A DNA stretch of 64,000 bases, taken from positions 3,730 to 67,729 of the forward strand of contig CAZAOT010000003.1 of the NCBI GenBank assembly GCA_964487045.1. The letters are read 5' to 3'. The notes beneath the pieces were generated by a model. It saw nothing but the letters and a program-made list of their open reading frames with translations. It was not told the DNA's origin and did not search any database. The translations under genes were made by a program, and so were the position numbers. Shown here piece after piece: positions 1 through 64,000 of this stretch (positions are counted from its first letter, which is position 1; every line of letters starts with the position of its first letter). This stretch comes from an uncultured Candidatus Saccharibacteria bacterium (GTDB lineage: Bacteria; Patescibacteriota; UBA1384; DTJR01).

Positions 1-169
1 CCTTGCTATACCTGATGTTTGTGGTTCCCTGATAACCGAGAGAATTTAAAAGGCCTATCGCGAAGAAAACACCCGAAAAACCCAAAAAACCAAGCACAAC
101 AGGAAAGCGCAAAATAAGATATGTTTTCTTTGCGAAACTAACGCTTGTTGCCCCTCCTGTGTTTTCCAT
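1..169 (-). CDS. Partial CDS at the window edge, N-terminus only; start codon at 169-167 on the minus strand. Hydrophobic membrane-protein-like N-terminus (MENTGGATSVSFAKKTYLILRFPVVLGFLGFSGVFFAIGLL...).
   Basis: Open frame running off the window edge, beginning 6 nt after the galU stop. Hydrophobic segment. No homology recognised. Confidence 0.3.
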   Translation of the reverse strand, partial: MENTGGATSVSFAKKTYLILRFPVVLGFLGFSGVFFAIGLLNSLGYQGTTNIRYSK

Positions 170-174
170 TTTAT

Positions 175-1038
175 CTATAGATTAGCGATATAGTCCTTTA
201 TCTCTCCGGCTAAGTCTTCTCGTTTTAAAGCTAATTTAATTGTGGCTTTAACGTAGCCCGCAACCTCTCCGGCGTCTAATCTCTCGCCGTCATATTCATA
301 AGCATAGAATTCGCGAGTAGATAAAAGTCCTTTGATTGCATCAGTCAACTGGATCTCACCACCAGTCCCCTTCGGAGTCTTCTCAAGCTCAGCGAAGATT
401 TCTTTAGGCAGAATATATCGACCCATAACAGCCAGGTTTGATGGAGCATTTTCTGGGCCTGGTTTTTCGACAATATCAACTATCCTAGAAATTCTTGGAT
501 CATCAGTTGGTTCAACTTTGACGATGCCATATCTCTTCTGCCCATCCTCGTCGGTCTTTTGGACAGCAATCACTGAGGCATTTTTGGCTTCGAGAACGTC
601 AATCATCTGTTTTAGGCAGGGTACTGGGCAGTCCATAACGTCGTCAGGCAGGAGTACGGCAAAATAGTCATCAGCTACAAGCTCTTTGGCCATTAGGACA
701 GCATGACCTAATCCTTGCGGCGGCTGCTCCTGACGACAGTAAATAAATTTTCCAAGCTGACCGGTAGCCTTAACTTTTTCGAGCAACTCAGTTTTACCCT
801 TTTCACTTAAGACCCTCTCGAGTTCGCTATTGGTGTCAAAATGGTTTTCAATCGAATGCTTACCCTGAGCAGTTATAAAGACCATTTCTCTAATACCACA
901 ACTCGCCACTTCCTCAACCGCATATTGAATAATCGGCTTATCTACAAGCGGAAGCATCTCTTTGGGTTGAGCTTTGGTCGCAGGCAAAAATCTAGTTCCA
1001 AGACCCGCCACAGGAAAAATAGCTTTATTTATCTTCAT
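175..1038 (-). CDS. galU: UTP-glucose-1-phosphate uridylyltransferase
   Basis: 287 aa. N-terminal AIFPVAGLGTRFLPATK nucleotidyltransferase motif, EMLP, VEKP. Typical GalU length and motifs. Confidence 0.9.
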   Translation of the reverse strand: MKINKAIFPVAGLGTRFLPATKAQPKEMLPLVDKPIIQYAVEEVASCGIREMVFITAQGKHSIENHFDTNSELERVLSEKGKTELLEKVKATGQLGKFIYCRQEQPPQGLGHAVLMAKELVADDYFAVLLPDDVMDCPVPCLKQMIDVLEAKNASVIAVQKTDEDGQKRYGIVKVEPTDDPRISRIVDIVEKPGPENAPSNLAVMGRYILPKEIFAELEKTPKGTGGEIQLTDAIKGLLSTREFYAYEYDGERLDAGEVAGYVKATIKLALKREDLAGEIKDYIANL

Positions 1039-1157
1039 AGACTAAATCCTTAAACTTATTTGCTTTAAATTTAACAAAATCTGGTTAAATTAACAACTAA
1101 TTTAGTATCAAAAAAGACGCCAGAGGGCATCTTCTTTGATGGAATACCTAAAGGCCT

Positions 1158-1532
1158 TTAGGTAACTTTTAGAATCCTAGTCTTAGCCTTTTCTTGCTTG
1201 GGGATCGTGATCGTAAGGATGCCGTCTTTTAAATTCGCCTGGGCTTTGTCGGCATCAACGGATATAGGCAAAACATAACTTCTAGAGAAAGATCCCCAAT
1301 AGCATTCTTGGCAGAAGTAATCGGCTTCGGAATTCGAAACTTCTTGGTGCCTTTGCCCTCGGACCGTCACAACCTCATCGGTTATAGATATCTCAAGATC
1401 CGCAGGCTTCACACCGGCAATCGGCGCCTTCACAATAACTTCATCAGGCGTCTGATACGCATCGATCGCCAGTTGACCCTCATATTCCTCAAGCCAACCC
1501 TCGTCCTCTAAACGGGTTTTTTCCTTTGCCAA
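1158..1532 (-). CDS. Hsp20/alpha-crystallin family small heat-shock protein
   Basis: 124 aa. Alpha-crystallin domain pattern (AIDAYQTPDEVIVKAPIAG...GILTITIPK). Confidence 0.85.
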   Translation of the reverse strand: MAKEKTRLEDEGWLEEYEGQLAIDAYQTPDEVIVKAPIAGVKPADLEISITDEVVTVRGQRHQEVSNSEADYFCQECYWGSFSRSYVLPISVDADKAQANLKDGILTITIPKQEKAKTRILKVT

Positions 1533-1572
1533 GTGCCCCTCCTTCTCCTTTACATAAATATTTTAGCGAGTA

Positions 1573-1860
1573 TTAATTTTTATTGCAAGGGTCGTCTTGG
1601 GTAAGGGTGAAAATAAGCCGATTTATCCTGGCATTAGAAGCCTCTTCGACCTCCTTGATGATCGATTCCTCTTGTAATTTGAGTAGGCTCGCCTTAGCCG
1701 GAGAGCTAACGAATATTTTTAAGACTCCACGCTTAAAACTTATTGGTGAGAACCTCCCCTTCGCAACCTTTTTCGCCGCATCACAAACAATCGAAGCATC
1801 ATAAGCTTTTTCTAGCCCCAACTTTCTCAATTTTCGCCTTAAGTCTTGTTCGATGCTCAT
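1573..1860 (-). CDS. DUF721/DciA-like protein immediately downstream of recF
   Basis: 95 aa basic protein. Conserved position after recF (the recF-DUF721-gyrB neighbourhood in many bacteria). 4-nt overlap with the recF stop. Confidence 0.55.
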   Translation of the reverse strand: MSIEQDLRRKLRKLGLEKAYDASIVCDAAKKVAKGRFSPISFKRGVLKIFVSSPAKASLLKLQEESIIKEVEEASNARINRLIFTLTQDDPCNKN

Positions 1861-2915
1861 TTAGTTATATTTATTATATTCGACTTATCTCTAAGCGCTA
1901 CCGGAACAGCTTCTAGATTTGTAGCTGATATAAAAACCTGCGAGACTTTAAACAACCCGAGCGATGACGAAACAGCCTCTTGCCTTGAATGATCAAGCTC
2001 GGAAAATACGTCGTCCAAAACAATTACCGGGTCCATCCCCTCTCTCGTCAGAAATTCACTTGAGCAAGCCTTAAACGCAACTGCAGCCAGACGTTGCTCT
2101 CCCCTCGATGCCCCAAGACGCATCATTTTCCCGTCAAGATAAAACCCGAAATCGTCACGATGCGGTCCGACCCCGGTCGAGCCAGACTCCAGGTCACTCT
2201 CTAGGTGCGCTGAAAGAACCTCCTCCAATCGGTCGTAATCGCAACTAGGGGCATATTTAAGTTTTAGCTCATATTTTCCGTTCATCAGACTCGAAAAAAT
2301 TTCTCCAATCGTCTGATTATAAAAATCTAGAAGATCCTTTCTTTTTCTGTAAATCTTTAAGGCGTACTCGCAAAATCTCCTGTCCCAGAATTCGAGTTCA
2401 TTTAATTTTGACCGGTTCTGGGCAAGCATCCTTAAAAGCGCGTTGCGCTCTTTAAGAATTTTCTTAAACGCCAATATGTCGAGCACAAACTGATGATCTG
2501 ATTGCACCAAGACCATATCCAGCTCTTGTCGCCTCAAGGCCGGGGCATCAAAAACTAGCTCAACCGTTTGGGGATTGAAAAAGACCTGAGGCTGCAAGCC
2601 AATTAAGTTTGAAACGGGACTTTTGACGCCATTGATTTTGATAAGCTTCTCTTTCTTCGCGAAGCCTATCTCAACGTCCGTGTAGTCCTCGAGTTTGACC
2701 ATTGCTTCGATCCTACCAGCCTCTTCCCCTGCCCTGATTACGAAGCTATCTTGAGCCATTGAGAGGTACTTGCCAAACCCCAGTAGTCCTATCGATTCGA
2801 GTATTGTAGTTTTGCCGGAGCCGTTGTTTCCGACAATCAGGTTCGCGCCCTCTTGAAATTCAAACTCTGACTTTTTGAACGACCTGATATTTGTCAGCTT
2901 GAGAGTTTTAATCAT
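1857..2915 (-). CDS. recF: DNA replication and repair protein RecF
   Basis: 352 aa. N-terminal Walker A GNNGSGKTTILE. SMC-like ABC ATPase architecture. dnaA-dnaN-recF synteny. Confidence 0.9.
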   Translation of the reverse strand: MIKTLKLTNIRSFKKSEFEFQEGANLIVGNNGSGKTTILESIGLLGFGKYLSMAQDSFVIRAGEEAGRIEAMVKLEDYTDVEIGFAKKEKLIKINGVKSPVSNLIGLQPQVFFNPQTVELVFDAPALRRQELDMVLVQSDHQFVLDILAFKKILKERNALLRMLAQNRSKLNELEFWDRRFCEYALKIYRKRKDLLDFYNQTIGEIFSSLMNGKYELKLKYAPSCDYDRLEEVLSAHLESDLESGSTGVGPHRDDFGFYLDGKMMRLGASRGEQRLAAVAFKACSSEFLTREGMDPVIVLDDVFSELDHSRQEAVSSSLGLFKVSQVFISATNLEAVPVALRDKSNIINITK

Positions 2916-2985
2916 TCAATTGCCGCCAAAGGGCGGCTCCAAACTTTTTACTTTTTACTTTTGAGTTTTAATTTGAGAAATGAGT

Positions 2986-4080
2986 CTACTCATTTCTAAG
3001 TGGCATCACGATATATTTAAAGCTACCGTCTTCCTTATCGAGAATCATACCTGGATTGAGTGCGCCAGAAAGAGCAAATACAACCTCCTCGCCGGTAATA
3101 GAACTCAACGAGTCGAGGATATACTTTGCATTAAATGCGACGACCAGCGGACTCCCCTTGGTAGAAGCGGGAACATGGCTTTCGGCGTCCCCTGTCTGAG
3201 AAGATATCGCCGAAATCACAAGACCACTTTCGGAAGCGGCTATTTTAATATTTCCGCCACCTTCTCGGGCAAAGATATTAGCCATTTTAATAGCCTCGGA
3301 AAACTCATTCTTATTCATGATTGATTCATGGACAAATTCCTTAGGGATGATCTGCTCGTAATCAGGAAAGGCGCCATCTATCTGCCTGGATAAAAATTCA
3401 ATCTCGGCAAATCTAAACTGGACCTGATTCTCACCAGCTGAAATTTCTACTTCAGTCTTATCAGAAGGCAAAATTCTAGAGAGCTCTCCGATCGTGCGCT
3501 GTGGGATAACAACATCAAGCTCGGACGCGACACCAAGCTCTATCGTTTTTTCGGCTAAGCGATAACTATCGGTCGCAACCATCACCAAGTTTGTACCGAT
3601 TGTGCGAAAGAGTATTCCGGAGAGAACCGGGCGGGTCTCATCCAGTGCGGCGGCAACTATAACAGAGAGGATGGCAGACTTTAGCACCTCAGCAGGTACG
3701 ACTACTTTCTTATCTGTTGCAACCTGTGGAATAATCGGAAATTCTTCTGCCGAGATTCCTTTGATCGTTACGTGTTGGCGGGCACCTTTGACACTGATAT
3801 CTGCCCCCTCACTAATTAGCTCCAAAGTCTCATCAGTGATGGTTGAAATATAGTCTAGCAAGGTCCTTGCAGGCACGGTGATCGCGCCTTCCTCATCTAT
3901 CTTAGCGCCAATTCTTTCGACTATGGCTGCCTCTAAATCAGTCGATGCGAGCTTAAGCCTACCTTTGTCTGAGGCAATTAGTACATTGCCCAAGACCGGC
4001 AGAGTCGCTCTTTGTTTAACCATTCTCGATACAGTCTGCAGCCCCTTAAGCAGGTTTTCACGCTTTACACTTATCTTCAT
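2986..4080 (-). CDS. dnaN: DNA polymerase III beta sliding clamp
   Basis: 364 aa, three-domain clamp length. Position directly downstream of dnaA. Confidence 0.9.
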   Translation of the reverse strand: MKISVKRENLLKGLQTVSRMVKQRATLPVLGNVLIASDKGRLKLASTDLEAAIVERIGAKIDEEGAITVPARTLLDYISTITDETLELISEGADISVKGARQHVTIKGISAEEFPIIPQVATDKKVVVPAEVLKSAILSVIVAAALDETRPVLSGILFRTIGTNLVMVATDSYRLAEKTIELGVASELDVVIPQRTIGELSRILPSDKTEVEISAGENQVQFRFAEIEFLSRQIDGAFPDYEQIIPKEFVHESIMNKNEFSEAIKMANIFAREGGGNIKIAASESGLVISAISSQTGDAESHVPASTKGSPLVVAFNAKYILDSLSSITGEEVVFALSGALNPGMILDKEDGSFKYIVMPLRNE

Positions 4081-4286
4081 ATTACTCCTTACTTATTAAC
4101 CACTTATCCACACTCCTCCTTATTGTCTTGTGGATAACTTTGTGGATAAACCTGTGATTAAAGCTAATTTGCGGTGCAAAGATCGGCTTTTACACAATCC
4201 AAGTGCGGTTTATCAACATAGTTTTCCACAGCCTGACAAGGTTCTATCCACTATTTCCACAGCCTTACTATTATTACTTTTTATAA
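4081..4286. promoter_or_regulatory. dnaA-dnaN intergenic DnaA-box cluster (oriC part 2)
   Basis: TTATCCACA at 4105-4113. TGTGGATAA at 4129-4137 and 4141-4149. TTTTCCACA at 4222-4230. TATTTCCACAG at 4252-4262. Confidence 0.7.
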
Positions 4287-5624
4287 TTAACTAATTGATA
4301 ATAGTTGATTACGTAGATTTTCAATCGATTCTTTAATCGACTTATCTATCTTCAAAAGATCAGCAATCTTTTTCTCCGAATGCATAATAGTCGTATGATC
4401 TTTTCCACCCATGATCTTGCCAATCTCTGGGAGAGACTTGGTCGTCTGTTCTCTGATTAAATAAATTGCAATCTGTCTAGGCAAGACCAATTCTTTTTTT
4501 CTTCTCCCGCTTATAATTTCTTCCTTAGTTACGGAGTAGTACTTGCATACCGCAGTGATGATTTCGGCAGTATCCAGTTTCTTATTGGAGGAGGAGATTG
4601 TGTCTTTTAAGACCGAGGACGCTAGGTCAAGGGTGGGGGAGGCGGAGTTGAATTGGCAGAAAACCATCAGTCTGTTGAGTGCGCCTTCAAGCTCTCGAAC
4701 GTTCGAGTGAATGTTTTTAGCTAGATAGTTAATGACGTCGTCGGTTAGTATAAATCCCTTTTCCTTACATTTTTCGCTCAGGATGGCGATCCTGGTCTCT
4801 AAGTTTGGTGGTTGAATATCTACCACCATGCCACCGCCGAAACGGCTCTGCAATCGACCCTCGAGAGCGGGGATTGCTTGTGGTGGTTTATCAGCGGTCA
4901 TGATTATCTGTCTAGAGCTTTGATGAAGCGAGTTAAACGTATGAAAAAATTCTTCTTGGGAACCTTCCTTGGCGGATAAGAACTGGATGTCATCGACAAT
5001 CAGGATATCTACATCGCGGTAGTTTCTTTTAAACTCATTCATTTTGCGGCTGGCGATAGCATTAATAAAATCATTGGTGAAGGTTTCGCAAGAGACATAC
5101 ACAATTTTAGTATCTGGAGATTTTATCTTGACCTCGTGGCCTATTGCTTGAGCTAAGTGAGTTTTGCCAAGACCAACTCCGCCGTAAATAAATAGGGGAT
5201 TGTGCTTTTTGCCAGGGTTCTCGGCTACCTCTTTAGCGACCGCAAAAGCCAGTGCGTTATTGGAGGAAACAACGAATTTATCGAATGAATAATTGTCGTT
5301 GAGATTTATTTTGCCGGTGTCGCGGGGGACTGACTTGCGCTCTTGGGGTTTGACTTCAAGGGGAATCCTTTCGGCTTCACCAGAGCTCTTAATCTTATAT
5401 TTAATATCTTTTATATCACTCTGAGACTTCTGGATCGCCTCCAGAATTTGCCGATCGTGCTTGCTCCTTAGCCAGTCTCTGGAGAAGAGGTTGGGACAAA
5501 TAACAGTAGCTGTGCTACCATCGAGTTCAAGTGAAGTTCCTTTAAACCAAGTCAAGAATTGGGTCTTTGGTAATAAGACCTCCATTTCACCTAGTACTGC
5601 CTGCCAGACTCTGTCGTTTTGCAC
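4287..5624 (-). CDS. dnaA: Chromosomal replication initiator protein DnaA (GTG start with SD AAGGAGAGG)
   Basis: 445 aa. AAA+ Walker A GGVGLGKTHL. C-terminal DnaA-box-binding domain. Flanked by DnaA boxes. Confidence 0.95.
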   Translation of the reverse strand: MQNDRVWQAVLGEMEVLLPKTQFLTWFKGTSLELDGSTATVICPNLFSRDWLRSKHDRQILEAIQKSQSDIKDIKYKIKSSGEAERIPLEVKPQERKSVPRDTGKINLNDNYSFDKFVVSSNNALAFAVAKEVAENPGKKHNPLFIYGGVGLGKTHLAQAIGHEVKIKSPDTKIVYVSCETFTNDFINAIASRKMNEFKRNYRDVDILIVDDIQFLSAKEGSQEEFFHTFNSLHQSSRQIIMTADKPPQAIPALEGRLQSRFGGGMVVDIQPPNLETRIAILSEKCKEKGFILTDDVINYLAKNIHSNVRELEGALNRLMVFCQFNSASPTLDLASSVLKDTISSSNKKLDTAEIITAVCKYYSVTKEEIISGRRKKELVLPRQIAIYLIREQTTKSLPEIGKIMGGKDHTTIMHSEKKIADLLKIDKSIKESIENLRNQLLSIS

Positions 5625-5873
5625 GCCTCTCCTTTGAAGATTGAAAAGTTATCCACAAGCAACCTGAGTGTAGGTTGAATGCTATCCTGTCGTCAAGTGC
5701 CCTGTGGATAACTTAATTTTAAACCTGTAAATAATCAACTTAGATAAAATATTATATGTTCTTGTTCGGCTTTTGTTTCCATCGCCTGTGGATAACTTGT
5801 GGATAATTGTGGATAACTTTTTTATTGATTGTTTTGAAAAATATTTTTTGATGACCTTGTTTCTAAGTTAGCC
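5625..5873. promoter_or_regulatory. oriC part 1: DnaA boxes plus AT-rich unwinding region upstream of dnaA
   Basis: TTATCCACA at 5649-5657. TGTGGATAA at 5704-5712. Three tandem TGTGGATAA at 5787-5795, 5798-5806 and 5808-5816. AT-rich tracts at 5720-5760 and 5821-5850. Confidence 0.7.
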
Positions 5874-5902
5874 TTGATCTCTAGTTGCGATTCTGTTATA
5901 TT
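5874..5902 (+). promoter_or_regulatory. Sigma70-like promoter of GC-rich cassette A (TTGATC-N17-TATATT)
   Basis: -35 at 5874-5879 and -10 at 5897-5902 with a 17-nt spacer. Followed by SD GAGGAGG (5930-5936) and ATG at 5943. Confidence 0.5.
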
Positions 5903-5942
5903 CATACGATTGCAATCCAGAATACTCTCGAGGAGGGTTGTC

Positions 5943-6779
5943 ATGTACATTGGCAGACAGATGTATGATGAATCTGGTCTGAAGCTTTTGCCTGAGGTTG
6001 AGCTATGCTTTGGGCCGAGCGGGCAGTGGGCTGATCTAGCTAAGCTGCTTATTCTTTACAGCGAGCATGACCCCTATGACGCCTGGCGTCTCTGGTATCG
6101 GGCTATCGCTACCCAGCTTAGCTTTGAGCAGATGCTTGGGCTCGCTGGTCAGATGATAACGATCGCTACTCTTCGCCTCAGCAATGGCTTTGGCTCTTTC
6201 CCGGCTCCTCCTTCCCAAGATGCCCTAAGTTACTACCTGAGGGGTTCGAGGGTCTTGTCGGCTGCTGTCCGTCGGCTTGCTGCCTGGCAGTTCGACGGAG
6301 AAGGCAAGTACAGCTCTTTCTATGTGTTGCAGGATAAGATGCAGCTTGAGACCGCGCAGACTATCTATCGTCTGCCGTGGGATATGCCCTGCAACTGCCC
6401 GGAGGATCTCTCTGAAATTCTCGGGCAGTGTTGCGATGCTCTCGGGCGTTACGGTGTGGGTCCAGTCGGTAATCGTGAGTTCACGATCAATGTGCCTTTA
6501 CCATACGCTACCTGTACGACGCAGGTATCTTTCCAGTTTTACGCCACTGATGCCAACTGGATGCTTCATGGCGAGATTCCTTGCCCAGATATTGGTGTGC
6601 CAGAGATCTGGGTGAAGTCATCTGATCATGACGACGCACCTGAGTTGATCAGCTTCGGGGGTGGCAATCTCGCTGGCCTGGTGGCCCGCCTCGGTTTGCA
6701 TCCTACGATGACTCGGACGCAGATCAAGGACATTCTCTATACCCGCGTAGCTTACAGCTCGCATCCGCATAAGAGGTGA
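5943..6779 (+). CDS. Orphan protein A1 (278 aa) in a GC-rich island; no recognisable family
   Basis: Long ORF in markedly GC-rich DNA. SD-supported ATG at 5943 (the listed ORF begins at TTG 5874, which is the -35 box). Cys-rich patch CNCPEDLSEILGQCCD. Confidence 0.55.
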   Translation: MYIGRQMYDESGLKLLPEVELCFGPSGQWADLAKLLILYSEHDPYDAWRLWYRAIATQLSFEQMLGLAGQMITIATLRLSNGFGSFPAPPSQDALSYYLRGSRVLSAAVRRLAAWQFDGEGKYSSFYVLQDKMQLETAQTIYRLPWDMPCNCPEDLSEILGQCCDALGRYGVGPVGNREFTINVPLPYATCTTQVSFQFYATDANWMLHGEIPCPDIGVPEIWVKSSDHDDAPELISFGGGNLAGLVARLGLHPTMTRTQIKDILYTRVAYSSHPHKR

Positions 6780-6784
6780 GTGCG

Positions 6785-7345
6785 ATGCGCATACATAGAG
6801 AGCATTTTGCTCGTTTGGCGGCAGGCTCGGGTGCCGAGTGGCCGTTCGAGTGCAATGAGTGCGACTTGGAGCGTTTACTCTACGCGCTCTGGCATGACAA
6901 GATGCCGCTTGACCGCCAGCGGGTGCGTGAAATCCTGCCTCGTCTTCTGGTCGAGAATGTTCCTCTTGAGGGATTGATCCGACTTGGCTACGAGTCGCTG
7001 GCGCAATTTGCTCATGCGCTTTACATCTACTACTCGCAGGACATAGCGATCCTCGCCCAGCGGGAATTCGAAAGTAAGAATGGTCGAGTTGGCGCCCTCG
7101 GCGAGCGATTCGAGCAGATGAGCAATGTGGTGAAGCGCTTGCAGCATCTTGTGCTTGTGATGCCTAAGCTGATGGCTGAGACCCACGGTAGAGGTGGTGA
7201 AGGCGCGTTCATGATTACTCGCATGATTGCTTTGGCTCCACTTGATGGTCTTCAGGAGATGCTCGGCGAACATGCTGGGCATTGCTATGACTGGACCTAC
7301 TTCCAGACTCTCAGTCGGGTGATTGATGAGTCGAAGGCAAGTTAG
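6785..7345 (+). CDS. Orphan protein A2 (186 aa), co-transcribed with A1
   Basis: ATG at 6785 preceded by AAGAGG. Starts 5 nt after the A1 stop. Same high GC. Confidence 0.5.
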   Translation: MRIHREHFARLAAGSGAEWPFECNECDLERLLYALWHDKMPLDRQRVREILPRLLVENVPLEGLIRLGYESLAQFAHALYIYYSQDIAILAQREFESKNGRVGALGERFEQMSNVVKRLQHLVLVMPKLMAETHGRGGEGAFMITRMIALAPLDGLQEMLGEHAGHCYDWTYFQTLSRVIDESKAS

Positions 7346-7364
7346 TCTAGTTGGCTCTCTTCAT

Positions 7365-7400
7365 GGGGGCGGGATAATCCCGCCCCCATATTGTTTTTTC
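7365..7400 (+). terminator. Intrinsic terminator of cassette A
   Basis: GGGGGCGGG-ATAAT-CCCGCCCCC hairpin followed by ATATTGTTTTTT. Confidence 0.65.
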
Positions 7401-7428
7401 AAGCAAAATAAGGTATATTTCTCATGTT

Positions 7429-7566
7429 ATGAGAAGAACATATCAGCCATCCAAGAGACGCAGAATCAAAACCCACGGCTTTAGGGCAAGACTTAAGAGT
7501 TTGACCGGTCGGCTTATTTTGAAAAGACGCAGAGCCAAGGGCCGCAAAAGATTAGTCACCGCTTAA
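7429..7566 (+). CDS. rpmH: Ribosomal protein L34
   Basis: 45 aa: [45 protein letters not shown]. Too short for the ORF track; found by reading the frame upstream of rnpA. Confidence 0.85.
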
Positions 7567-7575
7567 AGGTCTAAA

Positions 7576-7914
7576 ATGATCAAAAAAGAAAACCGACTCT
7601 CGGGCTCGAGGAATGTCGGTCGGGTCCTGCAAAAGGGGTATTCTATCAAAACCCTTAATTTATCATGCCGCATTATTTCTTCGAATCCTGCTGAACCTGT
7701 TAAGCTGACGGTTGTAGTTTCTAAAAAGGTGGCTTCTCGCTCTGTTGATCGAAACTTGATCAAGCGTAGGGTTAGAGAGGCTTTTGATGCTATTATCGCT
7801 CAAAAGCATGGTCTCTCAATGGTAGTTTTTCCGAGGATGTCCGCCAAAGAATTAGAGTTTGAAAAATTGAAAGAAGAGGCTTTGAAATGTTTCGCAAAAG
7901 CGCCATCTTCTTGA
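7576..7914 (+). CDS. rnpA: RNase P protein component
   Basis: 112 aa basic protein directly after rpmH (conserved rpmH-rnpA-yidD-yidC order). Confidence 0.8.
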   Translation: MIKKENRLSGSRNVGRVLQKGYSIKTLNLSCRIISSNPAEPVKLTVVVSKKVASRSVDRNLIKRRVREAFDAIIAQKHGLSMVVFPRMSAKELEFEKLKEEALKCFAKAPSS

Positions 7915-8123
7915 TAAGAATTTACCAGCATACCTTGAGCTTGGATCACGGTCCCTTGAGGGGGCTATTCCCAATAGGCTTTTGCCGCTATAATCCGACT
8001 TGTTCGCAGTATACTCTGGAAGCGATTGAAAAACATGGCGTGATCAAGGGCTCGGTGCTTGGCTCCTGGCGTATAATGAGGTGCAACCCATGGAGCAAGG
8101 GTGGCGACGATCCCGTAAAGTGA
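7887..8123 (+). CDS. yidD: Membrane protein insertion efficiency factor YidD
   Basis: 78 aa with the conserved YNPTCSQY ... GSW ... RCNPW motifs. Confidence 0.8.
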   Translation: MFRKSAIFLIRIYQHTLSLDHGPLRGLFPIGFCRYNPTCSQYTLEAIEKHGVIKGSVLGSWRIMRCNPWSKGGDDPVK

Positions 8124-8162
8124 TATATAAAGATTGATAATTAATAACTAAAACAAGGATTT

Positions 8163-8987
8163 ATGACACAATTTTTTTACAACCTAGTCGTTTTGTTCTC
8201 GTATCTGACCCCTCAGCATTATTTCTGGGTGTCGATCGTGCTGATCACTATCCTGATTCGCTTAATCTTCTTGAGGCCAACCTTCACGATGATGAAGACC
8301 CAGAAGAAACAGAAAAATGTTTCTAAGCGCCTTGCCGAGATAAAGGTGCAGTACAAAGACAATCCAAAAGCGCAGCAGGAAGCGACCATGGCTGTCTACA
8401 AAGAGGAAGGAATCAATCCACTTGGCTCTTGTCTTCCACTTATTATTCAGATGGTTTTGCTGTTTGGCTTTTATCAGATTTTCCGATTAAGCAACCTCGA
8501 TGTTGTAAAGACCGACATGCTCTACTCGTTTATGCCAAAGCCAGAGCATTTAAATACATGGTTCTTAGGCGTAGATCTCACGAAAACAGTCGCCGAAGTT
8601 ATCAAGGGTCCGGTTGGTTGGGTCGGATATATCTTCCCACTTCTAACTGGAGGTACTCAGTTGATCCAGTCCCTACAGGCCAGAAGTCTTCAGCCAGCTG
8701 CTGAAAAAGGTAGCAAAGAGGGCGATTTCTCACGTGCAATGACTGCCCAGATGACCTACTTCTTCCCGTTAATTACTACCTACATCTCCTACACTCTTCC
8801 AACTGCCCTTTCGATCTATTGGATTACTCAGACCGTCGCGATGATAATTCAGCAGTACTTCATCATGAAGAAATTCAAAGAAGAGGAGTTGGTTGCAGAG
8901 GAAGTCGCTGAAGTACTCGGAGCCAAGCAGATAAAGCAGTTCAAGAAGGGTGACGTAGTTGTTACGGTCAGAGACAAAAATAAATAG
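8163..8987 (+). CDS. yidC: YidC/Oxa1-family membrane insertase (short Gram-positive-like form)
   Basis: 274 aa polytopic protein following yidD. Conserved C-terminal TM core and basic tail. Confidence 0.85.
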   Translation: MTQFFYNLVVLFSYLTPQHYFWVSIVLITILIRLIFLRPTFTMMKTQKKQKNVSKRLAEIKVQYKDNPKAQQEATMAVYKEEGINPLGSCLPLIIQMVLLFGFYQIFRLSNLDVVKTDMLYSFMPKPEHLNTWFLGVDLTKTVAEVIKGPVGWVGYIFPLLTGGTQLIQSLQARSLQPAAEKGSKEGDFSRAMTAQMTYFFPLITTYISYTLPTALSIYWITQTVAMIIQQYFIMKKFKEEELVAEEVAEVLGAKQIKQFKKGDVVVTVRDKNK

Positions 8988-9124
8988 TTTACAAATTTCA
9001 AAGTCAGGCTAAATACTGTGGCTTGCCCCGTATTGTCCGCTTCTGGTGTGATTGGATGTAATCCAATAAGCCAGAAAGGATCGATACTGGGTTAGAGAAA
9101 AGAAGTAAGGTTAGCCTTAAAAAC

Positions 9125-9156
9125 AAAAAGACGACCTTCTTAAGGTCGTTTTTTTG
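9125..9156 (-). terminator. Hairpin terminator after the tRNA-Ser 3'-end duplicate
   Basis: Minus strand: AAAAAAACGACCTTAAGAAGGTCGTCTTTTTG. Confidence 0.5.
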
Positions 9157-9175
9157 ATGGCGGAGAGGGTGGGAT
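9157..9175 (-). repeat. Direct duplicate of the last 18 nt of tRNA-Ser (T-loop end + acceptor 3' strand + CCA)
   Basis: TGGCGGAGAGGGTGGGAT occurs at 9158-9175 and again at 9283-9300 (plus strand). Confidence 0.8.
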
Positions 9176-9245
9176 CCTCGGCAAGCTGGACAAAGTCCAC
9201 TTGCCTTGCGAACCAGTCGTCGTGGGTTCGATCCAGACCCACGCA
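9176..9245 (-). repeat. Conserved structured arm element between tRNA-Ser and its 3' duplicate; homologous to 47260-47336
   Basis: Minus-strand sequence ...CTGGATCGAACC...GTTCGCAAGGC-[GGCAAG...CTTGCC hairpin]-GAGG. The same blocks occur after tRNA-Gln, with a compensatory hairpin (GGCGAT...ATCGCC). Confidence 0.45.
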
Positions 9246-9282
9246 TAAACAAAATACCGGCATCCTGCCGGCATTCCGTTTA

Positions 9283-9372
9283 TGGCGGAGAGGGTGGGAT
9301 TCGAACCCACGAGACCCTTGCGAGCCCAACAGTTTTCGAGACTGTCCTGTTCAACCACTCCAGCACCTCTCC
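9283..9372 (-). tRNA. tRNA-Ser (anticodon CGA), long variable arm, CCA encoded
   Basis: Minus strand: GGAGAGG-TG-CTGG..AGTGGTTGAA..-ACAGT-CTCGAAA-ACTGT-long variable arm-GTGGG-TTCGAAT-CCCAC-CCTCTCC-G-CCA. Upstream promoter TTGATT-N17-TAATAT at 9385-9413 (minus). Confidence 0.8.
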
Positions 9373-9478
9373 AACTTTTTGTATATTACCTTTTAACCGA
9401 GGGCAAATCAATCTGTTTAAAAAGAAATTGCCCTTCAAGCGCTGTGCTATCGGGGCAATTGGTGTAGGCGGGTAGCTT

Positions 9479-10204
9479 CTAGTTAGATCGCATTTCGGCT
9501 ACCACGGTGCAAATCTGCTCGGGCGAAGGAGCGTGAGGCAGCTTGATCCGACCGAGGCAAAGCTCAGCTGTCTCGTCGATCCTCCCGCCCAAAAGCGTGG
9601 TCGTCTCGAGGATAGCCCTTGCCCCCTTGGGCAGCCACTCGTCCTCGAGCTTCTCGATGAAGCTGACCGCACCATCCTCGTCGAAGATCCCTCCTGGCTC
9701 TAGCTCGCAAAGCATTCCGATGAAGAAGTCCCCAGGCATAAGCTTCCAGAGTTCCTCGCGGAGCTCTGTTACCGACAAGACGAGGTGACACTTCGCGAAC
9801 ACCTTGCCGAGAAGTACATCTCGAAGTCCTTCGCCGTACATGCCAGAGCCGCAGAAGCTAGCGATAAGCGCTGTGCCACTTGGCGCGCCATGTGCCAAAT
9901 GAGGCGCTAGGATGTCCCCAAAATGCATATACGTATCGTGAGAAACAGCCTTGCCGGCAAGCGCCCGTCTAGCATCTTCGAACGAATGAGAGGTGACGAT
10001 CCTGTGGTCGTAGCAGCTTCGTGGAATGATCGGGATCCAACCGCTTAGCTGAACAGGAGCCATCTTTGGGTCTGGTGGGATTGCCCAGATGTAGAGCCTT
10101 TTCCCGCACGAGCAGCCCTGCCCGCTGTAGAAGAAGTCGTCATCCATCTCGGCCTTGATCGCATCGCGCTGCTCGCTGCGAATCCGTGCTCGGCTATGTG
10201 GCAT
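9479..10204 (-). CDS. Orphan protein B (about 241 aa from the SD-supported ATG; the ORF extends to 10252) in a GC-rich island
   Basis: GC-rich ORF. GGGAGGG SD 11 nt upstream of the ATG at 10204. No family recognised. Confidence 0.45.
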   Translation of the reverse strand: MPHSRARIRSEQRDAIKAEMDDDFFYSGQGCSCGKRLYIWAIPPDPKMAPVQLSGWIPIIPRSCYDHRIVTSHSFEDARRALAGKAVSHDTYMHFGDILAPHLAHGAPSGTALIASFCGSGMYGEGLRDVLLGKVFAKCHLVLSVTELREELWKLMPGDFFIGMLCELEPGGIFDEDGAVSFIEKLEDEWLPKGARAILETTTLLGGRIDETAELCLGRIKLPHAPSPEQICTVVAEMRSN

Positions 10205-10275
10205 TTTTCCAGCCCTCCCTCTGTAATGTGCGATTTGCGAAAAGAGTAGCACATCTGTAAGATAAGATCTAGTCT

Positions 10276-10863
10276 ATGATATATTTTGTTACCTCAAATA
10301 AAGGCAAGTTCGCTGAAGCGAAGCAGATCGTTCCAGAATTAGAAATGCTTGAAATTGATCTTCCCGAAGAGCAGGAGGTCGATCAACAGAAAATTGTTGA
10401 GAGAAAATTAGCTCTTGCTGCTGATTATTTCTGCTCATCAGTTGGCCGAAAGCGTCTTGGGGAAAATAGGCCAGATGGCAAAATTTCATTTGTCGTCGAG
10501 GATACCGGCTTTTATATCAACTGCCTACCTGGTCTTCCCGGACCGCTGATCAAGTGGTTCTTGAAAACGATTGGCAGAAGGGGAGTCTATGATATTTGTA
10601 AAAAATTCGATGATTTCGGAGCTAAAGGAGTTTCGATACTTGGCTACCGAGATGAAAATGGCATTGTTAAATTTTTTAAAGGTGAAATTACAGGCCAGGT
10701 AGTACTCGAAAGAGGGGATGATGGTTTTGGTTGGGATCCGGTCTTTATACCCGAGGGAGAAGATCGGACCTTTGCCGAAATGAGCTCGAGTGAGAAAAAC
10801 GAAATCTCGATGAGGAGAAAAGCGTTTGAGCAGTTGGCTAAGGAGCTTGCTACTAGGTACTAA
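10276..10863 (+). CDS. rdgB: Non-canonical purine NTP pyrophosphatase (Ham1/RdgB family)
   Basis: 195 aa with SNKGKFAEA N-terminus, EDTG...GFGWDPVFIPEG..FAEM..EKNEISMRRKA. Plus-strand promoter TTGCGA-N17-TAAGAT at 10231-10259. Confidence 0.75.
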   Translation: MIYFVTSNKGKFAEAKQIVPELEMLEIDLPEEQEVDQQKIVERKLALAADYFCSSVGRKRLGENRPDGKISFVVEDTGFYINCLPGLPGPLIKWFLKTIGRRGVYDICKKFDDFGAKGVSILGYRDENGIVKFFKGEITGQVVLERGDDGFGWDPVFIPEGEDRTFAEMSSSEKNEISMRRKAFEQLAKELATRY

Positions 10864-10926
10864 CAGTCAGTTGCGAACACAAGATCAAATCCCATCTTTT
10901 TGAGATTTTTTCGTATGGGTCTAGTA

Positions 10927-10953
10927 TTGACTTTCTGCGAGATTTGGTATAAT
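10927..10953 (+). promoter_or_regulatory. Promoter of cassette C (TTGACT-N15-TGgTATAAT extended -10)
   Basis: -35 at 10927-10932 and -10 at 10948-10953 with TGG upstream. Confidence 0.55.
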
Positions 10954-11037
10954 ATAACCAGTTCCGAGGGAACCTTGAATGATCGCAGAACGCGGCTGGT
11001 ACCAGCCGTAATCGCTAACTCCCATGGGAGGGAGATC

Positions 11038-11415
11038 ATGCCGCCCAACAGTCGCAAGGCAAGCGCCCCGCGTTATAGGGGGTGCGTTGCTCAGCACAAG
11101 GCGTTCGATGATATCTGCGCTCAGATGACGCCTGCCGAGAGGCAGGAGTTTCTGATCGGCATCGGCGTATGCATCGGCTCATCTGTCGAAGCTAGTCGCA
11201 CACGCTCGATGGTTCGCAGAGCAACAAAGGGGCTAATCGCTGACGGGTTTCATGTCGAAGCTGCCAGCGTATTGGTCTCGAACGGGATGAAGAAGGACGC
11301 ACTCGCCGCGGTCAAGGTAGGTCTTGCCTGTCACCCGAGCAAGAACGCCCAGGACCTCGAGGTCCGCATCCGGCTTGTCGAGTTGGAGAGCGCAGCCGAA
11401 AGGCTACCGTCGTGA
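11038..11415 (+). CDS. Orphan protein C (125 aa) in a GC-rich island
   Basis: SD GGGAGGGAG then ATG at 11038. The listed ORF start at 10900 lies upstream of the promoter. No family recognised. Confidence 0.5.
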   Translation: MPPNSRKASAPRYRGCVAQHKAFDDICAQMTPAERQEFLIGIGVCIGSSVEASRTRSMVRRATKGLIADGFHVEAASVLVSNGMKKDALAAVKVGLACHPSKNAQDLEVRIRLVELESAAERLPS

Positions 11416-11458
11416 CGCAAATTCAAGGTTCCCTCCCCAGCCACGCCTAGCGTGGCAC

Positions 11459-11494
11459 AAGGGGCACGGCCGATCACCGTGCCCCTTTTACTTT
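11459..11494 (+). terminator. Intrinsic terminator of cassette C
   Basis: AGGGGCACGGCCGATCACCGTGCCCCT hairpin followed by TTTACTTTG. Additional hairpin CCACGCCTAGCGTGG just before it. Confidence 0.6.
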
Positions 11495-11630
11495 GTCCTA
11501 ATTTTTTCTCCTATGGTAAAATAGAGTTTGGATTGTAGATATGTGACAAGCTGTCGCTTTAGCGACACCAAAATTAGAACTTAGTAATTAAAAATTAAAA
11601 ATTTGCCGTTAGCTTCTGAGGCAGATTTTA

Positions 11631-13277
11631 GTGCATCGACGATATTTAGTAAGGAGGAATTTGGGCGACGATATAAGTAAGGCGTTGAAGATGTTCTCCC
11701 GCGAGGAGGAGGAAAAATTAGCCCGCGATCAGGCGGCCAGGCTTGGCTATCCTTATATTAATTTAGTTGGCTTCCCGTTCACTCCAGAGGTAATTAGTGT
11801 CTTGCCTAAAGACCAGTCCAAGGCTTTGCAGGCGGTTTCTTTTTATAAATTAAACGACGTAGTTAAGGTCGCAACGAGTAATCCAAAGAATCCTGAGCTC
11901 GTTCCATTTTTGAAAGATTTGGCTGCAGCGACAAACTTGAAATTTTACTTGTATTTTTGCTCCGACTCCTCGCTAAAATACGGCTTAGCGCAGCTTGAGT
12001 TCGTCAAGGAAGCGCCAAAGACCATGGAAAAGCACGTGATCTCAAACGACTATATACAAGGCAAATTTGGGGGCGCTCAGGACCTTCAAGCCATCGGCCA
12101 AAAGATCCTTGAAACGTCCGTTACCGATATCATGGACATCATTTTTGCTGGGGCAATTCATCTTGATGCATCCGATATTCACATCGAGCCGATTGAGTCA
12201 GGAGCGCGTCTTCGTTATCGAATCGATGGAATCTTGCAAGACATTATCACGCTTCCCGAGGATACATATAAGGCGCTTCGTAATCGTATTAAGTACCTGT
12301 GCAAAATGAAGATGAACATTACCGAGGAACCGCAGGACGGGCGCTTTGATGTAGAAATTGGCGGCAAAAGCATTGATATCAGGGTTTCGCTTATGCCGAG
12401 CGCATGGGGCGAGGTAATTGTCACCAGGTTACTTAATCCATCCGGGGCGATGGTGACTTTGGAAGAGCTTGGTTTTAATCAGAAGGCGCTTGCGGATATT
12501 GAAGAGGCGATCAAAAAGCCTAATGGTGCGATTTTCAACACAGGTCCAACCGGTTCGGGAAAAACAACGACTTTGTATTCTATTTTGCAAAAATTAAACT
12601 CTCCAGAAGTTAAAATCATAACCCTTGAAGATCCGATCGAGTACCGTATCGCTGGGATCGATCAGAGTCAGGTAAATCCAGAAGCTGGGTTTGACTTTGC
12701 CTCGGGCTTAAAGCACGCCCTTAGACAAGATCCGGACATTATCATGGTTGGAGAAATTCGCGACAAGGAGACCGCCGAAACAGCACTTCAGGCTGCACTA
12801 ACCGGACATTTGGTTTTGACTACCCTGCACACCAATTCCGCTCCATCTGCAATTCCTAGAATGATCGATTTGGGGGTCAGGCCGTTTCTTTTATCAGGCT
12901 CGATTAATTTAATTATCGCTCAAAGACTTGTTCGAAAACTTTGCCAAGCATGTAAGGGTGCGGGCAAGGGTTGCGCCGAATGCCGAGGCACGGGCTACAA
13001 GGGTAGAGTCGCCTTGATCGAAACTTTGAAAATTACGCCTAGGATAGAAGAACTAATTGCGAAACAGGCGAATGTAACTGAGTACGAGCGAGTTGCTAGA
13101 GAAGAGGGGATGATCCCGATGCGTGAGGATGGCTTGGCTAAGGTCAAGGCTGGCATTACAACCGAAGAGGAAGTAAATCGAGTGACTAGTGAGGAAGTGC
13201 CCGCTCCGAAACCATCACAGCCAGCAGCAGATGCTGCGCAGCCCGAGCAGACTTCGGCCATACCGCCGCAGGTTTAG
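11631..13277 (+). CDS. Type II/IV secretion-system ATPase (PilB/GspE family). True start possibly the TTG near 11664, after AAGGAGG.
   Basis: GSPII_E N-terminal domain. Walker A GPTGSGKTT. Asp/His boxes. C-terminal tetracysteine CQAC...CAEC zinc motif. Confidence 0.85.
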   Translation: MHRRYLVRRNLGDDISKALKMFSREEEEKLARDQAARLGYPYINLVGFPFTPEVISVLPKDQSKALQAVSFYKLNDVVKVATSNPKNPELVPFLKDLAAATNLKFYLYFCSDSSLKYGLAQLEFVKEAPKTMEKHVISNDYIQGKFGGAQDLQAIGQKILETSVTDIMDIIFAGAIHLDASDIHIEPIESGARLRYRIDGILQDIITLPEDTYKALRNRIKYLCKMKMNITEEPQDGRFDVEIGGKSIDIRVSLMPSAWGEVIVTRLLNPSGAMVTLEELGFNQKALADIEEAIKKPNGAIFNTGPTGSGKTTTLYSILQKLNSPEVKIITLEDPIEYRIAGIDQSQVNPEAGFDFASGLKHALRQDPDIIMVGEIRDKETAETALQAALTGHLVLTTLHTNSAPSAIPRMIDLGVRPFLLSGSINLIIAQRLVRKLCQACKGAGKGCAECRGTGYKGRVALIETLKITPRIEELIAKQANVTEYERVAREEGMIPMREDGLAKVKAGITTEEEVNRVTSEEVPAPKPSQPAADAAQPEQTSAIPPQV

Positions 13278-13308
13278 TTTGCAAGTAAATAAATTTTTTT
13301 AAGTATAA

Positions 13309-13341
13309 AAAAACTCCCCGAGAGATCGGGGAGTTTTTCGT
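13309..13341. terminator. Bidirectional terminator between the PilB gene and the convergent VirB2-like gene
   Basis: AAAAAACTCCCCGAGAGATCGGGGAGTTTTTCG. Confidence 0.55.
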
Positions 13342-13350
13342 TCAATGTCT

Positions 13351-13776
13351 TTATTCTAGGCTTCCGCTGCCAAAGCTGTTTACTACTCCATTGTAGATAA
13401 TTAGAGCTGCTAGAACAATCACAATTCCGATAATAGCGTTTGTAATTGCGGTTCGTCCTTTTCCTGCTTTTTCAGCATCTCCACCAGCTGTGATGTATAG
13501 AACGCCTCCGTAAACCAAGTAAATCACTGCCAATATACCGATTACTGTAAGCAAGATGTTAACGATGTTTGTTATTGTGTCTGTTAAGCTAATATCACCC
13601 CTTGGCGTTAAGGGATTCACTTCATTCAAATCAATCTGTGCAAAAGCGACTGAAGTCCAGGCGCCCGCTGCTAATACTGCTGTTCCCACTTTGGCCGAAA
13701 CATTTTTGAGTAACTTCATAACCCTCCTAGTTGATTTACTAATATATATTCTAAAGACGTTTTCAAAGCTTGTCAA
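13351..13776 (-). CDS. VirB2/TrbC-like small membrane protein (paralog 5 of the GGD-motif family)
   Basis: 141 aa. Signal peptide + two TM helices + ITAGGDAEKAGKG motif. Shared with the proteins at 17821-19354. Confidence 0.5.
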   Translation of the reverse strand: MTSFENVFRIYISKSTRRVMKLLKNVSAKVGTAVLAAGAWTSVAFAQIDLNEVNPLTPRGDISLTDTITNIVNILLTVIGILAVIYLVYGGVLYITAGGDAEKAGKGRTAITNAIIGIVIVLAALIIYNGVVNSFGSGSLE

Positions 13777-14771
13777 ATATTGTCAATTTTGTGAATTCCG
13801 TCAGAGGCGAATAAATAAATTTCTGAGCCAGAGAAGATTATATCACTTACTTCAGGTAGCGTGCTTAGGTCAATCTTTCTAATTATTTTGGAGGGGTTTG
13901 AAATGTTCGAAATTATAAGATTTTGTCCGTCTGTATTCGAAACAATCGCAAGTCGATTGTTAGAGTAATCTGTTAGACGAAGCGAGGTTGTGTCAATTTT
14001 TGTGCGGGATTTGGTGTCTAGGTTTAGCAATTGTACCTCGCTTTCAAACTCGAATTCTTCTGATTGGATCAGTAGCTGCCCAGCTCCTGCTTGTTTTGCA
14101 TCAGAAATAAATCCGTTTTGGAAAATCTTGGTGGTTGTTCCAGTTGCTGTATTTAGTTCGATTAAATCATTTGATTCGTACCCGGAATTATTTTGAACGA
14201 TTATCGCTTTTTCAGGTTGCGTGAGAATAATTCTTCTCGGGGGAGCAAACTTCAAATCAACTATTTTTCTCTGGTTCTTTCCATCAGGGTCAGAGTAAAT
14301 TATCCTGTTAACCGTGTTTGGATCGTATTCATAGTCTTGTGAAAAGCAATTTGCCAAAATAGTGGACTCATCTTTCCAGGTAATAGCTTCGGCAAGACAC
14401 TGCTCTATTTTTATTACCTTTCCTGATTCAACGTCAACAATATAATTTTCGCTGCCATCACCTTTTTCTATGGCAACTATCACCTTTGAATTCGACGGAG
14501 ATGGGTAGTAATCCAGGATCTTGCTGGAGCCCTGGTAGATTATTTTTCTTGATCCATCTGCCTGAGTAAGAACTAGGTTCTTGCTTTCGAAAATATAAAA
14601 TAGGCTTCCCTGAATTAGCGTTGGTTTTTCGGCGATATCACTTGAAACCAGCTCATGACTTTGATTGATCGAGGCGACGTTTGGCTCCTCTCTGTTGTTG
14701 AAAATAATAAACCCAGCAACGAGAGCAGTAATTATCCCTATGAAGATTAAATATCTTTTTTTATTGTTCAT
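13773..14771 (-). CDS. Signal-anchored exported protein with a beta-propeller-like repeat region
   Basis: 332 aa. N-terminal TM. Repetitive D/S/G-rich strands. No family recognised. Confidence 0.4.
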   Translation of the reverse strand: MNNKKRYLIFIGIITALVAGFIIFNNREEPNVASINQSHELVSSDIAEKPTLIQGSLFYIFESKNLVLTQADGSRKIIYQGSSKILDYYPSPSNSKVIVAIEKGDGSENYIVDVESGKVIKIEQCLAEAITWKDESTILANCFSQDYEYDPNTVNRIIYSDPDGKNQRKIVDLKFAPPRRIILTQPEKAIIVQNNSGYESNDLIELNTATGTTTKIFQNGFISDAKQAGAGQLLIQSEEFEFESEVQLLNLDTKSRTKIDTTSLRLTDYSNNRLAIVSNTDGQNLIISNISNPSKIIRKIDLSTLPEVSDIIFSGSEIYLFASDGIHKIDNI

Positions 14772-14775
14772 ATAT

Positions 14776-16263
14776 TTATTTTAACCCCAAACACTTGCCT
14801 GGATCGAAGTAGCCCGTAGTTGAGGAATTCTGATTCATCAGTTGAAAATGAAGGTGGGCCCCAGACGACCAGCCATTATGATCAACCTGAGCAATAACTT
14901 GTCCCTTTTCGACACGTTCACCGGTCTTAACACCTACGCTACCGGTTCTAACGTGATGATATTCGCTGTAAACTCCGTTATCGTGTTTGATTCTAATTAG
15001 ATTCCCGAAGCCTCCATTTTGCGAAGTGTTGCCCCAATAACCACTCCCATCTTTGTATCCTTTGTCTTCGACTAAGACTACGGTACCAGCCATAACCGAC
15101 ACTATCTTTGTTCCTGTCGGTGCGCCAAAATCATATCCTCGATGCTGGGCCCTTCCTCTTTTACCTGTCAGCCCAGATGTTACGTGAGTATTTCCTGGAA
15201 TTGGGAGTGCACACTCTCCTTTGCCGGTAATGATGTCCTCGCCGCCGTAGTCGCTTGTGGGTGCATTATAAAAGTCCGAGGCTTCGGTTCTTCTTGAAAA
15301 TTCAGCCATAAATGCTTGGGCAACTTGCGGACGGAAATCTTGGCCAGCTGCAGGGCCTTCCGCAGGGGTCTCGGATTCTGGTGGGCACTTGTCACCACGG
15401 TCGACCTTGGGAGATGTTTCGACTGCGGAACTAGCTACTGTGTTTGTAGTTGCGCCCGATGCTTGTGTCGTCTTTGGATCAGTCGTAGTTTGCGCGGACG
15501 TGGCCTTCGGCGCTACCGAGAAATAGTTATTTACTCCTCGCTGAAGTGCAGCCGCAACCTTATCCTGCACAGAAGCCTGCTTGTATTTTTCGACAAGTGT
15601 TGGGTTGGAGTGACCGTAAACTTCTACGGTAATTACGGGAGCTTTTGAGTGTGCCGAGATCATAAGTAGCTTGCCCCAGCCGAGTTTATCGTTAGAGTTG
15701 TTGTAGGCTTCACCGTGCGGTGGCCTCACGGACTTAAACCCGCTGGATAGCATCGCTCCATTTATCTTGCTTGCCATTGTCTTGGCGACACTTAAATAGT
15801 TATCTATATGGGGAGAAGTTACATTATATTTATCGGGTCCGGCGACGTCAGGGTAGAGGATGTGATAAGCGTCAACTTTAAGATTGTCAGAATGAATACT
15901 TACCACCATTTCGGCGCCGGCACGATTGGCGATTTCAGCGCGCGCCCTCGTGTCAACATACTCTTTCCCTGATGTATGTCCGCCGAGCGCTTGGCCATTT
16001 TGGGTTCTTGTCATAACAACCTTATATCCATCCGCAATCAGTCTAGCTTGTAATTTCTTAGCTATCTCAAGTTCCGTGGGCCCCTCTATGGGGCGATTAT
16101 TAACTACGGTGCCATGGCCAGCATCGATCACAACAGTGTGTCCATTTCCGGCAGCTTTTGCTTGGGCAGTAAAAAGGCAAACCATCAATAACACCAGGCC
16201 AAAAAATCTGGTCTTGAAGAGACGATTTACTAATTTTCTGGCAATATATCGATGATTTTCCAT
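14776..16263 (-). CDS. Bifunctional peptidoglycan hydrolase: N-acetylmuramoyl-L-alanine amidase (Amidase_3) + C-terminal M23/LytM peptidase
   Basis: VVIDAGHG...MTR amidase motifs at the N-terminus. C-terminal HRGYDFGAP...HLHFQL M23 zinc motifs. Signal peptide. Confidence 0.8.
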   Translation of the reverse strand: MENHRYIARKLVNRLFKTRFFGLVLLMVCLFTAQAKAAGNGHTVVIDAGHGTVVNNRPIEGPTELEIAKKLQARLIADGYKVVMTRTQNGQALGGHTSGKEYVDTRARAEIANRAGAEMVVSIHSDNLKVDAYHILYPDVAGPDKYNVTSPHIDNYLSVAKTMASKINGAMLSSGFKSVRPPHGEAYNNSNDKLGWGKLLMISAHSKAPVITVEVYGHSNPTLVEKYKQASVQDKVAAALQRGVNNYFSVAPKATSAQTTTDPKTTQASGATTNTVASSAVETSPKVDRGDKCPPESETPAEGPAAGQDFRPQVAQAFMAEFSRRTEASDFYNAPTSDYGGEDIITGKGECALPIPGNTHVTSGLTGKRGRAQHRGYDFGAPTGTKIVSVMAGTVVLVEDKGYKDGSGYWGNTSQNGGFGNLIRIKHDNGVYSEYHHVRTGSVGVKTGERVEKGQVIAQVDHNGWSSGAHLHFQLMNQNSSTTGYFDPGKCLGLK

Positions 16264-16736
16264 TGACCTTCAATCTTTTGATATTTAAGATAAGTTACGT
16301 CACTCTCGGATGAATCTTTATATTCTCTAGTGCCGGTGATTTTATAGGTTAAAATTTCTCCATCTTCATTATCGCTTTCGACAAGTTCGATTTTTGAAAT
16401 AGAATATTTTTGGCTCGAGGCGAAGCCCTGCTTTTTGTTAAATTCTTTTTGAACTTCTGCCAATTCTTTTTGGTCTTCGAAGAACTGATCTGACGAATAA
16501 GGCTTGATCGAATTTAGATATTCCTCAGTAGTATTGTCTGTGAAATTTTGAAGTTTATCGATGGCTTGGCTAGCCTCTTGTTTCACCTGTAGTTGCTCCG
16601 AGGTCAGCTCATTGTCCGGGATAGAAGGTGACTCGCCGGCCGAGGGTGACTCGGGTTTAAGTAGAAAATAGGCAATAATTCCCGCTAGAATTACTATTGC
16701 TATGATTATTAATAATTTTTTGTTTTTCATTTGCAT
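16230..16736 (-). CDS. Small signal-anchored secreted protein
   Basis: 168 aa. N-terminal TM then acidic soluble domain. Overlaps neighbouring genes by a few nt (operonic). Confidence 0.35.
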   Translation of the reverse strand: MQMKNKKLLIIIAIVILAGIIAYFLLKPESPSAGESPSIPDNELTSEQLQVKQEASQAIDKLQNFTDNTTEEYLNSIKPYSSDQFFEDQKELAEVQKEFNKKQGFASSQKYSISKIELVESDNEDGEILTYKITGTREYKDSSESDVTYLKYQKIEGQWKIIDILPEN

Positions 16737-17818
16737 GGACCCAGTTTAGTTGATTGGTCTTTTGCGAATCCCAGAACTTCGATTCGGCCATTGTTGCTCC
16801 TAGGGTTGTTGTCATAAGGCTCACTCTTAAATCCTAAATAGTGATAAACTTCTGGTGGACCGCCGTAGTTTACCCCGTGTCTAGCAGAAACAAAGCCTGC
16901 CGGACCAGCTTCCTCAACGCTGACAACCATCATTTTGCCGGTTTCAACGCTTTTGATAACAAGCCGCGAATGAGCAATCTTTTGCCTGATCAATCGAGCT
17001 TTGCTACCAGGAATTGCCAATACTCCACTTGTTGTAAATCTTGCGTAAGGCCATTGAGACGTTATATACCAACGCTCTTGTTCTGTAGTGTGTGGTGCGA
17101 AGGCTCCAGCACCGCCACCTGCGGCAAATGCGGTCGGTTTTGAGTCTGGGCCGATATAGTGATTGGGTGTTGGCAAGTGCTCTTCTCTGCCAATTTTTCC
17201 GCCCTTGGCATACATCGAAACTCCTGGAATCAAACTATCAACTGTTGGACCACATGATGTTTGAGTTACTTCTCCCGTGACTTCATCTGTTTGCTCCTCT
17301 TGTGTTGCTGCTGTTGGTGGCTCGATATCAAAACAATCTCTTCGAATTGAGTCGTTTATCCACATCCCTATCAGGCCTGTACCCATGCCCGTTCCCACAC
17401 AGGGGCCGGGGTGGGTGGCGCCAGAATTAAAGTGCGATGTAAAGAAAGCGATATCGCTTTTATCGAGGGCTTCTCGAAGGGCGACTTTTTCTGATGCTTC
17501 AAATAAGCCGGCTCTGGTTGCTTTCTGCTCTGCCTCTTCTTTAGTGTCGGCCTCAACCTGATCGAGCCTTAGCCAGCTTTCTTTACCCTTGAGTCGATGA
17601 TCCATTGCCCCTCGGCCATCAGGATCGGGCAAGTAGACTCGGTTGCCGTTGGCGTCTTCTTCCTCTATCCAGTTCGAAACGCACCAATAGTTTCCGTTGT
17701 ATAAAAGCTTGGAATTCTCTCCTGTTGGTGTCGAAAATCCTAGGGCAGCAATAGTTAATAAGGCCGCTGCAACGGTCGAGGTAGCTAGAATGGTTGTTTG
17801 AATCGGAGATTTACTCAT
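16727..17818 (-). CDS. Exported hypothetical protein (363 aa), possible cell-wall-active enzyme
   Basis: Signal peptide. Gly-rich and Cys-containing segments. No motif recognised. Confidence 0.35.
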   Translation of the reverse strand: MSKSPIQTTILATSTVAAALLTIAALGFSTPTGENSKLLYNGNYWCVSNWIEEEDANGNRVYLPDPDGRGAMDHRLKGKESWLRLDQVEADTKEEAEQKATRAGLFEASEKVALREALDKSDIAFFTSHFNSGATHPGPCVGTGMGTGLIGMWINDSIRRDCFDIEPPTAATQEEQTDEVTGEVTQTSCGPTVDSLIPGVSMYAKGGKIGREEHLPTPNHYIGPDSKPTAFAAGGGAGAFAPHTTEQERWYITSQWPYARFTTSGVLAIPGSKARLIRQKIAHSRLVIKSVETGKMMVVSVEEAGPAGFVSARHGVNYGGPPEVYHYLGFKSEPYDNNPRSNNGRIEVLGFAKDQSTKLGPCK

Positions 17819-17820
17819 CG

Positions 17821-18273
17821 CTATTTTTGATTCATGAGTTGCTGCACTTCAGCTTGTGTCCTTGCAGGAGTTGGATTGTTTAATGCGTTAACCCCGAACC
17901 TAAAGACGACAAATGACGCCAATATTATCAACATTCCTACAATTGAGCCAGTGATAATTTTTTTAGCAGATTCGGCTTTTTCGCTGTCTCCTCCTGCGGT
18001 TATATATTTTAAGCCAGCAAATATAAATGTAAGCGCCGTTACAATTCCCATTATCCATAAAAAGATTATAATTCCATTGATTACAAAAATTCGAGGATCT
18101 GACGTGGCGTTAGGATTTAAGCCTATAATTTTGCCGCTACTCGTTGTACCGCTCGTGCCAGTGCAGGCGGGATCTGATGGATCGCAGGTAATGATTGGAT
18201 TGCCTGGGAGATCTTTGATTGTTTGATTTGTTAATCCATCGATATCAAAAGCCATTTTTCTCCTAAATTCCAT
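17821..18273 (-). CDS. VirB2/TrbC-like small membrane protein (paralog 4)
   Basis: 150 aa. TM-TM with ITAGGDSEKAESAKK motif. Confidence 0.5.
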   Translation of the reverse strand: MEFRRKMAFDIDGLTNQTIKDLPGNPIITCDPSDPACTGTSGTTSSGKIIGLNPNATSDPRIFVINGIIIFLWIMGIVTALTFIFAGLKYITAGGDSEKAESAKKIITGSIVGMLIILASFVVFRFGVNALNNPTPARTQAEVQQLMNQK

Positions 18274-18631
18274 CTGTCGGAATATTTACTGGTCCTGTTG
18301 AAGCAGGCATGCTACCAGTCATACTACGTTGGACGTATGTTGCTATTCCCATTGCCATAAGCGATATGAGTAATCCAATATAAGCGTAGGTAATGCTTTT
18401 TTTGGCTGAGGTGGCCTTATTTTCATCTCCATAGGCCGTGAAATACTGAAATGATCCGTAGAGAACGAATGCAATTGTTGTGAAAATAGCTGCTGAGATT
18501 AAAAAACTATAAATTCTAGAATTGATATAAGTGGCGAGGGCAGTATAAAGTTGCGACGGCATGTTGTTAATATCACCCTTGGACGCGCCGTCAAGAGCGT
18601 TCGCTAACTGATCTAATCCTTCTGTTGGCAT
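18263..18631 (-). CDS. VirB2/TrbC-like small membrane protein (paralog 3)
   Basis: 122 aa. FTAYGDENKATSAKK motif between two TM helices. Confidence 0.5.
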   Translation of the reverse strand: MPTEGLDQLANALDGASKGDINNMPSQLYTALATYINSRIYSFLISAAIFTTIAFVLYGSFQYFTAYGDENKATSAKKSITYAYIGLLISLMAMGIATYVQRSMTGSMPASTGPVNIPTDGI

Positions 18632-18647
18632 TTCTTCTTTCCTTAGT

Positions 18648-19049
18648 TTATAGATTTGGGAAGGCTGTAAGTGGCGCTGATTGGCTGGCTACAAAGGTAA
18701 CTATTTTGATCCCTAAAAGTACTAGGCTCATAGCTAACATTCCATAAACGGTCCAGGTTAAATTTTTCTTAGCCTGTTCCATTTTTGTTGCATCTCCCAT
18801 GGCGAGAACATACATGCCACCTGAAAAAAGGAGTGAGGCAAAGGCTAGAATGGTCAATATGTAAGGAAGTCTGTCCAAAAATGATTCGGCTGCTACCTGA
18901 AGGGCGGCGTCGGGTGTGACGCCGCTAGCTACTGACATATCTAGCCGTTGAAGATTTTTTCTGGCATTCTCTAAGTCGCTTTGAGCCAAGGCAGTTCCGG
19001 GCAAGAAAACAAGTAGAAATAGGTAGTAAAATTTTTGTAAGGCTTTCAT
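18648..19049 (-). CDS. VirB2/TrbC-like small membrane protein (paralog 2)
   Basis: 133 aa. Signal peptide. LAMGDATKMEQAKK motif. Confidence 0.5.
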   Translation of the reverse strand: MKALQKFYYLFLLVFLPGTALAQSDLENARKNLQRLDMSVASGVTPDAALQVAAESFLDRLPYILTILAFASLLFSGGMYVLAMGDATKMEQAKKNLTWTVYGMLAMSLVLLGIKIVTFVASQSAPLTAFPNL

Positions 19050-19051
19050 GG

Positions 19052-19354
19052 TTAATAAAGAATACTCCTTATAATTGTGGCCGCGCCTACGAGAAGTATA
19101 AGTCCGGTAATTGCGCCAATAATCAACTCTTTCGCTTTACCGGTCTTGGTCGAATCACCGCCAGAGGCGGCGTACATGATCCCAGCGACAAGTATGACTA
19201 TGCCAGCCAGGACACTTCCAAGTGGCAATATCAGACTGTAATACCATCTGCCGACGAGTCCATATAATGCGTCGACGTCAGTGCTTGTCTGCGCGAAGGC
19301 AATTGCGGGAAAAAAAATTGTAGCTACTATGAAAGCTTTGGAAATTTTATTCAC
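19052..19354 (-). CDS. VirB2/TrbC-like small membrane protein (paralog 1)
   Basis: 100 aa. Signal peptide. AASGGDSTKTGKAKE motif. Confidence 0.5.
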   Translation of the reverse strand: MNKISKAFIVATIFFPAIAFAQTSTDVDALYGLVGRWYYSLILPLGSVLAGIVILVAGIMYAASGGDSTKTGKAKELIIGAITGLILLVGAATIIRSILY

Positions 19355-20828
19355 TTTGCCCCCACTTTGTCTTGGCGGCTTGAAGCATGATACTAGTGTC
19401 TTTGGCGGCGCGATCTAAGGCCTCCTTTGGATCAGTCTTTTTATTAGACGCGTTCTCGATCATGGCGATAAATATTTGGTCAATCTCAAGTGCTTTATGC
19501 CCTTTGTACCAAAGATCCCCCCAGGTTTTTTCGGTGGCAAAGGCATCAAACTTAGCATTTCCCTTAGTTTCTTTTAATGCCGAAGGCAGTTGCAAGTGAG
19601 ATAGATAGGGTGATGAGCCCTGCTTGCTGGTTACATATTTGATAAAGTCCCAGGCAGCTTTTTGCCTTGCTTGATTACCTTTAGCGGAAGGAGCAACCTC
19701 AACTTGCATCCTAACCATTGTTTTGAGCTTGCCCGAAGCAACTGGGCTTGATGGGTCTATGATTTGTGGTAGCGGTTGAGCGCTGATTTTTGATTTGAGC
19801 GAAGGTGCTTCCGTCACTAAAAAGCGGTAGAGGTCGGCATAATGAATAATCATTGCAACCTGACCCTGCTCAAATGCTTCTACGTCGTTTGGCATGCTCG
19901 AATTCCAGGTGTACAAAGCGCTCTGGGGATCAGCGAACTGAGTGTAGAAATTTAGCGCTCGAAGACCCGGCATTGAGCTTGAAACTGCCTGACCAACTGA
20001 TTGATTAAATGTGGCCGAGCCCATGTCTTTTGAGGTCATCTCGGTGCCATTTTGAAGCATGATAGCGCTCAAAATGTCGTACGATCTCTCGACGTTCGTG
20101 CCTGTTCCTAGTGCGATTGCGGACTGCGTGATTGAGTCGTCGTCTTTAATCGTTAGGTATGGAACGATATCGGTTAGCTCAGTCCAGGTCTTAGGAGCTG
20201 CAAGAATTTTTTTTGAAATAGACGACACTTCTTCGTCAGTGAGGCTTTTATTTATCCTGTTGGTTTTTTTTAAGTTATCGACTGACTTTTGAAGCAATTC
20301 CTTGTTCATGTACAAAGCAAGTGGATCAAGTGCAATTGGCAGGCCATAGACTTTTTCATTACCGGAGGTGTCCTGTAAAATACAGGATTTACCAACTACA
20401 TCTTCATAAAGTAATCGAACAGAATCGGAAGCGTTTTTGCCGGTATTTTCAGTTTTTTTCTTGCTCGAATTAAATAGTGCATCTGGCGCCGGAGCGAGTT
20501 GCGGGGCATATTTGGGCAGGTCTTCGACATTTATTGAAAAAATATCTGGAGCATTACCGACAGACTGATTCGCAGCTAATGCCTGAATAACGTCCTGCTC
20601 ATAGGTTCGTGGATCTCGAGTTACAATTTCTATTTTTATATTTTTATTCGCGCTAGTATATTGTTTGGCAATCTCTTGGAGTGCTTCCTCTCTGGCGTCA
20701 GACTGGGAGTGCCACCAGTAGAGTGTTGTGGGTCCGGTCGTTGTCTTGGTTCCACCAGAAGAACAGCCGCTCATAAATACGGTTGCGCCGGCAAGTACCA
20801 GAACTGACAATTTTTTAGCTACCTTCAA
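19347..20828 (-). CDS. Lipoprotein, extracellular solute-binding protein family 1 (ABC sugar-binding-like)
   Basis: 493 aa. Lipobox LVLAGATVFMSGC. SBP_bac_1-like length and composition. Confidence 0.65.
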   Translation of the reverse strand: MKVAKKLSVLVLAGATVFMSGCSSGGTKTTTGPTTLYWWHSQSDAREEALQEIAKQYTSANKNIKIEIVTRDPRTYEQDVIQALAANQSVGNAPDIFSINVEDLPKYAPQLAPAPDALFNSSKKKTENTGKNASDSVRLLYEDVVGKSCILQDTSGNEKVYGLPIALDPLALYMNKELLQKSVDNLKKTNRINKSLTDEEVSSISKKILAAPKTWTELTDIVPYLTIKDDDSITQSAIALGTGTNVERSYDILSAIMLQNGTEMTSKDMGSATFNQSVGQAVSSSMPGLRALNFYTQFADPQSALYTWNSSMPNDVEAFEQGQVAMIIHYADLYRFLVTEAPSLKSKISAQPLPQIIDPSSPVASGKLKTMVRMQVEVAPSAKGNQARQKAAWDFIKYVTSKQGSSPYLSHLQLPSALKETKGNAKFDAFATEKTWGDLWYKGHKALEIDQIFIAMIENASNKKTDPKEALDRAAKDTSIMLQAAKTKWGQSE

Positions 20829-20909
20829 GCCCCTCCCATATCAAGCTAATTGGTTAACTACAGACAATTATATCATTTTTTGCAAAACAATTTATTGACC
20901 TACTGGGTG

Positions 20910-22298
20910 TTATTTGTAATCAGCTTTTACAAATTCTCCGCTGAAGAGACCCGTTTTGTTTGAGTAATAAAAATTGTCCGCATTGGCTGTGAATGAACTT
21001 GCTGATTTAAGGCCGGTAATTTCTGCAAAATAATCGAGCGACTTTGTACTGAGATTATATTTGATCGGCCGGCCGTCTGAGACTGCGGCCAGAGTGTTCT
21101 CATCGCTGAATGCTATTAGTTTGTTTGAGACCTTGAAAGGCAAGGCTTGGACTTTTAGATCTTGGCCAACTTGATAGGCGATGCCGTCTGAATCGAGAGC
21201 GACTGCGTACTTTGCGTTTGGTCCCCAGCTGGCGAAGACGAAATTTTTATCTGATTCAACGCGAGCATACTGGCGAAGAGGGATGCTCAAAATTCCTAAT
21301 TGTCCACCGGCAATTAGCACCTTGTCTGGACTTTCACCCCAGTCGAACATTGGATTGGTGAAGCCCTGATCAAATTGCATAATCATATTTGCCTCGCTGT
21401 GGTCGCGATTGGCGAGATAAACATCCCAGCCGTATGAACTAAGAAGGTCATAGATAAGATGAGAATTTGCTTTGGCAAAATATGAACTTTCGGAGTTGTT
21501 CCAGGCGATGGAGTGAATTGCCGAAGCTAGCGGAGGTAATTTAGCCTCGACTTGATTGACTAGATCTGTCTTGGAAAAGTCGACGATCTTAATTGCCTCG
21601 TTATCTAATACGAGGGCAAAGCTATTGTCCTTGGAGATCTTAATGATTTTAGCGGTTGGATAAACACCATTTGTCAGTTTATCGGCTACAGCTTTATTGT
21701 CAGTAAGGTTGACGGCCGAAATTGAAGAGTTTTGGTCCAGGTAAAACAGCAATTTTCCATCTGAGGAGATAATTGGGTATCGGCTTCCGGGGATATTTAG
21801 TGTTGGCGTCTTCTCTTTTTCAAATTTAAAGCTAAGCTTCACCGTTTCGGCCATTCTAAAATTTCTGCTTTGAATATATGAAATATAGCCGTTCTTTTCG
21901 GCAATAATTGTGTGAAAGCCGGGCATAACCTTATAAACACCGGGGTCTATTTCGCGCTGGTCAAGAAGAATTCTGTCCGGTCTTGGATCGGGGTTAATTT
22001 CAAATGTCACTCGGTAAAAAAAGAAATAAAATACTGCTGCAAGTGCTAGGATAACCACCAAGACCCAGACAATTATAGTTAGAAGGGGAGACCTTGGGCG
22101 GCGAATTATTGCCTTTTTGCCAACTGAACCGTCTGGTGGCGGGGGTGGCGCTTGAGGTGGAGCTTTTACCTCTGGCGCGGCGGGCGGCTCTACAGGAGGC
22201 TTAGGGGGAGTAGGTGACTGCGAAGAGGGTTCAGTCTCGACTTTCTCGGGGTTCCCGTTTGCGATCTCTTCGATCGGTTTTATTTCATCATTTGCCAT
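20910..22298 (-). CDS. Bitopic membrane protein: Pro-rich N-terminus, one TM, beta-rich extracytoplasmic domain (possible VirB8/VirB10 analogue)
   Basis: 462 aa. PPKPPVEPPAAPEVKAPPQAPPPPP then TM LLTIIVWVLVVILALAAVFYFFF. Sits directly after VirB4. Confidence 0.4.
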   Translation of the reverse strand: MANDEIKPIEEIANGNPEKVETEPSSQSPTPPKPPVEPPAAPEVKAPPQAPPPPPDGSVGKKAIIRRPRSPLLTIIVWVLVVILALAAVFYFFFYRVTFEINPDPRPDRILLDQREIDPGVYKVMPGFHTIIAEKNGYISYIQSRNFRMAETVKLSFKFEKEKTPTLNIPGSRYPIISSDGKLLFYLDQNSSISAVNLTDNKAVADKLTNGVYPTAKIIKISKDNSFALVLDNEAIKIVDFSKTDLVNQVEAKLPPLASAIHSIAWNNSESSYFAKANSHLIYDLLSSYGWDVYLANRDHSEANMIMQFDQGFTNPMFDWGESPDKVLIAGGQLGILSIPLRQYARVESDKNFVFASWGPNAKYAVALDSDGIAYQVGQDLKVQALPFKVSNKLIAFSDENTLAAVSDGRPIKYNLSTKSLDYFAEITGLKSASSFTANADNFYYSNKTGLFSGEFVKADYK

Positions 22299-22300
22299 TA

Positions 22301-24328
22301 TTATGTTTGGTTTGGATTATTTGTAGGCGTGGCTGCGGGAGGCGCTTGTACTTGTGGGCTTTGTCCTGGTACTTGCGCAGCAGGCGGCTGGATTGGGGCG
22401 GTTGAAGCCGGCGCTCCTTGGGTTTGTGCAGGCTCGATGATGGAAACTTGCGGTTGAGCTTGCGGAGTTGGCGCTGGGGCGGGTGCTGGAGCTGACGGAG
22501 CCTGATCACCCGTAATTGCCTCGCCGGCAACAGCATTTTGAGCATTCTCGGCTTCTTTTTGCGCCAAGAGTTCCTTCGGATCGGTCGTTATAATTTGGTC
22601 CTCAGCGAAGGATGCAATAATTTTTATAGCGACATGAGAAGCTCCAGCAAAGAATAACCCTTCTCCTACGTCGGATTCAAGTAAGATAAATTTTTCTCCT
22701 TCAGTCAGGTGGAAGACTTGGGCTAATTTTTCAACAGCGGCAGGAGACTGCTTGAGCAAGATCTGGATCGAAGAGTTGTTGATAACCGCCCGCCCCTGAT
22801 CAGAATTTAAGAAGTCTTCAACGTCTTGGCTGATGATAGTTAGACCAAGGAAGTATTTTCTAGCTCTTTTGGCAAGAGAATACAGATACTTAGCAGAATC
22901 CGGATATTGCATCAGGATCCAGGCCTCGTCGACGATCAGGATTCTTTTACGCATTTCATTTCTAATTCTCGCCCAGATGTAGTTTAGGATCATATACATG
23001 GCGAGTGGCCTCAGTGCTTCTTCCAGGTTTCTGATTGAAAATACGATAAACCCTCGCTCAAGCTCGAAGTTGGTTGGCTTGTTAAACAAACCGGCGAAAG
23101 TTCCTTCGGTATATTTCATCAAACGCCTGGCTAAGCTCTCCGCTCCCTTGGTGTTTTGCAAAACTCCTTGAAGGTCTGAAAGAAGCGGAGGGGTATTCTG
23201 ATGGGTCGAAGCATCGGCCGTTATGTCTCGAAGGGCATAGGTGTCGTAGACAGCTTTATCCAAAATCGCGTCTTCTTCCGGCGTTACTCCGCCAACCATC
23301 AAAGCAAGCAGGCCTTTGATGTCGGTAATCGCAGTTCGAAGCACAGTCTCTCCGTCTTCGTCCGCTCCCATTCGCGGCAAGTCAAAAGGGTTAACTCGTT
23401 TTTCTGAGTTTAGAGAAAAGTCAAAGAAACTTCCCCCGACAGCTTCGCATAATGCCTGGTATTCGTTTTCAGGGTCGATACAAATAACGTCTGTGCCAAA
23501 CATCAGCGAACGAAGCGCCTCGAGTTTAACCGTATATGACTTTCCCGAACCTGATTTAGCAAATACAACTTCATTGGCGTTCTCTAGATCGAATCTATCA
23601 AAGAGAATCAGCGAGTTGTTGTGTCTGTTGATTCCATAAAATACGCCTTTATTGGAAGTTAGCTCTGCTGAAACAAATGGAAAACTGGTCGAGAGGGAAT
23701 TAGTGTCGAGATTTTTAACTACCGAAAGTTCGTCCTCAGCAATTGGGAGCGTTGAGTGGAAACCTTGTTCTGATTGGAAAATTGCCTGTTTGGTATAGAC
23801 AAGCAAACCACCGAGCGAGCTAATTAAACGTTGCGTTTCGCTATTTAGGTCAACTTGGCTTTTTGCATAAATTGTAAAATAAAGCCCGACCTTAAAAATT
23901 CTCTGTTGCCCACTCATCAAATCGTCTCTGAGCGTATCGATATCACCAATGGCCTGGTCAAGTTGCGGGTTTCTGACCAACCCCTTTTCCTGCTCGATCT
24001 GGCGGCTAGATTCGAGCCTTCCAGCTTGCTTGCGCATCTTGTCTAAGAACAAATTAGAGTCAAGTGGAGCGATATGCATGCCGACATCCATTGTCATATC
24101 TGAGTTGACGACCGGCGAAAGCCAGTTGGAATACAAGAACCGAGGATAAGAGTAAACAAATAAGGTTTTAATAAAAAGATTATTGATCTGAAGGTAGTTC
24201 GGGGTTGTGATGTAACTCGCCGGTGCAATGAAATCAAGCATCGAGTTTGACGATTTCTCGATGTCTCGCTCGGTCTTCTTGGCTTGGCGAGGATCTAATT
24301 GGGGTTGAGCTTGTTTTTGGTCCGGCAT
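22301..24328 (-). CDS. VirB4/TrbE/CagE-family T4SS ATPase, C-terminal ATPase part with Pro/Gln-rich tail
   Basis: 675 aa. Walker A AKSGSGKSYTVK. Walker B ILIVDEAW. Typical VirB4 C-terminal domain. Confidence 0.85.
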   Translation of the reverse strand: MPDQKQAQPQLDPRQAKKTERDIEKSSNSMLDFIAPASYITTPNYLQINNLFIKTLFVYSYPRFLYSNWLSPVVNSDMTMDVGMHIAPLDSNLFLDKMRKQAGRLESSRQIEQEKGLVRNPQLDQAIGDIDTLRDDLMSGQQRIFKVGLYFTIYAKSQVDLNSETQRLISSLGGLLVYTKQAIFQSEQGFHSTLPIAEDELSVVKNLDTNSLSTSFPFVSAELTSNKGVFYGINRHNNSLILFDRFDLENANEVVFAKSGSGKSYTVKLEALRSLMFGTDVICIDPENEYQALCEAVGGSFFDFSLNSEKRVNPFDLPRMGADEDGETVLRTAITDIKGLLALMVGGVTPEEDAILDKAVYDTYALRDITADASTHQNTPPLLSDLQGVLQNTKGAESLARRLMKYTEGTFAGLFNKPTNFELERGFIVFSIRNLEEALRPLAMYMILNYIWARIRNEMRKRILIVDEAWILMQYPDSAKYLYSLAKRARKYFLGLTIISQDVEDFLNSDQGRAVINNSSIQILLKQSPAAVEKLAQVFHLTEGEKFILLESDVGEGLFFAGASHVAIKIIASFAEDQIITTDPKELLAQKEAENAQNAVAGEAITGDQAPSAPAPAPAPTPQAQPQVSIIEPAQTQGAPASTAPIQPPAAQVPGQSPQVQAPPAATPTNNPNQT

Positions 24329-25074
24329 TATTTATTTTGATTAATTGGCACTTGGGTTGTTTGTGGGCCCTGGGTCTCGGCTTGCGGCGCTTGGGCTTGG
24401 GTTAGGGCTGCGGATTCAATTCCAATCGCTTCAACTTCTCCTGAAATTTTCTCTCGCATTGCTTCCTCGGGATTGTAGGTGCGGTAGAAAAGTTCTATCA
24501 GCTGTTTGGTCGTGAGTGTTTGCGAGGTGATCCCCATGCTCATTAGACCAGAAACGACATTACCAGCTCTTTGTTCAAGTTCTCCCTTGATAGTGATAAA
24601 TTTTTTAAGTGGCACCTTAAGGTGAACGCGAGAAGAGCCAAATAGTGTTGAAAGAAACCCTTCTCTAGGCATTTCATTGGGAGGAAGCTGATAGGGAATA
24701 GTGATAAAGAATTTCTTGTCCATAATATTGGCAATTGAAATTAGCTTCTGGATAAAGTCTAAATATTCTTGAATTTGATAGCGAATCAGCTCATTTGGCT
24801 CTTGGGGAATTCTTGCTTCTAAATCTTTTACGTAACCAGTCAGGTCAAGCTGCTTTGAGTGCATAGTGATTTGGATAGGAAAAGATAGAGAGTTTAAAAA
24901 TGCTTGATACTGGGCGATAATGGCATTTTGCTCCTCTTCGCTCTTTAGGCCAAAGTTAAGAGAGTTAACCATCACGACTTGTGCAAAAAGTCCCTTCTTG
25001 GTCACCAGCACATCGTCATAAACCGCTGAAATTGGGATGTGCGCCTGAGTTGATAAGTTTGGATCGATTGCCAT
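24328..25074 (-). CDS. VirB4 N-terminal domain encoded as a separate ORF, coupled by a TAATG overlap
   Basis: 248 aa with the CagE_TrbE_VirB N-domain pattern (IPISAVYDDVLVTKKGLFAQVV...SEEEQNAIIAQYQAFLNSL). Its stop overlaps the ATG of the ATPase ORF by 1 nt. Confidence 0.6.
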   Translation of the reverse strand: MAIDPNLSTQAHIPISAVYDDVLVTKKGLFAQVVMVNSLNFGLKSEEEQNAIIAQYQAFLNSLSFPIQITMHSKQLDLTGYVKDLEARIPQEPNELIRYQIQEYLDFIQKLISIANIMDKKFFITIPYQLPPNEMPREGFLSTLFGSSRVHLKVPLKKFITIKGELEQRAGNVVSGLMSMGITSQTLTTKQLIELFYRTYNPEEAMREKISGEVEAIGIESAALTQAQAPQAETQGPQTTQVPINQNK

Positions 25075-25075
25075 G

Positions 25076-25642
25076 TTATTTAAAAATTCCTAAAAATCCT
25101 TTTTTTGCCTGCGCTGGGGCTGCTTGGCTAAGCTTTTGATTTTGGCTCGCAGTCTTAACATCTTTGACCGAAAGATTAACCGCTTTGGGTTTGGCCTGGG
25201 GGGCGACTGGGGTCTTAGATTGAATTGTGGCGGTTTGTTTCTCGAGTGACTTAGCAAGTGAATCGAGGTCAGCCTCGGTTTTTGCAACTTCTTTCTTCTG
25301 CTGGGCCTCTGCTGGATTTGCCCTGATGACTGCCTCTGGCGTGTATCCCCCGGTCCATTTTCTACTCTTCGGAGAAATCATAAACTTGAAAATATTAAGG
25401 AGAAAATACTCAAACGGACGGTCATTTACTTTTACCATTGCTAGGCAAAGACAGAGTAGCCCTACTGGCAATCCAACTATTGCAAAAATAACCATTGGTG
25501 GTGGCGAGGAAAATTGATTTGAGTAATTCCACCAGCCATAGAGAATAAAACCTCCGACCATCAAGTAAAGGAACTGCTTCATCGTAAAAGGACCGACAAT
25601 TTTGTCTTCTAGGTCTATATTTTGTGGAACCTTATATTGCAT
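25076..25642 (-). CDS. PrgI/VirB3-like small membrane protein upstream of VirB4
   Basis: 188 aa. Two TM helices near the N-terminus and a Lys/Ala/Gln-rich tail. Position and size typical of Gram-positive T4SS PrgI/VirB3. Confidence 0.5.
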   Translation of the reverse strand: MQYKVPQNIDLEDKIVGPFTMKQFLYLMVGGFILYGWWNYSNQFSSPPPMVIFAIVGLPVGLLCLCLAMVKVNDRPFEYFLLNIFKFMISPKSRKWTGGYTPEAVIRANPAEAQQKKEVAKTEADLDSLAKSLEKQTATIQSKTPVAPQAKPKAVNLSVKDVKTASQNQKLSQAAPAQAKKGFLGIFK

Positions 25643-25644
25643 AA

Positions 25645-25785
25645 TTAAACCAACTCCGCCATTGACCGAACTCGTCTCGCCCTCTCACTCTGCGATCCCT
25701 GTGATAACAGAGTGTAACTCGTTTCACGGGAAGCAGTAGTGACGGGGTCTTCTAAATCAATATTTTGCGGTACTTTGTACTGCAT
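25645..25785 (-). CDS. 47-codon upstream ORF whose first 13 residues (MQYKVPQNIDLED) duplicate the PrgI-like N-terminus with synonymous recoding
   Basis: ATG at 25785-25783 and stop at 25647-25645, 2 nt before the PrgI-like ATG. Eight of 13 duplicated codons differ synonymously. Promoter with extended -10 TGcTATAAT upstream (minus strand, about 25830-25870). Confidence 0.3.
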   Translation of the reverse strand: MQYKVPQNIDLEDPVTTASRETSYTLLSQGSQSERARRVRSMAELV

Positions 25786-25915
25786 CTTGAGCGCTTGCCC
25801 CTATCCTTAAAATTCCCTCTTTGCTGTAAGACTTGACCTAGAATTAATTATAGCACACCAAAATAATTGCCTACATTGCCAATTATTCTTAGTGCTTATA
25901 TTTACGGTAAAGTAA

Positions 25916-28900
25916 TTAGAATCCGAAGTGTACGTGGGTTTTGATTGAGCGATTTTGCATAAGTCCAGAAACTCTTTTGTTGGTCTTGCTTGGCAGGAAG
26001 TCTTCACCGTATAGGAGCCTAGCGTAGTTTACTATCTGTCTGTATCCAACCATTGGCTCAGAGCTCTCTTTGGCATATAGGGCGTCGGTGATTCCTAATT
26101 TTTTGGCTGCTTCAACTTCATCACTCGTAATGACTGCCCTTGGAGATATCAGTTGCTTGATCGCATAGGTTCCATTCTTGGGATTTTCTATGTCCATAAA
26201 ATTACTCCAGTGTTTCTTCAGGAAGCTAGTATCGGTCTTGGTGAGTTCGCGATTAGAGCTTGCTGCTAGGCTGTACAGAAGTAAGTCTTCAGCTACTTGA
26301 TCAACTGTACGGCGGGAGATTTTTTTGAACTGCTCCTCGCTAGGCTTCTTGGGAGCGAGATAGGCGGATGATGCGCTAACGGGGCTCGGCTTATCATCAG
26401 CGGCATAGACAATCGCAGGGGCAAAGACGTATGTTCCGCCCTCGGGCGCGGTACCCGCAGGTTGTTCAATTGGCGCATCAACTATCTTACCATCCAAGGT
26501 GTCATCCTTAGCAGCTTTTACAGCGTTCTTTGCGGCGGATTGGGCCTTAGGTTTCTTCTTGCCAAAGCCGAGAAAGCCCATAATGAAACCAACCGGATCG
26601 GTGAATATCTGAAGGGCCATTATTACTAGTCCTTTGATAGCCTGGATCGTGCTCTTGAAATCAATCAAAAGCGAGATTCCAAGTAAGATTGGCATCGAGA
26701 TTCCGAGCGATGCTATCCAGGTAGCGGCGTAGTTCATGGCAATGGAGGTTAATATTCCACCTGTCGGATCGATCTTAGCAAGAGTGTTTCCGACAAGTTT
26801 GTTTAGAATTACTCCTGTGGCAATATTGCTAAGTGTCGCGTTATAGTCAAAGTTTTTATAATAATCAACGATGTTGTTTGGTAGGTTCTGGACATTGTCT
26901 TGTAGGTTTACAATTGCATCTCGTGAAAAACCGAGTTGATCTTCAACAACCCCCCAGCCTAGATTTTCAAGCTTATTTTCGGGCGTTTCTACTTTATTGA
27001 GAGTATCTTTACCGGCATTTGTTGCATTGTTTGCGTTGGAGATATTATTGTTTTCGTTGTCTACAGCCACGCCTGGTTCACCCGACAGGTTAGAAGGAAC
27101 ATCACTTGTCGGATCATTGTTCATATTTGAAAAGGCGGCATCACCAGAATTTGAACCACTTGGGTCAATCCCAACATTAGAGGTTGTAGTCGGATATGTT
27201 GTGGTAGGCCTTGGGCTGCTGCTGATAGCCTCAGTTAAGGCGCTGTATAGTGCAGATGCTGCCTCGCCCGATATTTGCGTGTTTGTTATTCTAGAAAAAC
27301 CATTTGCCAAAAGAGTTTGTCCTGCGACATTTCCGAGTTGGCTAAAGTCATTGTTCATAAACTCCAAAGCTTGCTCTCTAGAGATTGGAATGTTGTTTGC
27401 TTCGGCAACTTCTTTGAGAGCATTTGCGCCGCTTTGCTTGCCTATGTCTGCCAGGAGCGCCTGCCGTTCGGCTTCCGTTCCGTGCATTAAAGTGTCAGTT
27501 ATCGATCTTGTGCCTGAATAATAAATGTGTTGCTGGGCGAGCTCGTAATTAACTAGATTATCTCTAAGCGCATCTCTTTCAGCGGCGGTGGAGCGTCCTG
27601 CAAGCACAGACTTAACTCCTTCAATCGTCACGGTTCCAGGTGGCAGCTGCGAGACAATCTTTTTGGCCACAATAGAGTTTGCTATGACCTTTTCCGCTCC
27701 CTTTACCTGTCCACTTGTTATTGCGTCAGCCTCTTTGTTATTGAGCCCTTTGGCGGTTAAAATATTTCTGCCTTCATCCTGCGCTGCTGCCTTCCCTTTG
27801 TCCAAAGCCTTATCAAGAGCCTTCTCGACTTTATCAGAAGTAGTTTGGCGATCTTTCTCTGCCTGATCTACACTCGAGCCTTCTGCACTAGAGGTAGCAA
27901 TTGCTCGAGCCTTTGCCTTAGCCCCAGCGTATGCGGACGCTGCAACTCCCTTGCTCGTATCGCTCCCGAGCATTCCATCGAGCATTTCCTTTGTTTCTTT
28001 GCCTAGTTTTGGGTTAGAAGAGAACGCGCTTGAAATTGCGGACGCACTCGAATAATCTTTTTTGCTAAAGTAATCAACAACTTTCTGTACTGGCAATTTG
28101 CTCTTGGAAGCAATTGCTCCAAGGGCAAGCTTTTTTCCAGCTGCAAAATTTCCATTTTTAAATAATGTTAAATCCTGCTTAGTAAGTGTCACGCCCCATT
28201 TTTTTCCAACTTCTTGATTGATCTTGGCAAGCCCGACGTCGGTTCCGTTCAAGCGATCTTGAGCTAATCCAACGCCAAGATAAGATGCTTGAGCAGCGGA
28301 TAGACCAATCTTTTGCAGCCCGCGACTAAAAATATATGCTTCGCTAGCCTGCTCTAGCTTTCCATTTTCAAAGCCCTCTTCGAGTTCTTTGGGGGTTGGG
28401 TTTGCGCCAAACACACTTTGAAATATTGCTTTTTCCTCTGGCTTCATGAGGTTAGTTGATGATGAAATTGTGCTGGCGTATACACTTGGATAAGCTTTAT
28501 CTAATGCGCTCACGTAGTCTGAAGATGAGCTGTAGACGTCGAATATTTCCTTGCATCCCTTAGCGTCTTCATCTGAAATATTTTGGTTTTGGTTGACCCA
28601 GTCAATGATAGTTTGAATTGCTTTTGTGCCTGACATTCTTTGGGCCACACCGCTTCTAAATTCTTTCTTGGTTAAAAAATCGTTTAAGGCTATCCGCTGA
28701 GTTTCATTTAAAGCTGGAGAACCCTTGAGTGCGATTAAAAATTTTCCAGCTACCGATGAGTCTTTTTGGGCTTGAGCTTCGTCTAACTTTGACCTAAGAG
28801 CCGCATAACCACCAGCCGTGAGTGCACGTAGCTGATCCTTTTCCGTTTCAGACATAGTGCGATTGCTTTCTATGTACGAGATTAACTCATCTGATGACAC

Positions 28901-30295
28901 TCCCGACTGAGCCATGCTGGCAATCTTGGTATCTGAAAATCCGAGGTTGTAGCTAGCATTTAGTCGACTGGCGCCAATAATTTTGGCAGCCATCTGGTAA
29001 TTGCCGCTCTTAAGTTGGTTTATTGCAGAAGCCGGAATGAGTGTTGCTACGTCAGAATTTTGATGAGCGCTTAGGGCTGCGACAGCTGCTGCTACCTCTT
29101 CTGGTGTTGGGTTTTCGCCAAGGGCTATTCCAGCTTGATCATAAAGTGCCTTTTTACCGATAGTCTCGAGCTTAGCTCCATCTCGAAGCGATCCTGCCGG
29201 AAGTCCTTGTTGCTTCTCGTATGCTCGCTCTAGCATTTGCGCTGCTCGATCTTCAAACGATAGTTTAGTTGCAGCCTGCTTGGATAATTCAGGAATTGTC
29301 GCACCTGTCGCGGTAGTTAAATCAGCCGGTGGATCATTGTGAACCATTAATTCTGGCTCGGCATCTGGGTCGGCAAAATCGGCAGCAATTTGGACTGGAC
29401 CCAGGCCCGCCCGCTCAGCAGCGTCAAGCCCGGCAGTAAAAAGCGTCGAATTTCCTTCTTTAATCTCAGCCAGTCCTTCTTGAACTTCTGGAGAAGCTTG
29501 AGCTGAAGAATTCGTAGCAGCAGCAAGAGCTTGTTCGGTGACTTGTGAAATTTCAGCCTTATCGCTCTGACCAATTGCTAAGTTATTTGCAATTACTTGC
29601 GGTTCGTCACCAGTGATAATAGTGCATCCAAAAGTTCTGACATCTACTCCTTGCCCGCGTGAATGTGACGAGAAAGTGCTTCTTGAATCTGTGGCGGCCT
29701 TGTCGTCTTCCAATCCACTCTGGGCAACTGCGGTCGGCTGACCATTGTCATCCATATATGAAGCAGCGACTGACAAGGTCATAATTGGTGCGGTCTTGCC
29801 TTCGTATGAGCAATCAACATCGAACCCTTTGCTAGTGAATCTTTTTTCATAAAGGTAATAAATAGCCGCTAGAGATCTTTTGTCCCAGTGAGAGCTAAAT
29901 AGGTGAAACATTTCCACGCCATTGTCCATGGCCATCGAAAGGGGATCAAGGAAAACGATCCCAGACTTTCCTTCGTCGTGTGCCTTGCATAATTCGTCAA
30001 ATCGAGTCGAACCGATATCTTGTGCCTGATCGAATAATTTTTTGAAATCATCTTCCGACTCTGGGTAGGCGGGTTCATCGGCAGTTTTAGTCTTATTCCA
30101 AATGTCCTTGTCGCAAGAAAGGTTAAGGATTGTCGTAGCGGCTTTAACGTCGGAAGGAGATGACTTTTTAACTTCCTGCTTGAAACTTGACCCTGTTGCA
30201 CCGCTACCGAGTCCCAAGCCCGACACAAAAGTCGGCGTTGCAACCGAGGCTACAACGATGTTGAGCGCTAGAAGTAATGGTAGAAGTGCCCCCAT
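25916..30295 (-). CDS. Giant (1459 aa) secreted/membrane-anchored protein of the T4SS locus (possible VirB6-like or surface adhesin)
   Basis: N-terminal signal peptide. Long Ala/Ser/Lys-rich low-complexity central region. Three or four TM helices at about aa 1100-1180 (ILTSIAMNYAATWIASLGISMPILLGISLL...). Confidence 0.5.
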   Translation of the reverse strand: MGALLPLLLALNIVVASVATPTFVSGLGLGSGATGSSFKQEVKKSSPSDVKAATTILNLSCDKDIWNKTKTADEPAYPESEDDFKKLFDQAQDIGSTRFDELCKAHDEGKSGIVFLDPLSMAMDNGVEMFHLFSSHWDKRSLAAIYYLYEKRFTSKGFDVDCSYEGKTAPIMTLSVAASYMDDNGQPTAVAQSGLEDDKAATDSRSTFSSHSRGQGVDVRTFGCTIITGDEPQVIANNLAIGQSDKAEISQVTEQALAAATNSSAQASPEVQEGLAEIKEGNSTLFTAGLDAAERAGLGPVQIAADFADPDAEPELMVHNDPPADLTTATGATIPELSKQAATKLSFEDRAAQMLERAYEKQQGLPAGSLRDGAKLETIGKKALYDQAGIALGENPTPEEVAAAVAALSAHQNSDVATLIPASAINQLKSGNYQMAAKIIGASRLNASYNLGFSDTKIASMAQSGVSSDELISYIESNRTMSETEKDQLRALTAGGYAALRSKLDEAQAQKDSSVAGKFLIALKGSPALNETQRIALNDFLTKKEFRSGVAQRMSGTKAIQTIIDWVNQNQNISDEDAKGCKEIFDVYSSSSDYVSALDKAYPSVYASTISSSTNLMKPEEKAIFQSVFGANPTPKELEEGFENGKLEQASEAYIFSRGLQKIGLSAAQASYLGVGLAQDRLNGTDVGLAKINQEVGKKWGVTLTKQDLTLFKNGNFAAGKKLALGAIASKSKLPVQKVVDYFSKKDYSSASAISSAFSSNPKLGKETKEMLDGMLGSDTSKGVAASAYAGAKAKARAIATSSAEGSSVDQAEKDRQTTSDKVEKALDKALDKGKAAAQDEGRNILTAKGLNNKEADAITSGQVKGAEKVIANSIVAKKIVSQLPPGTVTIEGVKSVLAGRSTAAERDALRDNLVNYELAQQHIYYSGTRSITDTLMHGTEAERQALLADIGKQSGANALKEVAEANNIPISREQALEFMNNDFSQLGNVAGQTLLANGFSRITNTQISGEAASALYSALTEAISSSPRPTTTYPTTTSNVGIDPSGSNSGDAAFSNMNNDPTSDVPSNLSGEPGVAVDNENNNISNANNATNAGKDTLNKVETPENKLENLGWGVVEDQLGFSRDAIVNLQDNVQNLPNNIVDYYKNFDYNATLSNIATGVILNKLVGNTLAKIDPTGGILTSIAMNYAATWIASLGISMPILLGISLLIDFKSTIQAIKGLVIMALQIFTDPVGFIMGFLGFGKKKPKAQSAAKNAVKAAKDDTLDGKIVDAPIEQPAGTAPEGGTYVFAPAIVYAADDKPSPVSASSAYLAPKKPSEEQFKKISRRTVDQVAEDLLLYSLAASSNRELTKTDTSFLKKHWSNFMDIENPKNGTYAIKQLISPRAVITSDEVEAAKKLGITDALYAKESSEPMVGYRQIVNYARLLYGEDFLPSKTNKRVSGLMQNRSIKTHVHFGF

Positions 30296-30397
30296 TTATT
30301 TTATTTGGGGAACGTAAATTCCCTGTTTATCCAATCCGAGCGTGCCAACATAAAACATTGCGCCAAAGAGTATTAGTGTGCTAACTAGAACAACCAT
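30296..30397 (-). CDS. 33-aa single-TM peptide ORF abutting the giant gene (TAAATG junction)
   Basis: MVVLVSTLILFGAMFYVGTLGLDKQGIYVPQIK. The stop is immediately followed by the giant-protein ATG. Below the ORF-track size cutoff. Confidence 0.3.
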   Translation of the reverse strand: MVVLVSTLILFGAMFYVGTLGLDKQGIYVPQIK

Positions 30398-30463
30398 CCA
30401 AAATAGCTTGCGATTTTTCACAATTTAATTATACCAAATCCTTCCTTTGCTGATGCAACTAGA

Positions 30464-31558
30464 CTATTGGTAGAGATCGGCAATTGAACTAGCCTGACTT
30501 TGAGGTGGATTTGCTTGGTTTGTGGGAGGTGCTGGAGGGGTTGGAGCTGGACTTGGGTTATTATCCTGAGGTGTTTCCGGAGCAGGTTGTGGCTCAGGAG
30601 TTATTGGTGCGGCAGGTGATTCGTCCTGTTGTGGTTTTGTCTGATCTTCAGGACTTGCTGGTGTGCTTGAGAAGCTCCATGGCGCTGGGTTGTCGGTTGG
30701 CGAAGATGGTATTGCCTCGGTGGCCTCTTGTGGAGGGGTTGACTCTGGAGCCTCAGGCATTTGCTCGGTTGGCTTAGGTGCTTCCGCTTCCTGAATCTCG
30801 GCTGGCGGAGTAGCAACAGGTTGCGTTTCAGGAGTTATTGGCGTGTCGATAGCTTCTGGCTTGGAAGTTTCTACAGGCTTTTCTTCCTGAACAGGATTTG
30901 AGCTATTTGGTGAAAAGTTTACGTCAAGTGGCTTTTCTTCTGCAGCTGCAGTAGGAAGAACGTCGGTTTTGACTACGCCCGAGCCAAATGTATCCATAGG
31001 CTTTTCTTCCTTTGGCTCTGTACCAGCTTCTTCTGCCGTCTTTTCGACTGGTGTAGGTGGCGCGGGAGCGACCGAAGAAGGCATATTCTCATCCTCTTCG
31101 TCTTCGCCGATATTCTTATCAAGCTCGCTTTCGCCTAGATTCGAGAGTGAACTTCCAGATGGCATATCTGGTTCCTTTGGTGCTGCTTGCTCGATCGGAG
31201 GTTTGTTATCAAGATTTATGGTCGGTTGGCTCTCGCTTGGCTCCTCTAACTTCTTTTCTCTAGCTTTCTTGAACCCCTCCATTACTTCCTGAGAAGTTTT
31301 TTCGAGAATTGAGGCGGCATCAGGATGTGTCTTGATGATTTTGTCGATTATTGCGCTCGGGTCGTCGTTTGGCATAGCGTCGAGCTCTTCTTGCAGTTTC
31401 TTTGATGCTTCATCGTCTAGGCTGGTAAGGAGGTTTGCGATAAATCGCTCACTCATCTTCTGATCAATTTCTTCAAGAATTGTTTGCTTCTCTTGATCAG
31501 GAATATTCTCAAGGCCCAACATCTCAAGCAGCTTTTTGTCATCTTCGTTTATTTCCAT
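30464..31558 (-). CDS. Acidic, Pro/Glu-rich intrinsically disordered protein (364 aa)
   Basis: Low-complexity EPKP/TPP-rich composition throughout. N-terminal about 100 aa helical. Confidence 0.5.
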   Translation of the reverse strand: MEINEDDKKLLEMLGLENIPDQEKQTILEEIDQKMSERFIANLLTSLDDEASKKLQEELDAMPNDDPSAIIDKIIKTHPDAASILEKTSQEVMEGFKKAREKKLEEPSESQPTINLDNKPPIEQAAPKEPDMPSGSSLSNLGESELDKNIGEDEEDENMPSSVAPAPPTPVEKTAEEAGTEPKEEKPMDTFGSGVVKTDVLPTAAAEEKPLDVNFSPNSSNPVQEEKPVETSKPEAIDTPITPETQPVATPPAEIQEAEAPKPTEQMPEAPESTPPQEATEAIPSSPTDNPAPWSFSSTPASPEDQTKPQQDESPAAPITPEPQPAPETPQDNNPSPAPTPPAPPTNQANPPQSQASSIADLYQ

Positions 31559-31565
31559 AGTCCTC

Positions 31566-34016
31566 CTAATACCATTTATATATATTTATTTTCTCGGCGT
31601 TTTCTACGTCGGCCGGATTTATCCTGGCAACTCTTCCAGCAGTGCGATCAAGGACAATTATTTCTTGGCTGTTTAAGTCAACTGCAAGGACGTCCAGCTC
31701 ATGGTTCACATCATCACCTTCCCAGATTTTCTTAATTTCTTCACGTCCTTCCCGACGTTCTGTCTTTCTGACAAGTTCTACTCTATATCGATTATTATTA
31801 GAGTAGGGCGCAAATCTGGAAAGATCGTGGCTCAGAGCATAGGTTGTCAAATTATTTCTAGGAGTATATCCGTCGGGGAGATCTCTTGGGGTCAATTCAA
31901 CTACGGGGCTTCTAGAAGCTCTTCTCATCTCTGTAAGATCGAGATTCGGTGCATTCTCCCCAGCTTCGGTTGACATACCAAAAATAGCTGAACCATCGGC
32001 AGGTGGTGTTTGTGGAAGATAATTATCGCCCTCAACTGCAAGCGCGATTTTAAATCTTCTTGGTGGATCTGCGTTGTTATTTTCATTAATAGCTTGAATA
32101 AGGTTCGTGATATTTTGTCTTTCAATATCAGTCATATCGTCCCAGTTGCGATGGGTTGACGCATAGAGGGCTGCGTTTGCGTTGTCTACGAAGTCATACC
32201 AATTATTATTTAAAATATCTGTCCAGTTTACAACTAATTCTGTTGGCACTTCTGGTTCAGTTCTAACTTCATTCTCAGTCTCGGGTACAATTGGTTCGCG
32301 CGGAGTGACCGCTGGGGTTGTTTCTGGTCTTGCGCCTGGTCTACCGCCGTCTGGGCCATCTCCACCTGAACCATTTCCTCCAGATTCGTGGCCTCTAATT
32401 GCGGTTCCCTTCAGTCCCGGCCCTGAAACGCTTTTTCTTTCGGCGGCCATATTTACTCCGGCACCGATTGCAGCGCCGTGCGCCAGGCTCTGAGCGGCCA
32501 TCGATGGCATCGAGAGTGAGTCAACGGCGTACTGAGTTGCATCAGCATGAAGCTCTGTATTAAATGGTATCTGGTCGTGGAGCGTGTAATCCCAGCCCCT
32601 GGTGGGAAAATTTTCAGTCAGATACTTGTCGGCATTCTTGAGCGTTTCGGCAAAGTGATTGTAGTCAAGATGGCCATCCGGCCCGAGCTTAGAGGCATTA
32701 TCTATCAAATGCTGAAGACCGTCTTTGTTAAAGTCATACTGATATCCATCCGCAATCACATTGTGTCCAGGTAGTGGCTGAGCAAAATTAAAATCGTGAA
32801 CCAGTTGGTTGACTGCTTCATCATAGGTCATACCCTGATTGACCATCATCTCATGTAAATAGGCTTGGGGAGGCTGTATGTCTTGGTGAAGGCCTTTTTC
32901 TAGAGCGCTACTTAAGGCATTGCCCCAGTCTGTATGTTGGTTGGGAATATGCTCCAGGAGTGGATTAGCGTCATAGCTGCTTGCGACTTCTCTTACGTCA
33001 GGTCCGTCCTGAATCGAAATTTCATTAGCTCTGCCAAAATGCTCCTGATAATATTCTCCTTTAAGGTGAGTCATTTTCATCCAGTGCAGACCAAATGATA
33101 CCGCGTCCGAGAGTGCACCTATTCCCGCACCGATCAGCGCCCCGCGCTTCATCCCGATAATCCCAGCTTTTTTAACCGAGTCTCGGACATCTTTCCTGAA
33201 TTCTTGTGTGTAAAATGCTCCGTGATTAGTTGCTTGGATAATTCTTGTTTCAAATCCTTCAGCTTCTCTCGCCTTACAATTGTAAAAGGCTAGCAGCTTG
33301 AGCATCTCGGGCAAATTACCGCTGAAAAGTTCATTTTTCTTGACGGCTTCTTCAGTGCGTAGATTTGATGGCCTAGACAAAAGAAACTGCTCGATAAATG
33401 CTAGGGCATTCGCGTCTCTTTCTGGATCGGTTTCGTCTCGAGATATTCTATTATATTCGGCAACTACTCCTTCATATCCGTAGCTTACTTCTCTTTGTTT
33501 TTCTTCAGCTCGCCATTTTCCGGCAATCCCACCAATTACTGCTCCTGTGATAGTGCCCGCACCATAACCCAAGCCATCAACTAGATGGAGAGCGGATCTT
33601 AAAACCATCGAGCTTCCTGTGGTCAGGGCTATTCTCTTTAATTTACCGGAATTTTTCCCGAACCACTTTTGTATACCGCTGTACCATTTCTTTTCTGGCT
33701 CTTCGATTGAAATTGTGCCGTTATCCTGGCTTATGCCAGATAGCATTTGGGATCTAAAGTTTGCAAACAGCATGTCAGTTCTTTGGTCAATTTCGCTAAG
33801 ATTTTGGCCGAAATAAGAATTAAGAAGTACCTCTCTCTCGTCTTCCGAAAGGGTAGTTTCGTATTGCTTTTCGACATAACGAACAATGCGCCGCCTAAGA
33901 ATTTGTGCTTGCGCAGAGTCTGTTACTTGAGGCTCTTCTTCTAAAGCCTCGTCTTGATCCTGGGCTGGGTCTTGATCGGCGGGAATTGGTTCCGCGCCTG
34001 GTTGGCCTAATCGCAA
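31566..34016 (-). CDS. Large hypothetical protein (816 aa) with glycine-zipper segments and a Gly/Pro-rich linker
   Basis: GxxxG zippers (GAVIGGIAGKW, GALIGAGIGALSD). GSGGNGSGGDGPDGGRPGARPETTP linker. TTG start after SD AAGGAGGG. Confidence 0.5.
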   Translation of the reverse strand: MRLGQPGAEPIPADQDPAQDQDEALEEEPQVTDSAQAQILRRRIVRYVEKQYETTLSEDEREVLLNSYFGQNLSEIDQRTDMLFANFRSQMLSGISQDNGTISIEEPEKKWYSGIQKWFGKNSGKLKRIALTTGSSMVLRSALHLVDGLGYGAGTITGAVIGGIAGKWRAEEKQREVSYGYEGVVAEYNRISRDETDPERDANALAFIEQFLLSRPSNLRTEEAVKKNELFSGNLPEMLKLLAFYNCKAREAEGFETRIIQATNHGAFYTQEFRKDVRDSVKKAGIIGMKRGALIGAGIGALSDAVSFGLHWMKMTHLKGEYYQEHFGRANEISIQDGPDVREVASSYDANPLLEHIPNQHTDWGNALSSALEKGLHQDIQPPQAYLHEMMVNQGMTYDEAVNQLVHDFNFAQPLPGHNVIADGYQYDFNKDGLQHLIDNASKLGPDGHLDYNHFAETLKNADKYLTENFPTRGWDYTLHDQIPFNTELHADATQYAVDSLSMPSMAAQSLAHGAAIGAGVNMAAERKSVSGPGLKGTAIRGHESGGNGSGGDGPDGGRPGARPETTPAVTPREPIVPETENEVRTEPEVPTELVVNWTDILNNNWYDFVDNANAALYASTHRNWDDMTDIERQNITNLIQAINENNNADPPRRFKIALAVEGDNYLPQTPPADGSAIFGMSTEAGENAPNLDLTEMRRASRSPVVELTPRDLPDGYTPRNNLTTYALSHDLSRFAPYSNNNRYRVELVRKTERREGREEIKKIWEGDDVNHELDVLAVDLNSQEIIVLDRTAGRVARINPADVENAEKINIYKWY

Positions 34017-34059
34017 AAAACCCTCCTTGGTTTATAAGTATATTTTACGGGTTTTAAAT

Positions 34060-34105
34060 ACTTTTGCAAAGCAAAGAGGCCACCTCTATAGGAGCAGGTG
34101 GCCTC
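34060..34105 (-). terminator. Minus-strand intrinsic terminator of GC-rich segment J
   Basis: Plus-strand hairpin GAGGCCACCTCTATAGGAGCAGGTGGCCTC (34076-34105). On the minus strand it is followed by TTTGCTTTG. Confidence 0.5.
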
Positions 34106-34142
34106 GATGTAACGGCTCAAGCGAGAGGGCATTCTCGCGAGC

Positions 34143-34475
34143 CTAGATGAGTCCGGCGCCACGGAGGGCGGCCTGGACTGCGGCATCTGCCGCAGCCTGG
34201 CGTCCAGCTCCGCGGCCGAACCTGGCCCAGTTATTGACGACCGTGTTGGTCGCCAGATCGAGCTGGGCCGGCGTGGGGGCGGGGACTCCTGCGGCCGTCA
34301 GGGCCGCGGTGATAACCGTGAGCTGCGCCGGCGACGCTACAGCCGGAGCCGCCGGGTTAGCGCCCGGAGCTGTCGGCATGGTAGCCGAGCCAGCCGGACG
34401 GTTGCCCGTCACGTACGTGGTCGCTCCCGAGGGAGCGATCGTGAGGGCACTGGCCGGTCCCTCCATCATGCCCAA
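34143..34475 (-). CDS. GC-rich segment J: Ala/Pro/Gly-rich 110-aa ORF (coding status uncertain, no SD) or ncRNA
   Basis: About 70% GC by eye. Minus-strand TTGACA at about 34531-34526 matches the cassette promoter family. 5' hairpins. ATG preceded by the palindrome GCCCAATTGGGC, no SD. Confidence 0.3.
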   Translation of the reverse strand: MGMMEGPASALTIAPSGATTYVTGNRPAGSATMPTAPGANPAAPAVASPAQLTVITAALTAAGVPAPTPAQLDLATNTVVNNWARFGRGAGRQAAADAAVQAALRGAGLI

Positions 34476-34556
34476 TTGGGCAATGGAGGTGCCGAAGGCC
34501 GGCCCGTCGTTAGGCCGGCGCCAAATGTCAAGATTCGGCGCAATAATAATGAATAA

Positions 34557-34637
34557 AGAAATCCGAAATCCGAAAAAATTCCTAAATAATCAATTTGATT
34601 TTTTGTATTTGTTATTTATTCTTCATTCTGGTTTGAT
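34557..34637 (+). repeat. AT-rich intergenic repeat, copy 1 (about 90% identical to 37481-37553)
   Basis: GAAATCCGAAATCCGAAAAAATTCCTAAATAATCAATTTGATTTTTTGTATTTGTTATTTATTCTTCATTCT. Confidence 0.7.
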
Positions 34638-34667
34638 GTTTTGTCTATTATTCTTTATTCTTAATTT

Positions 34668-35159
34668 ATGCAAATAGAATCATTCGATGGACAGAAAAAA
34701 GGGGAGAAAATCATCGCTGTTTGGCGGAGTCATATGTGGATTATGAGTCGAGCAGGATTCATCTTTGCTTTGTTTATAGTAATTGGCTCGATTCCGTTAG
34801 CTTTCACCTCCGCTTCCTGGGGAGCGGGTTTTTTACTGGTTTGCCTCGCTATCGGAGGAATTTACCTAGTAATGCAGATTTACCTATATGTCAGCAGCAT
34901 TTATATACTGACCAACGAGCGCGTTCTCTCAATTAACCAATCAAAACTTCTGATGAGGTCGATCAATGACGTTCCGCTTTCGAATATTCAAAATGTTTCC
35001 CATACCAGGAAGGGCTTATTTCAAATGCTTATGGATTATGGGGTCGTCGAGGTTCAGACAGCCGGATCGACTACGGCTATGACGCTCAAAAACGTGCCGC
35101 ATCCTTATCGAGTCCAGCAAAAAATTTTAACGCGAGAAGAGCGATTAAAATCAGAATAA
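34668..35159 (+). CDS. Bacterial PH-domain membrane protein (YdbS/DUF304-like)
   Basis: 163 aa. Two N-terminal TM helices then a bPH-like domain. Leaderless-like AT-rich start. Confidence 0.65.
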   Translation: MQIESFDGQKKGEKIIAVWRSHMWIMSRAGFIFALFIVIGSIPLAFTSASWGAGFLLVCLAIGGIYLVMQIYLYVSSIYILTNERVLSINQSKLLMRSINDVPLSNIQNVSHTRKGLFQMLMDYGVVEVQTAGSTTAMTLKNVPHPYRVQQKILTREERLKSE

Positions 35160-35187
35160 AGAAACCAGAAATCAGAATAAATAATCA

Positions 35188-35535
35188 ATGACAAAGTTTG
35201 ATCTGGAAGAAAGAACCTCGAAGTTCTCTGAAAACATCATTTTGTTTATAAAAAAGATTCCTCCTGACAGAAAACTTGATCCTATTTTGAACCAACTGCT
35301 TGGGTCGGCTACATCGGTTGGAGCGAATTATTGCGAAGCAGATGACGCACATTCAAAAAAAGACTTTTGCCATAAAATCGCAATTTGTAAAAAAGAGTCT
35401 CGCGAGACAAAATATTGGCTTAGGTTAGTTGCAAGCGCTTTTCCGGAGTATAAAGAGGAGGCGAAGCTATTTTGGCAAGAAGCCCAGGAGCTAAACCTGA
35501 TCTTTGCTTCAATTTACAATAAGAAAATTTCTTAG
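35188..35535 (+). CDS. Four-helix-bundle protein of the 23S rRNA intervening-sequence protein family (PF05635-like)
   Basis: 115 aa. GSATSVGANYCEADDAHSKKDFCHKIAICKKESRETKYWLRL matches the family signature. Confidence 0.65.
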   Translation: MTKFDLEERTSKFSENIILFIKKIPPDRKLDPILNQLLGSATSVGANYCEADDAHSKKDFCHKIAICKKESRETKYWLRLVASAFPEYKEEAKLFWQEAQELNLIFASIYNKKIS

Positions 35536-35554
35536 GGATTTATTATTTAGTTAT

Positions 35555-36667
35555 TTATTCGATATTCGAGCTTGTTTTTTCGGATTTTACACCCTTTAGA
35601 TCAAGCGATACAAACATAATCACCGTCAAAACAGATAGTGCTACAAGTGTGATCAATTTTATTTTTGGCTCTAAATACAAAGCCGAAAGGCCAAAAGCGA
35701 GTGAGAATAAAATAACGATAAGCAGCGTTGATTGCTGAGATAGGCCTGCTTTCAAGAATCTATGGTGTAGATGGGTTTGGTCCGAGGTTGTAAAAGGATT
35801 TTTTCCTCTAATTAAGCGTTTGGCGATCACGTATAGTGCGTCGATAATTACTAAGGCAAAGACGAGAAAGACAGTTGCTAATTTTCCTCCTGTTATGAAG
35901 GTCAAGGTAGCTAAGATTAAACCTAAAAACATACTGCCGGTGTCACCTAAAAATATCTTGGCTGGCGGTAAATTGAAGAACAAAAAGCCAAAAATCGCCC
36001 CTGCAAAGACGAGCGCCAGGGTAGCGGTGGCTGTTTGGCCCATTTGAAAACTCATGATCGCTAGAATAACCGCCGCAGTTAGACTCAAGCTTCCTGCTAG
36101 ACCATCAAGGCCGTCAATGAAGTTCGTCGCGTTTGTCAGTAGTAACACCCAGGCGATAAAGAGCAAGTCTGCCCAAAGGACAAAATGAAAAATATTTGTA
36201 CCAATTTGAACTGGCCAAGAAATAGTATTTAGATTGATTGTTAAGCCGAAGGGATTGTTGAGGTAAGTGATGCCTACTCCTGTAATTATAAGTATTAGAG
36301 CAGCAGCAATTTGGCTAAGGAGCTTGATATAGGCGGGAAGTCCCTTGAGGTCATCTAGAAGCATTACAACAGATATAAATATTGTCGCAATCAGCATGCC
36401 AAGCAAGCGCTTATCGATCGAGAGTCCAAGAATCGAATATGGAAAGCCGAAATCGGTCACGTCCTTACGAGCAAAAATGGCGTATTCGATCATAACAAGC
36501 AAAAATGATAAGACGATCGCTACTCCACCAAGGCGCGAAATTGGTTTGCTGTGGAGATCGCGTTCTCGAGGGGTTTGCATAGCAAGTTTATATTTACTAG
36601 TCAGTCGATAACTAAAGTAGGTCAATATGAGCGACAAGATGGCAGAGATCAAGAAAGCTGCGATCAT
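35555..36667 (-). CDS. Glycosyltransferase family 4 polyprenyl-phosphate sugar-1-P transferase (MraY/WecA-like)
   Basis: 370 aa polytopic protein. NFIDGLDGLA motif. Confidence 0.8.
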   Translation of the reverse strand: MIAAFLISAILSLILTYFSYRLTSKYKLAMQTPRERDLHSKPISRLGGVAIVLSFLLVMIEYAIFARKDVTDFGFPYSILGLSIDKRLLGMLIATIFISVVMLLDDLKGLPAYIKLLSQIAAALILIITGVGITYLNNPFGLTINLNTISWPVQIGTNIFHFVLWADLLFIAWVLLLTNATNFIDGLDGLAGSLSLTAAVILAIMSFQMGQTATATLALVFAGAIFGFLFFNLPPAKIFLGDTGSMFLGLILATLTFITGGKLATVFLVFALVIIDALYVIAKRLIRGKNPFTTSDQTHLHHRFLKAGLSQQSTLLIVILFSLAFGLSALYLEPKIKLITLVALSVLTVIMFVSLDLKGVKSEKTSSNIE

Positions 36668-36776
36668 TTTTTATTTTCTATTTATTATTTTCTATTGATT
36701 GGCTTAGTGACCGATTCATCTATTGCAGCGTTATGTAATAGCCATGTCCTTCCCCCTGCGCCCTACTACCTACGCC

Positions 36777-37382
36777 CTACTTTTTTACTTTTCCCCAGTC
36801 CTTGCCGTAGAAAACGTGCTCATCGATCATCTCATAGTCATAAAGTTCTTCAGGAGTAAACCAGATGGCAATCTCGGCTTCAGCTTCTTCAACTGAACCA
36901 GACGCGTGTACCAAAGAATGAATCGCGCGACCAAGCTCGTCTGACATTTCGTAGCTTTCGGTAGAATAATCGCCGCGGATTGAACCAATATCGGCAACCA
37001 GTGGGTTGGTCGCGCCAGCGGTCTTGCGACCGAGTGCGACGGCGTGAGGCCCTTCCCAGATCATAAATAAGACTGGGCGATTAGCGAGGTGATCAAGAAG
37101 CATTTGCCTGGTTCTTTTGCCAAGCTCAACCGGAGTCATGCCAGGATCGATGCCTTTGTCTTTGTAGTTATTGTAGGTCTTTGTTCCTGAAGAAAGGTAC
37201 CAAGCCTCGTCGTCAGCGTAATGCTTGCCGACTTCTTCTTCTGTTGGTGCGACCATTTTGCAGGCGACCATCTTAAGTCCGCGCTTTTCAAATTTTGAAA
37301 TAATTTCGCCCATCAATCTTCTCTGAATTGCTTCAGGCTTAATAGCGATCAATGTCTTCTCTGGTTTGTAGTTTTTCTCCAT
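36777..37382 (-). CDS. ndk: Nucleoside diphosphate kinase (long form with insertion)
   Basis: TLIAIKPEAIQRRLMGEIISKFEKRGLKMV N-terminus. NPLVADIGSIRGDY. H...ASGSVEEAEAEI active-site region. Confidence 0.8.
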   Translation of the reverse strand: MEKNYKPEKTLIAIKPEAIQRRLMGEIISKFEKRGLKMVACKMVAPTEEEVGKHYADDEAWYLSSGTKTYNNYKDKGIDPGMTPVELGKRTRQMLLDHLANRPVLFMIWEGPHAVALGRKTAGATNPLVADIGSIRGDYSTESYEMSDELGRAIHSLVHASGSVEEAEAEIAIWFTPEELYDYEMIDEHVFYGKDWGKVKK

Positions 37383-37480
37383 AAAAATCCTTTGGTAATT
37401 TCTTACTTATTGGCTAGATCTTACCATACGAAGGGATCTTTTTCAATTTTATAGCACGAGCTTGAGAATTCTCAAATTAA

Positions 37481-37553
37481 GAAATCCGAATAACGAAAAA
37501 ATTCCTAAATTATCAATTTGAGTTTTTTGTATTTGTTATTTATTCTTCATTCT
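37481..37553 (+). repeat. AT-rich intergenic repeat, copy 2
   Basis: GAAATCCGAATAACGAAAAAATTCCTAAATTATCAATTTGAGTTTTTTGTATTTGTTATTTATTCTTCATTCT. Confidence 0.7.
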
Positions 37554-37586
37554 TTTTTCTGGCTTGGTTATTATTCATGCCCAGTC

Positions 37587-37615
37587 TTGACATTTAGTGT
37601 CTTTTATGGTATATT
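37587..37615 (+). promoter_or_regulatory. Promoter of cassette D (TTGACA-N17-TGgTATATT)
   Basis: -35 at 37587-37592 and -10 at 37610-37615. SD AAAGGGGTG before ATG 37684. Confidence 0.6.
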
Positions 37616-37683
37616 ACTTCGATCGCTTGGAACTGGATTTTATCCAGCCGGCGACGCAACTACCCTAAAGGGGTGTTTCATTC

Positions 37684-38832
37684 ATGGCTAAGATGATCGG
37701 GATTGTTCGGTTGGGTGGGGAGCATCTCGTCGCTGAGGACTCAACGTTCCTCATCGGCGAGCTCAACAATGGTGACGAGGTATTCGTCGCCGGTAAGCCC
37801 CGTGGCACTGCCCGGCGCGTCGCTGAGACGCTCGGCAAGGACCAGGTCTTCCTGGTCTGCGAACTGGTCGAAAACGACCGCGGTGGCCAGAAGTATCGGG
37901 TCACCGAACCCGTGCAGGTGCTCGGGCTGGCCGAGAGCTTCGGCTCCCGCAACATGCTGCCCGCGGCTCTGCCCGGGCGCTTCGAGGGTTGGCTCGACAT
38001 GCTCCGCGACGGCAAGTTGCGGAAGGTGCGGGTCCCCGCCGATCTGGCTCTGGAAGGTCCCGCCCTCGCCCCCTCGCCGACCACCCCGCCGACCGCCCTG
38101 GGCGCCGCGCTCGGGAAGGCCGGCATGAAGGCCACCGAGGCGCCCGCCACCGAGGCGCCGCAGTCCACGCTGATCGACAGCGCGGGTGCGGCCAAGATCA
38201 TCGCGGAGGGCATCAAGGCCCTCCGGCCGGTCACGAGCGCTCTCGTCGTTACCGACCAGGAGCGCGACGCGCTCCAGGAGGCGATCGGCGCCCGCTTCCC
38301 GCGGGCGGCATTCGACTCCAGCCAGGCTGCGTCGGCCCAGGCCAACATGGAGCGCGTGCTCCAGGACGTACAGCAGCGCCGCCGCGAGGCGGCCGAGCAT
38401 TTCTTCGCCGAACTCGCGTCGTTCTGCGAGGGCAATATGGCCCTCCAGCTCGGCGTCCTCGGTGGGGATCTGCCGACGCTCAACGAGAAGGGGAACCCCA
38501 CCTGGGGCTCCACTCTCGACGAGCTCCTCGGTACCATGTCCACCGCCGAGGCTGCTGTTCTCGGCGCGACCGATCTGCCGGGCTACCCCGAGCCGGACTT
38601 GGCCCAAGGTCGTGGCGATGACCAGCCCGAACCCCCGCCGGATCCCGAGGGCGACAAGCCCGAAGACGAAGCCGAGGCCGCCACGGCCGAGGAGGGCGTC
38701 CACCCCATCGCCGCTGCCCAGGAGGGTGGCGTCAAGGCTGAGAAGGCCGCGCCCGCGACTACCAAGAAGCCGGCGGCGCGCAAGCCTCGCAAGACGGCAG
38801 CCGAGAAGGCCGCGACCGGCACCGACGGCTAG
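37684..38832 (+). CDS. Orphan protein D (382 aa), very GC-rich, with a C-terminal Ala/Pro/Lys/Glu-rich histone-H1-like tail
   Basis: About 65-70% GC by eye. All six frames are open around it, so only the promoter/SD-supported frame is called. Tail ...KAEKAAPATTKKPAARKPRKTAAEKAATG. Confidence 0.5.
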   Translation: MAKMIGIVRLGGEHLVAEDSTFLIGELNNGDEVFVAGKPRGTARRVAETLGKDQVFLVCELVENDRGGQKYRVTEPVQVLGLAESFGSRNMLPAALPGRFEGWLDMLRDGKLRKVRVPADLALEGPALAPSPTTPPTALGAALGKAGMKATEAPATEAPQSTLIDSAGAAKIIAEGIKALRPVTSALVVTDQERDALQEAIGARFPRAAFDSSQAASAQANMERVLQDVQQRRREAAEHFFAELASFCEGNMALQLGVLGGDLPTLNEKGNPTWGSTLDELLGTMSTAEAAVLGATDLPGYPEPDLAQGRGDDQPEPPPDPEGDKPEDEAEAATAEEGVHPIAAAQEGGVKAEKAAPATTKKPAARKPRKTAAEKAATGTDG

Positions 38833-38878
38833 ATCCTAGCCGGTTTCGTCCAGTAAGGAGGCTGGACACATGAACTCT

Positions 38879-38918
38879 AGAGGCGCGACGTCATTTGACG
38901 GAGCGCCTCTTTTCTTTG
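38879..38918 (+). terminator. Intrinsic terminator of cassette D
   Basis: GAGGCGCGACGTCATTTGACGGAGCGCCTC hairpin followed by TTTTCTTTG. Confidence 0.6.
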
Positions 38919-38941
38919 CCCTCTATTCGCTATTCTCTATT

Positions 38942-40213
38942 CTAGAACTTATATTCTTTGGGTCCGACAATTGTTAAAACAGCTTTTTTAGGATCAAAAA
39001 TTTCTTTAGCAATCTCCTGAACCTCTTCGGCTGTGACAGCGTCGTATTTAGAGAGCAATTCATCCGGATGCAAAATTTCCTTGTGCCAATATAATGATGA
39101 GCAAAGATAATCAGCAATTGAAAATGAGCTCTCGAGTGAACGAGTGATTGTCCCTCTTAGATTGCCCTTAGCTCGCTCTAGTTCCTCCTTGGTAATGCCC
39201 TTTTCTTTCAATTTTTCGGCCTCAGAGAGGGTGATGCGGTAAACTTCCTCCATCTGATCGGCTTTTACTCCGCCGTAGACATAATAGTTTCCAGTATCAA
39301 AATATGAGTTTATTCCTGATCCAACGTCATAAGCAAGCCCTCGCTTCTCTCTGATTTCATTGTAGAGACGACTTGATGGGCTGCCCCCGTAAATTATGTC
39401 CATGATGTTTAAGGCGAAGCGTCTTTTGTCTGCTTTCTTGAAAGAGGGGAAGCTGACGACGAAATTGGCTTGGTCGATTGATCTAACTTCTTGTTTTATG
39501 GCGCTTGCAAATGATCCTGCTTCAAATGGCGTAAAATCTTTAGGGGGTTTGGGCGGAATTTGCTCAAAATCTTTTTCTACCATTTCGATAATTGATTTGT
39601 CCTCAAGGTTGCCGCAAAGTGCGATAATCATCTGATCCGGGGCATAATGTGCTTGCCAATTTTGCATCAAGTCTTCTCTGGTTATCGAAGAAACGGTTTC
39701 TTGGGTTCCGCCTAAATCGTTGCCTAGCGGATGGTTGGGGTAAACGAGTTGTTGATTCAAGATACCTACCCAGGCTTGAGGCATATCTTTATACATTTTG
39801 ATTTCTTCCAAAATAATGCCCTTTTCCTTCTCCAGGAACTCTTCCTTAAAAGTCGGATTCTGGAAACAGTCTCTTAGGACATTGTAGCCGCGTTTGAAAT
39901 CCATCGAACAGGTCTGTAGATAAAAACGAATTGCTTCGTAGCTGGTTGAAGCGTTGTAGCCAGCCCCGATTGCATCAAATTCTTGAGTAACTTCAGCAAA
40001 GGTTTCATATTCTTTGGATCCGTTGAAAAACATATGTTCGAGAAAATGCGAGATACCGCTCTTGTCCATAGGGTCAAATCTAGCGCCGGTGCCGACTAAG
40101 ATTTGGATGGTTGTCGCTTCGGTCGAGTCCAGTGGCGCCGTAATTAAGCGGATGCCGTTTTTTAGGGTTTTGGTTTGAAAATTTATCATAAAGAAAGAAT
40201 AAAGAATAAACAA
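38942..40213 (-). CDS. M16-family zinc metallopeptidase (insulinase-like)
   Basis: 423 aa. HFLEHMFFNGS inverted zinc-binding motif (HxxEH). Confidence 0.85.
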   Translation of the reverse strand: MFILYSFFMINFQTKTLKNGIRLITAPLDSTEATTIQILVGTGARFDPMDKSGISHFLEHMFFNGSKEYETFAEVTQEFDAIGAGYNASTSYEAIRFYLQTCSMDFKRGYNVLRDCFQNPTFKEEFLEKEKGIILEEIKMYKDMPQAWVGILNQQLVYPNHPLGNDLGGTQETVSSITREDLMQNWQAHYAPDQMIIALCGNLEDKSIIEMVEKDFEQIPPKPPKDFTPFEAGSFASAIKQEVRSIDQANFVVSFPSFKKADKRRFALNIMDIIYGGSPSSRLYNEIREKRGLAYDVGSGINSYFDTGNYYVYGGVKADQMEEVYRITLSEAEKLKEKGITKEELERAKGNLRGTITRSLESSFSIADYLCSSLYWHKEILHPDELLSKYDAVTAEEVQEIAKEIFDPKKAVLTIVGPKEYKF

Positions 40214-40401
40214 GAAAGAATCAAGGAGAAAAGATGTAGAATTGTCAAATTAACAATTAAAAATGTCCAATCAATTATTAAATTCATAAATTAATAATTT
40301 GATTAATTTTCACATTAAGACATTTTTTAAAACATTCAACATTGTTAATTTGGAAATTCGTAAATATCTATTGTTAATTTATTAATTTTTGGCCCATATA
40401 C

Positions 40402-40430
40402 TTGACTTTTGGGGCGTTTTGTGGTATATT
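40402..40430 (+). promoter_or_regulatory. Promoter of cassette E (TTGACT-N17-TGgTATATT)
   Basis: -35 at 40402-40407 and -10 at 40425-40430. About 150-nt structured leader with hairpin CCCTCGC-TTGA-GCGAGGG. Confidence 0.6.
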
Positions 40431-40586
40431 ATCTTGTTCACGATTAGGAGGGGAAAGATCTCTTGGTCGAGAACGTTGACAATTCGAACCCCCTCGCTTG
40501 AGCGAGGGAGACATGCCGGACGAGGTCTCATCCTCCTCGTCATTGCAGCAGCGCTGCCGGTAACCATCACCTAGGAGGTGATTCGG

Positions 40587-41597
40587 ATGAGTAAGATCGA
40601 CCCGCGTTTCGATGGTATGGTTGTGGATTCTGTAGAGCAGGTCGGGACTGTCCCGGCTGAGCTCATCGCTGCGTTCCCGGAGCTCGGCGACGCAATGTAT
40701 TGCGTCGTTGAAATAGCCCGTGGGCAGCGCCGCAACAAGTATGTTGCGGCTGTCCGGCGCCAGTGCGCAAGCGCCGACTTCCGGGACGGCAGTGGTCCAG
40801 GCCACTGCCATTGGTTCTTTGATGCGGACTACAAGTCCGTCAAGGAGCTCGTTCGCGCGACGCGGTGGGCTATGCCCGCCGTGACCGACATGAGCACGCG
40901 CCAGCTCGGCGCACTGCTCGTTGCTGCGATCCGTCGTGGCAACTGCGAAATCGTAGTTGGCGATGTTGTTGTCGCTAGCTACGGAGGCTTCCTCGAGGAG
41001 GCCCTTCGCGAAATGGTTCGCCGCTCGCAAGCGGCGAACAGCCTCAAGGACGAAGCCAGCCGTTGGCTGGCGCAGCACTTTGAGGACGAGTCCATCGCCG
41101 TTGATGGCGGCTGGACTCACCCGGCCATTGACTGGCTGGCGTGGGTATTCGCCAGTCGTCAGCGCGAAAGCGCATTTGGCGATCTCGGTGGGGAGGCGAA
41201 CCGCTGGGTTCGGGAAACGCCCATCACGGGCGGACCTGAGCAGTGGGGCTGCCTGCGGGGTTTGCCCGCCGTACGCACCGAGGTCCGGGCATACGAAGAT
41301 CGCGGCGCGGAGCCGCAGATCTACCTCCCCAACGGGGAGAATTTCTCCGTCCGCCGCCTCATCGGCGGTGGGTACTTCCGCCTCGCGGAGGATGGGGTCT
41401 ACGACCTCTTCCTGCGCCGCGGGGCGGCGGAGATCGGTGACAAGGGCCTGATGTGGGCCCGCGTCACTGAGGACGGAAAGGTTGTCGCGGCGGTCGATCC
41501 GCTGCACAACTATGGGGGTTTGGGCGAGTTTGCCTATACCCCCCTGATGGGGCGCCTGCACAAGGCTCTCCAGGCGGCCGTTGCTGCCGAACAGTAG
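40587..41597 (+). CDS. Orphan protein E (336 aa) in a GC-rich island
   Basis: SD AGGAGG (40573-40578) then ATG at 40587. No family recognised. Antisense 395-aa ORF judged spurious. Confidence 0.5.
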   Translation: MSKIDPRFDGMVVDSVEQVGTVPAELIAAFPELGDAMYCVVEIARGQRRNKYVAAVRRQCASADFRDGSGPGHCHWFFDADYKSVKELVRATRWAMPAVTDMSTRQLGALLVAAIRRGNCEIVVGDVVVASYGGFLEEALREMVRRSQAANSLKDEASRWLAQHFEDESIAVDGGWTHPAIDWLAWVFASRQRESAFGDLGGEANRWVRETPITGGPEQWGCLRGLPAVRTEVRAYEDRGAEPQIYLPNGENFSVRRLIGGGYFRLAEDGVYDLFLRRGAAEIGDKGLMWARVTEDGKVVAAVDPLHNYGGLGEFAYTPLMGRLHKALQAAVAAEQ

Positions 41598-41603
41598 GAA
41601 GCA

Positions 41604-41660
41604 CAGGCCGGTACCGAGTTATCCGCAAGGATGACAAGGTGCCGGCCTTCTGCATTTTAT
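41604..41660 (+). terminator. Intrinsic terminator of cassette E
   Basis: AGGCCGGTACC...GGTGCCGGCCT hairpin followed by TCTGCATTTTAT. Confidence 0.55.
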
Positions 41661-41690
41661 AAACAAGAAACCTTTTTCGACCTTTCGAGC

Positions 41691-41719
41691 TTGACATTTG
41701 GCGGTATTTGTGCTATATT
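41691..41719 (+). promoter_or_regulatory. Promoter of candidate ncRNA E2 (TTGACA-N17-TGcTATATT)
   Basis: -35 at 41691-41696 and -10 at 41714-41719. Shares the 14-nt CTTGACATTTGGCG with the J promoter. Confidence 0.55.
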
Positions 41720-41725
41720 ACTCTC

Positions 41726-42082
41726 TTATGCTTCTTCAAGAAGAGTCAATCTTTTCTGAAGGGATATAAGTTCCCGATTCCAGTGGAGGGCCATCAGGAG
41801 AATGGCAGGTCGTCGGAAACGATAATCTAGCTGCTCCTCCAGTCTCGCGTTGAGACTGGAGATTAGGCCGACGCGGATGCGCGCCGGCTGTCACAGCCGA
41901 GGCTGAAGCAACCCATGAGGATTGACAAGTAATCCGACCCCGGTCGAAAGGCCATCAACAAGGTCGGATCGAGATCATGAACCATGGTTGATCATCAGCC
42001 GATTCGGCACAAAGGGAGACGCTTGCTTGACGCTTGCATCTCCCTTTTTCGTTAATCTAAAAAAGCCCTTTCGGGCTTTTCT
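41726..42082 (+). ncRNA. Candidate structured non-coding RNA (about 360 nt), promoter-to-terminator, GC-rich
   Basis: No ORF over 23 codons. Multiple perfect hairpins (CCAGTCTC..GAGACTGG, GGGAGACG..TCTCCC). Ends in terminator AAAAAAGCCCTTTCGGGCTTTTCT (42056-42082). No RNase P, tmRNA or SRP signature motifs found. Confidence 0.35.
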
Positions 42083-42151
42083 CACTACTTAGATCCTTCG
42101 ACTTTCTGAATTGCTAAATTATCAGAAGCGCTCAGGATGACCGTCCCACGG

Positions 42152-42712
42152 TCACTTAACTCGCTCTACGTATTCACCGGTTTGAGTGTTCACCTTCACT
42201 AGATCACCAGCTTTTATAAAAATCGGAGCGTTAATTCTCGCCTTTGTCTCTAATGTAACTAGTTTAGTAACGGCGCCTGCTGAATTGCCCTTGATGGCAG
42301 GAGGGGCTTCTGTAACTTCAAGATCAACCTTAAATGGCAGGCTGATATTGATCGGCTTATTATTCCACGAAAGCACATCAACCTCAACGCCTTCTTTGAG
42401 GAAATCTGCTTGAGTGCCAAGTTGCTCCTTGGAAAGCTCAAATTGCTCAAATGTAGCAGAGTCCATAAAATTAAATTTATCGCCTTCCCGATAGGTAAAA
42501 GAAGCTTTGGAGCGGGACATTTGAGCTTCATCAAACTTGTCGCTTCCCTTAAAAGTTAGGTCAAGAATCGCTCCCGTAAGAAGATTTTTTATCTTAGACC
42601 TAAGGATTGCGCCGCCTCGGCCAAGCTTTGAGTGTTCACGAAAAATTAATTGGTGAGGGGCACCATTATAAATCAAGAATGTTCCTACCTGTAAATCACT
42701 GATATTGAGCAT
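42152..42712 (-). CDS. efp: Elongation factor P
   Basis: 186 aa. KLGRGGAILRSKIKNL KOW region. Three-domain EF-P length. Confidence 0.9.
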   Translation of the reverse strand: MLNISDLQVGTFLIYNGAPHQLIFREHSKLGRGGAILRSKIKNLLTGAILDLTFKGSDKFDEAQMSRSKASFTYREGDKFNFMDSATFEQFELSKEQLGTQADFLKEGVEVDVLSWNNKPINISLPFKVDLEVTEAPPAIKGNSAGAVTKLVTLETKARINAPIFIKAGDLVKVNTQTGEYVERVK

Positions 42713-42839
42713 GTGAGTTAAATTCCTAATAACTAATTACTAATTCCTAACAAAATATTCAATGTCTCAATTTCTAATTTGGTATTGGATTTTGGGATTT
42801 TTATTAGATATTAGGAGTTAGGTCTTAGATATTCTGCTG

Positions 42840-43040
42840 TTATCTGCTGGTATAAGGAATCAGAGCCAAGAATCTTGCGCGCTTTATTGCTCTAGTCAAG
42901 TTTCTCTGGTGCTTAGAGCAGAGCCTGGATTCTTTTGAACTTTTGATTTTTCCCCAAGAGGTCATAAACTTGATCAAGTTTTGGTCCTTGTGGTCAAAGT
43001 CAATTATCTGATTTTTGCATGCATTGCATTTTCTTCTCAT
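42840..43040 (-). CDS. rpsR: Ribosomal protein S18
   Basis: 66 aa basic protein with the C...C pair at the N-terminus. rpsF-ssb-rpsR synteny. Confidence 0.85.
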   Translation of the reverse strand: MRRKCNACKNQIIDFDHKDQNLIKFMTSWGKIKSSKESRLCSKHQRNLTRAIKRARFLALIPYTSR

Positions 43041-43060
43041 AATTTAACCTTTATTTCGTT

Positions 43061-43504
43061 TTAGAATGGAATATCATCCAAATTAATATCATTTTCGTCT
43101 TTAGGAGCTTCTGATTTGGCTTTTGGCTGGTCCGATTTAGTCTCAACCTCTTCATATGAGCTAGCTCCTTCTCCTCGTCCGGATAGTCCGATAATATTTT
43201 CGGCAACTATCTCAGTTTTTTCTCTTTTGGCTCCATCTTGACCCTCCCAGTTTCTTGTCTGGAGTCGGCCTTCGACAAAGACTTTTGATCCTTTTTTGAC
43301 AATTTGTCCGGCAATTTCTCCGAGTTTGCCCCAGGCTACAATTTCGTGAAATTGAACTTCATCACGTTGTTCGCCGCTAGCATCCTTATATCTTCGATTG
43401 GTTGCGACTGCGAATGATGCGACCGATTTGCCATTAGGGGTAGTTTTTAATTCTGCATCCCTGGTGGCGTTGCCAATTACCATGGCGCGGTTTAAATTCA
43501 ACAC
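43061..43504 (-). CDS. ssb: Single-stranded DNA-binding protein
   Basis: 147 aa. OB fold. Acidic C-terminal tail ending DDIPF. Confidence 0.9.
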   Translation of the reverse strand: MLNLNRAMVIGNATRDAELKTTPNGKSVASFAVATNRRYKDASGEQRDEVQFHEIVAWGKLGEIAGQIVKKGSKVFVEGRLQTRNWEGQDGAKREKTEIVAENIIGLSGRGEGASSYEEVETKSDQPKAKSEAPKDENDINLDDIPF

Positions 43505-43519
43505 TTTTGCTCCTTTCGC

Positions 43520-44191
43520 TTACTCTTTGACTAACTCTTCTAATTTTTTATCTAATTCTTCAGCGGATACTTTTTCGGCTTTTGCTCGTGGTTTTCGTTT
43601 TGGTTTCTCGGCAACTTCTTCGATTTTAACTTCTTCTGGTTTCTCAACTTTTACCTCGGGAGATGACTCTACTACTTCGACTACTTCTTCCTCGTCCAGC
43701 GAAGCTTCAGCAGTGTTGGACTTGTCCAGCGAAGCTTCAGCGGAGTTGGATTCTACTTCTGGAGCAGCTGTAATTTCTTCAACTTTATCGGTTTTCTTAA
43801 TTTCAGGTTCAACTTCTTGGGAGATGACTACTTTCTCCTTTTTGTCGTAGTGCTCTTCCGCTCCTTCTGGCTTGATACGTGGCGGAAGGTCGATTGGTTT
43901 TCTTATTTCCTTAACGATAAGATATCTGATCAAATTCTTCTCAGCTTTAAGCTCAGTCTCGATCTCGGACAGTTTTTCTTTAGGAGCGGTAAATTCAATC
44001 GCAAAATAATTACCCGAAGTCTTCTTCTTTATCGGGTAGACAAATTGCTTAACACCAAGGTCTTGAGTAGCCTTAAGCTCGGCGCCTTCGGCGCGCAAAA
44101 TATTCTCGACTTTATCGGTTTTAGAACCTTCGTCAAGAATAAAAGTAATTTCGTACTGCTCGGTCATCGCTATCCTTTCTGGCCCCGTCAT
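43520..44191 (-). CDS. rpsF: Ribosomal protein S6 with a long acidic C-terminal extension (start possibly the ATG at 44167)
   Basis: YEITFIL...NYFAIEF S6 core in the first about 100 aa, then a Glu/Lys-rich tail of about 110 aa. Confidence 0.8.
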   Translation of the reverse strand: MTGPERIAMTEQYEITFILDEGSKTDKVENILRAEGAELKATQDLGVKQFVYPIKKKTSGNYFAIEFTAPKEKLSEIETELKAEKNLIRYLIVKEIRKPIDLPPRIKPEGAEEHYDKKEKVVISQEVEPEIKKTDKVEEITAAPEVESNSAEASLDKSNTAEASLDEEEVVEVVESSPEVKVEKPEEVKIEEVAEKPKRKPRAKAEKVSAEELDKKLEELVKE

Positions 44192-44360
44192 CTGCTTTAG
44201 CGGACTTCGGGTCTTCGTAAGCTGTGCGTTACGAAGAAAAGTTATTTTGTATGGTTATTTTAGCTTATTATCAGGTTTTTGTAAACCCCGTTAGAATCCT
44301 TGCACCCAAAAACACTCAACAATTGTGCTCTTGCTCGCTATTTTGTATCACTCATAAATC

Positions 44361-52970: not shown

Positions 52971-53624
52971 TTGCATGGAGGAGAGAGATTGAAGAGTGCC
53001 ATCTATATGCATCACTTCGCGCAGTCTGTTCTGCTGAAGCTTGGCGATCAGATCGCCGAGTTGCTTGATCGAGAGCTTCAAGCGTTGGTCGGATGTGCAT
53101 CAGATGTTCAGAGCCTGCGTGATCAACTTCAGGGTATGGTCAAGGTTAACCGTCACGAAGTAGAGCTGCCAGTTGTACCCGGGAATGAGAGCGTCTACCG
53201 ATGTGCGGGTTACAAGCTGGACGTACTTCCGGCACACGTGCAGTCGTGTCTTGACCTGCATGACGAATGCTCTGCCAGAGTAACCGAACGTATCTGTGAG
53301 TCGCTCCAGTCAATCCAGATCGGCTGTCCGCTGATCAACTACGCCCATGGCCAGCTGTACTTAGCTTGCGACACCGCCGGCTCCTGCGTGGAGTTGGCAA
53401 GGCTTGCTGTCGCACTCGACAGGAACTTCCCAGCGACGCACCAAACCCTGCCACTGCTAGCCGGGGATGAATGGCCTTGGCTGATGTGGGATAATGGCAA
53501 TCTGCACATGAACCATCCCTTCTCGGCCAGGGGACTATGGAAGCTTCAGGCGCTGGCCAAATCCATCAGGGAAGAGCTAAGGCCTGGGATGTATGGATAC
53601 GCCAGAGCCGGCGGCACACGCTGA
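52971..53624 (+). CDS. Orphan protein H1 (about 205-217 aa; start at TTG 52971 or ATG 53007), GC-rich, Cys/His-rich
   Basis: Long ORF in a GC-rich island. Terminator hairpin GGGGACA...TGTCCCC + ACCTTTTTTA at 53661-53700. Confidence 0.45.
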   Translation: MHGGERLKSAIYMHHFAQSVLLKLGDQIAELLDRELQALVGCASDVQSLRDQLQGMVKVNRHEVELPVVPGNESVYRCAGYKLDVLPAHVQSCLDLHDECSARVTERICESLQSIQIGCPLINYAHGQLYLACDTAGSCVELARLAVALDRNFPATHQTLPLLAGDEWPWLMWDNGNLHMNHPFSARGLWKLQALAKSIREELRPGMYGYARAGGTR

Positions 53625-53715
53625 TGAAGGCAGGTAGACTATCTGCTTACTCAAGGGGACATCCTCCAGACGGAGCTTGTCCCCACCTTTTTTATATTTA
53701 TTTCGGCCCAATACA

Positions 53716-53744
53716 CTTGAATTTTTATATACAAATTGCTATTA
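53716..53744 (+). promoter_or_regulatory. Promoter of H2 (TTGAAT-N17-TATTAT)
   Basis: -35 at 53716-53721 and -10 at 53739-53744. SD GGGAGG at 53830-53835. Confidence 0.45.
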
Positions 53745-53840
53745 TTTCTTCTTCTGTAATAGGTGGTCATTGACATTTGTATGGAGAAGAAACACCCGCA
53801 TCGACTTTGGTCGACGGGTTCAAGAAACGGGAGGTATACG

Positions 53841-54377
53841 ATGGTGGATCTTGCGGTTGTGAGTCTTGACCTGCGTAAGCAGGCCATGCTGAAGCTTCAA
53901 GATCTAGGTGAAAGCGAGATTCACTTAGGTCTTGTCAGAAGCTTTGTCGAAAGGCTTCATCATTCTGTCCCAATGACCTTGCTCGAGCGCGATCGGCTTG
54001 TTGACGCGCTTGGGGGGTTGCATGCAAGCCGTATAGACTTTCGCTCCTATGTGTCGCCGCGTCGGCTGGTCGCATTTCTTGATGTCAGTTTGCAGAATCT
54101 ATCCCAGGATGATCTGCCGGATTCGGTCAATGTGCATGGGATCGACTGGCTATGTGAGCAGGCAGAAAGCTGCGACCAGGCAGAATCAGAAGTGGACGTT
54201 CTCGATGCTGAGGCTTTTGCGATCGACCAGCCGAAGGTCGGTTCGGCAAGCGCCATGACTCACGCTGAAGCGCGGGTCAAAGTAGCTGAGTACCGAGAGG
54301 CTGCTGAGGCGCTTGAGCGGCAGATTCCGCTCGATCTTCAGGTGGGTCACATCGAGGACGGAGACGAAGACAAGTAG
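53841..54377 (+). CDS. Orphan acidic protein H2 (178 aa), GC-rich
   Basis: ATG at 53841 after GGGAGGTATACG. No family recognised. Confidence 0.45.
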   Translation: MVDLAVVSLDLRKQAMLKLQDLGESEIHLGLVRSFVERLHHSVPMTLLERDRLVDALGGLHASRIDFRSYVSPRRLVAFLDVSLQNLSQDDLPDSVNVHGIDWLCEQAESCDQAESEVDVLDAEAFAIDQPKVGSASAMTHAEARVKVAEYREAAEALERQIPLDLQVGHIEDGDEDK

Positions 54378-54401
54378 GTCGAGGTTGCGGCGGATCTATA
54401 G

Positions 54402-54447
54402 GGGCTGGAATGCGCTTTGCGCTTCCAGTCCCTTTTTCTTTTTTTAA
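54402..54447 (+). terminator. Intrinsic terminator of H2
   Basis: GGGCTGGAATGCGCTTTGCGCTTCCAGTCCC hairpin followed by TTTTTCTTTTTTT. Confidence 0.6.
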
Positions 54448-54470
54448 AATCCTGTAAATTGAAGATAAAT

Positions 54471-57400
54471 ATGAATAAGCCATTTGTTCACCTGCATGTT
54501 CACTCTCATTATTCACTCCTTGATGGTCTGGGTACTCCTGCCCAGATCATTGAGCGTGCCAAAGAGCTCGGTATGAACTCGGTCGCTTTGACCGATCACG
54601 GATCTATGTACGGCGTGATTGAATTTTATAAAGCAGCCAAAGCAGCTGAAATAAAGCCGATTATCGGTATGGAGGCTTATGTCGCTCCAAGATTACTTAG
54701 CGAGAAAGTTTCAAAATTAGATTCAAATCCATATCACTTGATTTTGCTGGCCAAAAATTTGGATGGGTATTTAAACTTGCTTCGACTTTCTTCGATTGGT
54801 CACTTGGAAGGATTCTATTATAAGCCCCGAGTCGATAAGGTTACGCTAAAAAAATATTCAAAGGGATTGATCGCGACCTCTGCTTGTTTGGCCGGTGAAC
54901 TTTCTCGAATGCTTTTATCAAATGATGAAGAATCAGCAAGGCGCGCTCTTGGCGAATACAAAGAAATATTTGGTGATGACTTCTATATCGAACTTCAGGA
55001 TCATCCCGACATCAGGGATCAGGGGCTAGCTAACGAGAAATTGATCGCCTTGGCCAAAGAAACTAATACTCCGATGACGGTGGCTTGCGACTCGCACTAT
55101 ATTCGCAAGGAAGACCGGGCGGCTCACGATGTGCTGGTTTGCGTTCAGATCGGCAAGACGGTCGATGACCCAACGCGCATGACATATGACGGCGACTTCT
55201 CACTGCGCGATCCTAAGGAGCTTTACGAGGCCTTTAAAGACGTGCCGGAGGCGCTAGAGAACACGCAGAAGATTGCTGATATGTGCGCCTTAGAAATTCC
55301 GTTTGAAGAAAATCTCCTGCCAATTTTCAAAATTGACTCAAAGCAGACACCCGATGAATTTTTACGCGAGCAGTGTCTAAAGGGCTTGCCGGAGCGTTAT
55401 CCAGACCTTGATGAGACTAAGAAAAAAGAATTGATGGAGAGGCTCGACTATGAACTCGGCGTGATCGCCAAGATGGGTTTTTCAAGTTACTTCTTGATCG
55501 TTGCTGACTATGTGAAATGGGCTAAATCGAGCGGAATAATGGTCGGCCCGGGTAGAGGTTCGGCAGCAGGGGCGCTTGTGACGTATCTGACATATATCAC
55601 TGATGTTGATCCGATCAGATATGGACTACTTTTTGAGAGATTTTTGAATCCTGATCGATTGGAAATGCCGGACATCGATCTTGACTTTGCTGACCATAGG
55701 CGTGGTGAGGTACTAAACTATGTCGTTAATAAATATGGCGAGGACAGGGTTGCTGGAGTTATTACATTTGGAACGATGGCGGCGCGAGCTGCGGTGCGAG
55801 ATGTCGGTCGCGCATTAGGGATGCCTTATGCGGAGGTCGATGCAATCTCCAAAGTCATTCCTCCTCCTGTTCAAGGCCGCCATATTCCTCTTGAAAAATC
55901 GATCAAAAATGCTCCGGAGCTCAGAGAATTTTATACAAAAGACCCACGTGCCAAACGACTACTCGACATGGCAATTAAGCTGGAGGGGACGGTCAGGCAT
56001 GCTGGACAGCACGCATCGGCCTTCGTAATCACCCAAGATGAGCTAGTCTGTTACGTACCACTTCAGCAAGCTCAAAAAGAAGGGGTTAAGCAAGTTACTC
56101 AATATTCAATGTATCCAGTCGCTGAACTTGGACTTTTGAAAATGGACTTCTTGGGCCTATCAAACTTAACAATTATTGAGCGTGCCCTCGGAATTATTGA
56201 AGCGGTTGATGGCGAGAAAATTGATATTTTCAATCTTCCGCTAGATGATTTAAAAACTTTTCATCTGCTCGGACGAGCTGAAACAACCGGAGTATTTCAA
56301 CTCGAGTCCTCGGGAATGAAGCGATATATTAAGGACTTACAGCCCACCTCAATCGACGATGTTGCTGTGATGGTTGCCCTATATCGCCCAGGTCCGATGC
56401 AATTTATTGACTCATTTATTAAACGAAAGAACGGCCGCGAGAAAATCGAATATCCTCATGAAGCAACTAAGTCCGCCTTAGAAGTAACCTATGGAATTCC
56501 TGTTTATCAGGAGCAGGTCATGCAGATTTCCAAGGACATGGCCGGGTTTACCGGTGGTGAGGCTGATAAGCTTCGAAAAGCGATGGGTAAGAAGATCGCT
56601 AAATTGATGGCTGAGATGAAGGAGAAATTCATCAAAGGCTCGGTAAAAAATGGCGTTTCACAAAAAGACGCAGAGAAAGTTTTCTCAATGCTTGAGGATT
56701 TTGCTGCTTATGGATTTAACAAATCTCATGCTGTTTGTTACGCCATGATTGCTTACCAAACGGCGTATCTTAAGGCAAACTATCCTCAGTCGTTTATGGC
56801 CGCACTTCTAACGAGCGATCTTGACGATACTGATCGCATCGGAATTGAGATCGAAGAATGCAACAAAATGGGAATCCAGGTCTTGCCGCCTGACGTTAAT
56901 GAATCTTTCGTCGATTTTGGTGTAGTTAAAGATACGGGAAATATTCGTTTTGGCTTAGCGGCGATCAAGGGGATCGGGGAGTCGCCAGCGCGAATTATTA
57001 CCAGAGAGCGAAAGAAAAACGGGCCATTTAAGTCACTTGAAGATTTTATTGATCGCATGATCAAAACCGATGTTGAAGGGGTGACTGACCGATCGGTCTT
57101 GAACAAGAAGATTCTCGAGAGCTTAGCTCGCTCAGGAGCGCTTGATAACTTGGCAGAGAGAAATCAGATTTTGGAGGGCATGGAAATCATTACCAAACGC
57201 ATTCAAGAATCGTCTAAGCAGAAGAAGACCGCGCAGATAGGCTTGTTTGGCGAAGTGTTGTCGGCTGACATTGAACTTGGCAAGCTGGAATTACCGGAGG
57301 TAGAACCAGCGACTCAGGCCGATCGGCTTGCTTGGGAAAAAGCTCATCTTGGGATTTATTTATCAGAGCATCCACTCAAGGAAGTTGGGGGATTACTTCG

Positions 57401-58037
57401 GGCAGCAGTACCCAATCAAATTGCCAAACTTGATCTTACGATGGAGGGAAAACGTGCTAAGATCGCCGGAATTCTTTCGGAGGTCAAGAAGATCAATACT
57501 AGAAGCGGTCAGCAAATGGCTTTTGCTAAAATAGAAGACCTTTCTGGAAAAACCGAAATATTAGTCTTCCCGAAGCTTCTTGCTGACACTAATGAGCTAT
57601 GGCAGAGCGACAATATTCTGATAGTTTCCGGAAAAATTTCGACCAAAGATAATGAGGTTAAGCTTTTAGCGGATGCAGCTGAGAAATTTGATCCGTCCAA
57701 AGTCGATGCAAGCAAAGTTATAACCGTGTCCGATGATGATGAAATTGTCGAGATCGACTTGGGAGAGGAGCCGGAGCTAGATAGTTTAGAATCTTCTTTA
57801 ACTAAAGCATTTAAGGATGGGAAGGTATTGTTTGAAAAAGACCTTGAGCTATATGTAATTCTGACAGGCAAAGTTGATAAGGATAAATTGGTCAGTTTAA
57901 AGGAAATTTTTGAAAAAAATCCAGGGGATAAAAAGGTTGTTCTAGCTTATAAGAAAAATGGTCATTTTGAATTCAAGAAAACCAAAGTACTCGTGGGGAA
58001 GTTAAAAGAAGAAGAGATAAAGAAGGTTTTGGGGTGA
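54471..58037 (+). CDS. dnaE: DNA polymerase III alpha subunit
   Basis: PHP domain HLHVHSHYSLLDG at the N-terminus. About 1190 aa. The ATG at 54471 is preferred over the ORF-track start at 54417. Confidence 0.9.
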   Translation: MNKPFVHLHVHSHYSLLDGLGTPAQIIERAKELGMNSVALTDHGSMYGVIEFYKAAKAAEIKPIIGMEAYVAPRLLSEKVSKLDSNPYHLILLAKNLDGYLNLLRLSSIGHLEGFYYKPRVDKVTLKKYSKGLIATSACLAGELSRMLLSNDEESARRALGEYKEIFGDDFYIELQDHPDIRDQGLANEKLIALAKETNTPMTVACDSHYIRKEDRAAHDVLVCVQIGKTVDDPTRMTYDGDFSLRDPKELYEAFKDVPEALENTQKIADMCALEIPFEENLLPIFKIDSKQTPDEFLREQCLKGLPERYPDLDETKKKELMERLDYELGVIAKMGFSSYFLIVADYVKWAKSSGIMVGPGRGSAAGALVTYLTYITDVDPIRYGLLFERFLNPDRLEMPDIDLDFADHRRGEVLNYVVNKYGEDRVAGVITFGTMAARAAVRDVGRALGMPYAEVDAISKVIPPPVQGRHIPLEKSIKNAPELREFYTKDPRAKRLLDMAIKLEGTVRHAGQHASAFVITQDELVCYVPLQQAQKEGVKQVTQYSMYPVAELGLLKMDFLGLSNLTIIERALGIIEAVDGEKIDIFNLPLDDLKTFHLLGRAETTGVFQLESSGMKRYIKDLQPTSIDDVAVMVALYRPGPMQFIDSFIKRKNGREKIEYPHEATKSALEVTYGIPVYQEQVMQISKDMAGFTGGEADKLRKAMGKKIAKLMAEMKEKFIKGSVKNGVSQKDAEKVFSMLEDFAAYGFNKSHAVCYAMIAYQTAYLKANYPQSFMAALLTSDLDDTDRIGIEIEECNKMGIQVLPPDVNESFVDFGVVKDTGNIRFGLAAIKGIGESPARIITRERKKNGPFKSLEDFIDRMIKTDVEGVTDRSVLNKKILESLARSGALDNLAERNQILEGMEIITKRIQESSKQKKTAQIGLFGEVLSADIELGKLELPEVEPATQADRLAWEKAHLGIYLSEHPLKEVGGLLRAAVPNQIAKLDLTMEGKRAKIAGILSEVKKINTRSGQQMAFAKIEDLSGKTEILVFPKLLADTNELWQSDNILIVSGKISTKDNEVKLLADAAEKFDPSKVDASKVITVSDDDEIVEIDLGEEPELDSLESSLTKAFKDGKVLFEKDLELYVILTGKVDKDKLVSLKEIFEKNPGDKKVVLAYKKNGHFEFKKTKVLVGKLKEEEIKKVLG

Positions 58038-58077
58038 TTTTTTTGAGAGCCTTCAGCTCGCATGTAATGTTAACAAC

Positions 58078-58110
58078 CCAGGGGACACTTTCGGTGCGTC
58101 CCCTAGGTTT
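58078..58110 (+). terminator. Intrinsic terminator after dnaE
   Basis: AGGGGACACTTTCGGTGCGTCCCCT hairpin followed by AGGTTTTT. Confidence 0.55.
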
Positions 58111-58329
58111 TTAACGATTTCCTCACCCTCCTAACGCCCTTTGTGTAGCTCTTTTTGTTGAACCTTCTGGAATTCATCCTCGAACAAGTTTGTCGAGGTA
58201 ATCAGTTCCAGCTTTCAACATCAAAGAGCATCTACTTTTAAAGTCTCGAAGCCCGCTTCTTCGACTTTTTATTAATTTTTTTGCTTCCAAGGGTTGATTT
58301 TTTTTAAAAATATGATAAAGTTTTTTTAC

Positions 58330-58640
58330 ATTATTGTTTCCGGTCCCTAGGGACCAACGAGCGTTCCCTCACCGAGGGAGCACCACAACCAGGCCTGAGG
58401 GGCGGCGGAATCCAGAGCCGTCGCCTCTCAGGGAAAAACTAGGCTTCGCGTCAACGCCCTCCTCCAGAGAATAGGCGCGAAGATGCACCACCGCGGGCTG
58501 CGTGCGCGATATGGCGCAGCCGGGCCAAGGCGGGCGACTGGCCTCCTTTGAAGGGGTCGATGGCTGGTCGCCCGTCTCCCAAACACACAAGGGCTGACTT
58601 TCTTGCGATCGTCAGCCCTATTTGATTCTCGTCCCGTTAG
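58330..58640 (+). ncRNA. Candidate structured ncRNA Ia (about 300 nt), GC-rich, plus strand
   Basis: A 15-bp stem with two G·U pairs (CCTGAGGGGCGGCGG / CCGTCGCCTCTCAGG). A 12-bp stem with two G·U pairs (GGGCGACTGGCC / GGCTGGTCGCCC). These are plus-strand-specific. 3' hairpin GGGCTGAC..GTCAGCCC followed by TATTTG. No convincing ORF. Confidence 0.3.
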
Positions 58641-58736
58641 AGATAAGTAATATTTTATCAACCGAATTATGCTTCAAAATTTTAAACTAATACAAGAACC
58701 ATTTTTATAAAAAATTTCTAACGGGGTAAACAGGTG

Positions 58737-58765
58737 TTGACTTCTGTAAATTTTCATATTAATAT
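58737..58765 (+). promoter_or_regulatory. Promoter of candidate ncRNA Ib (TTGACT-N17-TAATAT)
   Basis: -35 at 58737-58742 and -10 at 58760-58765. Confidence 0.5.
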
Positions 58766-58774
58766 TTATGTTAC

Positions 58775-59792
58775 GAGTGTAGGATGATCGCTAAGATCGT
58801 TCTACGCAGAACGTGGAAAGGGGTTTTGCTTATGATTCTCTGTGGTTCCATCGCCATCGTCTGACAACCGGCGCCTCTAACGATCTCACGATCGTAAGAG
58901 AAAGGGGATCTAGTGATCAGAGCGAGTCCGTAACCACGCCTTTCACATCGCCGGCTGAAATGCCGGCCCTGACCAAACCCAAGCTGTACCAATTAGTCGC
59001 AAAGTTGCTGATCGACGGACTTCTCTTGCGGCGAAAGCCGCCCCGACCGGCCAATGGGCCAGAAGACAAGAGGCTGAAGAAACATGCGTGCACGTTGTCG
59101 CGGCCACACCGTCGTATCCACCTTCTCCTTCGAGATCGCGCTGGTTCTCTAGGGAAACTCGCAAACCCGGGGATGCAGATCTCTGAAAGTCTCTGCACCA
59201 GCCATCTTGCTAGAACCCGCAAGGGCCGACTTCAAACGCTCCACCCTAACAAGGGACGGGAAAGCTGGCCAATCCGCGGCGGGGGACGCCGGCGCGCACT
59301 AGGCCGTAAGAGCTAGGGATGCGCGGCGGCTAAACGCCCGCCAAGCCCGAGTCGAAGGACCCGGAATGGAGCAAGTAGCCAAAGCAGTGACGGAGCGGAC
59401 ATAGTTCGCGCTCCCTATATCTGCTTGCGCTGGCATTGCCAAGGCACGCCGAGCCTGCGTGGCTCACAGAGTGCTTCATGGCGAGAAATGCATGCCCATT
59501 CCGGCTCTGCAATCCTACACATTAGGACGATGGGGTTGCGCCTGGAAAAGCATCAGGGTGTGATGCGAGCGAGGCTGATCGCTGGAATGGCCCTGGATAG
59601 AGGGTTTTGGCGAGGATGTCTTGCGGTGAGGCTGGTCCCTTCGGGGACTCCCCAGCCGGTGGCTGGGGAGCTAGTCTACTCATTTCGCCTTGGTGCGTTT
59701 GCCCAGGCGGGATTTTCCATAGGGCTCGAGTGTTTCACTCGGGCCCAAGTTGTTTTATAAAAGCAAAAAAGTGCCTCACGGGCACTCTTTTT
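58775..59792 (+). ncRNA. Candidate large structured ncRNA Ib (about 1 kb), GC-rich, promoter-to-terminator
   Basis: No ORF longer than 167 codons in about 65% GC DNA, and the longest is Arg-rich and GTG-initiated. cUUCGg tetraloop hairpin GGTCCCTTCGGGGACT. Hairpin CCCCAGCC-GGT-GGCTGGGG. Strong terminator AGTGCCTCACGGGCACT followed by CTTTTTT at 59766-59792. Confidence 0.35.
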
Positions 59793-59810
59793 TAATTAAT
59801 AAAATTATTA

Positions 59811-60347
59811 TTACTGATTGGTTGGTACTGGTGGAACTGGTGGCAGGGGAACAGATGAACTTTGAGCTGAGGCAGTAGAACTGGCCGCAGCGGTTGAGCT
59901 AGCAACCGGTGTTCCTGGGATTGGCGGCGTACCAATATCACCCGTGCCGGAATTTGATGAGCCTAGGTAAGGACATTCGGTTTCGCCTTTTTGTTCTACG
60001 CATCTCCAATATTTGATCGTTTGGTTAAGATCAAGCGAACTGACAAGTCCAGCGCTTTCACTTTGAGCATCAACTAGATTATATTCAGGTTCGATTTTTA
60101 GCCAGTGTACAACGATAGAGTTGATGTCTAGCGCGCTTACCACTCCATCATCCAAAATATCGCCGCTTATCCTGGGTGGATTAGGAACAAATGGTTTTTC
60201 TGAGGGAATTCCTGATGGATCTGGAGGAGTAGGTGGGTTAGAGTCAGCTGAAGGCTGGCTAGACCATACCACGTAGCTCAAAACACCTGCCAAAACAACA
60301 ACGCTGATGGCAGAAATAAATGTTAATAGTATCGCTTTTTTAGTCAT
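59811..60347 (-). CDS. Secreted protein with a dockerin-like repeat pair and a Pro/Ser/Ala-rich tail
   Basis: Signal anchor. GDILDDGVVSALDINSIV and LVSSLDLNQTIKYW resemble dockerin type I Ca-binding repeats. Confidence 0.45.
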   Translation of the reverse strand: MTKKAILLTFISAISVVVLAGVLSYVVWSSQPSADSNPPTPPDPSGIPSEKPFVPNPPRISGDILDDGVVSALDINSIVVHWLKIEPEYNLVDAQSESAGLVSSLDLNQTIKYWRCVEQKGETECPYLGSSNSGTGDIGTPPIPGTPVASSTAAASSTASAQSSSVPLPPVPPVPTNQ

Positions 60348-60401
60348 CTGTAATTTATTTTATCAAAAAAAATTGTAAATCAATACCCCTTTATTTTTCT
60401 A

Positions 60402-61250
60402 TCAGCCAATACTTATCCTTATACTCGATCCGCCCTCGACTGGGAAACTATGCACATCAAGTGATATTCTTTCGTTTCTAACTTTATTAAGGACAAGGAT
60501 CATGCGTCTTTCTTGTGGAATATGAAATTCTTTAATATCGATATAATCCAAAAACCCACCAATGATCTCTCGGGTTAAGTGTGAGAGTTGTCGGCGTGGT
60601 CGGCCAGCATAAATGTTTACCACCTTATCTGATGAGTATGTGAAATTAACAGATGAATAACCAGCTTTTTTTATTTGGTTAAGGAGATTGCCGACAATCA
60701 GTGCTTCGCGGGCAATTTCTCCAGGAGTTTTATCTTCTTTTTTATTCAATCTAGCGCTAGCAAGCCAACGCTCTAAGATTTTCTTTTTCATCGTTTCTTT
60801 TTCAACTCGAGGATGGAAGCTGGCGGGCTTAAATTCAATAGTAGGCTTTGGTGTAACCTTAGCTTCGGGTTTTACTTCAGCTTTAACTGGTGCAATTTTA
60901 ATTTCATTTTCCTGCGGTTTGCTTTGGGTGGACTCGAGTTTAAGACCTTTTGGTTTTCGTACTCGCTCGTAGATTGCATCTTTAAAAGTCGGTGATGGTC
61001 TGAATTTAACGCTTTTCTGCTCCAGGATGATTCTAGGAGTTTTGGTGCGAATCTGTTTGATCACATGAGACTTGATTGTGGTGACATAAAAAGTACCAAA
61101 GCCATGGATTCTAACCTGCTCGCGTTCATTGAGCATTCGGCAAAGCACCCTTTCGGTTTCTTCCATGATATCTTCGGTTTGCTTATAGGTTAGATTAAGA
61201 TCTTTGGCGAATCTTTTAGCAATATCTGGTCGATTGAGGGATTTGATCAT
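60402..61250 (-). CDS. HU/IHF-family DNA-binding protein with a long C-terminal extension
   Basis: The first about 95 aa fit the HU fold pattern (MIKSLNRPDIAKRFAKDLNLTYKQ...RIHGFGTFYVTTIKS...RIILEQKSVKFRPS). Confidence 0.55.
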   Translation of the reverse strand: MIKSLNRPDIAKRFAKDLNLTYKQTEDIMEETERVLCRMLNEREQVRIHGFGTFYVTTIKSHVIKQIRTKTPRIILEQKSVKFRPSPTFKDAIYERVRKPKGLKLESTQSKPQENEIKIAPVKAEVKPEAKVTPKPTIEFKPASFHPRVEKETMKKKILERWLASARLNKKEDKTPGEIAREALIVGNLLNQIKKAGYSSVNFTYSSDKVVNIYAGRPRRQLSHLTREIIGGFLDYIDIKEFHIPQERRMILVLNKVRNERISLDVHSFPVEGGSSIRISIG

Positions 61251-61347
61251 AGATAGATTTTACCAAAGCTGGGAAGATTTTACATTTATAAGATTAAAAC
61301 AACGCATATGTTGCGAGTCGGCCGTTAATGTTTATAATGAAGGTCTG

Positions 61348-62772
61348 ATGGCGACGATTTATAGAAAATACAGACCACAGGTTTTTGGTGAGGTGTTTGG
61401 TCAAGAACATATCATCGAAACTTTGAAGAAAGCGCTCGAACAGGATAGGGTAGCGCATGCTTATTTGTTTACTGGAGCTCGTGGTGTCGGGAAAACGACT
61501 GTTGCGAGGTTGCTGGCTAAGGCAGTCAATTGTTTGGATGAGAAAAATCGTCCTTGCGGAAAGTGCGCCAACTGCAAAGCAATTGCTCAAAATCAGTTTA
61601 TCGACCTAATTGAAATAGACGCAGCGAGCAATAGGGGAATTGATGAGATTAGACAGCTTCGAGATAAAATCCAGTTTGCTCCCTCAATTGGAAAAAAACG
61701 AGTTTATATAATCGATGAAGTGCACATGCTTACGCGTGAGGCCTTCAATGCGCTCTTAAAAACCCTGGAGGAACCGCCTGAGCATACTATTTTTATCTTC
61801 GCGACTACTGAAGCGCATAAGGTTCCGGTGACGGTCATGTCCAGGTGCCAGCGGTTTGATTTTAGGTTAGCTGATGAGAAATTGGTGTCTAAAAGTCTCA
61901 AGAAAATTGCTAGCAGTGAGGGCTTAAAGTTAGACGATCAGGTAATCGATCTGATCTCGAGGACAAGCGGAGGATCATTTCGAGATTCGCAGTCTCTTCT
62001 CGATCAGCTTTCTTCTCATGCCGTTGAAAAAGAAGTTGACTTAGCTCAGTCACTTCAGATTTTGAATCTTACGAGTTTGCAAGAAACCCAAGATTTCGTG
62101 GACCTTCTGAATAAGAAAGAAGCAATTAATGCGATCGAATATTTAGATAAGCTTAAGCAAAAGGGCGTTAGCTTTCCCGATTTTCTTAGTATGGTAATTA
62201 TTGAAATTAGAAGAAAATTAATTGAAAAGATAAAACATGGCGAAACTTCTGGCTGGGAAAATAATGCCCTTAAAAAACTTCTCCAGGCTCAATATAATAT
62301 GAAGATATCACCCGTAGAGTCGCTACCGATTGAGCTTGCGGTCTATGAAATCTGTTTGGCCGAAACACAACAAGCTCAGGTAAAAAACGAAAATTCAGAG
62401 TCAAAAGTTGAAAATAGCTCTGCCAAAGAAGGCAAGTCGAAAGCTGAGCAAAAAATCGAAAAACCTAGCGCTAAACCTAAAGCCCCTCTTATGACTAAAG
62501 ACCTTAAAACAGCGATCGTGAGCGAGGTTTCGGCGCGTAAAAAGACTTTAGGGTCATTGCTTTGTGATTGTACGATCGAGCAAAGCCCAGAAGGAATTAT
62601 GATTGTGTCCCAATATCCATTTCATAAAGAAACGATCGTCAAGGAAAACAACCTCTTGCTGATTGAGGAAGTGGTTGGTACTATCTTAGGCCAGAAGGTG
62701 CGAGTAAGTTGCATCGTCAAAAAAGAAGAGGATATTGAGGAAGAAATCGACTCAGTTTTTGGCGGTTTTTGA
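61348..62772 (+). CDS. dnaX: DNA polymerase III gamma/tau subunit
   Basis: YRPQVFGEVFGQEHI...GARGVGKTT Walker A. Zinc motif CGKCANC. ATG at 61348 preferred over the ORF-track start at 61204. Confidence 0.9.
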   Translation: MATIYRKYRPQVFGEVFGQEHIIETLKKALEQDRVAHAYLFTGARGVGKTTVARLLAKAVNCLDEKNRPCGKCANCKAIAQNQFIDLIEIDAASNRGIDEIRQLRDKIQFAPSIGKKRVYIIDEVHMLTREAFNALLKTLEEPPEHTIFIFATTEAHKVPVTVMSRCQRFDFRLADEKLVSKSLKKIASSEGLKLDDQVIDLISRTSGGSFRDSQSLLDQLSSHAVEKEVDLAQSLQILNLTSLQETQDFVDLLNKKEAINAIEYLDKLKQKGVSFPDFLSMVIIEIRRKLIEKIKHGETSGWENNALKKLLQAQYNMKISPVESLPIELAVYEICLAETQQAQVKNENSESKVENSSAKEGKSKAEQKIEKPSAKPKAPLMTKDLKTAIVSEVSARKKTLGSLLCDCTIEQSPEGIMIVSQYPFHKETIVKENNLLLIEEVVGTILGQKVRVSCIVKKEEDIEEEIDSVFGGF

Positions 62773-62802
62773 GTGGAGCAAAAACCTAAATTATAAATTA
62801 TT

Positions 62803-64000
62803 ATGAACAAAGGTCACTTACAAGACACCACCAAGCTTCCCCCGCAGAATATTGATGCTGAGCAATCGGTGCTTGGTGCAATTTTGCTAGATAAGAACTC
62901 GATGTTTAAAATCGCGGAGGTTTTGACAAGTGATGACTTTTATCGCAACGATCATCAGCTTATTTACTCAGCGATGCTTGCTCTTTTTGAAAAGCGCCAA
63001 CCGATCGATCTAATCACTGTTACAGATGAGCTTAAGGGCCAGCACACTCTGGAAAATGCAGGAGGAGCGACCTATATCACTCATTTAGCCAACAGCGTTT
63101 TGAGTTCGGCAAATATAGTAAATCATGCTCAAATTGTAGCTGAGAAGGCGATTTTGCGCCGATTGATTAGGGCGGCGACTCAGATGATCGAGGACAGCTA
63201 TCAGGAGAAAGATGAGATTCCGGCAATTCTCGATAAGTCAGAACAGGTTCTCTTCGCGGTATCGCAGAAATTTGCCCAAGATAAATTTGTCGCGGTCAAA
63301 GATGTACTTAGTGAAACCTTTGAAAGAATTAATGAAATTCATGAAAACAGAGGCCAGCTTAGAGGGGTGCCAACGGGATTCAAAGATCTCGATAATTTGC
63401 TGGCAGGTTTTCAGAAATCAGACTTAGTGATTTTAGCAGCTAGGCCTTCGATGGGTAAGACGGCCTTGGCGCTTAATATTGCCTGCCATGTAGCGGCGCG
63501 CGAGAAGGTGCCAGTTGGGGTCTTTTCGCTTGAAATGAGCCGTGATCAATTGGTTGATCGACTTCTAAGCATGGAAACAGGTATTGATTCTTGGAGGCTT
63601 AGAACCGGCAATCTGCGCGAAGATGATTTTTCAAAATTAAACTATGCGATGGGAACATTATCAGAAGCCCCTTTGTATATTGACGACTCGGCAATGCTTT
63701 CGGTAATGGACGTGAGGGCTAAGGCCAGGAGATTGCAAAGCGAAAAAGGCTTGGGACTTTTGATAATTGACTACTTACAGCTTATGGAAGCAAACCATCG
63801 ATCTGGCGGTGATCAAAATAGAGTCCAAGAAGTTTCGGATATTTCGAGAGGACTAAAAGCCTTAGCAAGAGAGTTAAATATACCCGTAATTGCTCTTTCT
63901 CAGCTTTCAAGAGCTGTTGAGCTTAGAACTCCCAAGATTCCGCAATTGTCCGATCTTAGAGAGTCAGGTTCAATCGAGCAAGATGCGGATGTGGTGGCGT
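62803..64000 (+). CDS. dnaB: Replicative DNA helicase DnaB (partial, runs off the window)
   Basis: Open frame from ATG 62803 to the window end. DnaB N-domain. Walker A ARPSMGKTALALNIA. LLIIDYLQLM and SQLSR motifs. Confidence 0.9.
   Translation, partial: MNKGHLQDTTKLPPQNIDAEQSVLGAILLDKNSMFKIAEVLTSDDFYRNDHQLIYSAMLALFEKRQPIDLITVTDELKGQHTLENAGGATYITHLANSVLSSANIVNHAQIVAEKAILRRLIRAATQMIEDSYQEKDEIPAILDKSEQVLFAVSQKFAQDKFVAVKDVLSETFERINEIHENRGQLRGVPTGFKDLDNLLAGFQKSDLVILAARPSMGKTALALNIACHVAAREKVPVGVFSLEMSRDQLVDRLLSMETGIDSWRLRTGNLREDDFSKLNYAMGTLSEAPLYIDDSAMLSVMDVRAKARRLQSEKGLGLLIIDYLQLMEANHRSGGDQNRVQEVSDISRGLKALARELNIPVIALSQLSRAVELRTPKIPQLSDLRESGSIEQDADVVA

What the first reader, a model, noticed from the sequence alone, without database searches (positions are those of the whole stretch)
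9125..9372. tRNA-Ser 3' end directly duplicated 125 bp downstream, separated by a conserved structured arm shared with tRNA-Gln
The last 18 nt of tRNA-Ser (…ATCCCACCCTCTCCGCCA) recur at 9157-9175. The intact tRNA and the duplicate are each followed by their own hairpin terminator. The intervening arm contains CTGGATCGAACC…CGCAAGGC-hairpin-GAGG. The same blocks, in the same order, sit between tRNA-Gln and its own 3' duplicate at 47160-47358. Between the two loci the hairpin shows compensatory changes (GGCAAG/CTTGCC versus GGCGAT/ATCGCC). That is the signature of a tRNA-targeting integrative element's attL/attR footprint with almost no cargo left. Alternatively it is a small structured element that copies the 3' end of whichever tRNA it lands in.
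Basis: seen in the sequence. Interest (0 to 1): 0.6.

Follow-up and report, generated by a model that had tools for sequence, protein, structure and literature searches.

The report
Tiny insert copying tRNA 3' ends
Both tRNA genes in this window from an uncultured Patescibacteria (CPR) bacterium are followed by a small conserved folded DNA/RNA module ending in an exact copy of that tRNA's last 18 bases; it is most likely the scar or mini-form of a tRNA-targeting recombination element, but with features no known element explains.

Summary
tRNA-Ser(CGA) (9283-9372, -) and tRNA-Gln(CTG) (47160-47233, +) are each followed by a ~40-nt hairpin plus T-run spacer. After it comes a ~68-nt arm with shared blocks (CTGGATCGAACC, TGGTnCGCAAGGC, a covarying hairpin, GCCGAGG). 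Last comes an exact 18-nt copy of that tRNA's positions 59-76.

I found one more instance, at tRNA-Ser(GGA) in a related metagenomic strain (L140). Its copy follows its own tRNA's one-base difference. Sister lineages carry the same tRNAs without the module, so it is an insertion.

Three new points:
- The arm carries 9-12 nt complementary to the tRNA bases just left of the duplication boundary.
- GCCGAGG, a 7-nt gap and the acceptor 3' strand form an imperfect inverted repeat, like a recombinase core site.
- The spacer is unrelated between loci, although two arms are 95% identical.

The window holds no integrase, transposase or reverse transcriptase. No Rfam family matches. The GTDB and IMG/VR scans gave chance hits only.

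Best reading (about 0.45): a miniature, non-autonomous site-specific insertion at the tRNA 3' end. Main rival (about 0.3): a tRNA-matched structured RNA. With only three instances the mechanism is unresolved.

The parts
9283..9372 (-). Intact tRNA-Ser(CGA). Its last 18 nt (9283-9300, positions 59-76 including CCA) are repeat copy R1.
   Evidence: ARAGORN; Rfam tRNA 57.8 bits; sequence.
9244..9282 (-). Spacer with a hairpin (9257-9271) followed by a T run on the tRNA strand. It looks like a terminator. Its sequence is unrelated to the spacers of the other two loci, but its length is similar.
   Evidence: Sequence; hairpin found; three-locus alignment.
9237..9243 (-). L-mimic CGTGGGT, a direct copy of tRNA positions 48-54 (the 5' strand of the T stem). 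It can pair with the anti-L segment (helix P1).
   Evidence: Sequence; P1 appears in the minimum-free-energy fold.
9220..9236 (-). Constant block CTGGA followed by anti-L TCGAACCCACGA. Anti-L is 12 nt complementary to tRNA positions 47-58, the bases immediately left of the duplication boundary.
   Evidence: and the sequence.
9206..9219 (-). Loop bases CGAC, then the constant block TGGTTCGCAA. Its GGTTC(G) can pair with (C)GAACC of the previous block (helix b).
   Evidence: RNAalifold consensus; pair counts.
9180..9205 (-). Hairpin P2 (GGCAAGTGGAC-TTT-GTCCAGCTTGCC). It is kept through compensatory changes in the other two instances.
   Evidence: Between the window Ser unit and L140, A-U changes to C-G.
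9176..9179 (-). GAGG, the end of the constant GCCGAGG block. It is the left half of the imperfect inverted repeat GCCGAGG-N7-CCTCTCC. The element/tRNA-copy junction lies right after it.
   Evidence: Sequence; the GAGG:CCUC hairpin appears in the fold.
9158..9175 (-). R2, an exact 18-nt copy of tRNA-Ser positions 59-76 (ATCCCACCCTCTCCGCCA).
9124..9156 (-). Strong two-way terminator hairpin after R2, shared with the convergent yidC gene.
   Evidence: stem 9131-9149, tail CTTTTTGTTT; yidC identified.
47160..47233 (+). Intact tRNA-Gln(CTG). Its last 18 nt (47216-47233) are repeat copy R1.
47234..47265 (+). Spacer with a hairpin (47237-47263) that runs into a T run. Its sequence is unrelated to the Ser spacers.
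   Evidence: Sequence; alignment.
47266..47301 (+). 5' part of the arm: L-mimic TTGGTT (47266-47271), constant CTGGA plus anti-L TCGAACCAA (47278-47291, 9 nt complementary to tRNA-Gln positions 50-58), then TGGTGCGCAA.
47302..47332 (+). Hairpin P2 (GGCGAT...ATCGCC with an A/U-rich loop).
47333..47354 (+). GAGG followed by R2, an exact copy of tRNA-Gln positions 59-76 (47337-47354). CCGAGG can pair with TCTCGG of the copy (6 pairs around a 7-nt loop).
   Evidence: pairing read directly from the sequence.
47355..47394 (+). Terminator-like hairpin (TTGCCA...TGGCAA) with a T run, after R2.
   Evidence: Sequence. The scanner did not flag it because its loop is longer than 8 nt.

Best explanation
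The module is the product of site-specific insertion at the 3' end of tRNA genes by a very small, non-autonomous element, mobilised in trans by a recombinase encoded elsewhere.

Proposed structure and steps:
- The insert is about 105-108 bp and lies between two copies of tRNA positions 59-76. The upstream copy completes the working tRNA (attL-like). The downstream copy is the displaced native end (attR-like).
- The conserved arm is the element's recombination site. GCCGAGG is an element-borne half-site. The next 7 bp (ATCCnnn, which are the last two bases of the T loop plus the 3' strand of the T stem) would be the strand-exchange region. The acceptor 3' strand is the imperfect second half-site.
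- The rest of the arm folds, as single-stranded DNA or as RNA, into a three-way junction. Its stacked helices a and b reproduce the duplex GGTTCGATCC/GGATCGAACC, a near copy of the target's T-loop region. It also carries 9-12 nt complementary to the target's left flank.
- I infer that this is how the element recognises T arms. That would explain why it can sit at different tRNAs that share GGTTCGA|ATCC and G4-A5-G6 in the acceptor stem.

Shown: the anatomy, the insertion polarity relative to sister lineages, and the near-identity of arms at different tRNA genes. Inferred: the recombinase, the crossover position, and any mobility of the 125-bp unit itself.
For: 1. Exact 18-nt repeats start at tRNA position 59 at three different tRNA genes.
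2. The L140 copy carries T66 and the window copy C66, each matching its own tRNA.
3. Relatives have the same tRNAs without the module: L026/L027, L029 and L030-L032 for Ser, L144 for Gln.
4. The arms at tRNA-Ser(CGA) next to yidC and at tRNA-Ser(GGA) next to a methyltransferase gene in another organism are about 95% identical. That implies recent copying between loci or genomes.
5. The acceptor 3' strand, read as reverse complement, matches the constant GCCGAGG at 5 of 7 positions in both window tRNAs and at 4 of 7 in L140, across a 7-nt gap. This is the layout of a tyrosine-recombinase core. By my own calculation, two independent 5-of-7 matches have a chance of about 2e-4.
6. Phage Ms6 shows that tRNA T-loop/3'-end identity blocks are ordinary attB sites, retargetable by changing the attP core (PMC1762012). 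Partial tRNA copies are the normal attR signature of integration (PMC9897764).
7. In strain L138 (1 mismatch to L140 over 2295 nt) the same spacer and arm are joined, exactly after ...CCGCCA, to a different CCA-ending conserved sequence. This suggests the block starting right after the CCA is the unit that gets joined.
8. With the insert removed, both window loci become a plain tRNA followed by a terminator.
Against: - The 64-kb window encodes no integrase, transposase or other recombinase detectable by Pfam or NCBIfam.
- No full-length parent element was found anywhere.
- The 40-nt spacer, which this model places inside the element, is unrelated between loci whose arms are 95% identical, yet is the same length within 3 nt.
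- The identity block excludes the 5' strand of the T stem and most of the T loop. It therefore differs from the symmetric T-loop class exemplified by Ms6, whose 26-bp core spans the whole T arm.
- A 125-bp circle is an awkward recombination substrate.
- P2 covariation and the three-way junction are not needed by a double-stranded att site.
- There are only three instances, two of them near-identical, so all statistics are weak (38 of 500 shuffles reach the observed covariation).
Confidence: 0.45

Rival explanations
1. The arm plus R2 is a small structured RNA gene, read through from the tRNA promoter, that is matched to its neighbouring tRNA. Its scaffold is the three-way junction or the P1/P2/P3 fold. 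It carries a segment antisense to tRNA positions 47-58 and a 3' tail identical to positions 59-76.

It could act as a two-part guide for an effector encoded elsewhere, pairing with both strands of the tRNA gene as the loops of a bridge RNA do. Alternatively its 3' guide could work like that of a TnpB/Cas12 RNA. It could also be an acceptor/T-arm mimic ending in NCCA that binds a tRNA-handling enzyme. On this reading the spacer is simply the tRNA's own terminator, and the module sits just behind it.
For: - The conserved unit starts only after the locus-specific spacer and ends exactly at the CCA.
- P2 is kept by compensatory changes.
- The three-way-junction fold is the minimum-free-energy fold or within 1 kcal/mol of it in all three sequences.
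- All terminator-like features point in the tRNA direction, and there is no separate promoter.
- The antisense match of 12, 11 and 9 nt tracks each tRNA's T stem.
- GCCGAGG pairs with the acceptor 3' strand, giving a microhelix with a free NCCA tail.
- Unrelated spacers next to 95%-identical arms are natural if the spacers are native.
Against: - No effector gene lies nearby.
- No Rfam family matches even at E up to 10.
- Helices a and b never vary, so nothing supports them beyond thermodynamics, and the Gln helix b has an A-G mismatch.
- This model needs a separate account of how each unit became matched to its tRNA.
- It requires two tandem terminators in the ancestral window loci.
- There is no expression data.
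Confidence: 0.3
2. Ordinary decayed footprints. Three larger tRNA-integrating islands or prophages related at their attR-side arm were each almost entirely deleted, leaving attL, a few dozen bases, the P arm and attR.
For: Direct repeats of the tRNA 3' end with an intact upstream tRNA are the classic result of integrase-mediated integration (PMC9897764; PMC1762012). Relatives lack the insert.
Against: - Three independent deletions would have to leave remnants of 121, 125 and 126 bp, each with a terminator hairpin at the same place.
- The arm shows conserved blocks and a covarying hairpin rather than decay.
- No full-length relative of the arm exists in 596 Gb of genomes, in IMG/VR or in the JGI contigs scanned.
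- No integrase remnant is present.
Confidence: 0.12
3. A by-product of reverse transcription. The 18 nt are exactly tRNA positions 59-76, the stretch copied from a tRNA primer up to a modified A58 in retroviral-type replication. The module would then be a retro-copied sequence primed by, or templated on, the mature tRNA.
For: In all three cases the repeat begins exactly after position 58 and includes the CCA. Eighteen nt is the canonical primer-binding-site length (my own knowledge, not tested here).
Against: - The window contains no reverse transcriptase.
- The tRNA genes encode CCA, so a DNA origin explains the repeat equally well.
- The two tRNA-matching segments have opposite polarity (one antisense, one sense), unlike a primer-binding site plus primer-activation signal, which lie on one strand.
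- The shared boundary follows from the common ancestry of the arms and is not independent evidence.
Confidence: 0.05
4. Chance similarity, a plain tandem duplication, or an assembly artefact.
For: Short repeats next to tRNA genes can arise by slippage. Metagenome contigs often break or mis-join at tRNAs.
Against: - The pattern was found in 0 of 100 shuffles.
- Three independent assemblies give the identical Ser arrangement.
- A third locus in another organism has the same arm.
- The intervening sequence is not a copy of neighbouring DNA.
Confidence: 0.02

Closest known systems
attL/attR sites of tyrosine-integrase elements that integrate into the 3' end of tRNA genes (for example mycobacteriophage Ms6 in tRNA-Ala, or P4-type islands)
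   Same: A direct repeat covers the tRNA 3' end, and the tRNA is rebuilt upstream while a partial copy is left downstream. Sister lineages have the empty site. A candidate core exists, with inverted half-sites around a 7-bp gap.
   Different: Only about 105 bp lie between the repeats, and there is no integrase. The identity block starts at position 59 rather than spanning the symmetric T arm, whereas the Ms6 core is 26 bp and includes the whole T arm. The interior next to attL is unrelated between copies. The arm is a covarying folded structure that carries a segment antisense to the target's left flank.
CIMEs and other non-autonomous mini-elements flanked by att sites and mobilised in trans (described for the Streptococcus ICESt family; my own knowledge)
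   Same: Bounded by att-type repeats, lacks its own recombination genes, sits at a fixed chromosomal target.
   Different: Known CIMEs are kilobases long and clearly derive from a co-resident ICE. Here the unit is about 125 bp and no parent element is known.
Folded single-stranded recombination sites: integron attC sites and the CTX-phage attP(+) hairpin (my own knowledge)
   Same: Short conserved end motifs pair with each other. The central part varies in sequence but keeps its structure. The fold rebuilds a duplex that resembles the double-stranded target.
   Different: The predicted fold is a three-way junction rather than a single bulged hairpin. ATCGAAC fits the R'' consensus RYYYAAC only 6 of 7. 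No IntI or XerCD context was seen. The target is a tRNA gene.
Guide RNAs with a 3' or two-part guide: TnpB omega-RNA, Cas12 crRNA, IS110 bridge RNA target-binding loop (my own knowledge)
   Same: A compact scaffold is followed by an 18-nt target-identical 3' segment. A second segment is complementary to the opposite strand on the other side of the junction, as in the left and right target guides of a bridge RNA.
   Different: There is no adjacent effector gene, no repeat array and no Rfam match. The scaffold is much smaller than known omega-RNAs or bridge RNAs. A guide identical to the intact neighbouring tRNA gene would target the host itself.
Group IIC introns and other elements that insert just after intrinsic terminators (my own knowledge)
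   Same: The conserved unit begins immediately after a terminator-like hairpin and T run.
   Different: The unit has no ribozyme domains and no reverse transcriptase, and is only 87 nt long.

Membership tests
tRNA-targeting tyrosine-integrase integrative element (att footprint) | Direct repeat (identity block) covering the 3' part of the tRNA gene, with an intact tRNA at one end | tested here: met
   Exact repeats of 18-21 nt at three loci; the tRNAs are intact.
tRNA-targeting tyrosine-integrase integrative element (att footprint) | Integrase gene within or next to the element | tested here: not met
   No integrase, recombinase or transposase family matched any sizeable ORF of the 64-kb window (Pfam; NCBIfam). 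None appears in the 4-7 kb L138-L140 loci by their precomputed Pfam hits.
tRNA-targeting tyrosine-integrase integrative element (att footprint) | Empty site (tRNA without the repeat) in related genomes | tested here: met
   L026/L027, L029 and L030-L032 (Ser) and L144 (Gln) have the tRNA but no repeat and no arm.
tRNA-targeting tyrosine-integrase integrative element (att footprint) | Core of two inverted half-sites around a 6-8 bp overlap that is identical in attP and attB | tested here: inconclusive
   The reverse complement of the acceptor 3' strand, lying 7 nt beyond GCCGAGG, matches GCCGAGG at 5 of 7 (Ser-CGA), 5 of 7 (Gln) and 4 of 7 (Ser-GGA) positions, read. The same bases can equally be read as an RNA hairpin.
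tRNA-targeting tyrosine-integrase integrative element (att footprint) | Homologous element interior in related copies | tested here: not met
   The arms are 95% identical between the window Ser locus and L140, but the 40-nt spacer next to attL is unrelated.
Transposon or MITE with a target-site duplication | Terminal inverted repeats and a short fixed-length target duplication flanking a conserved element | tested here: not met
   No terminal inverted repeats beyond the 5-bp GGATC/GATCC. The left part of the insert is not conserved. I know of no bacterial transposase family with a fixed 18-bp duplication.
Known non-coding RNA families (Rfam 15), including tRNA-like elements, tmRNA, ribozymes and CRISPR repeats | A covariance-model match | tested here: not met
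   At gathering threshold only the two tRNAs match. At E up to 10 nothing credible lies on the arm. ARAGORN finds no tmRNA.
RNA-guided systems (TnpB/IscB omega-RNA, Cas12 crRNA, IS110 bridge RNA) | Guide RNA encoded next to its effector gene | tested here: not met
   No OrfB/TnpB, Cas or IS110-type domains were found in the window.
RNA-guided systems (TnpB/IscB omega-RNA, Cas12 crRNA, IS110 bridge RNA) | Structured scaffold next to target-matching guide segment(s) | tested here: inconclusive
   An 18-nt sense segment and a 9-12-nt antisense segment flank a conserved fold. Transcription and guide function were not tested.
Integron attC site | R''/L''...L'/R' motifs (RYYYAAC ... GTTRRRY) in a single bulged hairpin, with an IntI integrase | tested here: not met
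   ATCGAAC fits 6 of 7 positions only. The predicted fold is a three-way junction. No integron integrase was found (Pfam calls).

The most novel reading that the evidence does not exclude
The 87-nt unit is a self-contained, target-matched module of a new kind. It would be either a miniature mobile element whose folded strand recognises tRNA T arms by base-pairing and mimicry, acquiring or carrying the 3' end of the tRNA it lands beside. Or it would be a two-part guide RNA (antisense to positions 47-58, sense for 59-76) for a still unidentified RNA-guided recombinase or regulator in Patescibacteria.
Probability: 0.25. Interest if true: 0.85.

Novelty: new variant of a known kind. Interest (0 to 1): 0.55.

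Why it matters
tRNA 3' ends are the commonest landing sites for mobile DNA, but the known actors are kilobase-scale elements that carry their own integrase. A ~125-bp module would be the smallest tRNA-targeting element described if it restores the tRNA, brings a terminator-like hairpin, and has a folded arm that both mimics and complements the T-arm target.

It would also point to a trans-acting recombinase or RNA-guided enzyme in the candidate phyla radiation, a group whose mobile elements are poorly known.

If it is instead an RNA, a scaffold carrying a sense and an antisense segment on either side of one precise position of a tRNA gene would resemble a programmable two-strand guide. Such guides have obvious tool potential.

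If it proves to be ordinary integrase scarring, it remains a useful caution for tRNA annotation in metagenome-assembled genomes.

Tried and rejected
1. Genome-wide search for the arm. An exact three-block scan of 185,579 GTDB species representatives gave 17 hits. All lay in GC-rich contigs and looked like coding sequence; one contig held a tRNA-Trp gene well away from the match, and none showed a duplicated tRNA end.
2. The JGI metagenome scan gave 101 hits. Only one was real (L079), and it led to L138-L140.
3. Two IMG/VR scans with different block combinations gave chance hits only.
4. blastn against INPHARED phages and PLSDB plasmids found nothing.
5. A covariance model built from the three units found no further copy in the window or in 92 kb of related CPR loci. 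The best extra hit (L030 201-256, 18 bits) lies in a coding region and is chance.
6. A relaxed regex search allowing up to 3 mismatches found nothing new.
7. Is the arm a degenerate tRNA? Sense alignments of arm against tRNA body are weak (p 0.04-0.12). Only the antisense T-arm match stands out. The tRNA covariance model does not hit the arm.
8. Does L144 carry a diverged arm downstream of tRNA-Gln? There is a resemblance (CTGATC..., TGCACAAGG, then a hairpin) but it is not significant (p = 0.17) and the model does not hit it.
9. An empty-site comparison at the methyltransferase locus (L141) showed no homology upstream of the gene.
10. Closer YidC relatives were uninformative. The L025 and L143 contigs end too early, P0006 is cut within yidC, and L142 has no tRNA at that position.
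11. The retroviral PBS/PAS analogy was rejected because the two tRNA-matching segments have opposite polarity.
12. Hammerhead, other small ribozymes, group II intron remnants and CRISPR repeats were rejected on motifs and Rfam results.
Full report
**What is there**

ARAGORN and Rfam find exactly two tRNA genes in the window: tRNA-Ser(CGA) at 9283-9372 on the minus strand and tRNA-Gln(CTG) at 47160-47233 on the plus strand. Both are followed, in the tRNA's own direction, by the same four-part layout.

1. A spacer of about 40 nt that forms a hairpin followed by a T run.
2. An arm of about 68 nt.
3. An exact copy (R2) of the tRNA's last 18 nt, positions 59-76 including CCA. These lie at 9158-9175 and 47337-47354.
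4. Another terminator-like hairpin.

The arms share CTGGATCGAACC, TGGTnCGCAAGGC, a hairpin (P2) and GCCGAGG, in that order. The three-block pattern occurs only at these two places and in none of 100 shuffles.

Three independent Logan assemblies reproduce the Ser locus base for base. It is not an assembly artefact.

**Context**

The window is chromosomal and lies next to the replication origin genes dnaA, dnaN and recF. It also holds rnpA, yidD, yidC, a Ham1-family gene, a type IV pilus/secretion cluster, gltX, dnaE and dnaX. The closest named homologues of YidC and GluRS are from Candidatus Berkelbacteria and other Patescibacteria. The organism is thus an uncultured CPR bacterium.

No integrase, transposase, reverse transcriptase, TnpB or Cas domain was detected in any sizeable ORF, by Pfam or NCBIfam.

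**Other instances**

- An exact scan of the GTDB species representatives gave 17 matches. All lay in GC-rich contigs and looked like coding sequence, and none was next to a duplicated tRNA end.
- Two IMG/VR scans, and blastn against phages and plasmids, gave nothing.
- The JGI metagenome scan gave 101 matches, of which one was real, L079.
- Following L079's neighbouring methyltransferase gene led to contig L140, which shows the complete third instance.

In L140 the layout is tRNA-Ser(GGA), a 43-nt spacer hairpin with a T run, an arm 95% identical to the window's Ser arm, and R2 = ATCCCACTCTCTCCGCCA. That R2 differs from the window's Ser copy at one base (T66 instead of C66). This is exactly the difference between the two tRNAs, and it fits the A7-T66 pair of the L140 tRNA. 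In P2, the pair that is A-U in the window is C-G in L140.

**It is an insertion**

- Relatives with conserved gene order around yidC (YidC 57-65% identical: L026/L027, L029, L030-L032) have tRNA-Ser(CGA) at the same place, with no repeat and no arm.
- A relative with 78% identical GluRS (L144) has tRNA-Gln without the module. A faint resemblance downstream of it is not significant (p = 0.17).
- A covariance model built from the three units finds only the known copies in the window and in 92 kb of related loci.

**New anatomy**

1. The arm contains TCGAACCCACGA (window Ser, 12 nt), TCGAACCCACG (L140, 11 nt) or TCGAACCAA (Gln, 9 nt). Each is the reverse complement of the tRNA bases immediately to the left of the duplication boundary, positions 47/48/50 to 58. 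The tRNA-specific part of this match (CAC... versus AA) follows the T stem of the neighbouring tRNA.
2. Upstream of it lies a short direct copy of the 5' strand of the T stem (CGTGGGT; TTGGTT). This gives a hairpin P1 whose stem equals the cognate T stem.
3. The acceptor 3' strand, read as reverse complement, matches the constant GCCGAGG at 5 of 7 positions in both window tRNAs, across a 7-nt gap (positions 59-65). As RNA this is a 4-6-bp microhelix with a free NCCA tail. As DNA it is the layout of a recombinase core site. Two independent 5-of-7 matches have a chance of about 2e-4 by my calculation.
4. RNAalifold proposes a three-way junction.
   - Helix a is GGAUC paired with G|AUCC, spanning the arm/R2 junction.
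   - Helix b is GAACC paired with GGUUC, extendable by one C-G pair to CGAACC/GGUUCG in the Ser units.
   - The third helix is P2.
   - Stacked, a and b reproduce the duplex GGTTCGATCC/GGATCGAACC, the T-loop region of the target with one A missing.
   - This fold is the minimum-free-energy fold or within 1 kcal/mol of it in all three sequences.
   - Only P2 shows covariation, with 3 double changes. Helices a and b never vary. With three sequences the test is weak: 38 of 500 shuffles do as well.
5. The spacer between tRNA and arm is unrelated in all three loci. Even so, the distance from the CCA to CTGGA is 46, 44 and 47 nt.

No separate promoter is predicted. All terminator-like features face the tRNA direction.

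**An extra clue**

Contig L138 is the same strain as L140, with 1 mismatch in 2295 nt. It carries the same spacer, arm and R2. Upstream of ...CCGCCA, however, it has not the tRNA but a different sequence. That sequence is 95% identical to a conserved intergenic element in L026/L027 that also ends in CACACCGCCA. Either the block starting right after the CCA is present at two places in that genome, or the population is polymorphic at this joint. I could not resolve this.

**Interpretation**

The classical reading explains several things: the repeat, the restored tRNA, the empty sites in relatives and the core-like inverted repeat. In that reading an integrase-type element sits between attL and attR. 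It also has good precedent (PMC1762012; PMC9897764).

It does not explain the following:
- The absence of any recombinase or of any full-length parent element.
- Three inserts of 121-126 bp.
- The covarying fold.
- The antisense segment.
- Unrelated spacers next to 95%-identical arms.
- An identity block that starts at position 59 instead of spanning the T arm, as the 26-bp Ms6 core does.

My best explanation (confidence 0.45) is therefore a dedicated miniature, non-autonomous insertion module that uses site-specific recombination at GAGG|ATCC. Its arm would serve as a folded recognition site.

The main rival (0.3) is that arm plus R2 is a tRNA-matched structured RNA placed just behind the tRNA's own terminator. 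That reading handles the unrelated spacers better. It leaves unexplained how the match arose, and no effector is known.

Lower-ranked readings are decayed ordinary islands (0.12), a reverse-transcription by-product (0.05) and chance or artefact (0.02).

**Novelty and verdict**

The finding is real, is restricted to a narrow CPR lineage, and is not covered by Rfam or by any element family I could test. I file it as a new variant of a known kind, tRNA 3'-end site-specific insertion. I give a 0.25 chance that it is something categorically new: a base-pairing or mimicry-guided mini-element, or a two-part guide RNA.

The evidence base is thin. There are three instances, two of them near-identical, and no expression or excision data. 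The mechanism remains open.

Noticed in passing
L026 12775-12843 (also L027 12716-12781) and L138 1-69: A ~66-nt intergenic sequence is 95% identical between two different CPR organisms: ...CCGCCCGCCCTACAAATTTTGGGCGAAATCGGTTCGAATTTTTTCGAACGCACACCGCCA. It contains a hairpin made of a T-loop-like GGTTCGAA paired with its own antisense, and it ends in a tRNA-like CCGCCA. ARAGORN finds nothing and Rfam has no credible match. In L138 it is joined, exactly after the CCA, to the same spacer and unit that follow tRNA-Ser(GGA) in L140.
   Followed up: partly
L026 10890-11090; L142 1020-1170; ends of L025 (7800-7884) and L143 (1480-1549): Relatives share a conserved structured-looking intergenic element just downstream of yidC. 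It has a long hairpin starting TATGTC... with a TTGCG-containing loop, followed by ATGGGAGCACTCCGGGCGACAAGTTTGCGCC. Rfam gave no match at E up to 0.1 over L026 10780-13000. The window does not have it at this position.
   Followed up: partly
L144 5960-6042 (minus strand, downstream of tRNA-Gln): The sequence after the tRNA terminator reads TTTTTGGTGAAGAGCTGATCTGATCTGCACAAGGAGGGCATTAATGCC... It loosely parallels the Gln arm (CTGGATC..., TGCGCAAGG, then a hairpin) but lacks the 3'-end copy. The alignment is not significant (p = 0.17) and the covariance model does not hit it. It could be a very diverged relative or chance.
   Followed up: yes
window 8988-9372 and 47053-47233; loci L018-L024: All Logan contigs of this organism stop inside the two tRNA genes (within the T arm of tRNA-Ser, near the end of tRNA-Gln). 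This is probably because the tRNA ends share k-mers with other tRNA genes of the community. It limits what short-contig collections can show about tRNA-linked elements.
   Followed up: no
window 13773-34016 (minus strand): A long co-directional gene block includes a TraG/VirB4-like ATPase (22301-24328), a PrgI-like protein (25076-25642), an amidase/M23 peptidase (14776-16263), and very large ORFs with no Pfam match (1459 aa at 25916-30295; 816 aa at 31566-34016). It resembles the pilus/secretion clusters common in CPR genomes. No recombinase was seen in it.
   Followed up: partly
window 9225-9236, 9173-9178, 47278-47289, 47335-47340: Both constant junction motifs contain GATC, and GGATCC at the arm/R2 junction. 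Meanwhile the palindromic TTCGAA of the genuine T loops is absent from both T-loop-like segments of the arm (TCGAAC, TTCGCA). Any link to methylation or restriction was not examined.
   Followed up: no

What the first reader, a model, noticed from the sequence alone, without database searches (positions are those of the whole stretch)
10927..11494. Self-contained promoter-RBS-ORF-terminator cassette C (125 aa orphan) in GC-rich DNA
This is a textbook expression unit dropped between rdgB and the pilB gene. It has TTGACT with an extended -10 TGgTATAAT, a GGGAGGGAG SD, a 125-aa ORF and a 9-bp GC hairpin followed by Ts. The architecture and GC contrast recur about ten times in this window.
Basis: partly seen in the sequence, partly recalled or inferred. 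Interest (0 to 1): 0.5.

Follow-up and report, generated by a model that had tools for sequence, protein, structure and literature searches.

The report
Conserved loop-closed mRNA gene upstream of pilB
The GC-rich "cassette" is not a recent foreign insert: it is a small protein gene kept directly upstream of the pilus ATPase gene pilB in a poorly sampled uncultured bacterial lineage, and the two untranslated ends of its mRNA pair with each other in a helix that is more conserved than the protein.

Summary

The "dropped-in foreign DNA" reading fails. Five other sequence variants of the unit exist in independent metagenome assemblies. All six sit directly upstream of pilB, usually after rdgB.

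The ORF is under purifying selection (dN/dS about 0.1). It has no Pfam, PHROG or PADLOC match. The family has only four 50%-identity clusters among about 15 billion proteins. The model is a six-helix, TPR-like repeat.

It starts about 6 nt after the predicted transcription start and ends 6 nt after the stop codon. It is kept in all variants through compensatory substitutions, compensatory indels and G·U pairs. A leader hairpin also covaries. The UTRs are 76-95% identical, the ORF 63-81%.

My best reading is a monocistronic mRNA closed by a 5'-UTR/3'-UTR helix, like B. subtilis hbs and S. aureus icaR. I infer that the helix controls mRNA stability or translation.

The GC contrast persists in every orthologue even though synonymous sites are near saturation. 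I could not explain this.

The parts
10927..10932 (+). -35 hexamer TTGACT
   Evidence: TTGACw is kept in L002, L003, L004 and L007.
10945..10955 (+). Extended -10 TGgTATAAT (10945-10953), overlapping the alternative TAATAT (10950-10955). The predicted transcription start is near 10960.
   Evidence: The block TTTGkTATAATATAAyC is nearly invariant in five variants, and L010 has TGGTATAAA. The start site is inferred, not measured.
10961..10973 (+). Hairpin at the 5' end, GUUCC-GAG-GGAAC. It shares GGGAAC with the long-range helix, so the two exclude each other.
   Evidence: Local folds. A palindrome is kept at this place in all variants (GUUCC..GGAAC, GUUC..GAAC, GUCC..GGAC).
10966..10980 (+). 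5' arm of the closing helix, GAGGGAACCUUGAAU
   Evidence: It is a perfect 15-nt inverted repeat with 11421-11435. It covaries in L002, L003, L004 and L010. Pair probability is about 1.0 in five full-length folds.
10992..11009 (+). Leader hairpin P2, GCGGCUGG-UA-CCAGCCGU, with a conserved UGGUACC apex
   Evidence: In one search all 42 of 42 cells are paired. Three of 7 pairs have changes on both sides, and 5 of 6 sequences have U·G at one pair. The slid controls give 19-67% paired.
11019..11034 (+). Anti-SD CUCCC (11019-11023) facing the SD GGGAGGGAG (11026-11034). The predicted hairpin covers the 3' half of the SD.
   Evidence: MFE and partition-function folds. It is present in 5 of 6 variants and absent in L010.
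11038..11415 (+). Protein-coding ORF of 125 aa: a six-helix, TPR-like repeat protein with a conserved GFHVEAASVLVSN motif
11421..11435 (+). 3' arm of the closing helix, AUUCAAGGUUCCCUC. It starts 6 nt after the stop codon and carries an anti-SD-like UCCCUCCCC run.
11440..11456 (+). 3'-UTR hairpin GCCACGC-CUA-GCGUGGC
   Evidence: A hairpin sits at this place in 5 of 6 variants with differing sequence (GNRA loop in L003, a longer stem in L004).
11459..11494 (+). Intrinsic terminator: an 11-bp stem (8 G-C pairs), a 7-nt loop, then UUUUACUUUG
   Evidence: The stem covaries in L003 (GGGGCUCGG/CCGAGCCCC) and L007 (GGGGCCCAG/CUGGGCCC).
11493..11522 (+). pilB promoter directly after the terminator: TTGTCC, 18 nt, then TGGTAAAAT
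   Evidence: TGGTAAAATAGA follows the unit in every locus that extends far enough, including L010. This is context and not part of the transcript.

Best explanation
Cassette C is a vertically inherited, lineage-restricted gene of an uncultured bacterium. The lineage is probably Patescibacteria/CPR, but that placement is weakly supported. The gene sits directly upstream of the type IV pilus assembly ATPase gene pilB.

**Transcription (inferred from sequence and conservation).** The gene has its own near-consensus extended -10 promoter, with the start near 10960. An intrinsic terminator ends the transcript near 11490. The result would be a monocistronic mRNA of about 530 nt.

**RNA structure (shown by conservation and covariation).**
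- The first nucleotides of the 5' UTR pair with the 3' UTR just after the stop codon. This 13-16-bp helix closes the mRNA around the whole ORF.
- A covarying leader hairpin (P2) follows the 5' arm.
- An anti-SD/SD hairpin precedes the start codon.
- A second 3' hairpin lies before the terminator.

**Function of the helix (inferred).** The closed, end-protected fold controls mRNA life-time and translation. Both ends would be shielded from 5'-end-dependent and 3' exonucleolytic decay. The C-rich anti-SD-like 3' arm would be kept away from the strong SD. Because the helix starts 6 nt after the stop codon, terminating ribosomes must melt it. The closest experimentally studied case is the 14-bp 5'/3'-UTR interaction of B. 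subtilis hbs mRNA.

**The protein (inferred).** It is a small cytoplasmic helical-repeat (TPR-like) protein. It is probably a protein-binding adaptor, and its invariable position next to pilB suggests a link to pilus assembly.
For: **Orthology and position.**
- Six sequence variants all lie directly 5' of pilB. Five lie after rdgB. L010 lies after yidC and tRNA-Ser.
- No copy was found in viral contigs. The leader pattern hit only one contig in the JGI metagenome collection. No copy was found in 185,579 GTDB species genomes, nor near pilB in 80 other loci.

**It is coding.**
- dN/dS is 0.09-0.11, and third-position changes dominate (53-62 of 78-100 differences).
- The start codon is fixed by in-frame stops in the orthologues' leaders.

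**The UTR frame is more conserved than the ORF.** Against the window, the 5' UTR is 82-87% identical and the 3' UTR 76-95%. The ORF is 63-81% and the flanking genes 70-77%.

**Closing helix.**
- It is perfect over 15 nt in the window.
- L002 has 16 nt, with one extra A matched by one extra U.
- L010 has CGCGGGACCUU / AAGGUCCCGCG. That is four changes on both sides plus a matched one-base deletion in each arm.
- L004 has a G·U pair.
- Duplex energies are -26 to -29 kcal/mol in all six. L010's 3' arm fits its own 5' arm at -26.8, but the others only at -13.5 to -18.4.
- Pair probability is about 1.0 in five full-length transcripts.
- Whole-transcript folding z-scores are -3.4 to -6.1.

**Leader hairpin P2.** It is 100% paired, with 3 of 7 pairs compensatory. 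Its U·G pairs only work in the sense-strand RNA.

**Published comparators.** The hbs mRNA has a 14-nt 5'/3' long-range interaction just upstream of the terminator, which modulates RNase Y cleavage (PMC5737220). In icaR, a 3'-UTR UCCCC motif pairs with the SD (PMC3868564). Anti-SD-like sequences far from the RBS repress expression in B. subtilis (PMC12697547).
Against: - There are no transcript data. The start site, the terminator function and the fold are all predictions.
- Only six variants exist, and four of them share an identical 13-nt helix core. The covariation in the closing helix therefore rests mainly on L010, with smaller contributions from L002, L003 and L004.
- MAFFT could not register L010's arms. 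That helix was therefore scored with my own script and by eye, not with the pair-counting tool.
- Covarying inverted repeats are also expected for paired DNA sites.
- The -35/-10 spacer is 15 nt if TATAAT is the -10, which is suboptimal.
- The T-run has only 4 U before an A, so read-through into pilB is possible.
- The maintained GC-richness is not explained by this model. ORF-only folding z-scores are inconsistent, from -1.1 to -6.0.
Confidence: 0.6

Rival explanations
1. Foreign 'moron-like' expression cassette. Under this reading, a promoter-ORF-terminator module from a GC-rich donor (phage, plasmid or high-GC host) was recently inserted between rdgB and pilB.
For: - The ORF is 0.60 GC against about 0.43-0.47 for its neighbours.
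- It carries its own promoter and terminator.
- Similar GC-rich orphan units recur in the window.
- The neighbouring tRNA-Ser to rdgB interval really is variable between relatives and carries a tRNA fragment.
Against: - The unit is present at the same place in all six variants, whose flanks have diverged to 70-77% DNA identity.
- Synonymous sites are near saturation, yet GC3 is kept in every lineage. A neutral import would have drifted towards the host's composition.
- No homologue exists outside this lineage among about 15 billion proteins.
- Nothing was found in viral contigs.
- A single ancient acquisition by the clade's ancestor cannot be excluded.
Confidence: 0.1
2. The inverted repeat acts at the DNA level. 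It could be the ends of an invertible segment (the promoter is outside, so the ORF would switch on and off). It could be the terminal repeats of a small mobile element. It could also be two operator copies bound by one protein, giving DNA looping or autoregulation.
For: - A perfect 15-bp inverted repeat flanks the SD and the ORF, with the promoter outside it.
- The two arms change together, as two sites read by one protein would.
- The 5' arm overlaps a DNA palindrome, GTTCC-N3-GGAAC, at +2 to +14. That is a typical operator position.
Against: - All six variants, and all further identical contigs, have the same orientation.
- There is no recombinase or transposase gene at the locus.
- The arm sequence occurs nowhere else in the window and does not recur elsewhere in the other held loci.
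- There are no target-site duplications.
- L004 and L003 keep complementarity only through G·U pairs, which is a mismatch at the DNA level.
- The adjacent leader hairpin shows clear RNA-type covariation with U·G pairs.
- The arms lie exactly inside the predicted transcript, next to the start site and just after the stop codon.
Confidence: 0.08
3. The closing helix is mainly an RNase III processing site. Read-through or longer transcripts, such as rdgB-C-pilB, would be cut at the roughly 20-bp stem that the flanks form. This would release a defined C mRNA and uncouple it from pilB, as happens with rRNA precursors and phage T7 early mRNAs.
For: - The helix is 15-16 bp. After a 3-nt internal loop it has a 2-4-bp extension towards the stop codon, so its total length is about 20-22 bp.
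- The icaR 5'/3' duplex is an RNase III substrate (PMC3868564).
- The terminator's T-run is short, so read-through is plausible.
Against: - The strong conserved promoter places the transcription start only about 6 nt before the 5' arm, so no processing is needed to define the 5' end.
- Whether this genome has RNase III is unknown, because only 64 kb are available.
- This rival is a sub-mechanism of the best explanation rather than an exclusive alternative.
Confidence: 0.15
4. A hok-like type I toxin-antitoxin, or another addiction-type module. Such modules are kept silent by a 5'/3' fold-back of the mRNA until it is processed at the 3' end.
For: - A 5'/3' fold-back enclosing a small ORF, with partial SD masking, resembles the fbi/tac pairing of hok mRNA. 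That comparison rests on my own knowledge, not on a paper read here.
Against: - The product is a 118-150-aa soluble helical-repeat protein (GRAVY -0.27 to 0.07; model), not a hydrophobic peptide of under 60 aa.
- It has no PADLOC or Pfam toxin hit.
- It is a single-copy gene at a fixed locus in all relatives, not a scattered or plasmid-borne one.
- No antisense promoter was noted.
Confidence: 0.03

Closest known systems
B. subtilis hbs mRNA 5'/3'-UTR long-range interaction (Braun, Durand and Condon 2017, PMC5737220)
   Same: - Both are small monocistronic mRNAs with a strong SD and a structured leader.
- Both have about 14 nt of full complementarity between the 5' UTR and a 3'-UTR segment just upstream of the intrinsic terminator. 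The energy is -19 kcal/mol in hbs and -26 to -29 kcal/mol here.
- In hbs the pairing modulates RNase Y cleavage and couples stability to translation.
   Different: - Here the 5' arm sits at the very 5' end (+6), not downstream of two leader hairpins.
- It competes with a hairpin at the 5' end.
- The 3' arm lies 6 nt after the stop codon and is anti-SD-like.
- The gene is unrelated to hbs, which encodes HU.
- There is no experimental evidence here.
- The helix is conserved with covariation across deeply diverged orthologues.
S. aureus icaR mRNA 3'-UTR/SD pairing (Ruiz de los Mozos et al. 2013, PMC3868564)
   Same: - Both have a C-rich 3'-UTR motif: UCCCCUG in icaR and UCCCUCCCC here.
- The motif is complementary to the SD of the same mRNA.
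- In icaR the long-range duplex is a potential RNase III substrate.
   Different: - The predicted and covarying partner of the 3' arm here is the 5'-terminal arm, not the SD.
- The SD complementarity is lost in L010.
- The 3' UTR here is about 75 nt, not over 300 nt.
hok mRNA fold-back (fbi/tac) of hok/sok type I toxin-antitoxin systems (my own knowledge)
   Same: In both, the 5' and 3' ends of the full-length mRNA pair to give a compact and stable form whose translation is restrained.
   Different: - The product here is not a small membrane toxin.
- No antisense RNA is evident.
- The gene is a chromosomal single-copy orthologue.
Phage 'morons': autonomous promoter-gene-terminator modules of deviant composition (my own knowledge)
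   Same: Both have their own promoter and terminator and a base composition different from their neighbours.
   Different: - This unit is not in a prophage.
- It shows no presence/absence polymorphism among relatives.
- Its composition is maintained over long divergence.
Small TPR-like adaptor and chaperone proteins (for example PcrH/SycD, Tah1, PilW)
   Different: - No TPR profile matches.
- No partner is known.

Membership tests
Bacterial mRNAs with a 5'-UTR/3'-UTR long-range interaction (hbs type) | At least 13-14 nt of contiguous complementarity between the 5' UTR and the 3' UTR upstream of the terminator of the same transcript | tested here: met
   The perfect repeat is 15 nt, at 10966-10980 / 11421-11435. 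The orthologues have 11-16 bp.
Bacterial mRNAs with a 5'-UTR/3'-UTR long-range interaction (hbs type) | Pairing supported independently of one sequence, by covariation or mutational rescue | tested here: met
   There are compensatory substitutions, matched indels and G·U pairs in L002, L003, L004 and L010. The sample is small, at six variants.
Bacterial mRNAs with a 5'-UTR/3'-UTR long-range interaction (hbs type) | The pairing changes RNase cleavage, mRNA half-life or translation in vivo | not testable with these tools
   This needs reporter and rifampicin-chase experiments.
icaR-type 3'-UTR anti-SD control | The 3'-UTR motif pairs with the SD of the same mRNA | tested here: inconclusive
   UCCCUCCC is complementary to GGGAGGGA in 5 of 6 variants. 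That duplex (-29.6 kcal/mol) is close in energy to the closing helix. However, full-length folds pair the 3' arm with the 5' arm at probability about 1.0, and L010 lacks the SD complementarity.
Recently acquired island or moron | Presence/absence polymorphism: relatives with the two flanking genes adjacent | tested here: not met
   All six variants carry the unit directly upstream of pilB.
Recently acquired island or moron | Deviant base composition together with an own promoter and terminator | tested here: met
Invertible DNA segment (inverton) | Both orientations present in sequence data, and a site-specific recombinase nearby | tested here: not met
   Every contig has one orientation. The neighbours are rdgB and pilB. 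No read-level data were available.
MITE or IS-type mobile element | Multiple copies, and target-site duplication next to the terminal inverted repeats | tested here: not met
   The arm sequence occurs only at this locus in the window. No flanking direct repeat is present.
hok-like type I toxin-antitoxin | A small hydrophobic toxin peptide and a cis-antisense RNA | tested here: not met
   The product is a soluble 118-150-aa helical protein. There is no PADLOC hit. An antisense RNA was not tested.
Retron (msr-msd flanked by a1/a2 repeats) | A reverse transcriptase gene adjacent, with a non-coding msr/msd between the repeats | tested here: not met
   A selected protein-coding ORF lies between the arms. 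The downstream gene is pilB.
Any Rfam family (leader, riboswitch or sRNA) | A covariance-model match | tested here: not met
   There is no match even at E <= 10 for 10880-11640, and none at the gathering score for the window except two tRNAs.
TPR (Pfam clan) proteins | A sequence-profile match to TPR repeats | tested here: not met
   No Pfam hit was found for any of the six members. Only a generic helical-repeat fold similarity exists.

The most novel reading that the evidence does not exclude
Cassette C may be the anciently fixed member of a lineage-specific class of 'hardened' expression units. The class would share these traits:
- GC-rich orphan genes or ncRNAs in an AT-richer genome.
- The same strong extended -10 promoter type, a hairpin at the 5' end, and a strong terminator.
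- An association with AT-rich palindromic modules of about 100-120 nt that move between promoters in related genomes.

Their composition would be actively maintained, by selection for long-lived RNase-resistant mRNAs or by GC-biased gene conversion at recombining cassettes. In C, the closed-loop mRNA would act as a translation-coupled switch placed in front of the pilus ATPase gene. This would be a previously undescribed way of organising accessory gene expression in an uncultured, probably episymbiotic, bacterial lineage.
Probability: 0.15. Interest if true: 0.7.

Novelty: new member of a known kind. Interest (0 to 1): 0.45.

Why it matters
Well-supported 5'-UTR/3'-UTR helices in bacterial mRNAs are few; hbs, icaR and hok are the known cases. 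Most were found one gene at a time by experiment. Here comparative sequence alone gives such a helix, with compensatory changes, in an uncultured lineage. The UTR frame is also under tighter constraint than the protein it serves.

The locus offers a clean, testable model. The helix is 15 bp, the transcript is about 530 nt, and the alternative pairings are obvious. It could show how end-to-end pairing, SD masking and translation termination set mRNA life-time.

It also points to an unannotated small protein family that is invariably linked to pilB. Type IV pili are thought to be central to the episymbiotic life-style of such bacteria.

The analysis shows that compositional contrast plus a 'textbook' promoter and terminator is not evidence of recent horizontal transfer. 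It leaves a real puzzle: GC3 stays near 0.7 in a genome where GC3 is about 0.4.

Tried and rejected
**Searches that found nothing useful.**
- Pfam, PHROGs and PADLOC scans of the protein gave no hits.
- A profile search against PDB sequences gave only noise, with E >= 0.15.
- Rfam found nothing, at the gathering score or at E <= 10.
- The protein-motif scan of GTDB genomes found no relative.
- The PilB-based scan gave only hits of 48% identity or less (best-segment identity 36-48%). None carries the UTR motif or the protein. The taxon therefore stays uncertain, and no empty-site relative was obtained.
- The leader DNA pattern gave 0 hits in viral contigs and only the already known contig in JGI metagenomes.
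- I tried to reach the NCBI record (a 232,796-nt contig) for the organism name, but it was not returned.
- A literature search for GC-rich islands in Patescibacteria was unproductive.

**Methods that did not work.**
- MAFFT alignments of the concatenated UTRs put L010's and L002's arms out of register. The closing helix was therefore scored with my own scripts instead of the pair-counting tool.
- Whole-UTR duplex energies against shuffles do not discriminate in GC-rich UTRs (z about -1).

**Ideas tested and dropped.**
- The other cassettes do not have a comparable uninterrupted closing helix. No other inverted repeat of 14 nt or more flanks a unit.
- Whole-ORF RNA structure does not explain the GC-richness, because the z-scores are inconsistent.
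- Ordinary translational selection does not explain it either, because native highly expressed genes have low GC3.
- I considered and rejected retron, integron attC, MITE, inverton and type I toxin-antitoxin readings (see the membership table).
Full report
**1. The observation**

- TTGACT lies at 10927-10932.
- TGgTATAAT lies at 10945-10953. The spacer to the -35 is 15 nt. The overlapping TAATAT gives the 17-nt spacing that the scan tool reports.
- GGGAGGGAG lies at 11026-11034, six bases before the ATG at 11038.
- The ORF encodes 125 aa and ends at TGA 11413-11415.
- The terminator hairpin has 11 pairs (8 G-C) at 11459-11487 and is followed by TTTTACTTTG.

The neighbours are a Ham1/RdgB-family gene and a T2SSE/PilB ATPase. 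The ORF is 0.60 GC with GC3 0.69, against 0.43 / 0.40 for rdgB and 0.47 / 0.49 for pilB.

On their own, the consensus promoter and terminator matches are no more frequent than in shuffled sequence. Their credibility comes from conservation, described below.

The recurrence claim also holds:
- About ten further GC-rich stretches exist.
- Their ORFs have no Pfam hit.
- Several units carry the same promoter type, TTGACw-N17-(TG)nTATAwT, and a strong hairpin plus T-run.

**2.

A perfect 15-nt inverted repeat flanks the ORF: GAGGGAACCTTGAAT at 10966-10980 and ATTCAAGGTTCCCTC at 11421-11435. The left arm begins about 6 nt after the predicted transcription start. The right arm begins 6 nt after the stop codon. 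The arm sequence occurs nowhere else in the window.

**3. Relatives**

A search of 5.8 billion protein clusters found three proteins: one identical, one 85% identical and one 79% identical. An exhaustive profile search of 1.84 billion cluster representatives returned four clusters in all: P0003 again, plus three distant ones, P0004 to P0006, at 34-42% identity.

Their contigs come from independent Logan, ENA and JGI assemblies. They give six distinct sequence variants of the locus: window (identical to L001), L002, L003, L004 (identical to L005), L006-L009, and L010.
- In five variants the gene lies between a Ham1p_like gene and a T2SSE gene.
- In L010 it follows yidC and tRNA-Ser(cga), and the next gene starts MSDINKALQIFSREGEEK, which is the PilB N-terminus.
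- In the window, yidC and tRNA-Ser(cga) lie just upstream of rdgB as well. The wider neighbourhood is therefore also shared.

The unit is thus always directly 5' of pilB. The following searches found no other copy:
- No relative is encoded in 185,579 GTDB species genomes.
- The best PilB matches there are 36-48% identical and come mostly from Patescibacteria, Saccharibacteria and Parcubacteria MAGs. None of those 80 loci has the leader motif or the protein.
- The leader pattern is absent from viral contigs. In the JGI metagenome collection it occurs only in the contig already found.

The lineage is therefore poorly sampled. Its assignment to Patescibacteria is an inference.

**4. It is a real gene and an old one**
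- Against L002 and L003, differences concentrate at third codon positions (53 and 62, against 12-23 at positions 1 and 2).
- dN/dS is 0.09-0.11.
- The proportion of synonymous differences is already 0.57-0.65, and it is 0.68-0.85 for the distant pairs.
- In the orthologues, in-frame stop codons lie 27-102 nt upstream of the SD-preceded ATG. The 125-aa reading is therefore right, and the 145-171-aa gene calls are artefacts.
- Flanking genes are 70-77% identical in DNA between the variants.

**5. The untranslated frame is the most conserved part**

Identity to the window is 82-87% for the promoter plus 5' UTR and 76-95% for the 3' UTR. The ORF is 63-81% identical.

The shared frame is as follows:
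- Upstream: TTGACw ... TTTGkTATAATATAAyCwGTTCCGAGGGAACCTTGA, a variable stretch, GCGGCTGGTACCGGCCGCAAtCGC, then ACTCCCATGGGAGGGAGAtcATG.
- After the stop codon: N6-9, TCAAGGTTCCCTCCCC, a hairpin, the terminator, and then TGGTAAAATAGA. That last block is the extended -10 of the pilB promoter.

**6. The two ends pair, at the RNA level**

The arms change together:
- L002 has one extra A in the 5' arm and one extra T in the 3' arm, giving 16 bp.
- L003 continues past a G/A mismatch with U-A, U-A, U·G and G-C.
- L004 keeps 14 bp through a G·U pair.
- L010 has CGCGGGACCTT / AAGGTCCCGCG. That is four positions changed on both sides, plus one base deleted in each arm.

Duplex energies of the arm regions are -25.8 to -29.1 kcal/mol in all six variants. 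L010's 3' arm gives -26.8 with its own 5' arm, but only -13.5 to -18.4 with the others.

In full-length folds of five variants the helix core has pair probability of about 1.0 (0.89-1.0). The MFE structure of the window transcript contains the helix. Its folding z-score is -4.7, and the orthologues give -3.4 to -6.1.

The leader hairpin P2 (10992-11009) was counted with the tool:
- All 42 of 42 cells are paired.
- Three of seven pairs have changes on both sides (C-G/U-A, G-C/A-U, C-G/G-C).
- One pair is U·G in five of six sequences, which can only pair in the sense-strand RNA.
- Shifted controls give 19-67% paired.

The terminator stem also covaries: GGGGCACGG, GGGGCUCGG and GGGGCCCAG, each with its complement. 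No Rfam family matches the region even at E <= 10.

**7. Further anatomy**
- The 5' arm overlaps a small hairpin at the 5' end, GUUCC-GAG-GGAAC at 10961-10973. This hairpin is kept as a palindrome in all variants, and it excludes the long-range helix.
- An upstream CUCCC (11019-11023) is predicted to pair with the 3' half of the SD in five of six variants.
- The 3' arm with its tail, UUCCCUCCCC, is anti-SD-like. It could pair with GGGAGGGAG almost as well as with the 5' arm (-29.6 kcal/mol for the best whole-UTR duplex). In the complete transcript, however, the 5'-arm partner wins, and L010 lacks the SD complementarity.

**8. The protein**

AlphaFold2 gives a confident six-helix model from a three-sequence alignment: mean pLDDT 80.8, with the N-terminal 14 residues disordered.
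- Foldseek against the PDB returns only TPR-like proteins at E >= 0.3.
- No sequence profile matches.
- The most conserved segment is GFHVEAASVLVSN.

It is best described as a small cytoplasmic helical-repeat, TPR-like protein of a new and very small family. A role with PilB is suggested only by the invariable gene order.

**9. Mechanism proposed**

Shown:
- The gene is orthologous and sits at a fixed position.
- It is protein-coding and under purifying selection.
- The UTR elements are conserved and covarying, and they include an end-to-end helix.

Inferred:
- The unit is transcribed from its own promoter as an mRNA of about 530 nt.
- During synthesis the 5' hairpin protects the nascent end.
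- Once the 3' arm is made, the stronger closing helix forms. The mRNA then has both ends buried, and the anti-SD-like 3' segment is sequestered.
- Because the helix starts 6 nt after the stop codon, terminating ribosomes must open it. This couples translation to the fold.

The nearest experimentally studied case is the B. subtilis hbs mRNA. [quoted passage not shown] In S. aureus icaR, a 3'-UTR UCCCC motif pairs with the SD, blocks initiation and creates an RNase III site (PMC3868564). In B. subtilis, anti-SD-like octamers hundreds of nucleotides from the RBS repress expression, and their effect depends on neighbouring sequence (PMC12697547).

An RNase III-processing role for the stem of about 20 bp is a compatible sub-mechanism.

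**10. Rivals**

*Recent foreign insertion.* This is contradicted by the fixed position in all variants, by near-saturated synonymous sites with GC3 still high, and by the absence of any donor. A single ancient acquisition cannot be excluded.

*DNA-level function of the repeat (inversion, mobility or paired operators).* This is disfavoured for four reasons:
- Every contig has the same orientation.
- There is no recombinase at the locus, no other copy and no target duplication.
- Complementarity is kept through G·U pairs.
- The neighbouring hairpin shows RNA-type covariation.

Deep read-level data were not available, so inversion at low frequency is not excluded.

*Type I toxin-antitoxin or retron.* Both readings fail on defining features (see the membership table).

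**11. What stays unexplained**

The GC contrast is kept in all six variants. ORF GC is 0.56-0.63 and GC3 is 0.60-0.73, while the neighbours have GC3 0.38-0.58. This holds despite near-saturation of synonymous sites.
- Native genes expected to be highly expressed (L27, EF-P, SSB) have GC3 0.34-0.40. Ordinary codon selection is therefore not the cause.
- Folding z-scores of the ORF alone are inconsistent, from -1.1 to -6.0.
- Untested ideas are selection against AU-rich RNase sites, GC-biased gene conversion, and repeated replacement from a GC-rich pool.

The other GC-rich units of the window are orphans too. The 382-aa ORF at 70% GC has a single homologue at 98% identity, and the 241-aa ORF has three. 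They share the promoter type and often a hairpin at +1 or +2. None has a comparable closing helix.

**12. Verdict**

The unit is a conserved, lineage-specific small gene in front of pilB, with an mRNA closed by a covarying 5'/3'-UTR helix. It is a new, comparatively well-supported member of a known but sparsely populated kind of bacterial mRNA architecture, and it encodes a protein of a new small family.

Interest is moderate. It would rise if the maintained GC-richness and the shared features of the roughly ten cassettes turn out to reflect one mechanism.

Noticed in passing
window 4127-5821: This is the chromosomal replication origin. Clusters of DnaA boxes (TTATCCACA) lie on both sides of dnaA (4287-5624, minus strand), with dnaN (2986-4080) and recF (1857-2915) next to it. 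The GC skew changes sign near 4400.
   Followed up: partly
window 9154-9372: tRNA-Ser(cga) lies at 9283-9372 on the minus strand. Its 3' 22 nt are repeated at 9154-9175 (95% identity), next to a T-arm-like stretch at 9220-9240. This may be an integration scar. The tRNA-Ser to rdgB interval holds a different GC-rich orphan ORF in each relative: 241 aa here, 134 aa in L004, and 114 plus 144 aa in the P0005 contig.
   Followed up: partly
window 5874-7389, 37587-38910, 40402-41650, 47419-48240, 51344-51783, 53717-54377: These are further GC-rich self-contained units. Most have TTGACw-N17-(TG)nTATAwT-type promoters and several end in a hairpin plus T-run. Their ORFs have no Pfam hit. The 382-aa ORF at 37684-38832 is 70% GC (GC3 0.85) and has only one homologue, at 98% identity, among 5.8 billion clusters. 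Most leaders begin with a hairpin at +1 or +2.
   Followed up: partly
window 41726-42050 and 58767-59750: Two GC-rich units have a strong promoter (41691 and 58737) and a terminator but no convincing ORF. In the second, GC is about equal at all three codon positions. They are candidate structured non-coding RNAs of about 320 and 980 nt. No Rfam match was found.
   Followed up: partly
window 40239-40359; L007 562-680; L009 194-312: An AT-rich palindromic element of about 120 nt (arms 40239-40266 / 40332-40359) lies upstream of the promoter at 40402. It is 85% identical to the element that sits just upstream of cassette C's promoter in L007 and L009. So a MITE-like or regulatory module is found in front of different cassettes in related genomes.
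   Followed up: partly
window 34552-34653 and 37475-37576: A 103-nt AT-rich direct repeat (86% identity) lies next to two GC-rich cassettes: the 34143-34475 ORF on the minus strand and the 37587 unit.
   Followed up: no
L009 1-200 versus window 34669-34834: In the short contig L009 the gene upstream of cassette C is not rdgB. It is a reversed homologue of the window gene at 34668-35159 (75% identity). The protein is otherwise identical to the one in L006-L008. This is either a rearrangement at the AT-rich repeat or an assembly chimera.
   Followed up: no
L003 488-820 (minus strand): L003 carries an extra GC-rich 110-aa ORF with its own terminator, inserted between rdgB and cassette C. It has only weak PHROG hits, the best at E=0.009.
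   Followed up: no
window 10984-10995 and 58805-58816: The 12-nt motif CGCAGAACGyGG is shared by the leader of cassette C and the leader of the 58737 unit. Five of 100 shuffles give two or more hits, so this may be chance.
   Followed up: partly
window 11631-11663: pilB most likely starts at TTG 11661 (SD AAGGAGG at 11651-11657), not at GTG 11631. This is judged from the aligned starts in L003 (GTG) and L010 (ATG).
   Followed up: partly
window 13351-34016: A block downstream of pilB on the minus strand holds T4SS_pilin-type pilins, an Amidase_3/Peptidase_M23 protein, a TraG-like P-loop ATPase, and very large ORFs (1459 and 816 aa) without Pfam hits. The part next to pilB (pilin and cell-wall hydrolase genes) is shared with L004 and the P0005 contig.
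   Followed up: no

Follow-up and report, generated by a model that had tools for sequence, protein, structure and literature searches.

A type IV secretion-like locus near dnaA of an uncultured Patescibacteria bacterium

Introduction

The question raised by the locus described here is what purpose is served by a set of type IV secretion system (T4SS) genes located about 6 kb from dnaA and not accompanied by a recognizable relaxase. What the T4SS does in Saccharibacteria has been termed "completely unknown" (PMC11665869), and the published view is that the system was co-opted for a non-conjugative, host-related role (PMC10633639, PMC12102498). We analyzed a 64-kb window, which is the whole stretch of DNA under study, and compared the locus with 80 related Patescibacteria loci (designated by L numbers).

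Results

Gene content and chromosomal setting

The minus-strand block at 13351–34016 consists of 17 tightly packed co-directional genes; 12 of the 16 junctions overlap or have gaps of no more than 7 bp, and the remaining gaps are 16, 81, 168, and 273 bp (Table 1). Family searches revealed VirB4, a TrsD-like protein, PrgI/VirB3, five VirB2-like pilins, and a peptidoglycan hydrolase. The block also encodes another protein of a hydrolase family, a lipoprotein of the solute-binding type, several bitopic proteins, and three large proteins that evolve fast (1459, 816, and 364 aa). The gene of a PilB-type ATPase is convergent with this operon. A sequence-only reading of the same DNA had listed the pilins, the hydrolase, VirB4, PrgI, the giant membrane protein, bitopic Pro-rich proteins, and the opposite-strand PilB/GspE ATPase; all were recovered in place with family scores far beyond chance, and one of the Pro-rich proteins proved not to be bitopic. 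The 248-aa TrsD-like protein, the SBP_bac_1/8 lipoprotein, and the 363-aa hydrolase-family protein had been overlooked.

The locus is flanked by dnaA, dnaN, recF, rnpA, yidC, and further housekeeping genes, and its GC content is unremarkable, matching that of the flanks. No att-like or direct repeats were found at its borders, and no sizeable open reading frame (ORF) of the 64-kb window matched relaxase, coupling protein (T4CP, VirD4), integrase, or recombinase families, as the sequence-only reading had held for VirD4 and the relaxase. Since VirD4-like genes of Patescibacteria are usually far from virB4 (PMC12102498), their absence from 64 kb does not mean that the genome lacks one. A polytopic VirB6-like protein (at least five transmembrane helices) was absent from the locus and the window, so the composition of the translocon is incomplete or unorthodox. 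Kazan-type relatives, unlike the present locus, do carry such a protein, and the absence here agrees with the reported scarcity of VirB6 in some classes (Quinonero-Coronel 2025, PMC12102498). The PrgI-TrsD-VirB4 core order recurred in 67–80 of the 80 related loci, and the full downstream block in the Berkelbacteria relatives L001–L008.

Table 1. Features of the locus (positions in the 64-kb window)
Feature	Coordinates	Strand	Evidence
PilB/GspE-type hexameric ATPase, 548 aa	11631–13277	+	Pfam T2SSE E=4.5e-122; MshEN
VirB2-like pilin 5, 141 aa	13351–13776	-	T4SS_pilin PF18895 2.9e-13; signal peptide, two-helix hairpin
Bitopic protein, 332 aa	13773–14771	-	One N-terminal transmembrane helix, extracytoplasmic domain
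Secreted peptidoglycan hydrolase	14776–16263	-	Pfam Amidase_3 5.5e-20, Peptidase_M23 9.8e-23
Bitopic protein, 168 aa	16230–16736	-	One N-terminal transmembrane helix
Membrane-anchored protein, 363 aa	16727–17818	-	N-terminal module (~170 aa) aligned to T4SS-linked wall hydrolases
VirB2-like pilin 4, 150 aa	17821–18273	-	T4SS_pilin 3.5e-06, 27.4 bits; alignment
VirB2-like pilin 3, 122 aa	18263–18631	-	T4SS_pilin 1.9e-06, 28.3 bits
VirB2-like pilin 2, 133 aa (longest ORF; 96 aa in Logan)	18648–19049	-	T4SS_pilin 5.2e-04, 20.5 bits, sub-threshold
VirB2/TrbC-like pilin 1, 100 aa	19052–19354	-	TrbC PF04956 9.7e-08, 32.6 bits; T4SS_pilin 1.2e-06
Solute-binding lipoprotein, sugar-type	19347–20828	-	Pfam SBP_bac_1/8 2.5e-19, 1.8e-19; lipobox FMSGC
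Bitopic protein, 462 aa	20910–22298	-	Pro-rich cytoplasmic N-terminus; transmembrane helix 72–90; 8% Pro
VirB4 ATPase, 675 aa	22301–24328	-	NF045971 1.9e-109, 367 bits (NCBIfam curated cut-off 325)
TrsD-like protein, 248 aa	24328–25074	-	NF041427 TrsD 2.8e-08
PrgI/VirB3-like membrane protein, 188 aa	25076–25642	-	PrgI PF12666 2.2e-14
Relic second copy of first 13 codons of prgI	25747–25785	-	39 nt, 8 differences, all synonymous
Giant envelope protein, 1459 aa	25916–30295	-	Hydropathy; five-sequence alignment
Small single-transmembrane ORF, 41 aa (called as 33 aa)	30296–30421	-	Abuts start of giant gene
Protein, 364 aa	30464–31558	-	Helical head (~110 aa), acidic Pro-rich disordered tail
Lineage-restricted protein, 816 aa	31566–34016	-	

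Core ATPase and pilins

The VirB4 assignment withstood the profile search (Table 1) and is further supported by matches to P-loop_TraG (2e-28) and the VirB4 structure PDB 4AG5 (3.8e-44), a P-loop (AKSGSGKS), and a Walker B motif (ILIVDEAW). Among the 8000 homologues, the best-named matches were from Berkelbacteria. The protein aligns to positions 174–734 of the 752 of NF045971, and the first ~170 model positions are missing. The TrsD-like protein covers positions 1–119 of the same model and 8–123 of TIGR00929, has a precomputed PF26593 (TraC-like) annotation, and is encoded upstream of virB4 in 73 of the 80 related loci. Judged from this profile coverage, it is the detached N-terminal part of VirB4; since it supplies the missing N-terminus, VirB4 is a split protein. 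PrgI was present in 67 of the 80 loci; the relic copy of its gene start was not found in relatives. The Gram-positive style proposed in the sequence-only reading was borne out: the highest-scoring model for VirB4 was the CD1110/CTn2 type, and both TrsD and PrgI belong to the MPF-FATA component set.

Four of the five pilins pass the Pfam T4SS_pilin/TrbC gathering scores. All five share a YxxxGGDxxK loop between two hydrophobic helices, including sub-threshold pilin 2, which has the architecture and GD..K loop of the other four and orthologues in L001–L008. An AxAQ-type signal peptide was evident in three, and pairwise identities were 19–29%.

Wall hydrolases and bitopic proteins

The Amidase_3+M23 hydrolase has intact HxxxD and HxH motifs and NCBIfam CwlD/M23 endopeptidase matches, and is probably a functional analogue of VirB1; one relative has an Amidase_3+CHAP protein in the corresponding operon. 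The 363-aa protein had no Pfam, NCBIfam, or PDB match, but its N-terminal module is conserved in proteins of six Berkelbacteria relatives (L002/3/5/6/7/8), T4SS-linked wall hydrolases that have CHAP, Glucosaminidase, or C39-like domains at the C-terminal end.

The ectodomain of the 332-aa protein, which had no homologue among the related loci, is possibly a beta-propeller (weak YqgU-like match, E=0.0087). For the 462-aa protein, encoded directly after virB4 in L001–L008, weak matches point to a probable PEGA and beta-propeller ectodomain; a PEGA protein (SEML1_0005) is also present in the Southlakia epibionticum locus. The 168-aa protein had no family match.

Large and lineage-restricted proteins

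The giant protein comprises an N-terminal signal anchor, a ~1150-aa Ala/Ser/Lys-rich ectodomain, two or three hydrophobic/transmembrane helices at residues 1181–1241, and a C-terminal domain of ~200 aa. An SxHxxGxxxD sequence, together with a C-terminal His that is invariant in the five-sequence alignment, is a candidate, unconfirmed M15/LAS-like motif; one of the five N-domains matched Peptidase_M15_4 (E=0.021), and the N-domain structure model was unusable (pLDDT 42.6). Only three matches were found among 5.8e9 clusters. Identity was 49%, versus 90% for VirB4 on the same contig, a pattern typical of exposed, host-facing proteins.

The 364-aa protein (15.9% Pro, 14% Glu) lacks a transmembrane helix and a family match; the description as bitopic and Pro-rich in the sequence-only reading holds for the 462-aa protein and not for this one. 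Its single homologue lies at the same position in L006. The 816-aa protein combines a helical N-terminal part, Gly-zipper (Tim17/Romo1-like) helices, a disordered linker (508–589), and a papain-like fold in which no conserved catalytic Cys is obvious.

PilB ATPase and solute-binding lipoprotein

The PilB-type ATPase carries a Walker A motif (GPTGSGKT) and a tetracysteine CxxC...CxxC zinc motif. A terminator-like hairpin (11459–11487) and a promoter-like site (11493–11522) precede its gene, which appears to be a transcription unit of its own, and its membership in the T4SS machine is uncertain. No ABC permease or ATPase gene was found near the gene for the solute-binding lipoprotein (SBP). The latter has the same position within the operon in L001–L008 and adjoins PilB in L065/66 and L085. 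The recurrence of PilB and SBP beside the T4SS core in several arrangements hints at a functional link; the main text of the 2025 survey (PMC12102498) makes no mention of PilB/T2SSE or SBP genes near virB4.

Comparison with known systems

The core order agrees with that of the characterized Saccharibacteria loci, S. epibionticum ML1 (SEML1_0004-0019; Wang et al. 2023, PMC10633639) and TM7x (McLean et al. 2020, PMC7427843). In both, as here, genes for a large protein, PrgI, a TrsD-like protein, VirB4, large or bitopic proteins, and a wall hydrolase follow one another beside dnaA/dnaN/recF, with a sequence-divergent PF18895/TrbC pilin array, and neither a relaxase nor a coupling protein is recognizable in the cluster. 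In S. epibionticum, however, the pilins are encoded apart, in a divergent array of six genes, whereas here four follow the SBP gene and the fifth is at the operon end; its hydrolase is a triple lysozyme-like protein; and among its ~1000-aa proteins the best structural match of SEML1_0011 is annotated "Type IV secretion system protein," while no polytopic protein is encoded here. The survey of 2,417 genomes (Quinonero-Coronel et al. 2025, PMC12102498) likewise found VirB4 nested in MPF-FATA, adjacent TrsD and PrgI, arrays of 2–11 VirB2 genes with ~25% identity, no relaxase, a rarely adjacent T4CP, and dnaA, dnaN, and rnpA nearby.

Among Gram-positive MPF-FATA systems (pGO1 Trs, pCF10 Prg/Pcf, CTn2 CD1110 type), TrsD is a pGO1-type component and PrgI the pCF10 VirB3 equivalent, and multi-domain wall hydrolases are shared, with CHAP and glucosaminidase domains in relatives of the present locus. 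A relaxase, T4CP, PrgH/VirB6, and surface adhesins are part of those systems, which lack VirB2 pilins; the reverse is the case here. Bordetella Ptl and Helicobacter ComB resemble the locus in having VirB2 and VirB4 without a coupling protein or relaxase, but both belong to the diderm MPF-T type, are built around a VirB7/9/10 core, and have known substrates (pertussis toxin and incoming DNA, respectively).

Discussion

The locus is very probably a chromosomal, origin-proximal T4SS of the "Patescibacteria clade," an MPF-FATA (monoderm) derivative that lost the DNA-processing module, gained VirB2-type pilins, and serves contact-dependent exchange with a host bacterium rather than conjugation. An integrative and conjugative element (ICE), or its decayed remnant, with the relaxase and T4CP outside the window is extremely improbable. 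VirB4, TrsD, and PrgI have homologues among MPF-FATA conjugation proteins, the view is limited to 64 kb of the genome, and 22 nt from the 3' end of a tRNA-Ser gene 2.3 kb from the locus are duplicated; but this duplication encloses just ~100 bp and faces away from the locus. Across classes, the core order and the proximity to the origin are conserved, and VirB4 follows the class phylogeny (PMC12102498). Together with the lack of a relaxase, T4CP, integrase, flanking repeats, and GC deviation around the locus, this argues against an ICE and supports the sequence-only reading, which held a conjugative element to be the less likely option.

A ComB-like or Ced-like machine importing host DNA or nucleotides through VirB4 and a VirB2 pilus, without T4CP or relaxase, is unlikely. 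The ComB system of Helicobacter pylori, a precedent cited in PMC11665869, works in the absence of both. The same absence here and weak VirB4 matches to the archaeal DNA-import ATPases CedB and CedD (3.7e-08 and 3.2e-05) are consistent with import. Patescibacteria are unable to make nucleotides, and such an import role has been proposed for the T4SS (PMC11665869). However, the CedB matches are far weaker than those to conjugative VirB4, and ComEC, ComEA, DprA, or other competence genes were not found in the 64-kb window. Moreover, competence of S. epibionticum needs type IV pili (T4P) and ComEC, and deletion of comEC abolishes transformation while viability is kept, whereas the T4SS is essential (PMC12857230).

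Quite unlikely is a hybrid nutrient-capture apparatus in which PilB and the SBP are integral, the binding protein being displayed or fed at the host interface, functionally as in the archaeal bindosome, or PilB acting as a VirB11-like third ATPase. In the Sulfolobus bindosome assembly system (BasEF and pilin-like BasABC), a PilB-family ATPase is genetically tied to small pilin-like and sugar-binding proteins, with T4P-type prepilins, a PilC-like platform, and class III signals on the binding proteins. The likeness is a resemblance only. The present locus has VirB2-type pilins, and the signal of its SBP is of the lipoprotein type, not class III; PilB weakly matches BasE (NF053672, 2e-11). Four arrangements place PilB orthologues beside the T4SS core: convergent at +7.7 kb (L002/3/5/6/7), on the same strand 0.8–1.5 kb after virB4 (L009–L021 and L080), as a divergent PilB-SBP pair (L065–67), and facing pilins-SBP (L085). 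PilC, PilD, PilM, or a prepilin motif were found neither in the window nor in 20 scanned PilB+VirB4 loci of the genome collection. In a rough neighbor-joining tree, built without bootstrap or T4P-linked PilBs from the same genomes, a single clade unites the T4SS-linked PilBs from the Berkelbacteria, Kazan, and L085 groups, apart from PilBs followed by PilT. This clade may reflect only organismal relatedness, and the L065–67 PilBs are placed elsewhere in the tree. On the other hand, the ATPase is PilB/GspE-like (TIGR02538 PilB, 480 bits) rather than VirB11-like (44 bits). In most other lineages, Doudnabacteria and the loci labelled Saccharibacteria among them, the 10 kb around virB4 contain no PilB, and the S. 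epibionticum cluster lists neither a PilB (SEML1_0004-0020) nor an SBP.

For the contact-dependent exchange system, the analysis established component identities, operon structure, chromosomal context, and conservation directly, whereas the assembly order is inferred. By the established roles of homologous parts, TrsD and VirB4 would jointly act as the VirB4 ATPase, docked to the membrane via PrgI/VirB3. Opening the wall, either of the cell itself or of the host, would be the task of Amidase_3-M23, the 363-aa family protein, and perhaps the giant protein as wall hydrolases, and the bitopic PEGA/propeller proteins could scaffold the wall-spanning part. VirB4 would then pull the five Sec-inserted pilin paralogues out of the membrane to polymerize a pilus or conduit, while the fast-evolving 1459-, 816-, and 364-aa proteins may be surface-exposed host-contact or adaptor/effector components; roles of these three and of the 332- and 168-aa proteins are proposed from position and topology only. 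Exchange could run in either direction, as effector export or as import of macromolecules or nutrients. Protein secretion, host attachment, and DNA uptake, the three options of the sequence-only reading, may each apply, and neither the present evidence nor the literature discriminates between them.

The non-conjugative host-interaction reading is not new, since McLean 2020, Wang 2023, and Quinonero-Coronel 2025 describe exactly such a system. T4SS genes are essential in S. epibionticum by Tn-seq (Wang 2023, PMC10633639), a result that concerns a Saccharibacterium, not Berkelbacteria. A pilus-bearing, relaxase-less T4SS near the replication origin is already known from nearly all CPR/Patescibacteria, and the present copy, which belongs to a Berkelbacteria-like genome, is typical, with a few lineage-specific additions. 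Specific to this lineage are the absence of a polytopic VirB6-like protein, the giant protein with its candidate M15/LAS-like motif, and the recurrence of PilB and SBP.

Genomic setting and operon layout

The window covers the part of a CPR/Patescibacteria chromosome around the replication origin, with the minimum of cumulative GC skew close to dnaN/dnaA and a climb from there. [quoted passage not shown] GC skew indicates that, rightward of the origin, leading-strand status belongs to the plus strand, so that transcription of the whole operon would run head-on to replication. The T4SS cluster of Southlakia epibionticum is oriented in the same way with respect to dnaA.

Several features were observed on the far side of the operon. 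Units of 62 and 29 nt with 77%–86% identity make up an AT-rich intergenic repeat family that flanks the genes for the bPH protein, a 23S-IVP-like protein, the GT4 enzyme, and NDK. A GC-rich stretch (0.54–0.55 versus about 0.44 elsewhere) contains the gene for the M16 peptidase and an ORF of 395 aa without a family match. The Ala/Pro/Gly-rich 176-aa ORF located a short way upstream of the 816-aa gene start also lacked a family match and is probably not a real gene.

Features of the T4SS locus and its surroundings (window coordinates)
Feature	Position	Strand	Remarks
recF, dnaN, dnaA	1.9–5.6 kb		dnaA at 4287–5624
rnpA, yidC, tRNA-Ser, Ham1 NTPase	after dnaA		
tRNA-Ser(CGA) 3' end, direct duplicate	9154–9175; 9279–9300		22 nt
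PilB	11631–13277	+	
T4SS operon	13351–34016	-	17 genes
Middle segment	13773–16736		
Wall hydrolase	14776–16263		
363-aa protein	16727–17818	-	
Solute-binding lipoprotein (SBP)	19347–20828	-	
462-aa protein	20910–22298	-	
Pro/Gln/Ala-rich tails or heads	22301–25642; 20910–22298		VirB4, TrsD, PrgI; 462-aa protein
VirB4	22301–24328		
TrsD-like protein	24328–25074		248 aa
PrgI/VirB3	25076–25642		
Relic prgI copy	25747–25785	-	inside ORF 25645–25785 (46 aa)
Giant protein	25916–30295	-	1459 aa
Small single-transmembrane ORF	30296–30421	-	41 aa (33 aa in public assemblies)
364-aa protein	30464–31558	-	
816-aa protein	31566–34016	-	
176-aa ORF	34147–34677	+	
AT-rich repeat family	34551–34634; 35154–35182; 37474–37558		
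GC-rich stretch	38000–42000		
bPH protein, MraY-like GT4, NDK, M16 peptidase, EF-P, SSB, S6, Ddl, GltX, L19, DnaE, DnaX	beyond 34 kb		

Core and envelope components

The VirB4 assignment made in the sequence-only reading was upheld in a profile search. Against NCBIfam model NF045971 (CD1110-type VirB4), whose curated cut-off is 325, the protein scored 367 bits, with the match covering only profile positions 174–734. Its closest solved structure is the C-terminal domain of Thermoanaerobacter VirB4 (PDB 4AG5, 3.8e-44). The sequence retains an intact P-loop and Walker B. In a homologue search, the top homologues belonged to Berkelbacteria and other Patescibacteria (60%–95% identity). A TrsD-like protein is encoded directly upstream of virB4, the stop and start codons overlapping by 1 nt. 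This protein matched the TrsD model NF041427 (2.8e-08) and aligned with positions 1–119 of NF045971, corresponding to the first ~120 positions of VirB4 models. Since it matches the N-terminus of the VirB4 model, VirB4 is split here into TrsD and VirB4, an arrangement reported for the phylum (PMC12102498).

The gene for PrgI/VirB3 adjoins (PF12666, 2.2e-14), and five VirB2-like pilins are encoded near virB4, four above the Pfam gathering score and one sub-threshold. Pairwise identity among them is 19%–29%, and all form a hairpin of two helices in which a GGD..K loop is conserved; an AxAQ-type signal peptide is evident in three. Low-complexity tails or heads rich in Pro, Gln, and Ala occur in VirB4 (for example, residues ~590–675), TrsD, PrgI, and the 462-aa protein and are unusual for these families. 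A VirB6-like polytopic protein was not found: no ORF with at least five hydrophobic helices is present in the locus, and the only one further along the window is the unrelated MraY-like GT4. Because the published survey found this protein to be missing in some classes (PMC12102498), it is not a strictly defining feature of the Patescibacteria-clade T4SS.

The wall hydrolase is a secreted protein with Amidase_3 and M23 domains and intact M23 motifs. The membrane-anchored N-terminal module of the 363-aa protein is conserved with proteins of relatives, in which the C-termini are CHAP, glucosaminidase, or C39-like domains. The 363-aa protein belongs to a family of VirB1-like hydrolases whose catalytic modules are exchangeable. 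A guess from the sequence that its own C-terminus is an RlpA-like DPBB domain was not supported by Pfam, NCBIfam, or PDB. The bitopic 462-aa protein encoded after virB4 has a cytoplasmic head rich in Pro and gives weak PEGA/propeller signals, which echoes the PEGA protein of the S. epibionticum cluster. The start codon of the giant gene marks the exact end of the small single-transmembrane ORF, which may encode a small T4SS subunit.

Absence of conjugation functions from the window

An integrative and conjugative element (ICE) would have a relaxase or coupling protein (T4CP) adjacent to the locus and flanking att repeats. None of these was found within the 64 kb. In Pfam scans of all sizeable ORFs of the window, no MOB relaxase family was matched, and recognition of an oriT needs the relaxase family; a VirD4/TcpA coupling protein gave no match either. 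No integrase is encoded in the window, and no direct repeats bracket the T4SS locus, whose GC content is unremarkable. Synteny is kept across lineages, as is the position beside dnaA. Within the limits of a 64-kb view, the ICE reading was therefore rejected. T4CP homologues of Patescibacteria are usually encoded distant from virB4 (PMC12102498). The 3' end of tRNA-Ser(CGA) is duplicated 125 nt downstream of the gene (95% identity); this duplicate encloses only ~100 bp, does not bracket the T4SS, and looks like a tiny att-like remnant.

The T4SS/pilus-like locus proposed from the sequence alone was confirmed for the window. The non-conjugative function proposed for it is supported and agrees with the published consensus. 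McLean et al. 2020 (PMC7427843) described, in Saccharibacteria and further CPR lineages, VirB4, VirB6, and VirB2 along with arrayed small secreted proteins. The S. epibionticum cluster is pilus-bearing, essential by Tn-seq, and has no coupling or relaxase proteins (Wang et al. 2023, PMC10633639). Across 2,417 genomes, Quinonero-Coronel et al. 2025 (PMC12102498) found a VirB4 clade nested in MPF-FATA, together with TrsD, PrgI, arrays of 2–11 pilins, rare relaxases, and proximity to dnaA; a 2025 review (PMC12857230) also covers these systems. The locus is a typical member of this known, recently characterised Patescibacteria-clade T4SS and does not represent a new kind of system.

Comparison with related loci and the cassette region

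A VirB4 scan of 185,579 species genomes yielded 80 loci, the nearest of which were from Berkelbacteria MAGs (72%–88% identity). PrgI-TrsD-VirB4 was present in 67–80 of the 80. The Berkelbacteria relatives (L001–L008) have in common a block of the order bitopic protein, SBP, four pilins, hydrolase-family protein, and, further on, a pilin and PilB; compared with them, the middle segment was found in this genome alone. The upstream block is a cassette region. The giant protein is present in L002 and L008, the 816/364-aa pair in L005 and L006, and both in the genome analyzed here.

The boundary of this cassette region is the exact site of a relic prgI copy, which consists of the first 13 codons (MQYKVPQNIDLED) and lies 143 nt upstream of the real prgI start. 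It differs from the latter at 8 of 39 nt, all synonymous, and was not found in five relatives. Recombination with a diverged allele would leave such a copy, which probably represents a recombination scar bordering the variable giant/816-aa cassette region. That the 46-aa ORF with the PrgI N-terminus is a functional peptide was judged less likely.

The giant protein comprises a signal anchor, a long Ala/Ser/Lys-rich ectodomain, two to three helices at residues 1181–1241, and a C-terminal domain. Only three relatives were found in a word-indexed database of 5.8 billion clusters. On one contig, its orthologue is 49% identical whereas VirB4 is 90% identical, indicating that the giant protein evolves very fast. 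Five homologues all retain an S-x-H-x-x-G-x-x-x-D motif and, toward the C-terminus, a His. This recalls M15/LAS peptidases, which carry an SxHxxGxAxD zinc motif and a distal His on the M15 fold, but a peptidase reading is a lead only. Conceivably, the N-terminal motif and the C-terminal His belong to one split domain. One of the five N-domains weakly matched Peptidase_M15_4 (E=0.021), and a PDB profile search was negative. An AF2 model of residues 1–340 built from three sequences was unusable (pLDDT 42.6).

For the 816-aa protein, 20 relatives were found among 1.84 billion representatives. No Pfam, NCBIfam, or PDB sequence match was obtained, and a Foldseek search against PDB gave nothing significant. 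The family alignment contains no Cys or His column conserved at ≥90%, including no conserved catalytic Cys, and an active protease is therefore unlikely. The 364-aa protein consists mostly of a disordered tail that is acidic and rich in Pro.

Kazan-type loci and many other lineages encode a protein of 850–1240 aa with 7–9 helices upstream of PrgI, a candidate extended VirB6, which is absent here and in the closest relatives. In the Kazan-type loci L009, L012–L018, L020, and L021, a protein of 850–980 aa with 7–9 hydrophobic helices is encoded immediately upstream of PrgI (at positions ~5.8–8.8 kb in each). A VirB6 identity of the giant protein was not supported: it has just the signal anchor and two to three helices, and iterative HMM searches gave no link to the Kazan-type proteins. 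A second, far more divergent TrsD-VirB4 pair (23%–29% identity to the query proteins) was observed in another related locus (L065:13307-17045). In L065 the Patescibacteria-type core is directly followed by a 306-aa protein with weak TrbL/VirB6 likeness and by a pilin, so that this locus has two tandem T4SS modules.

PilB and the solute-binding lipoprotein

The pilB gene has its own promoter-like site, with a terminator-like hairpin upstream, and converges on the end of the operon. Its product, which has zinc-binding CxxC pairs, matched TIGR02538 (1e-143; 480 bits, below the equivalog cut-off of 675). Family scores ruled out VirB11 and assigned the protein to the PilB/GspE class. The PilC platform, PilM/N/O, and PilD peptidase gave no Pfam match within the 64-kb window, and no G-F-T-L-I-E-type motif of class III prepilins occurs in any of its real ORFs. 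PilC, PilD, PilM, and the prepilin motif were likewise absent in 20 scanned PilB+VirB4 loci of the genome collection. The SBP is of the sugar type, and transporter genes were not found nearby.

Four different layouts place PilB next to the T4SS core. In the Berkelbacteria group, it is convergent, at +7.7 kb. Kazan-type loci have it 0.8–1.5 kb beyond virB4 and on the same strand. In L065–L067, a divergent pair of PilB and SBP lies beside PrgI-TrsD-VirB4, and in L085 PilB faces pilins and SBP. Locus L085 was the one extra informative locus from a metagenome scan with PilB, which mostly returned generic PilBs of ~40% identity. In most other lineages, the linkage is missing. A rough NJ tree placed most T4SS-linked PilBs in one clade, apart from PilBs followed by PilT, a pattern that could equally reflect organismal relatedness.

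We regard the hypothesis that PilB and SBP are functionally coupled to the T4SS as improbable. Conceivably, in Berkelbacteria- and Kazan-related lineages, the T4SS recruited a PilB/GspE-class ATPase and, in some of them, a sugar-type SBP. In such a hybrid machine, which we think doubtful, a type-IV-pilus motor would help to drive a VirB2-type pilus, or the pilus or conduit would be coupled to bindosome-like capture of host-derived solutes. We know of no described T4SS that has a PilB/GspE-class ATPase or a sugar-type SBP among its parts.

Biological significance

Among T4SSs, that of Patescibacteria was the first found to be essential to the cell that carries it. A requirement for epibiotic growth has been demonstrated by Tn-seq for S. 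epibionticum only (PMC10633639). The function of the Patescibacteria T4SS has been called completely unknown (PMC11665869), and its substrate and direction of transport are among the main questions on how ultrasmall epibionts live off their hosts. The locus described here is a clean, complete example of the Berkelbacteria type. It separates the invariant parts (PrgI-TrsD-VirB4 and pilins) from those subject to rapid exchange (the hydrolase modules and the giant, 816-aa, and 364-aa proteins). What value remains lies in the traits particular to this lineage and in how the class as a whole functions. PilB and SBP are candidate accessory parts, whose repeated linkage to the core could steer functional experiments. 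If true, the hybrid machine would link the T4SS directly to nutrient acquisition by auxotrophic epibionts.

Follow-up and report, generated by a model that had tools for sequence, protein, structure and literature searches.

The stretch of DNA analysed here (the window, 64,000 nucleotides in full) is chromosomal DNA of the candidate phyla radiation (CPR), with recF, dnaN and dnaA at 1.9-5.6 kb, rnpA-yidD-yidC at 7.6-9.0 kb, and a T4SS cluster at ~19 to 34 kb in which prgI is followed by a TraC-like gene and a gene for a VirB4-like ATPase. This layout, with a T4SS on the chromosome near dnaA, fits the published picture of Patescibacteria, in which such systems are widespread and generally relaxase-less and PrgI has been reported to be essential for epibiotic growth in one cultivated member (PMC12102498). 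Among nine ORFs scanned around the T4SS locus, none matched a relaxase family. A GTGCG motif may resemble the MOBQ nic regions of conjugative oriT sites. A 248-aa ORF (24328-25074) lies directly upstream of the VirB4-like ATPase gene (22301-24328) with a 1-base overlap, and an ORF of the same size at that position in two relatives (L044 and L045) carries a precomputed PF26593 TraC-like label.

The start of prgI is present twice, and the two copies are separated by an imperfect hairpin that we refer to as S. The features of the region are as follows.

25076-25642, minus strand: prgI, 188 aa, VirB3-like T4SS component (Pfam PF12666, E 2e-14)
25604-25642, minus strand: copy B, the true prgI start, first 13 codons
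25643-25673, minus strand: linker of 31 nt, bearing the Shine-Dalgarno (SD) sequence GGAG of the real gene
25674-25746, minus strand: S element, imperfect hairpin CCC...GGG with the 3' tail CGAGAC, directly after codon 13
25747-25785, minus strand: copy A, ATG plus 12 codons, the head of the 46-codon uORF
25785-25645, minus strand: uORF, 46 codons plus a TAA stop, beginning MQYKVPQNIDLED
25647-25645, minus strand: TAA stop of the uORF, 2 nt ahead of the prgI ATG at 25642
25847-25855, minus strand: extended -10 box TGcTATAAT, upstream of copy A, read in the sequence

The first-pass annotation had described an ORF that ends 2 nt before the PrgI-like ATG and repeats the first 13 residues of that protein with eight codons changed synonymously, and this description is accurate. 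Copies A and B (39 nt each) differ at 8 bases in 8 codons, with 8 synonymous and 0 nonsynonymous changes, and the N-terminus of PrgI consists of the same 13 residues as the start of the uORF. As ~83% of random single-base changes in these 13 codons would be nonsynonymous, the all-synonymous pattern in the window is far from chance, and it is the peptide rather than the DNA that has been conserved. Copy B is nearer in DNA sequence to relatives that lack S (6 differences from L040/L044) than copy A is (9-10), and alignment of the 5' UTR with these S-less relatives is suggestive, though only suggestive, of copy B being the native copy. Copy A of the window, with its 8 differences from copy B, is as distant from it as from the copies of other genomes.

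Strain-variant chimerism was one of four explanations that the annotation had offered, and here the second start would be a collapsed strain variant or a chimeric join made during assembly. The Logan assemblies of SRR11845623 (L001) and SRR11845635 (L002) are base-for-base the same as the window across the whole region, and this identity of the window with two further, independent assemblies refutes an assembly chimera. Homologous cassettes are also known from 17 further sequenced lineages, which stem from a wide range of samples and assemblers, and we give an artefact next to no probability.

The extended -10 sequence reported just upstream by the annotation is also there. A TGnTATAAT box precedes prgI in L040, L044, L039, L008-L010 and L007 as well, in loci with and without the insert, and we infer that the TGcTATAAT box of the window acts as a promoter; a consensus promoter scanner made no call at it owing to a poor -35. 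The SD sequence of copy A is poor in the window (GGGG, 13-16 nt upstream), and with so poor and distant an SD the window uORF may be translated weakly.

A check for the same uORF in related T4SS loci, as proposed in the annotation, found it in 17 sequenced lineages besides the window, so the refuting condition that the annotation had set, its absence from every related locus, does not hold. A scan of 36 species-representative prgI loci for a second copy of the N-terminal peptide showed one in L009 and L010, with the break after codon 13 followed by CCC as in the window. A junction-specific pattern recovered ten metagenome contigs; all nine that are fully readable share the cassette layout, and the tenth (L055) ends 17 nt into S. 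A profile of S added the prgI loci L014, L008 and L039, and among the 36 species-representative loci the cassette is present in L009, L010, L014 and L008. A leader-peptide search returned 15 called proteins, through which the same cassette was located in L068-L070, and the called leader peptides indicate at least eight more lineages. Counting the sequenced loci, copy A, S, a linker with SD and copy B lie upstream of prgI in 18 CPR lineages; as a heritable structure, the cassette recurs in many lineages of the CPR (Berkelbacteria-like).

The cassette runs in the order SD, start codon and 13 codons (copy A), S, a variable A/T-rich linker with a strong SD, and copy B. The ~100 nt between the copies are homologous in all cassette loci, and the repeat period, 143 nt in the window, varies from 140 to 179 nt. 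All but two of the sequenced S copies sit at the prgI junction, which falls after codon 13 in most and after codon 8 or 6 in two. In-frame deletions of 15 and 21 nt have shortened copy A to 8 codons in L039 and 6 codons in L008, and a rare Ala12 variant is shared by the two copies of L014 (as LAD) and by those of L069. The PrgI N-terminus itself, MQ[YF][KQ]VPQNID[LM]EDKI.GP, is near invariant across the family, even at 50% overall identity.

Several features of these loci would be expected of a dedicated cis-regulatory leader, in which the uORF and the S hairpin would together form an ancient translational control of the T4SS operon. Ribosomes from copy A would unwind S and terminate at the real start, leading to coupling or re-initiation, and the PrgI-like N-terminus would itself be under selection, acting perhaps as a nascent-chain or partner-binding sensor, or else as a decoy. 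The uORF indeed stays open through S and stops close to the real start (-34 to +30 nt from it in 12 loci), a strong SD and start codon precede copy A in 13 of 17 lineages (hand tally), both shortened copies arose by deletions that keep the frame, and in some lineages copy B begins with a weak or non-canonical start (ATT, ATA, TTG), all of which favour a leader. Against it, copy A has no usable SD in the window, L008, L039 and L070, the C-terminal two thirds of the leader, with the part that S encodes, are not conserved as a peptide, and no consistent pairing hides the real SD. We regard a dedicated leader as doubtful overall, if a serious contender.

The same geometry could also be read as recoding, with PrgI made from the copy A start after ribosomes hop between the two GAC codons, or after an intervening RNA of 143 nt is excised. 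As in the bypass of T4 gene 60, the take-off and landing codons match (both GAC) and a hairpin is present, here starting in the A site after codon 13; moreover, removing one repeat period restores the reading frame. Unlike gene 60, the S locus has CCC rather than a stop codon after the take-off codon, and copy B has an independent SD and start codon, so hopping would be unneeded. The variable repeat period, the S copies at yidC and metK that lie outside coding sequence (described below), and Rfam scans that returned no ribozyme or intron family match further reduce this reading to a highly improbable one. A diversity-generating retroelement was rejected as a source of the repeat: substitutions are of mixed types rather than confined to template adenines, the largest classes being C>T (14), G>A (13), A>G (13) and T>C (7), the repeat lies at the gene start, and no RT was seen.

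The cassette has left its mark on public annotations. In L039, the gene caller lengthened prgI by 58 residues through S in another frame (P0023, 2501-3292), and the leader is called as a separate protein in public sets (P0224-P0238). With caller extensions, mis-starts and leaders called as their own proteins, prgI start annotation in this clade is unreliable. A related arrangement was seen in a Howlettbacteria locus (L018, 1917-3010), in which two copies of the first ~25 prgI codons lie 1.1 kb apart with no S, and two ORFs between the duplicated starts resemble, by eye, a toxin-antitoxin pair of the nucleotidyltransferase/HEPN (MNT-HepT-like) type. Here another kind of insertion has entered the prgI start, which is again duplicated.

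The distribution of S among relatives is patchy. S is absent from the nearest PrgI relatives (L040-L045, 74-75% identical), in which 70-96 nt separate the upstream gene from prgI, and this absence from the closest relatives weighs against a dedicated leader. On a neighbour-joining PrgI tree, one large clade is made up of loci with S, among which S-less ones are interleaved, and the outgroups are without S. The similarity of S copies follows that of PrgI only loosely (Spearman 0.44), and the S tree is partly at odds with the PrgI tree; L009 and L047, for example, have S sequences that are 90% identical and PrgI proteins that are 58% identical.

In the window, S is a 73-nt imperfect hairpin with a fold of -31.8 kcal/mol (nhmmer E 8e-12; covariance model R1 21.5 bits, E 0.003). 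The hairpins of the S copies run from CCC to GGGG, with fold energies of -14 to -42 kcal/mol and much the same stability on both strands, and are followed by a tail, CRRG(AC). Conservation is seen at the hairpin base and in the tail, whereas the apex varies. A covariance model was built from five S copies and 15 copies were aligned to it, giving changes on both sides in 17 of 24 pairs, 89% of cells paired, and a covariation score of 0.44, compared with 0.14 for column shuffles (0 of 500 reach the observed score) and at most 0.10 when partners were slid by 1-3 columns; the alignment was fitted to the structure of the model, hence these values lean towards that structure. Compensatory change can also be read in the raw sequence, as in ACTGTGA/TCACAGT (L009) versus ACTGTTC/GAACAGT (L010), or GGAT/ATCC versus GAGT/ACTC (window). 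S with compensatory changes is kept across PrgI divergence down to ~42% identity, a persistence that also favours a leader. Together, these data show that S is kept by selection for its hairpin. They do not favour one strand: wobble counts (19 G-U versus 13 A-C cells) give no strand call, and this, like the equal stability of the hairpin on both strands, counts against a role in the mRNA leader.

Two S copies depart from the common form, one with a 34-nt extra hairpin in the apical loop (L053, 617-740) and one that has lost the apex, its inner stems being replaced by a short GC hairpin with the base and tail retained (L070, 10040-10090). A cmscan of 25300-26100 against Rfam 15 at E<=10 gave no match to S, the sole match being a chance one to snoR117 elsewhere in the stretch, and a scan of the whole window at gathering thresholds returned two tRNAs only. 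We found no description of S with its gene-end duplication in Rfam 15 or in a targeted literature search. Viral contigs scanned with the junction pattern gave no match, and five matches of an S-tail scan in viral contigs were discarded as chance hits in GC-rich phage DNA. Weak nhmmer matches in L007 and L012 proved to be coding or unrelated sequence. Three local candidates were likewise rejected: a TTGACA promoter in the linker after the tail, which has no -10 because that position is taken by the SD; the tail CGAGAC as a target-site duplication of GAAGAC, since CRRG follows the hairpin in non-prgI copies too; and pairing of UCCUU in the 5' arm with the real SD, for which several lineages have no complementarity. 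The copy number of S is 2 in the 64-kb window and 1 in each of three 20-kb loci; Logan contigs reached via proteins at the window edges were short and held no further S copy.

The second copy in the window, and another in a relative, lie at the 3' ends of unrelated genes.

8163-8987, plus strand: yidC, convergent with the second S copy
9020-9091, minus strand: second S copy, 32 nt past the stop of yidC, tail towards the gene
9091-9108, plus strand: displaced original yidC 3' end, GTT AGA GAA AAG AAG TAA (V-R-E-K-K-stop), abutting the CCC side of S
L055, 2067-2145, antisense: metK S copy, ~10 nt past the metK stop, tail towards the gene

The yidC copy matches the family with nhmmer E 2e-12 (model R1 36.3 bits, E 2e-7). 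Close YidC homologues mostly end in ...VREKK (a few in VKEKK or similar), and the window gene ends in ...VRDKNK; the segment at 9091-9108 is the original, displaced yidC end. S is absent at the yidC site in L065-L067 (YidC relatives 84% and 66% identical), where yidC is followed directly by a terminator and the convergent tRNA-Ser. In L055, a second metK 3' end lies beyond the CCC side of S. Both ends keep the GHFGR...LPWE motifs at a DNA identity of only ~63% (hand count), and they look like homologous ends from two different lineages. In L068, metK is beside prgI and has no S at its end.

All three genes thus share one layout, in which a displaced end fragment (CCC side) is followed by S, a short linker and the intact end (tail side). 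By hand count, the duplicated segment spans ~10-18 nt in the case of yidC, 39 to ~62 nt for prgI and 87 nt for metK, and the junctions GAAGAC|CCC, GGCCAT|CCC and CTCTAA|CCC have nothing in common outside S. S is a low-copy family found also just outside the 3' ends of yidC and metK, with constant polarity. Its antisense placement at these two 3' ends counts against a dedicated leader. The annotation had suggested a relic of a recombination junction between T4SS variants, and among its four options this comes nearest; the junction, however, does not join T4SS variants but is made by a conserved 73-nt hairpin, overlooked in the annotation, that also sits at the ends of yidC and metK.

An ordinary intergenic hairpin, of a kind normally found beside gene ends, could have come to these positions as a passive recombination scar, with no mobility or function. 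DNA imported from another lineage would have been joined illegitimately at the hairpin base after the import was anchored by homology inside the gene (homology-facilitated illegitimate recombination), and the gene end would have been duplicated in the process. That the junction is always exactly at the CCC of the hairpin base, that the length of the duplicated segment varies between yidC, metK and prgI, and that the metK ends look like homologues from two lineages are all in agreement with such an origin, as is a short imported patch that divides L050 from L054 (see below). A scar would leave the compensatory evolution of the hairpin unexplained, and likewise the retention of one prgI junction by at least 18 deep lineages, given that the direct repeats on either side should readily delete it. 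We consider a passive scar improbable.

Near the S copy at yidC, the 18 nt that end tRNA-Ser(CGA) (9283-9372, minus strand) are repeated ~110 nt downstream (9283-9300 and 9158-9175), with two small hairpins between the repeat copies and a good terminator following at 9125-9155. This repeat, which adjoins S, has the appearance of an att-type remnant, left by an element that integrated into the tRNA.

The way in which copies A and B have diverged bears on what the cassette is. Over 18 lineages the two copies differ by 67 synonymous changes and 1 nonsynonymous change (D13G in copy A of L068), a ratio from a biased sample, since the junction-pattern and peptide searches favour an intact copy A; in loci found without requiring an intact copy A (L008, L014, L039) the count is 8:0. 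The residue variants Y/F3, K/Q4, L/M11 and E/A12 always agree between both copies. Set against the 83% nonsynonymous change expected at random, the ratio argues for a leader, as does the agreement at positions 3, 4, 11 and 12. A neutral copy A mutating in place cannot explain the 67:1 ratio, and the remaining explanations are purifying selection on a translated leader or tracts imported or converted from functional genes.

Both kinds of exchange have left traces. Copies within a genome differ by 3.9 bases on average, compared with 7.7-8.0 between genomes. In L010, the copies form a perfect ~62-nt repeat that includes the SD (hand count; elsewhere counted as 24 identical bases upstream plus 38/39), those of L052 are identical at 38/39 positions, and those of L069 share their last 21 nt, including the rare Ala12 codon. 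The within-genome likeness and the L010 and L069 repeats indicate that gene conversion between the copies does occur. Two loci from the same aquifer, L050 and L054, are identical over 1.3 kb upstream, through copy A and the first 60 nt of S, then diverge over a ~90-nt patch that covers the S 3' arm, the linker and copy B (8 synonymous changes), and are identical again thereafter. This patch looks like a short imported tract, an indication that such imports happen.

Taken together, we lean, somewhat more than evenly, towards S being an insertion or integrative element, small and of low copy number, whose target gene stays intact by terminal duplication or replacement, with the uORF as a by-product. 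S would have inserted directly after codon 13 of prgI. Copy A reads straight into S, and the second complete start 31 nt past S (SD, ATG and 13 codons, copy B) makes PrgI. The element would be non-autonomous, moved in trans or by recombination, and would be tolerated in essential genes because the event carries or creates a replacement gene terminus. The copies would stay alike in protein through gene conversion and exchange with functional alleles of other lineages. The mRNA from the conserved promoter would then contain a short ORF that passes through the hairpin and ends at the real start; the uORF may add translational coupling, and a regulatory origin of the cassette is not required.

Recurrence, covariation of the hairpin, the yidC and metK targets, the patchy distribution, and exchange and conversion all support S as an insertion element. 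Its low copy number and the lack of a shared motif among the prgI, yidC and metK junctions weaken this reading, and the near-constant prgI junction is also compatible with a single ancient event that selection has maintained. No transposase, integrase or HUH enzyme turned up beside any of the S copies, and no circular or excised form of S was seen. The strong SD and start codon kept before copy A in most lineages count against it as well, and the 67:1 ratio is explained most simply as purifying selection on a translated leader, which argues against a purely selfish element; the two are compatible only if conversion and import are far faster than mutation. A combined reading would have a tiny mobile CPR hairpin of a new kind that settles in highly conserved terminal motifs of the essential genes prgI, metK and yidC, spares these genes by bringing or creating a replacement end, and was co-opted at prgI as a selected leader controlling translation of the T4SS operon. 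We think this rather unlikely.

S as an insertion element has partial parallels among known systems. In integrative elements, such as tRNA/tmRNA or protein-gene-targeting islands, prophages and CIME-like remnants, direct repeats of the target gene end flank the insert and the gene stays intact, as with S, and the repeat copies differ like homologues from different lineages, as at metK and prgI. Unlike these elements, the S insert is only ~100-140 nt with no integrase or ORF of its own, a covarying hairpin makes up most of it, and its targets share no att core. In shape, S presumably resembles the folded single-stranded DNA sites of integron attC and IS200/IS605 ends, which we take to have a conserved base and bulges, a variable apex and compensatory arms; unlike them, it has no R'/R'' boxes, cassette arrays or intI, and no TnpA or paired left and right ends were found. 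REP/REPIN-RAYT elements (PMC3116915) and MITEs are, like S, short imperfect non-coding hairpins beside gene ends with more than one copy per genome and with insertion polymorphism between relatives. In contrast to REPINs, S has a very low copy number and a CCC rather than a GTAG-type head, and neither the precomputed Pfam labels of L068-L070 nor a scan of 19 window ORFs showed a RAYT/Y1-transposase. The arms of S are inverted repeats, as in MITEs; the flanking duplication, in contrast to the short one of fixed length in MITEs, is variable (10-90 nt) and reaches the gene terminus.

For the leader, the closest comparisons are erm/cat attenuation, SecM and MifM: as here, the transcript of a regulated membrane-protein gene also bears a short ORF, which enters a stable hairpin and stops where that gene begins. 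Unlike those leaders, the uORF copies the N-terminus of the protein that it would regulate, and there is no conserved arrest motif or SD-sequestering fold. Whichever reading applies, a conserved, structured and unannotated element sits in the start region of prgI across dozens of lineages. If S is mobile, very small elements can live in essential genes of tiny genomes by a swap of gene ends, not by splicing. As a regulator, S would be the first described case of cis-acting control in this T4SS, with an unusual leader that copies the protein's own N-terminus.

Other features were observed in these regions. Small four-helix-bundle genes lie beside or inside the T4SS cluster in L039 (2073-2430), L069 (7708-8079), L070 (10657-11049 and 14178-14579) and the window (35188-35535); those of L069 and L070 carry a precomputed PF05635 label ('23S rRNA intervening sequence protein'), and the L039 and window copies were recognised by eye. 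They may be mobile mini-genes, and the L039 gene has GC-rich inverted repeats on both sides. The window also contains GC-rich islands at 5.7-7.5, 9.4-10.3, 38-39 (67% GC), 41-42, 53-54 and 59-60 kb, in a genome background of ~43-45% GC. Ten long ORFs of these islands had no Pfam match and hence offer no recombinase candidate. L065 and L066 lack the dnaA-rnpA island, which adds ~1.4 kb in the window; their spacer at this site is 430-640 nt. Finally, a 79-nt A/T-rich direct repeat (92% identical) at 34552-34629 and 37475-37553 encloses a ~2.9-kb segment, and each copy of the repeat abuts a GC-rich island.
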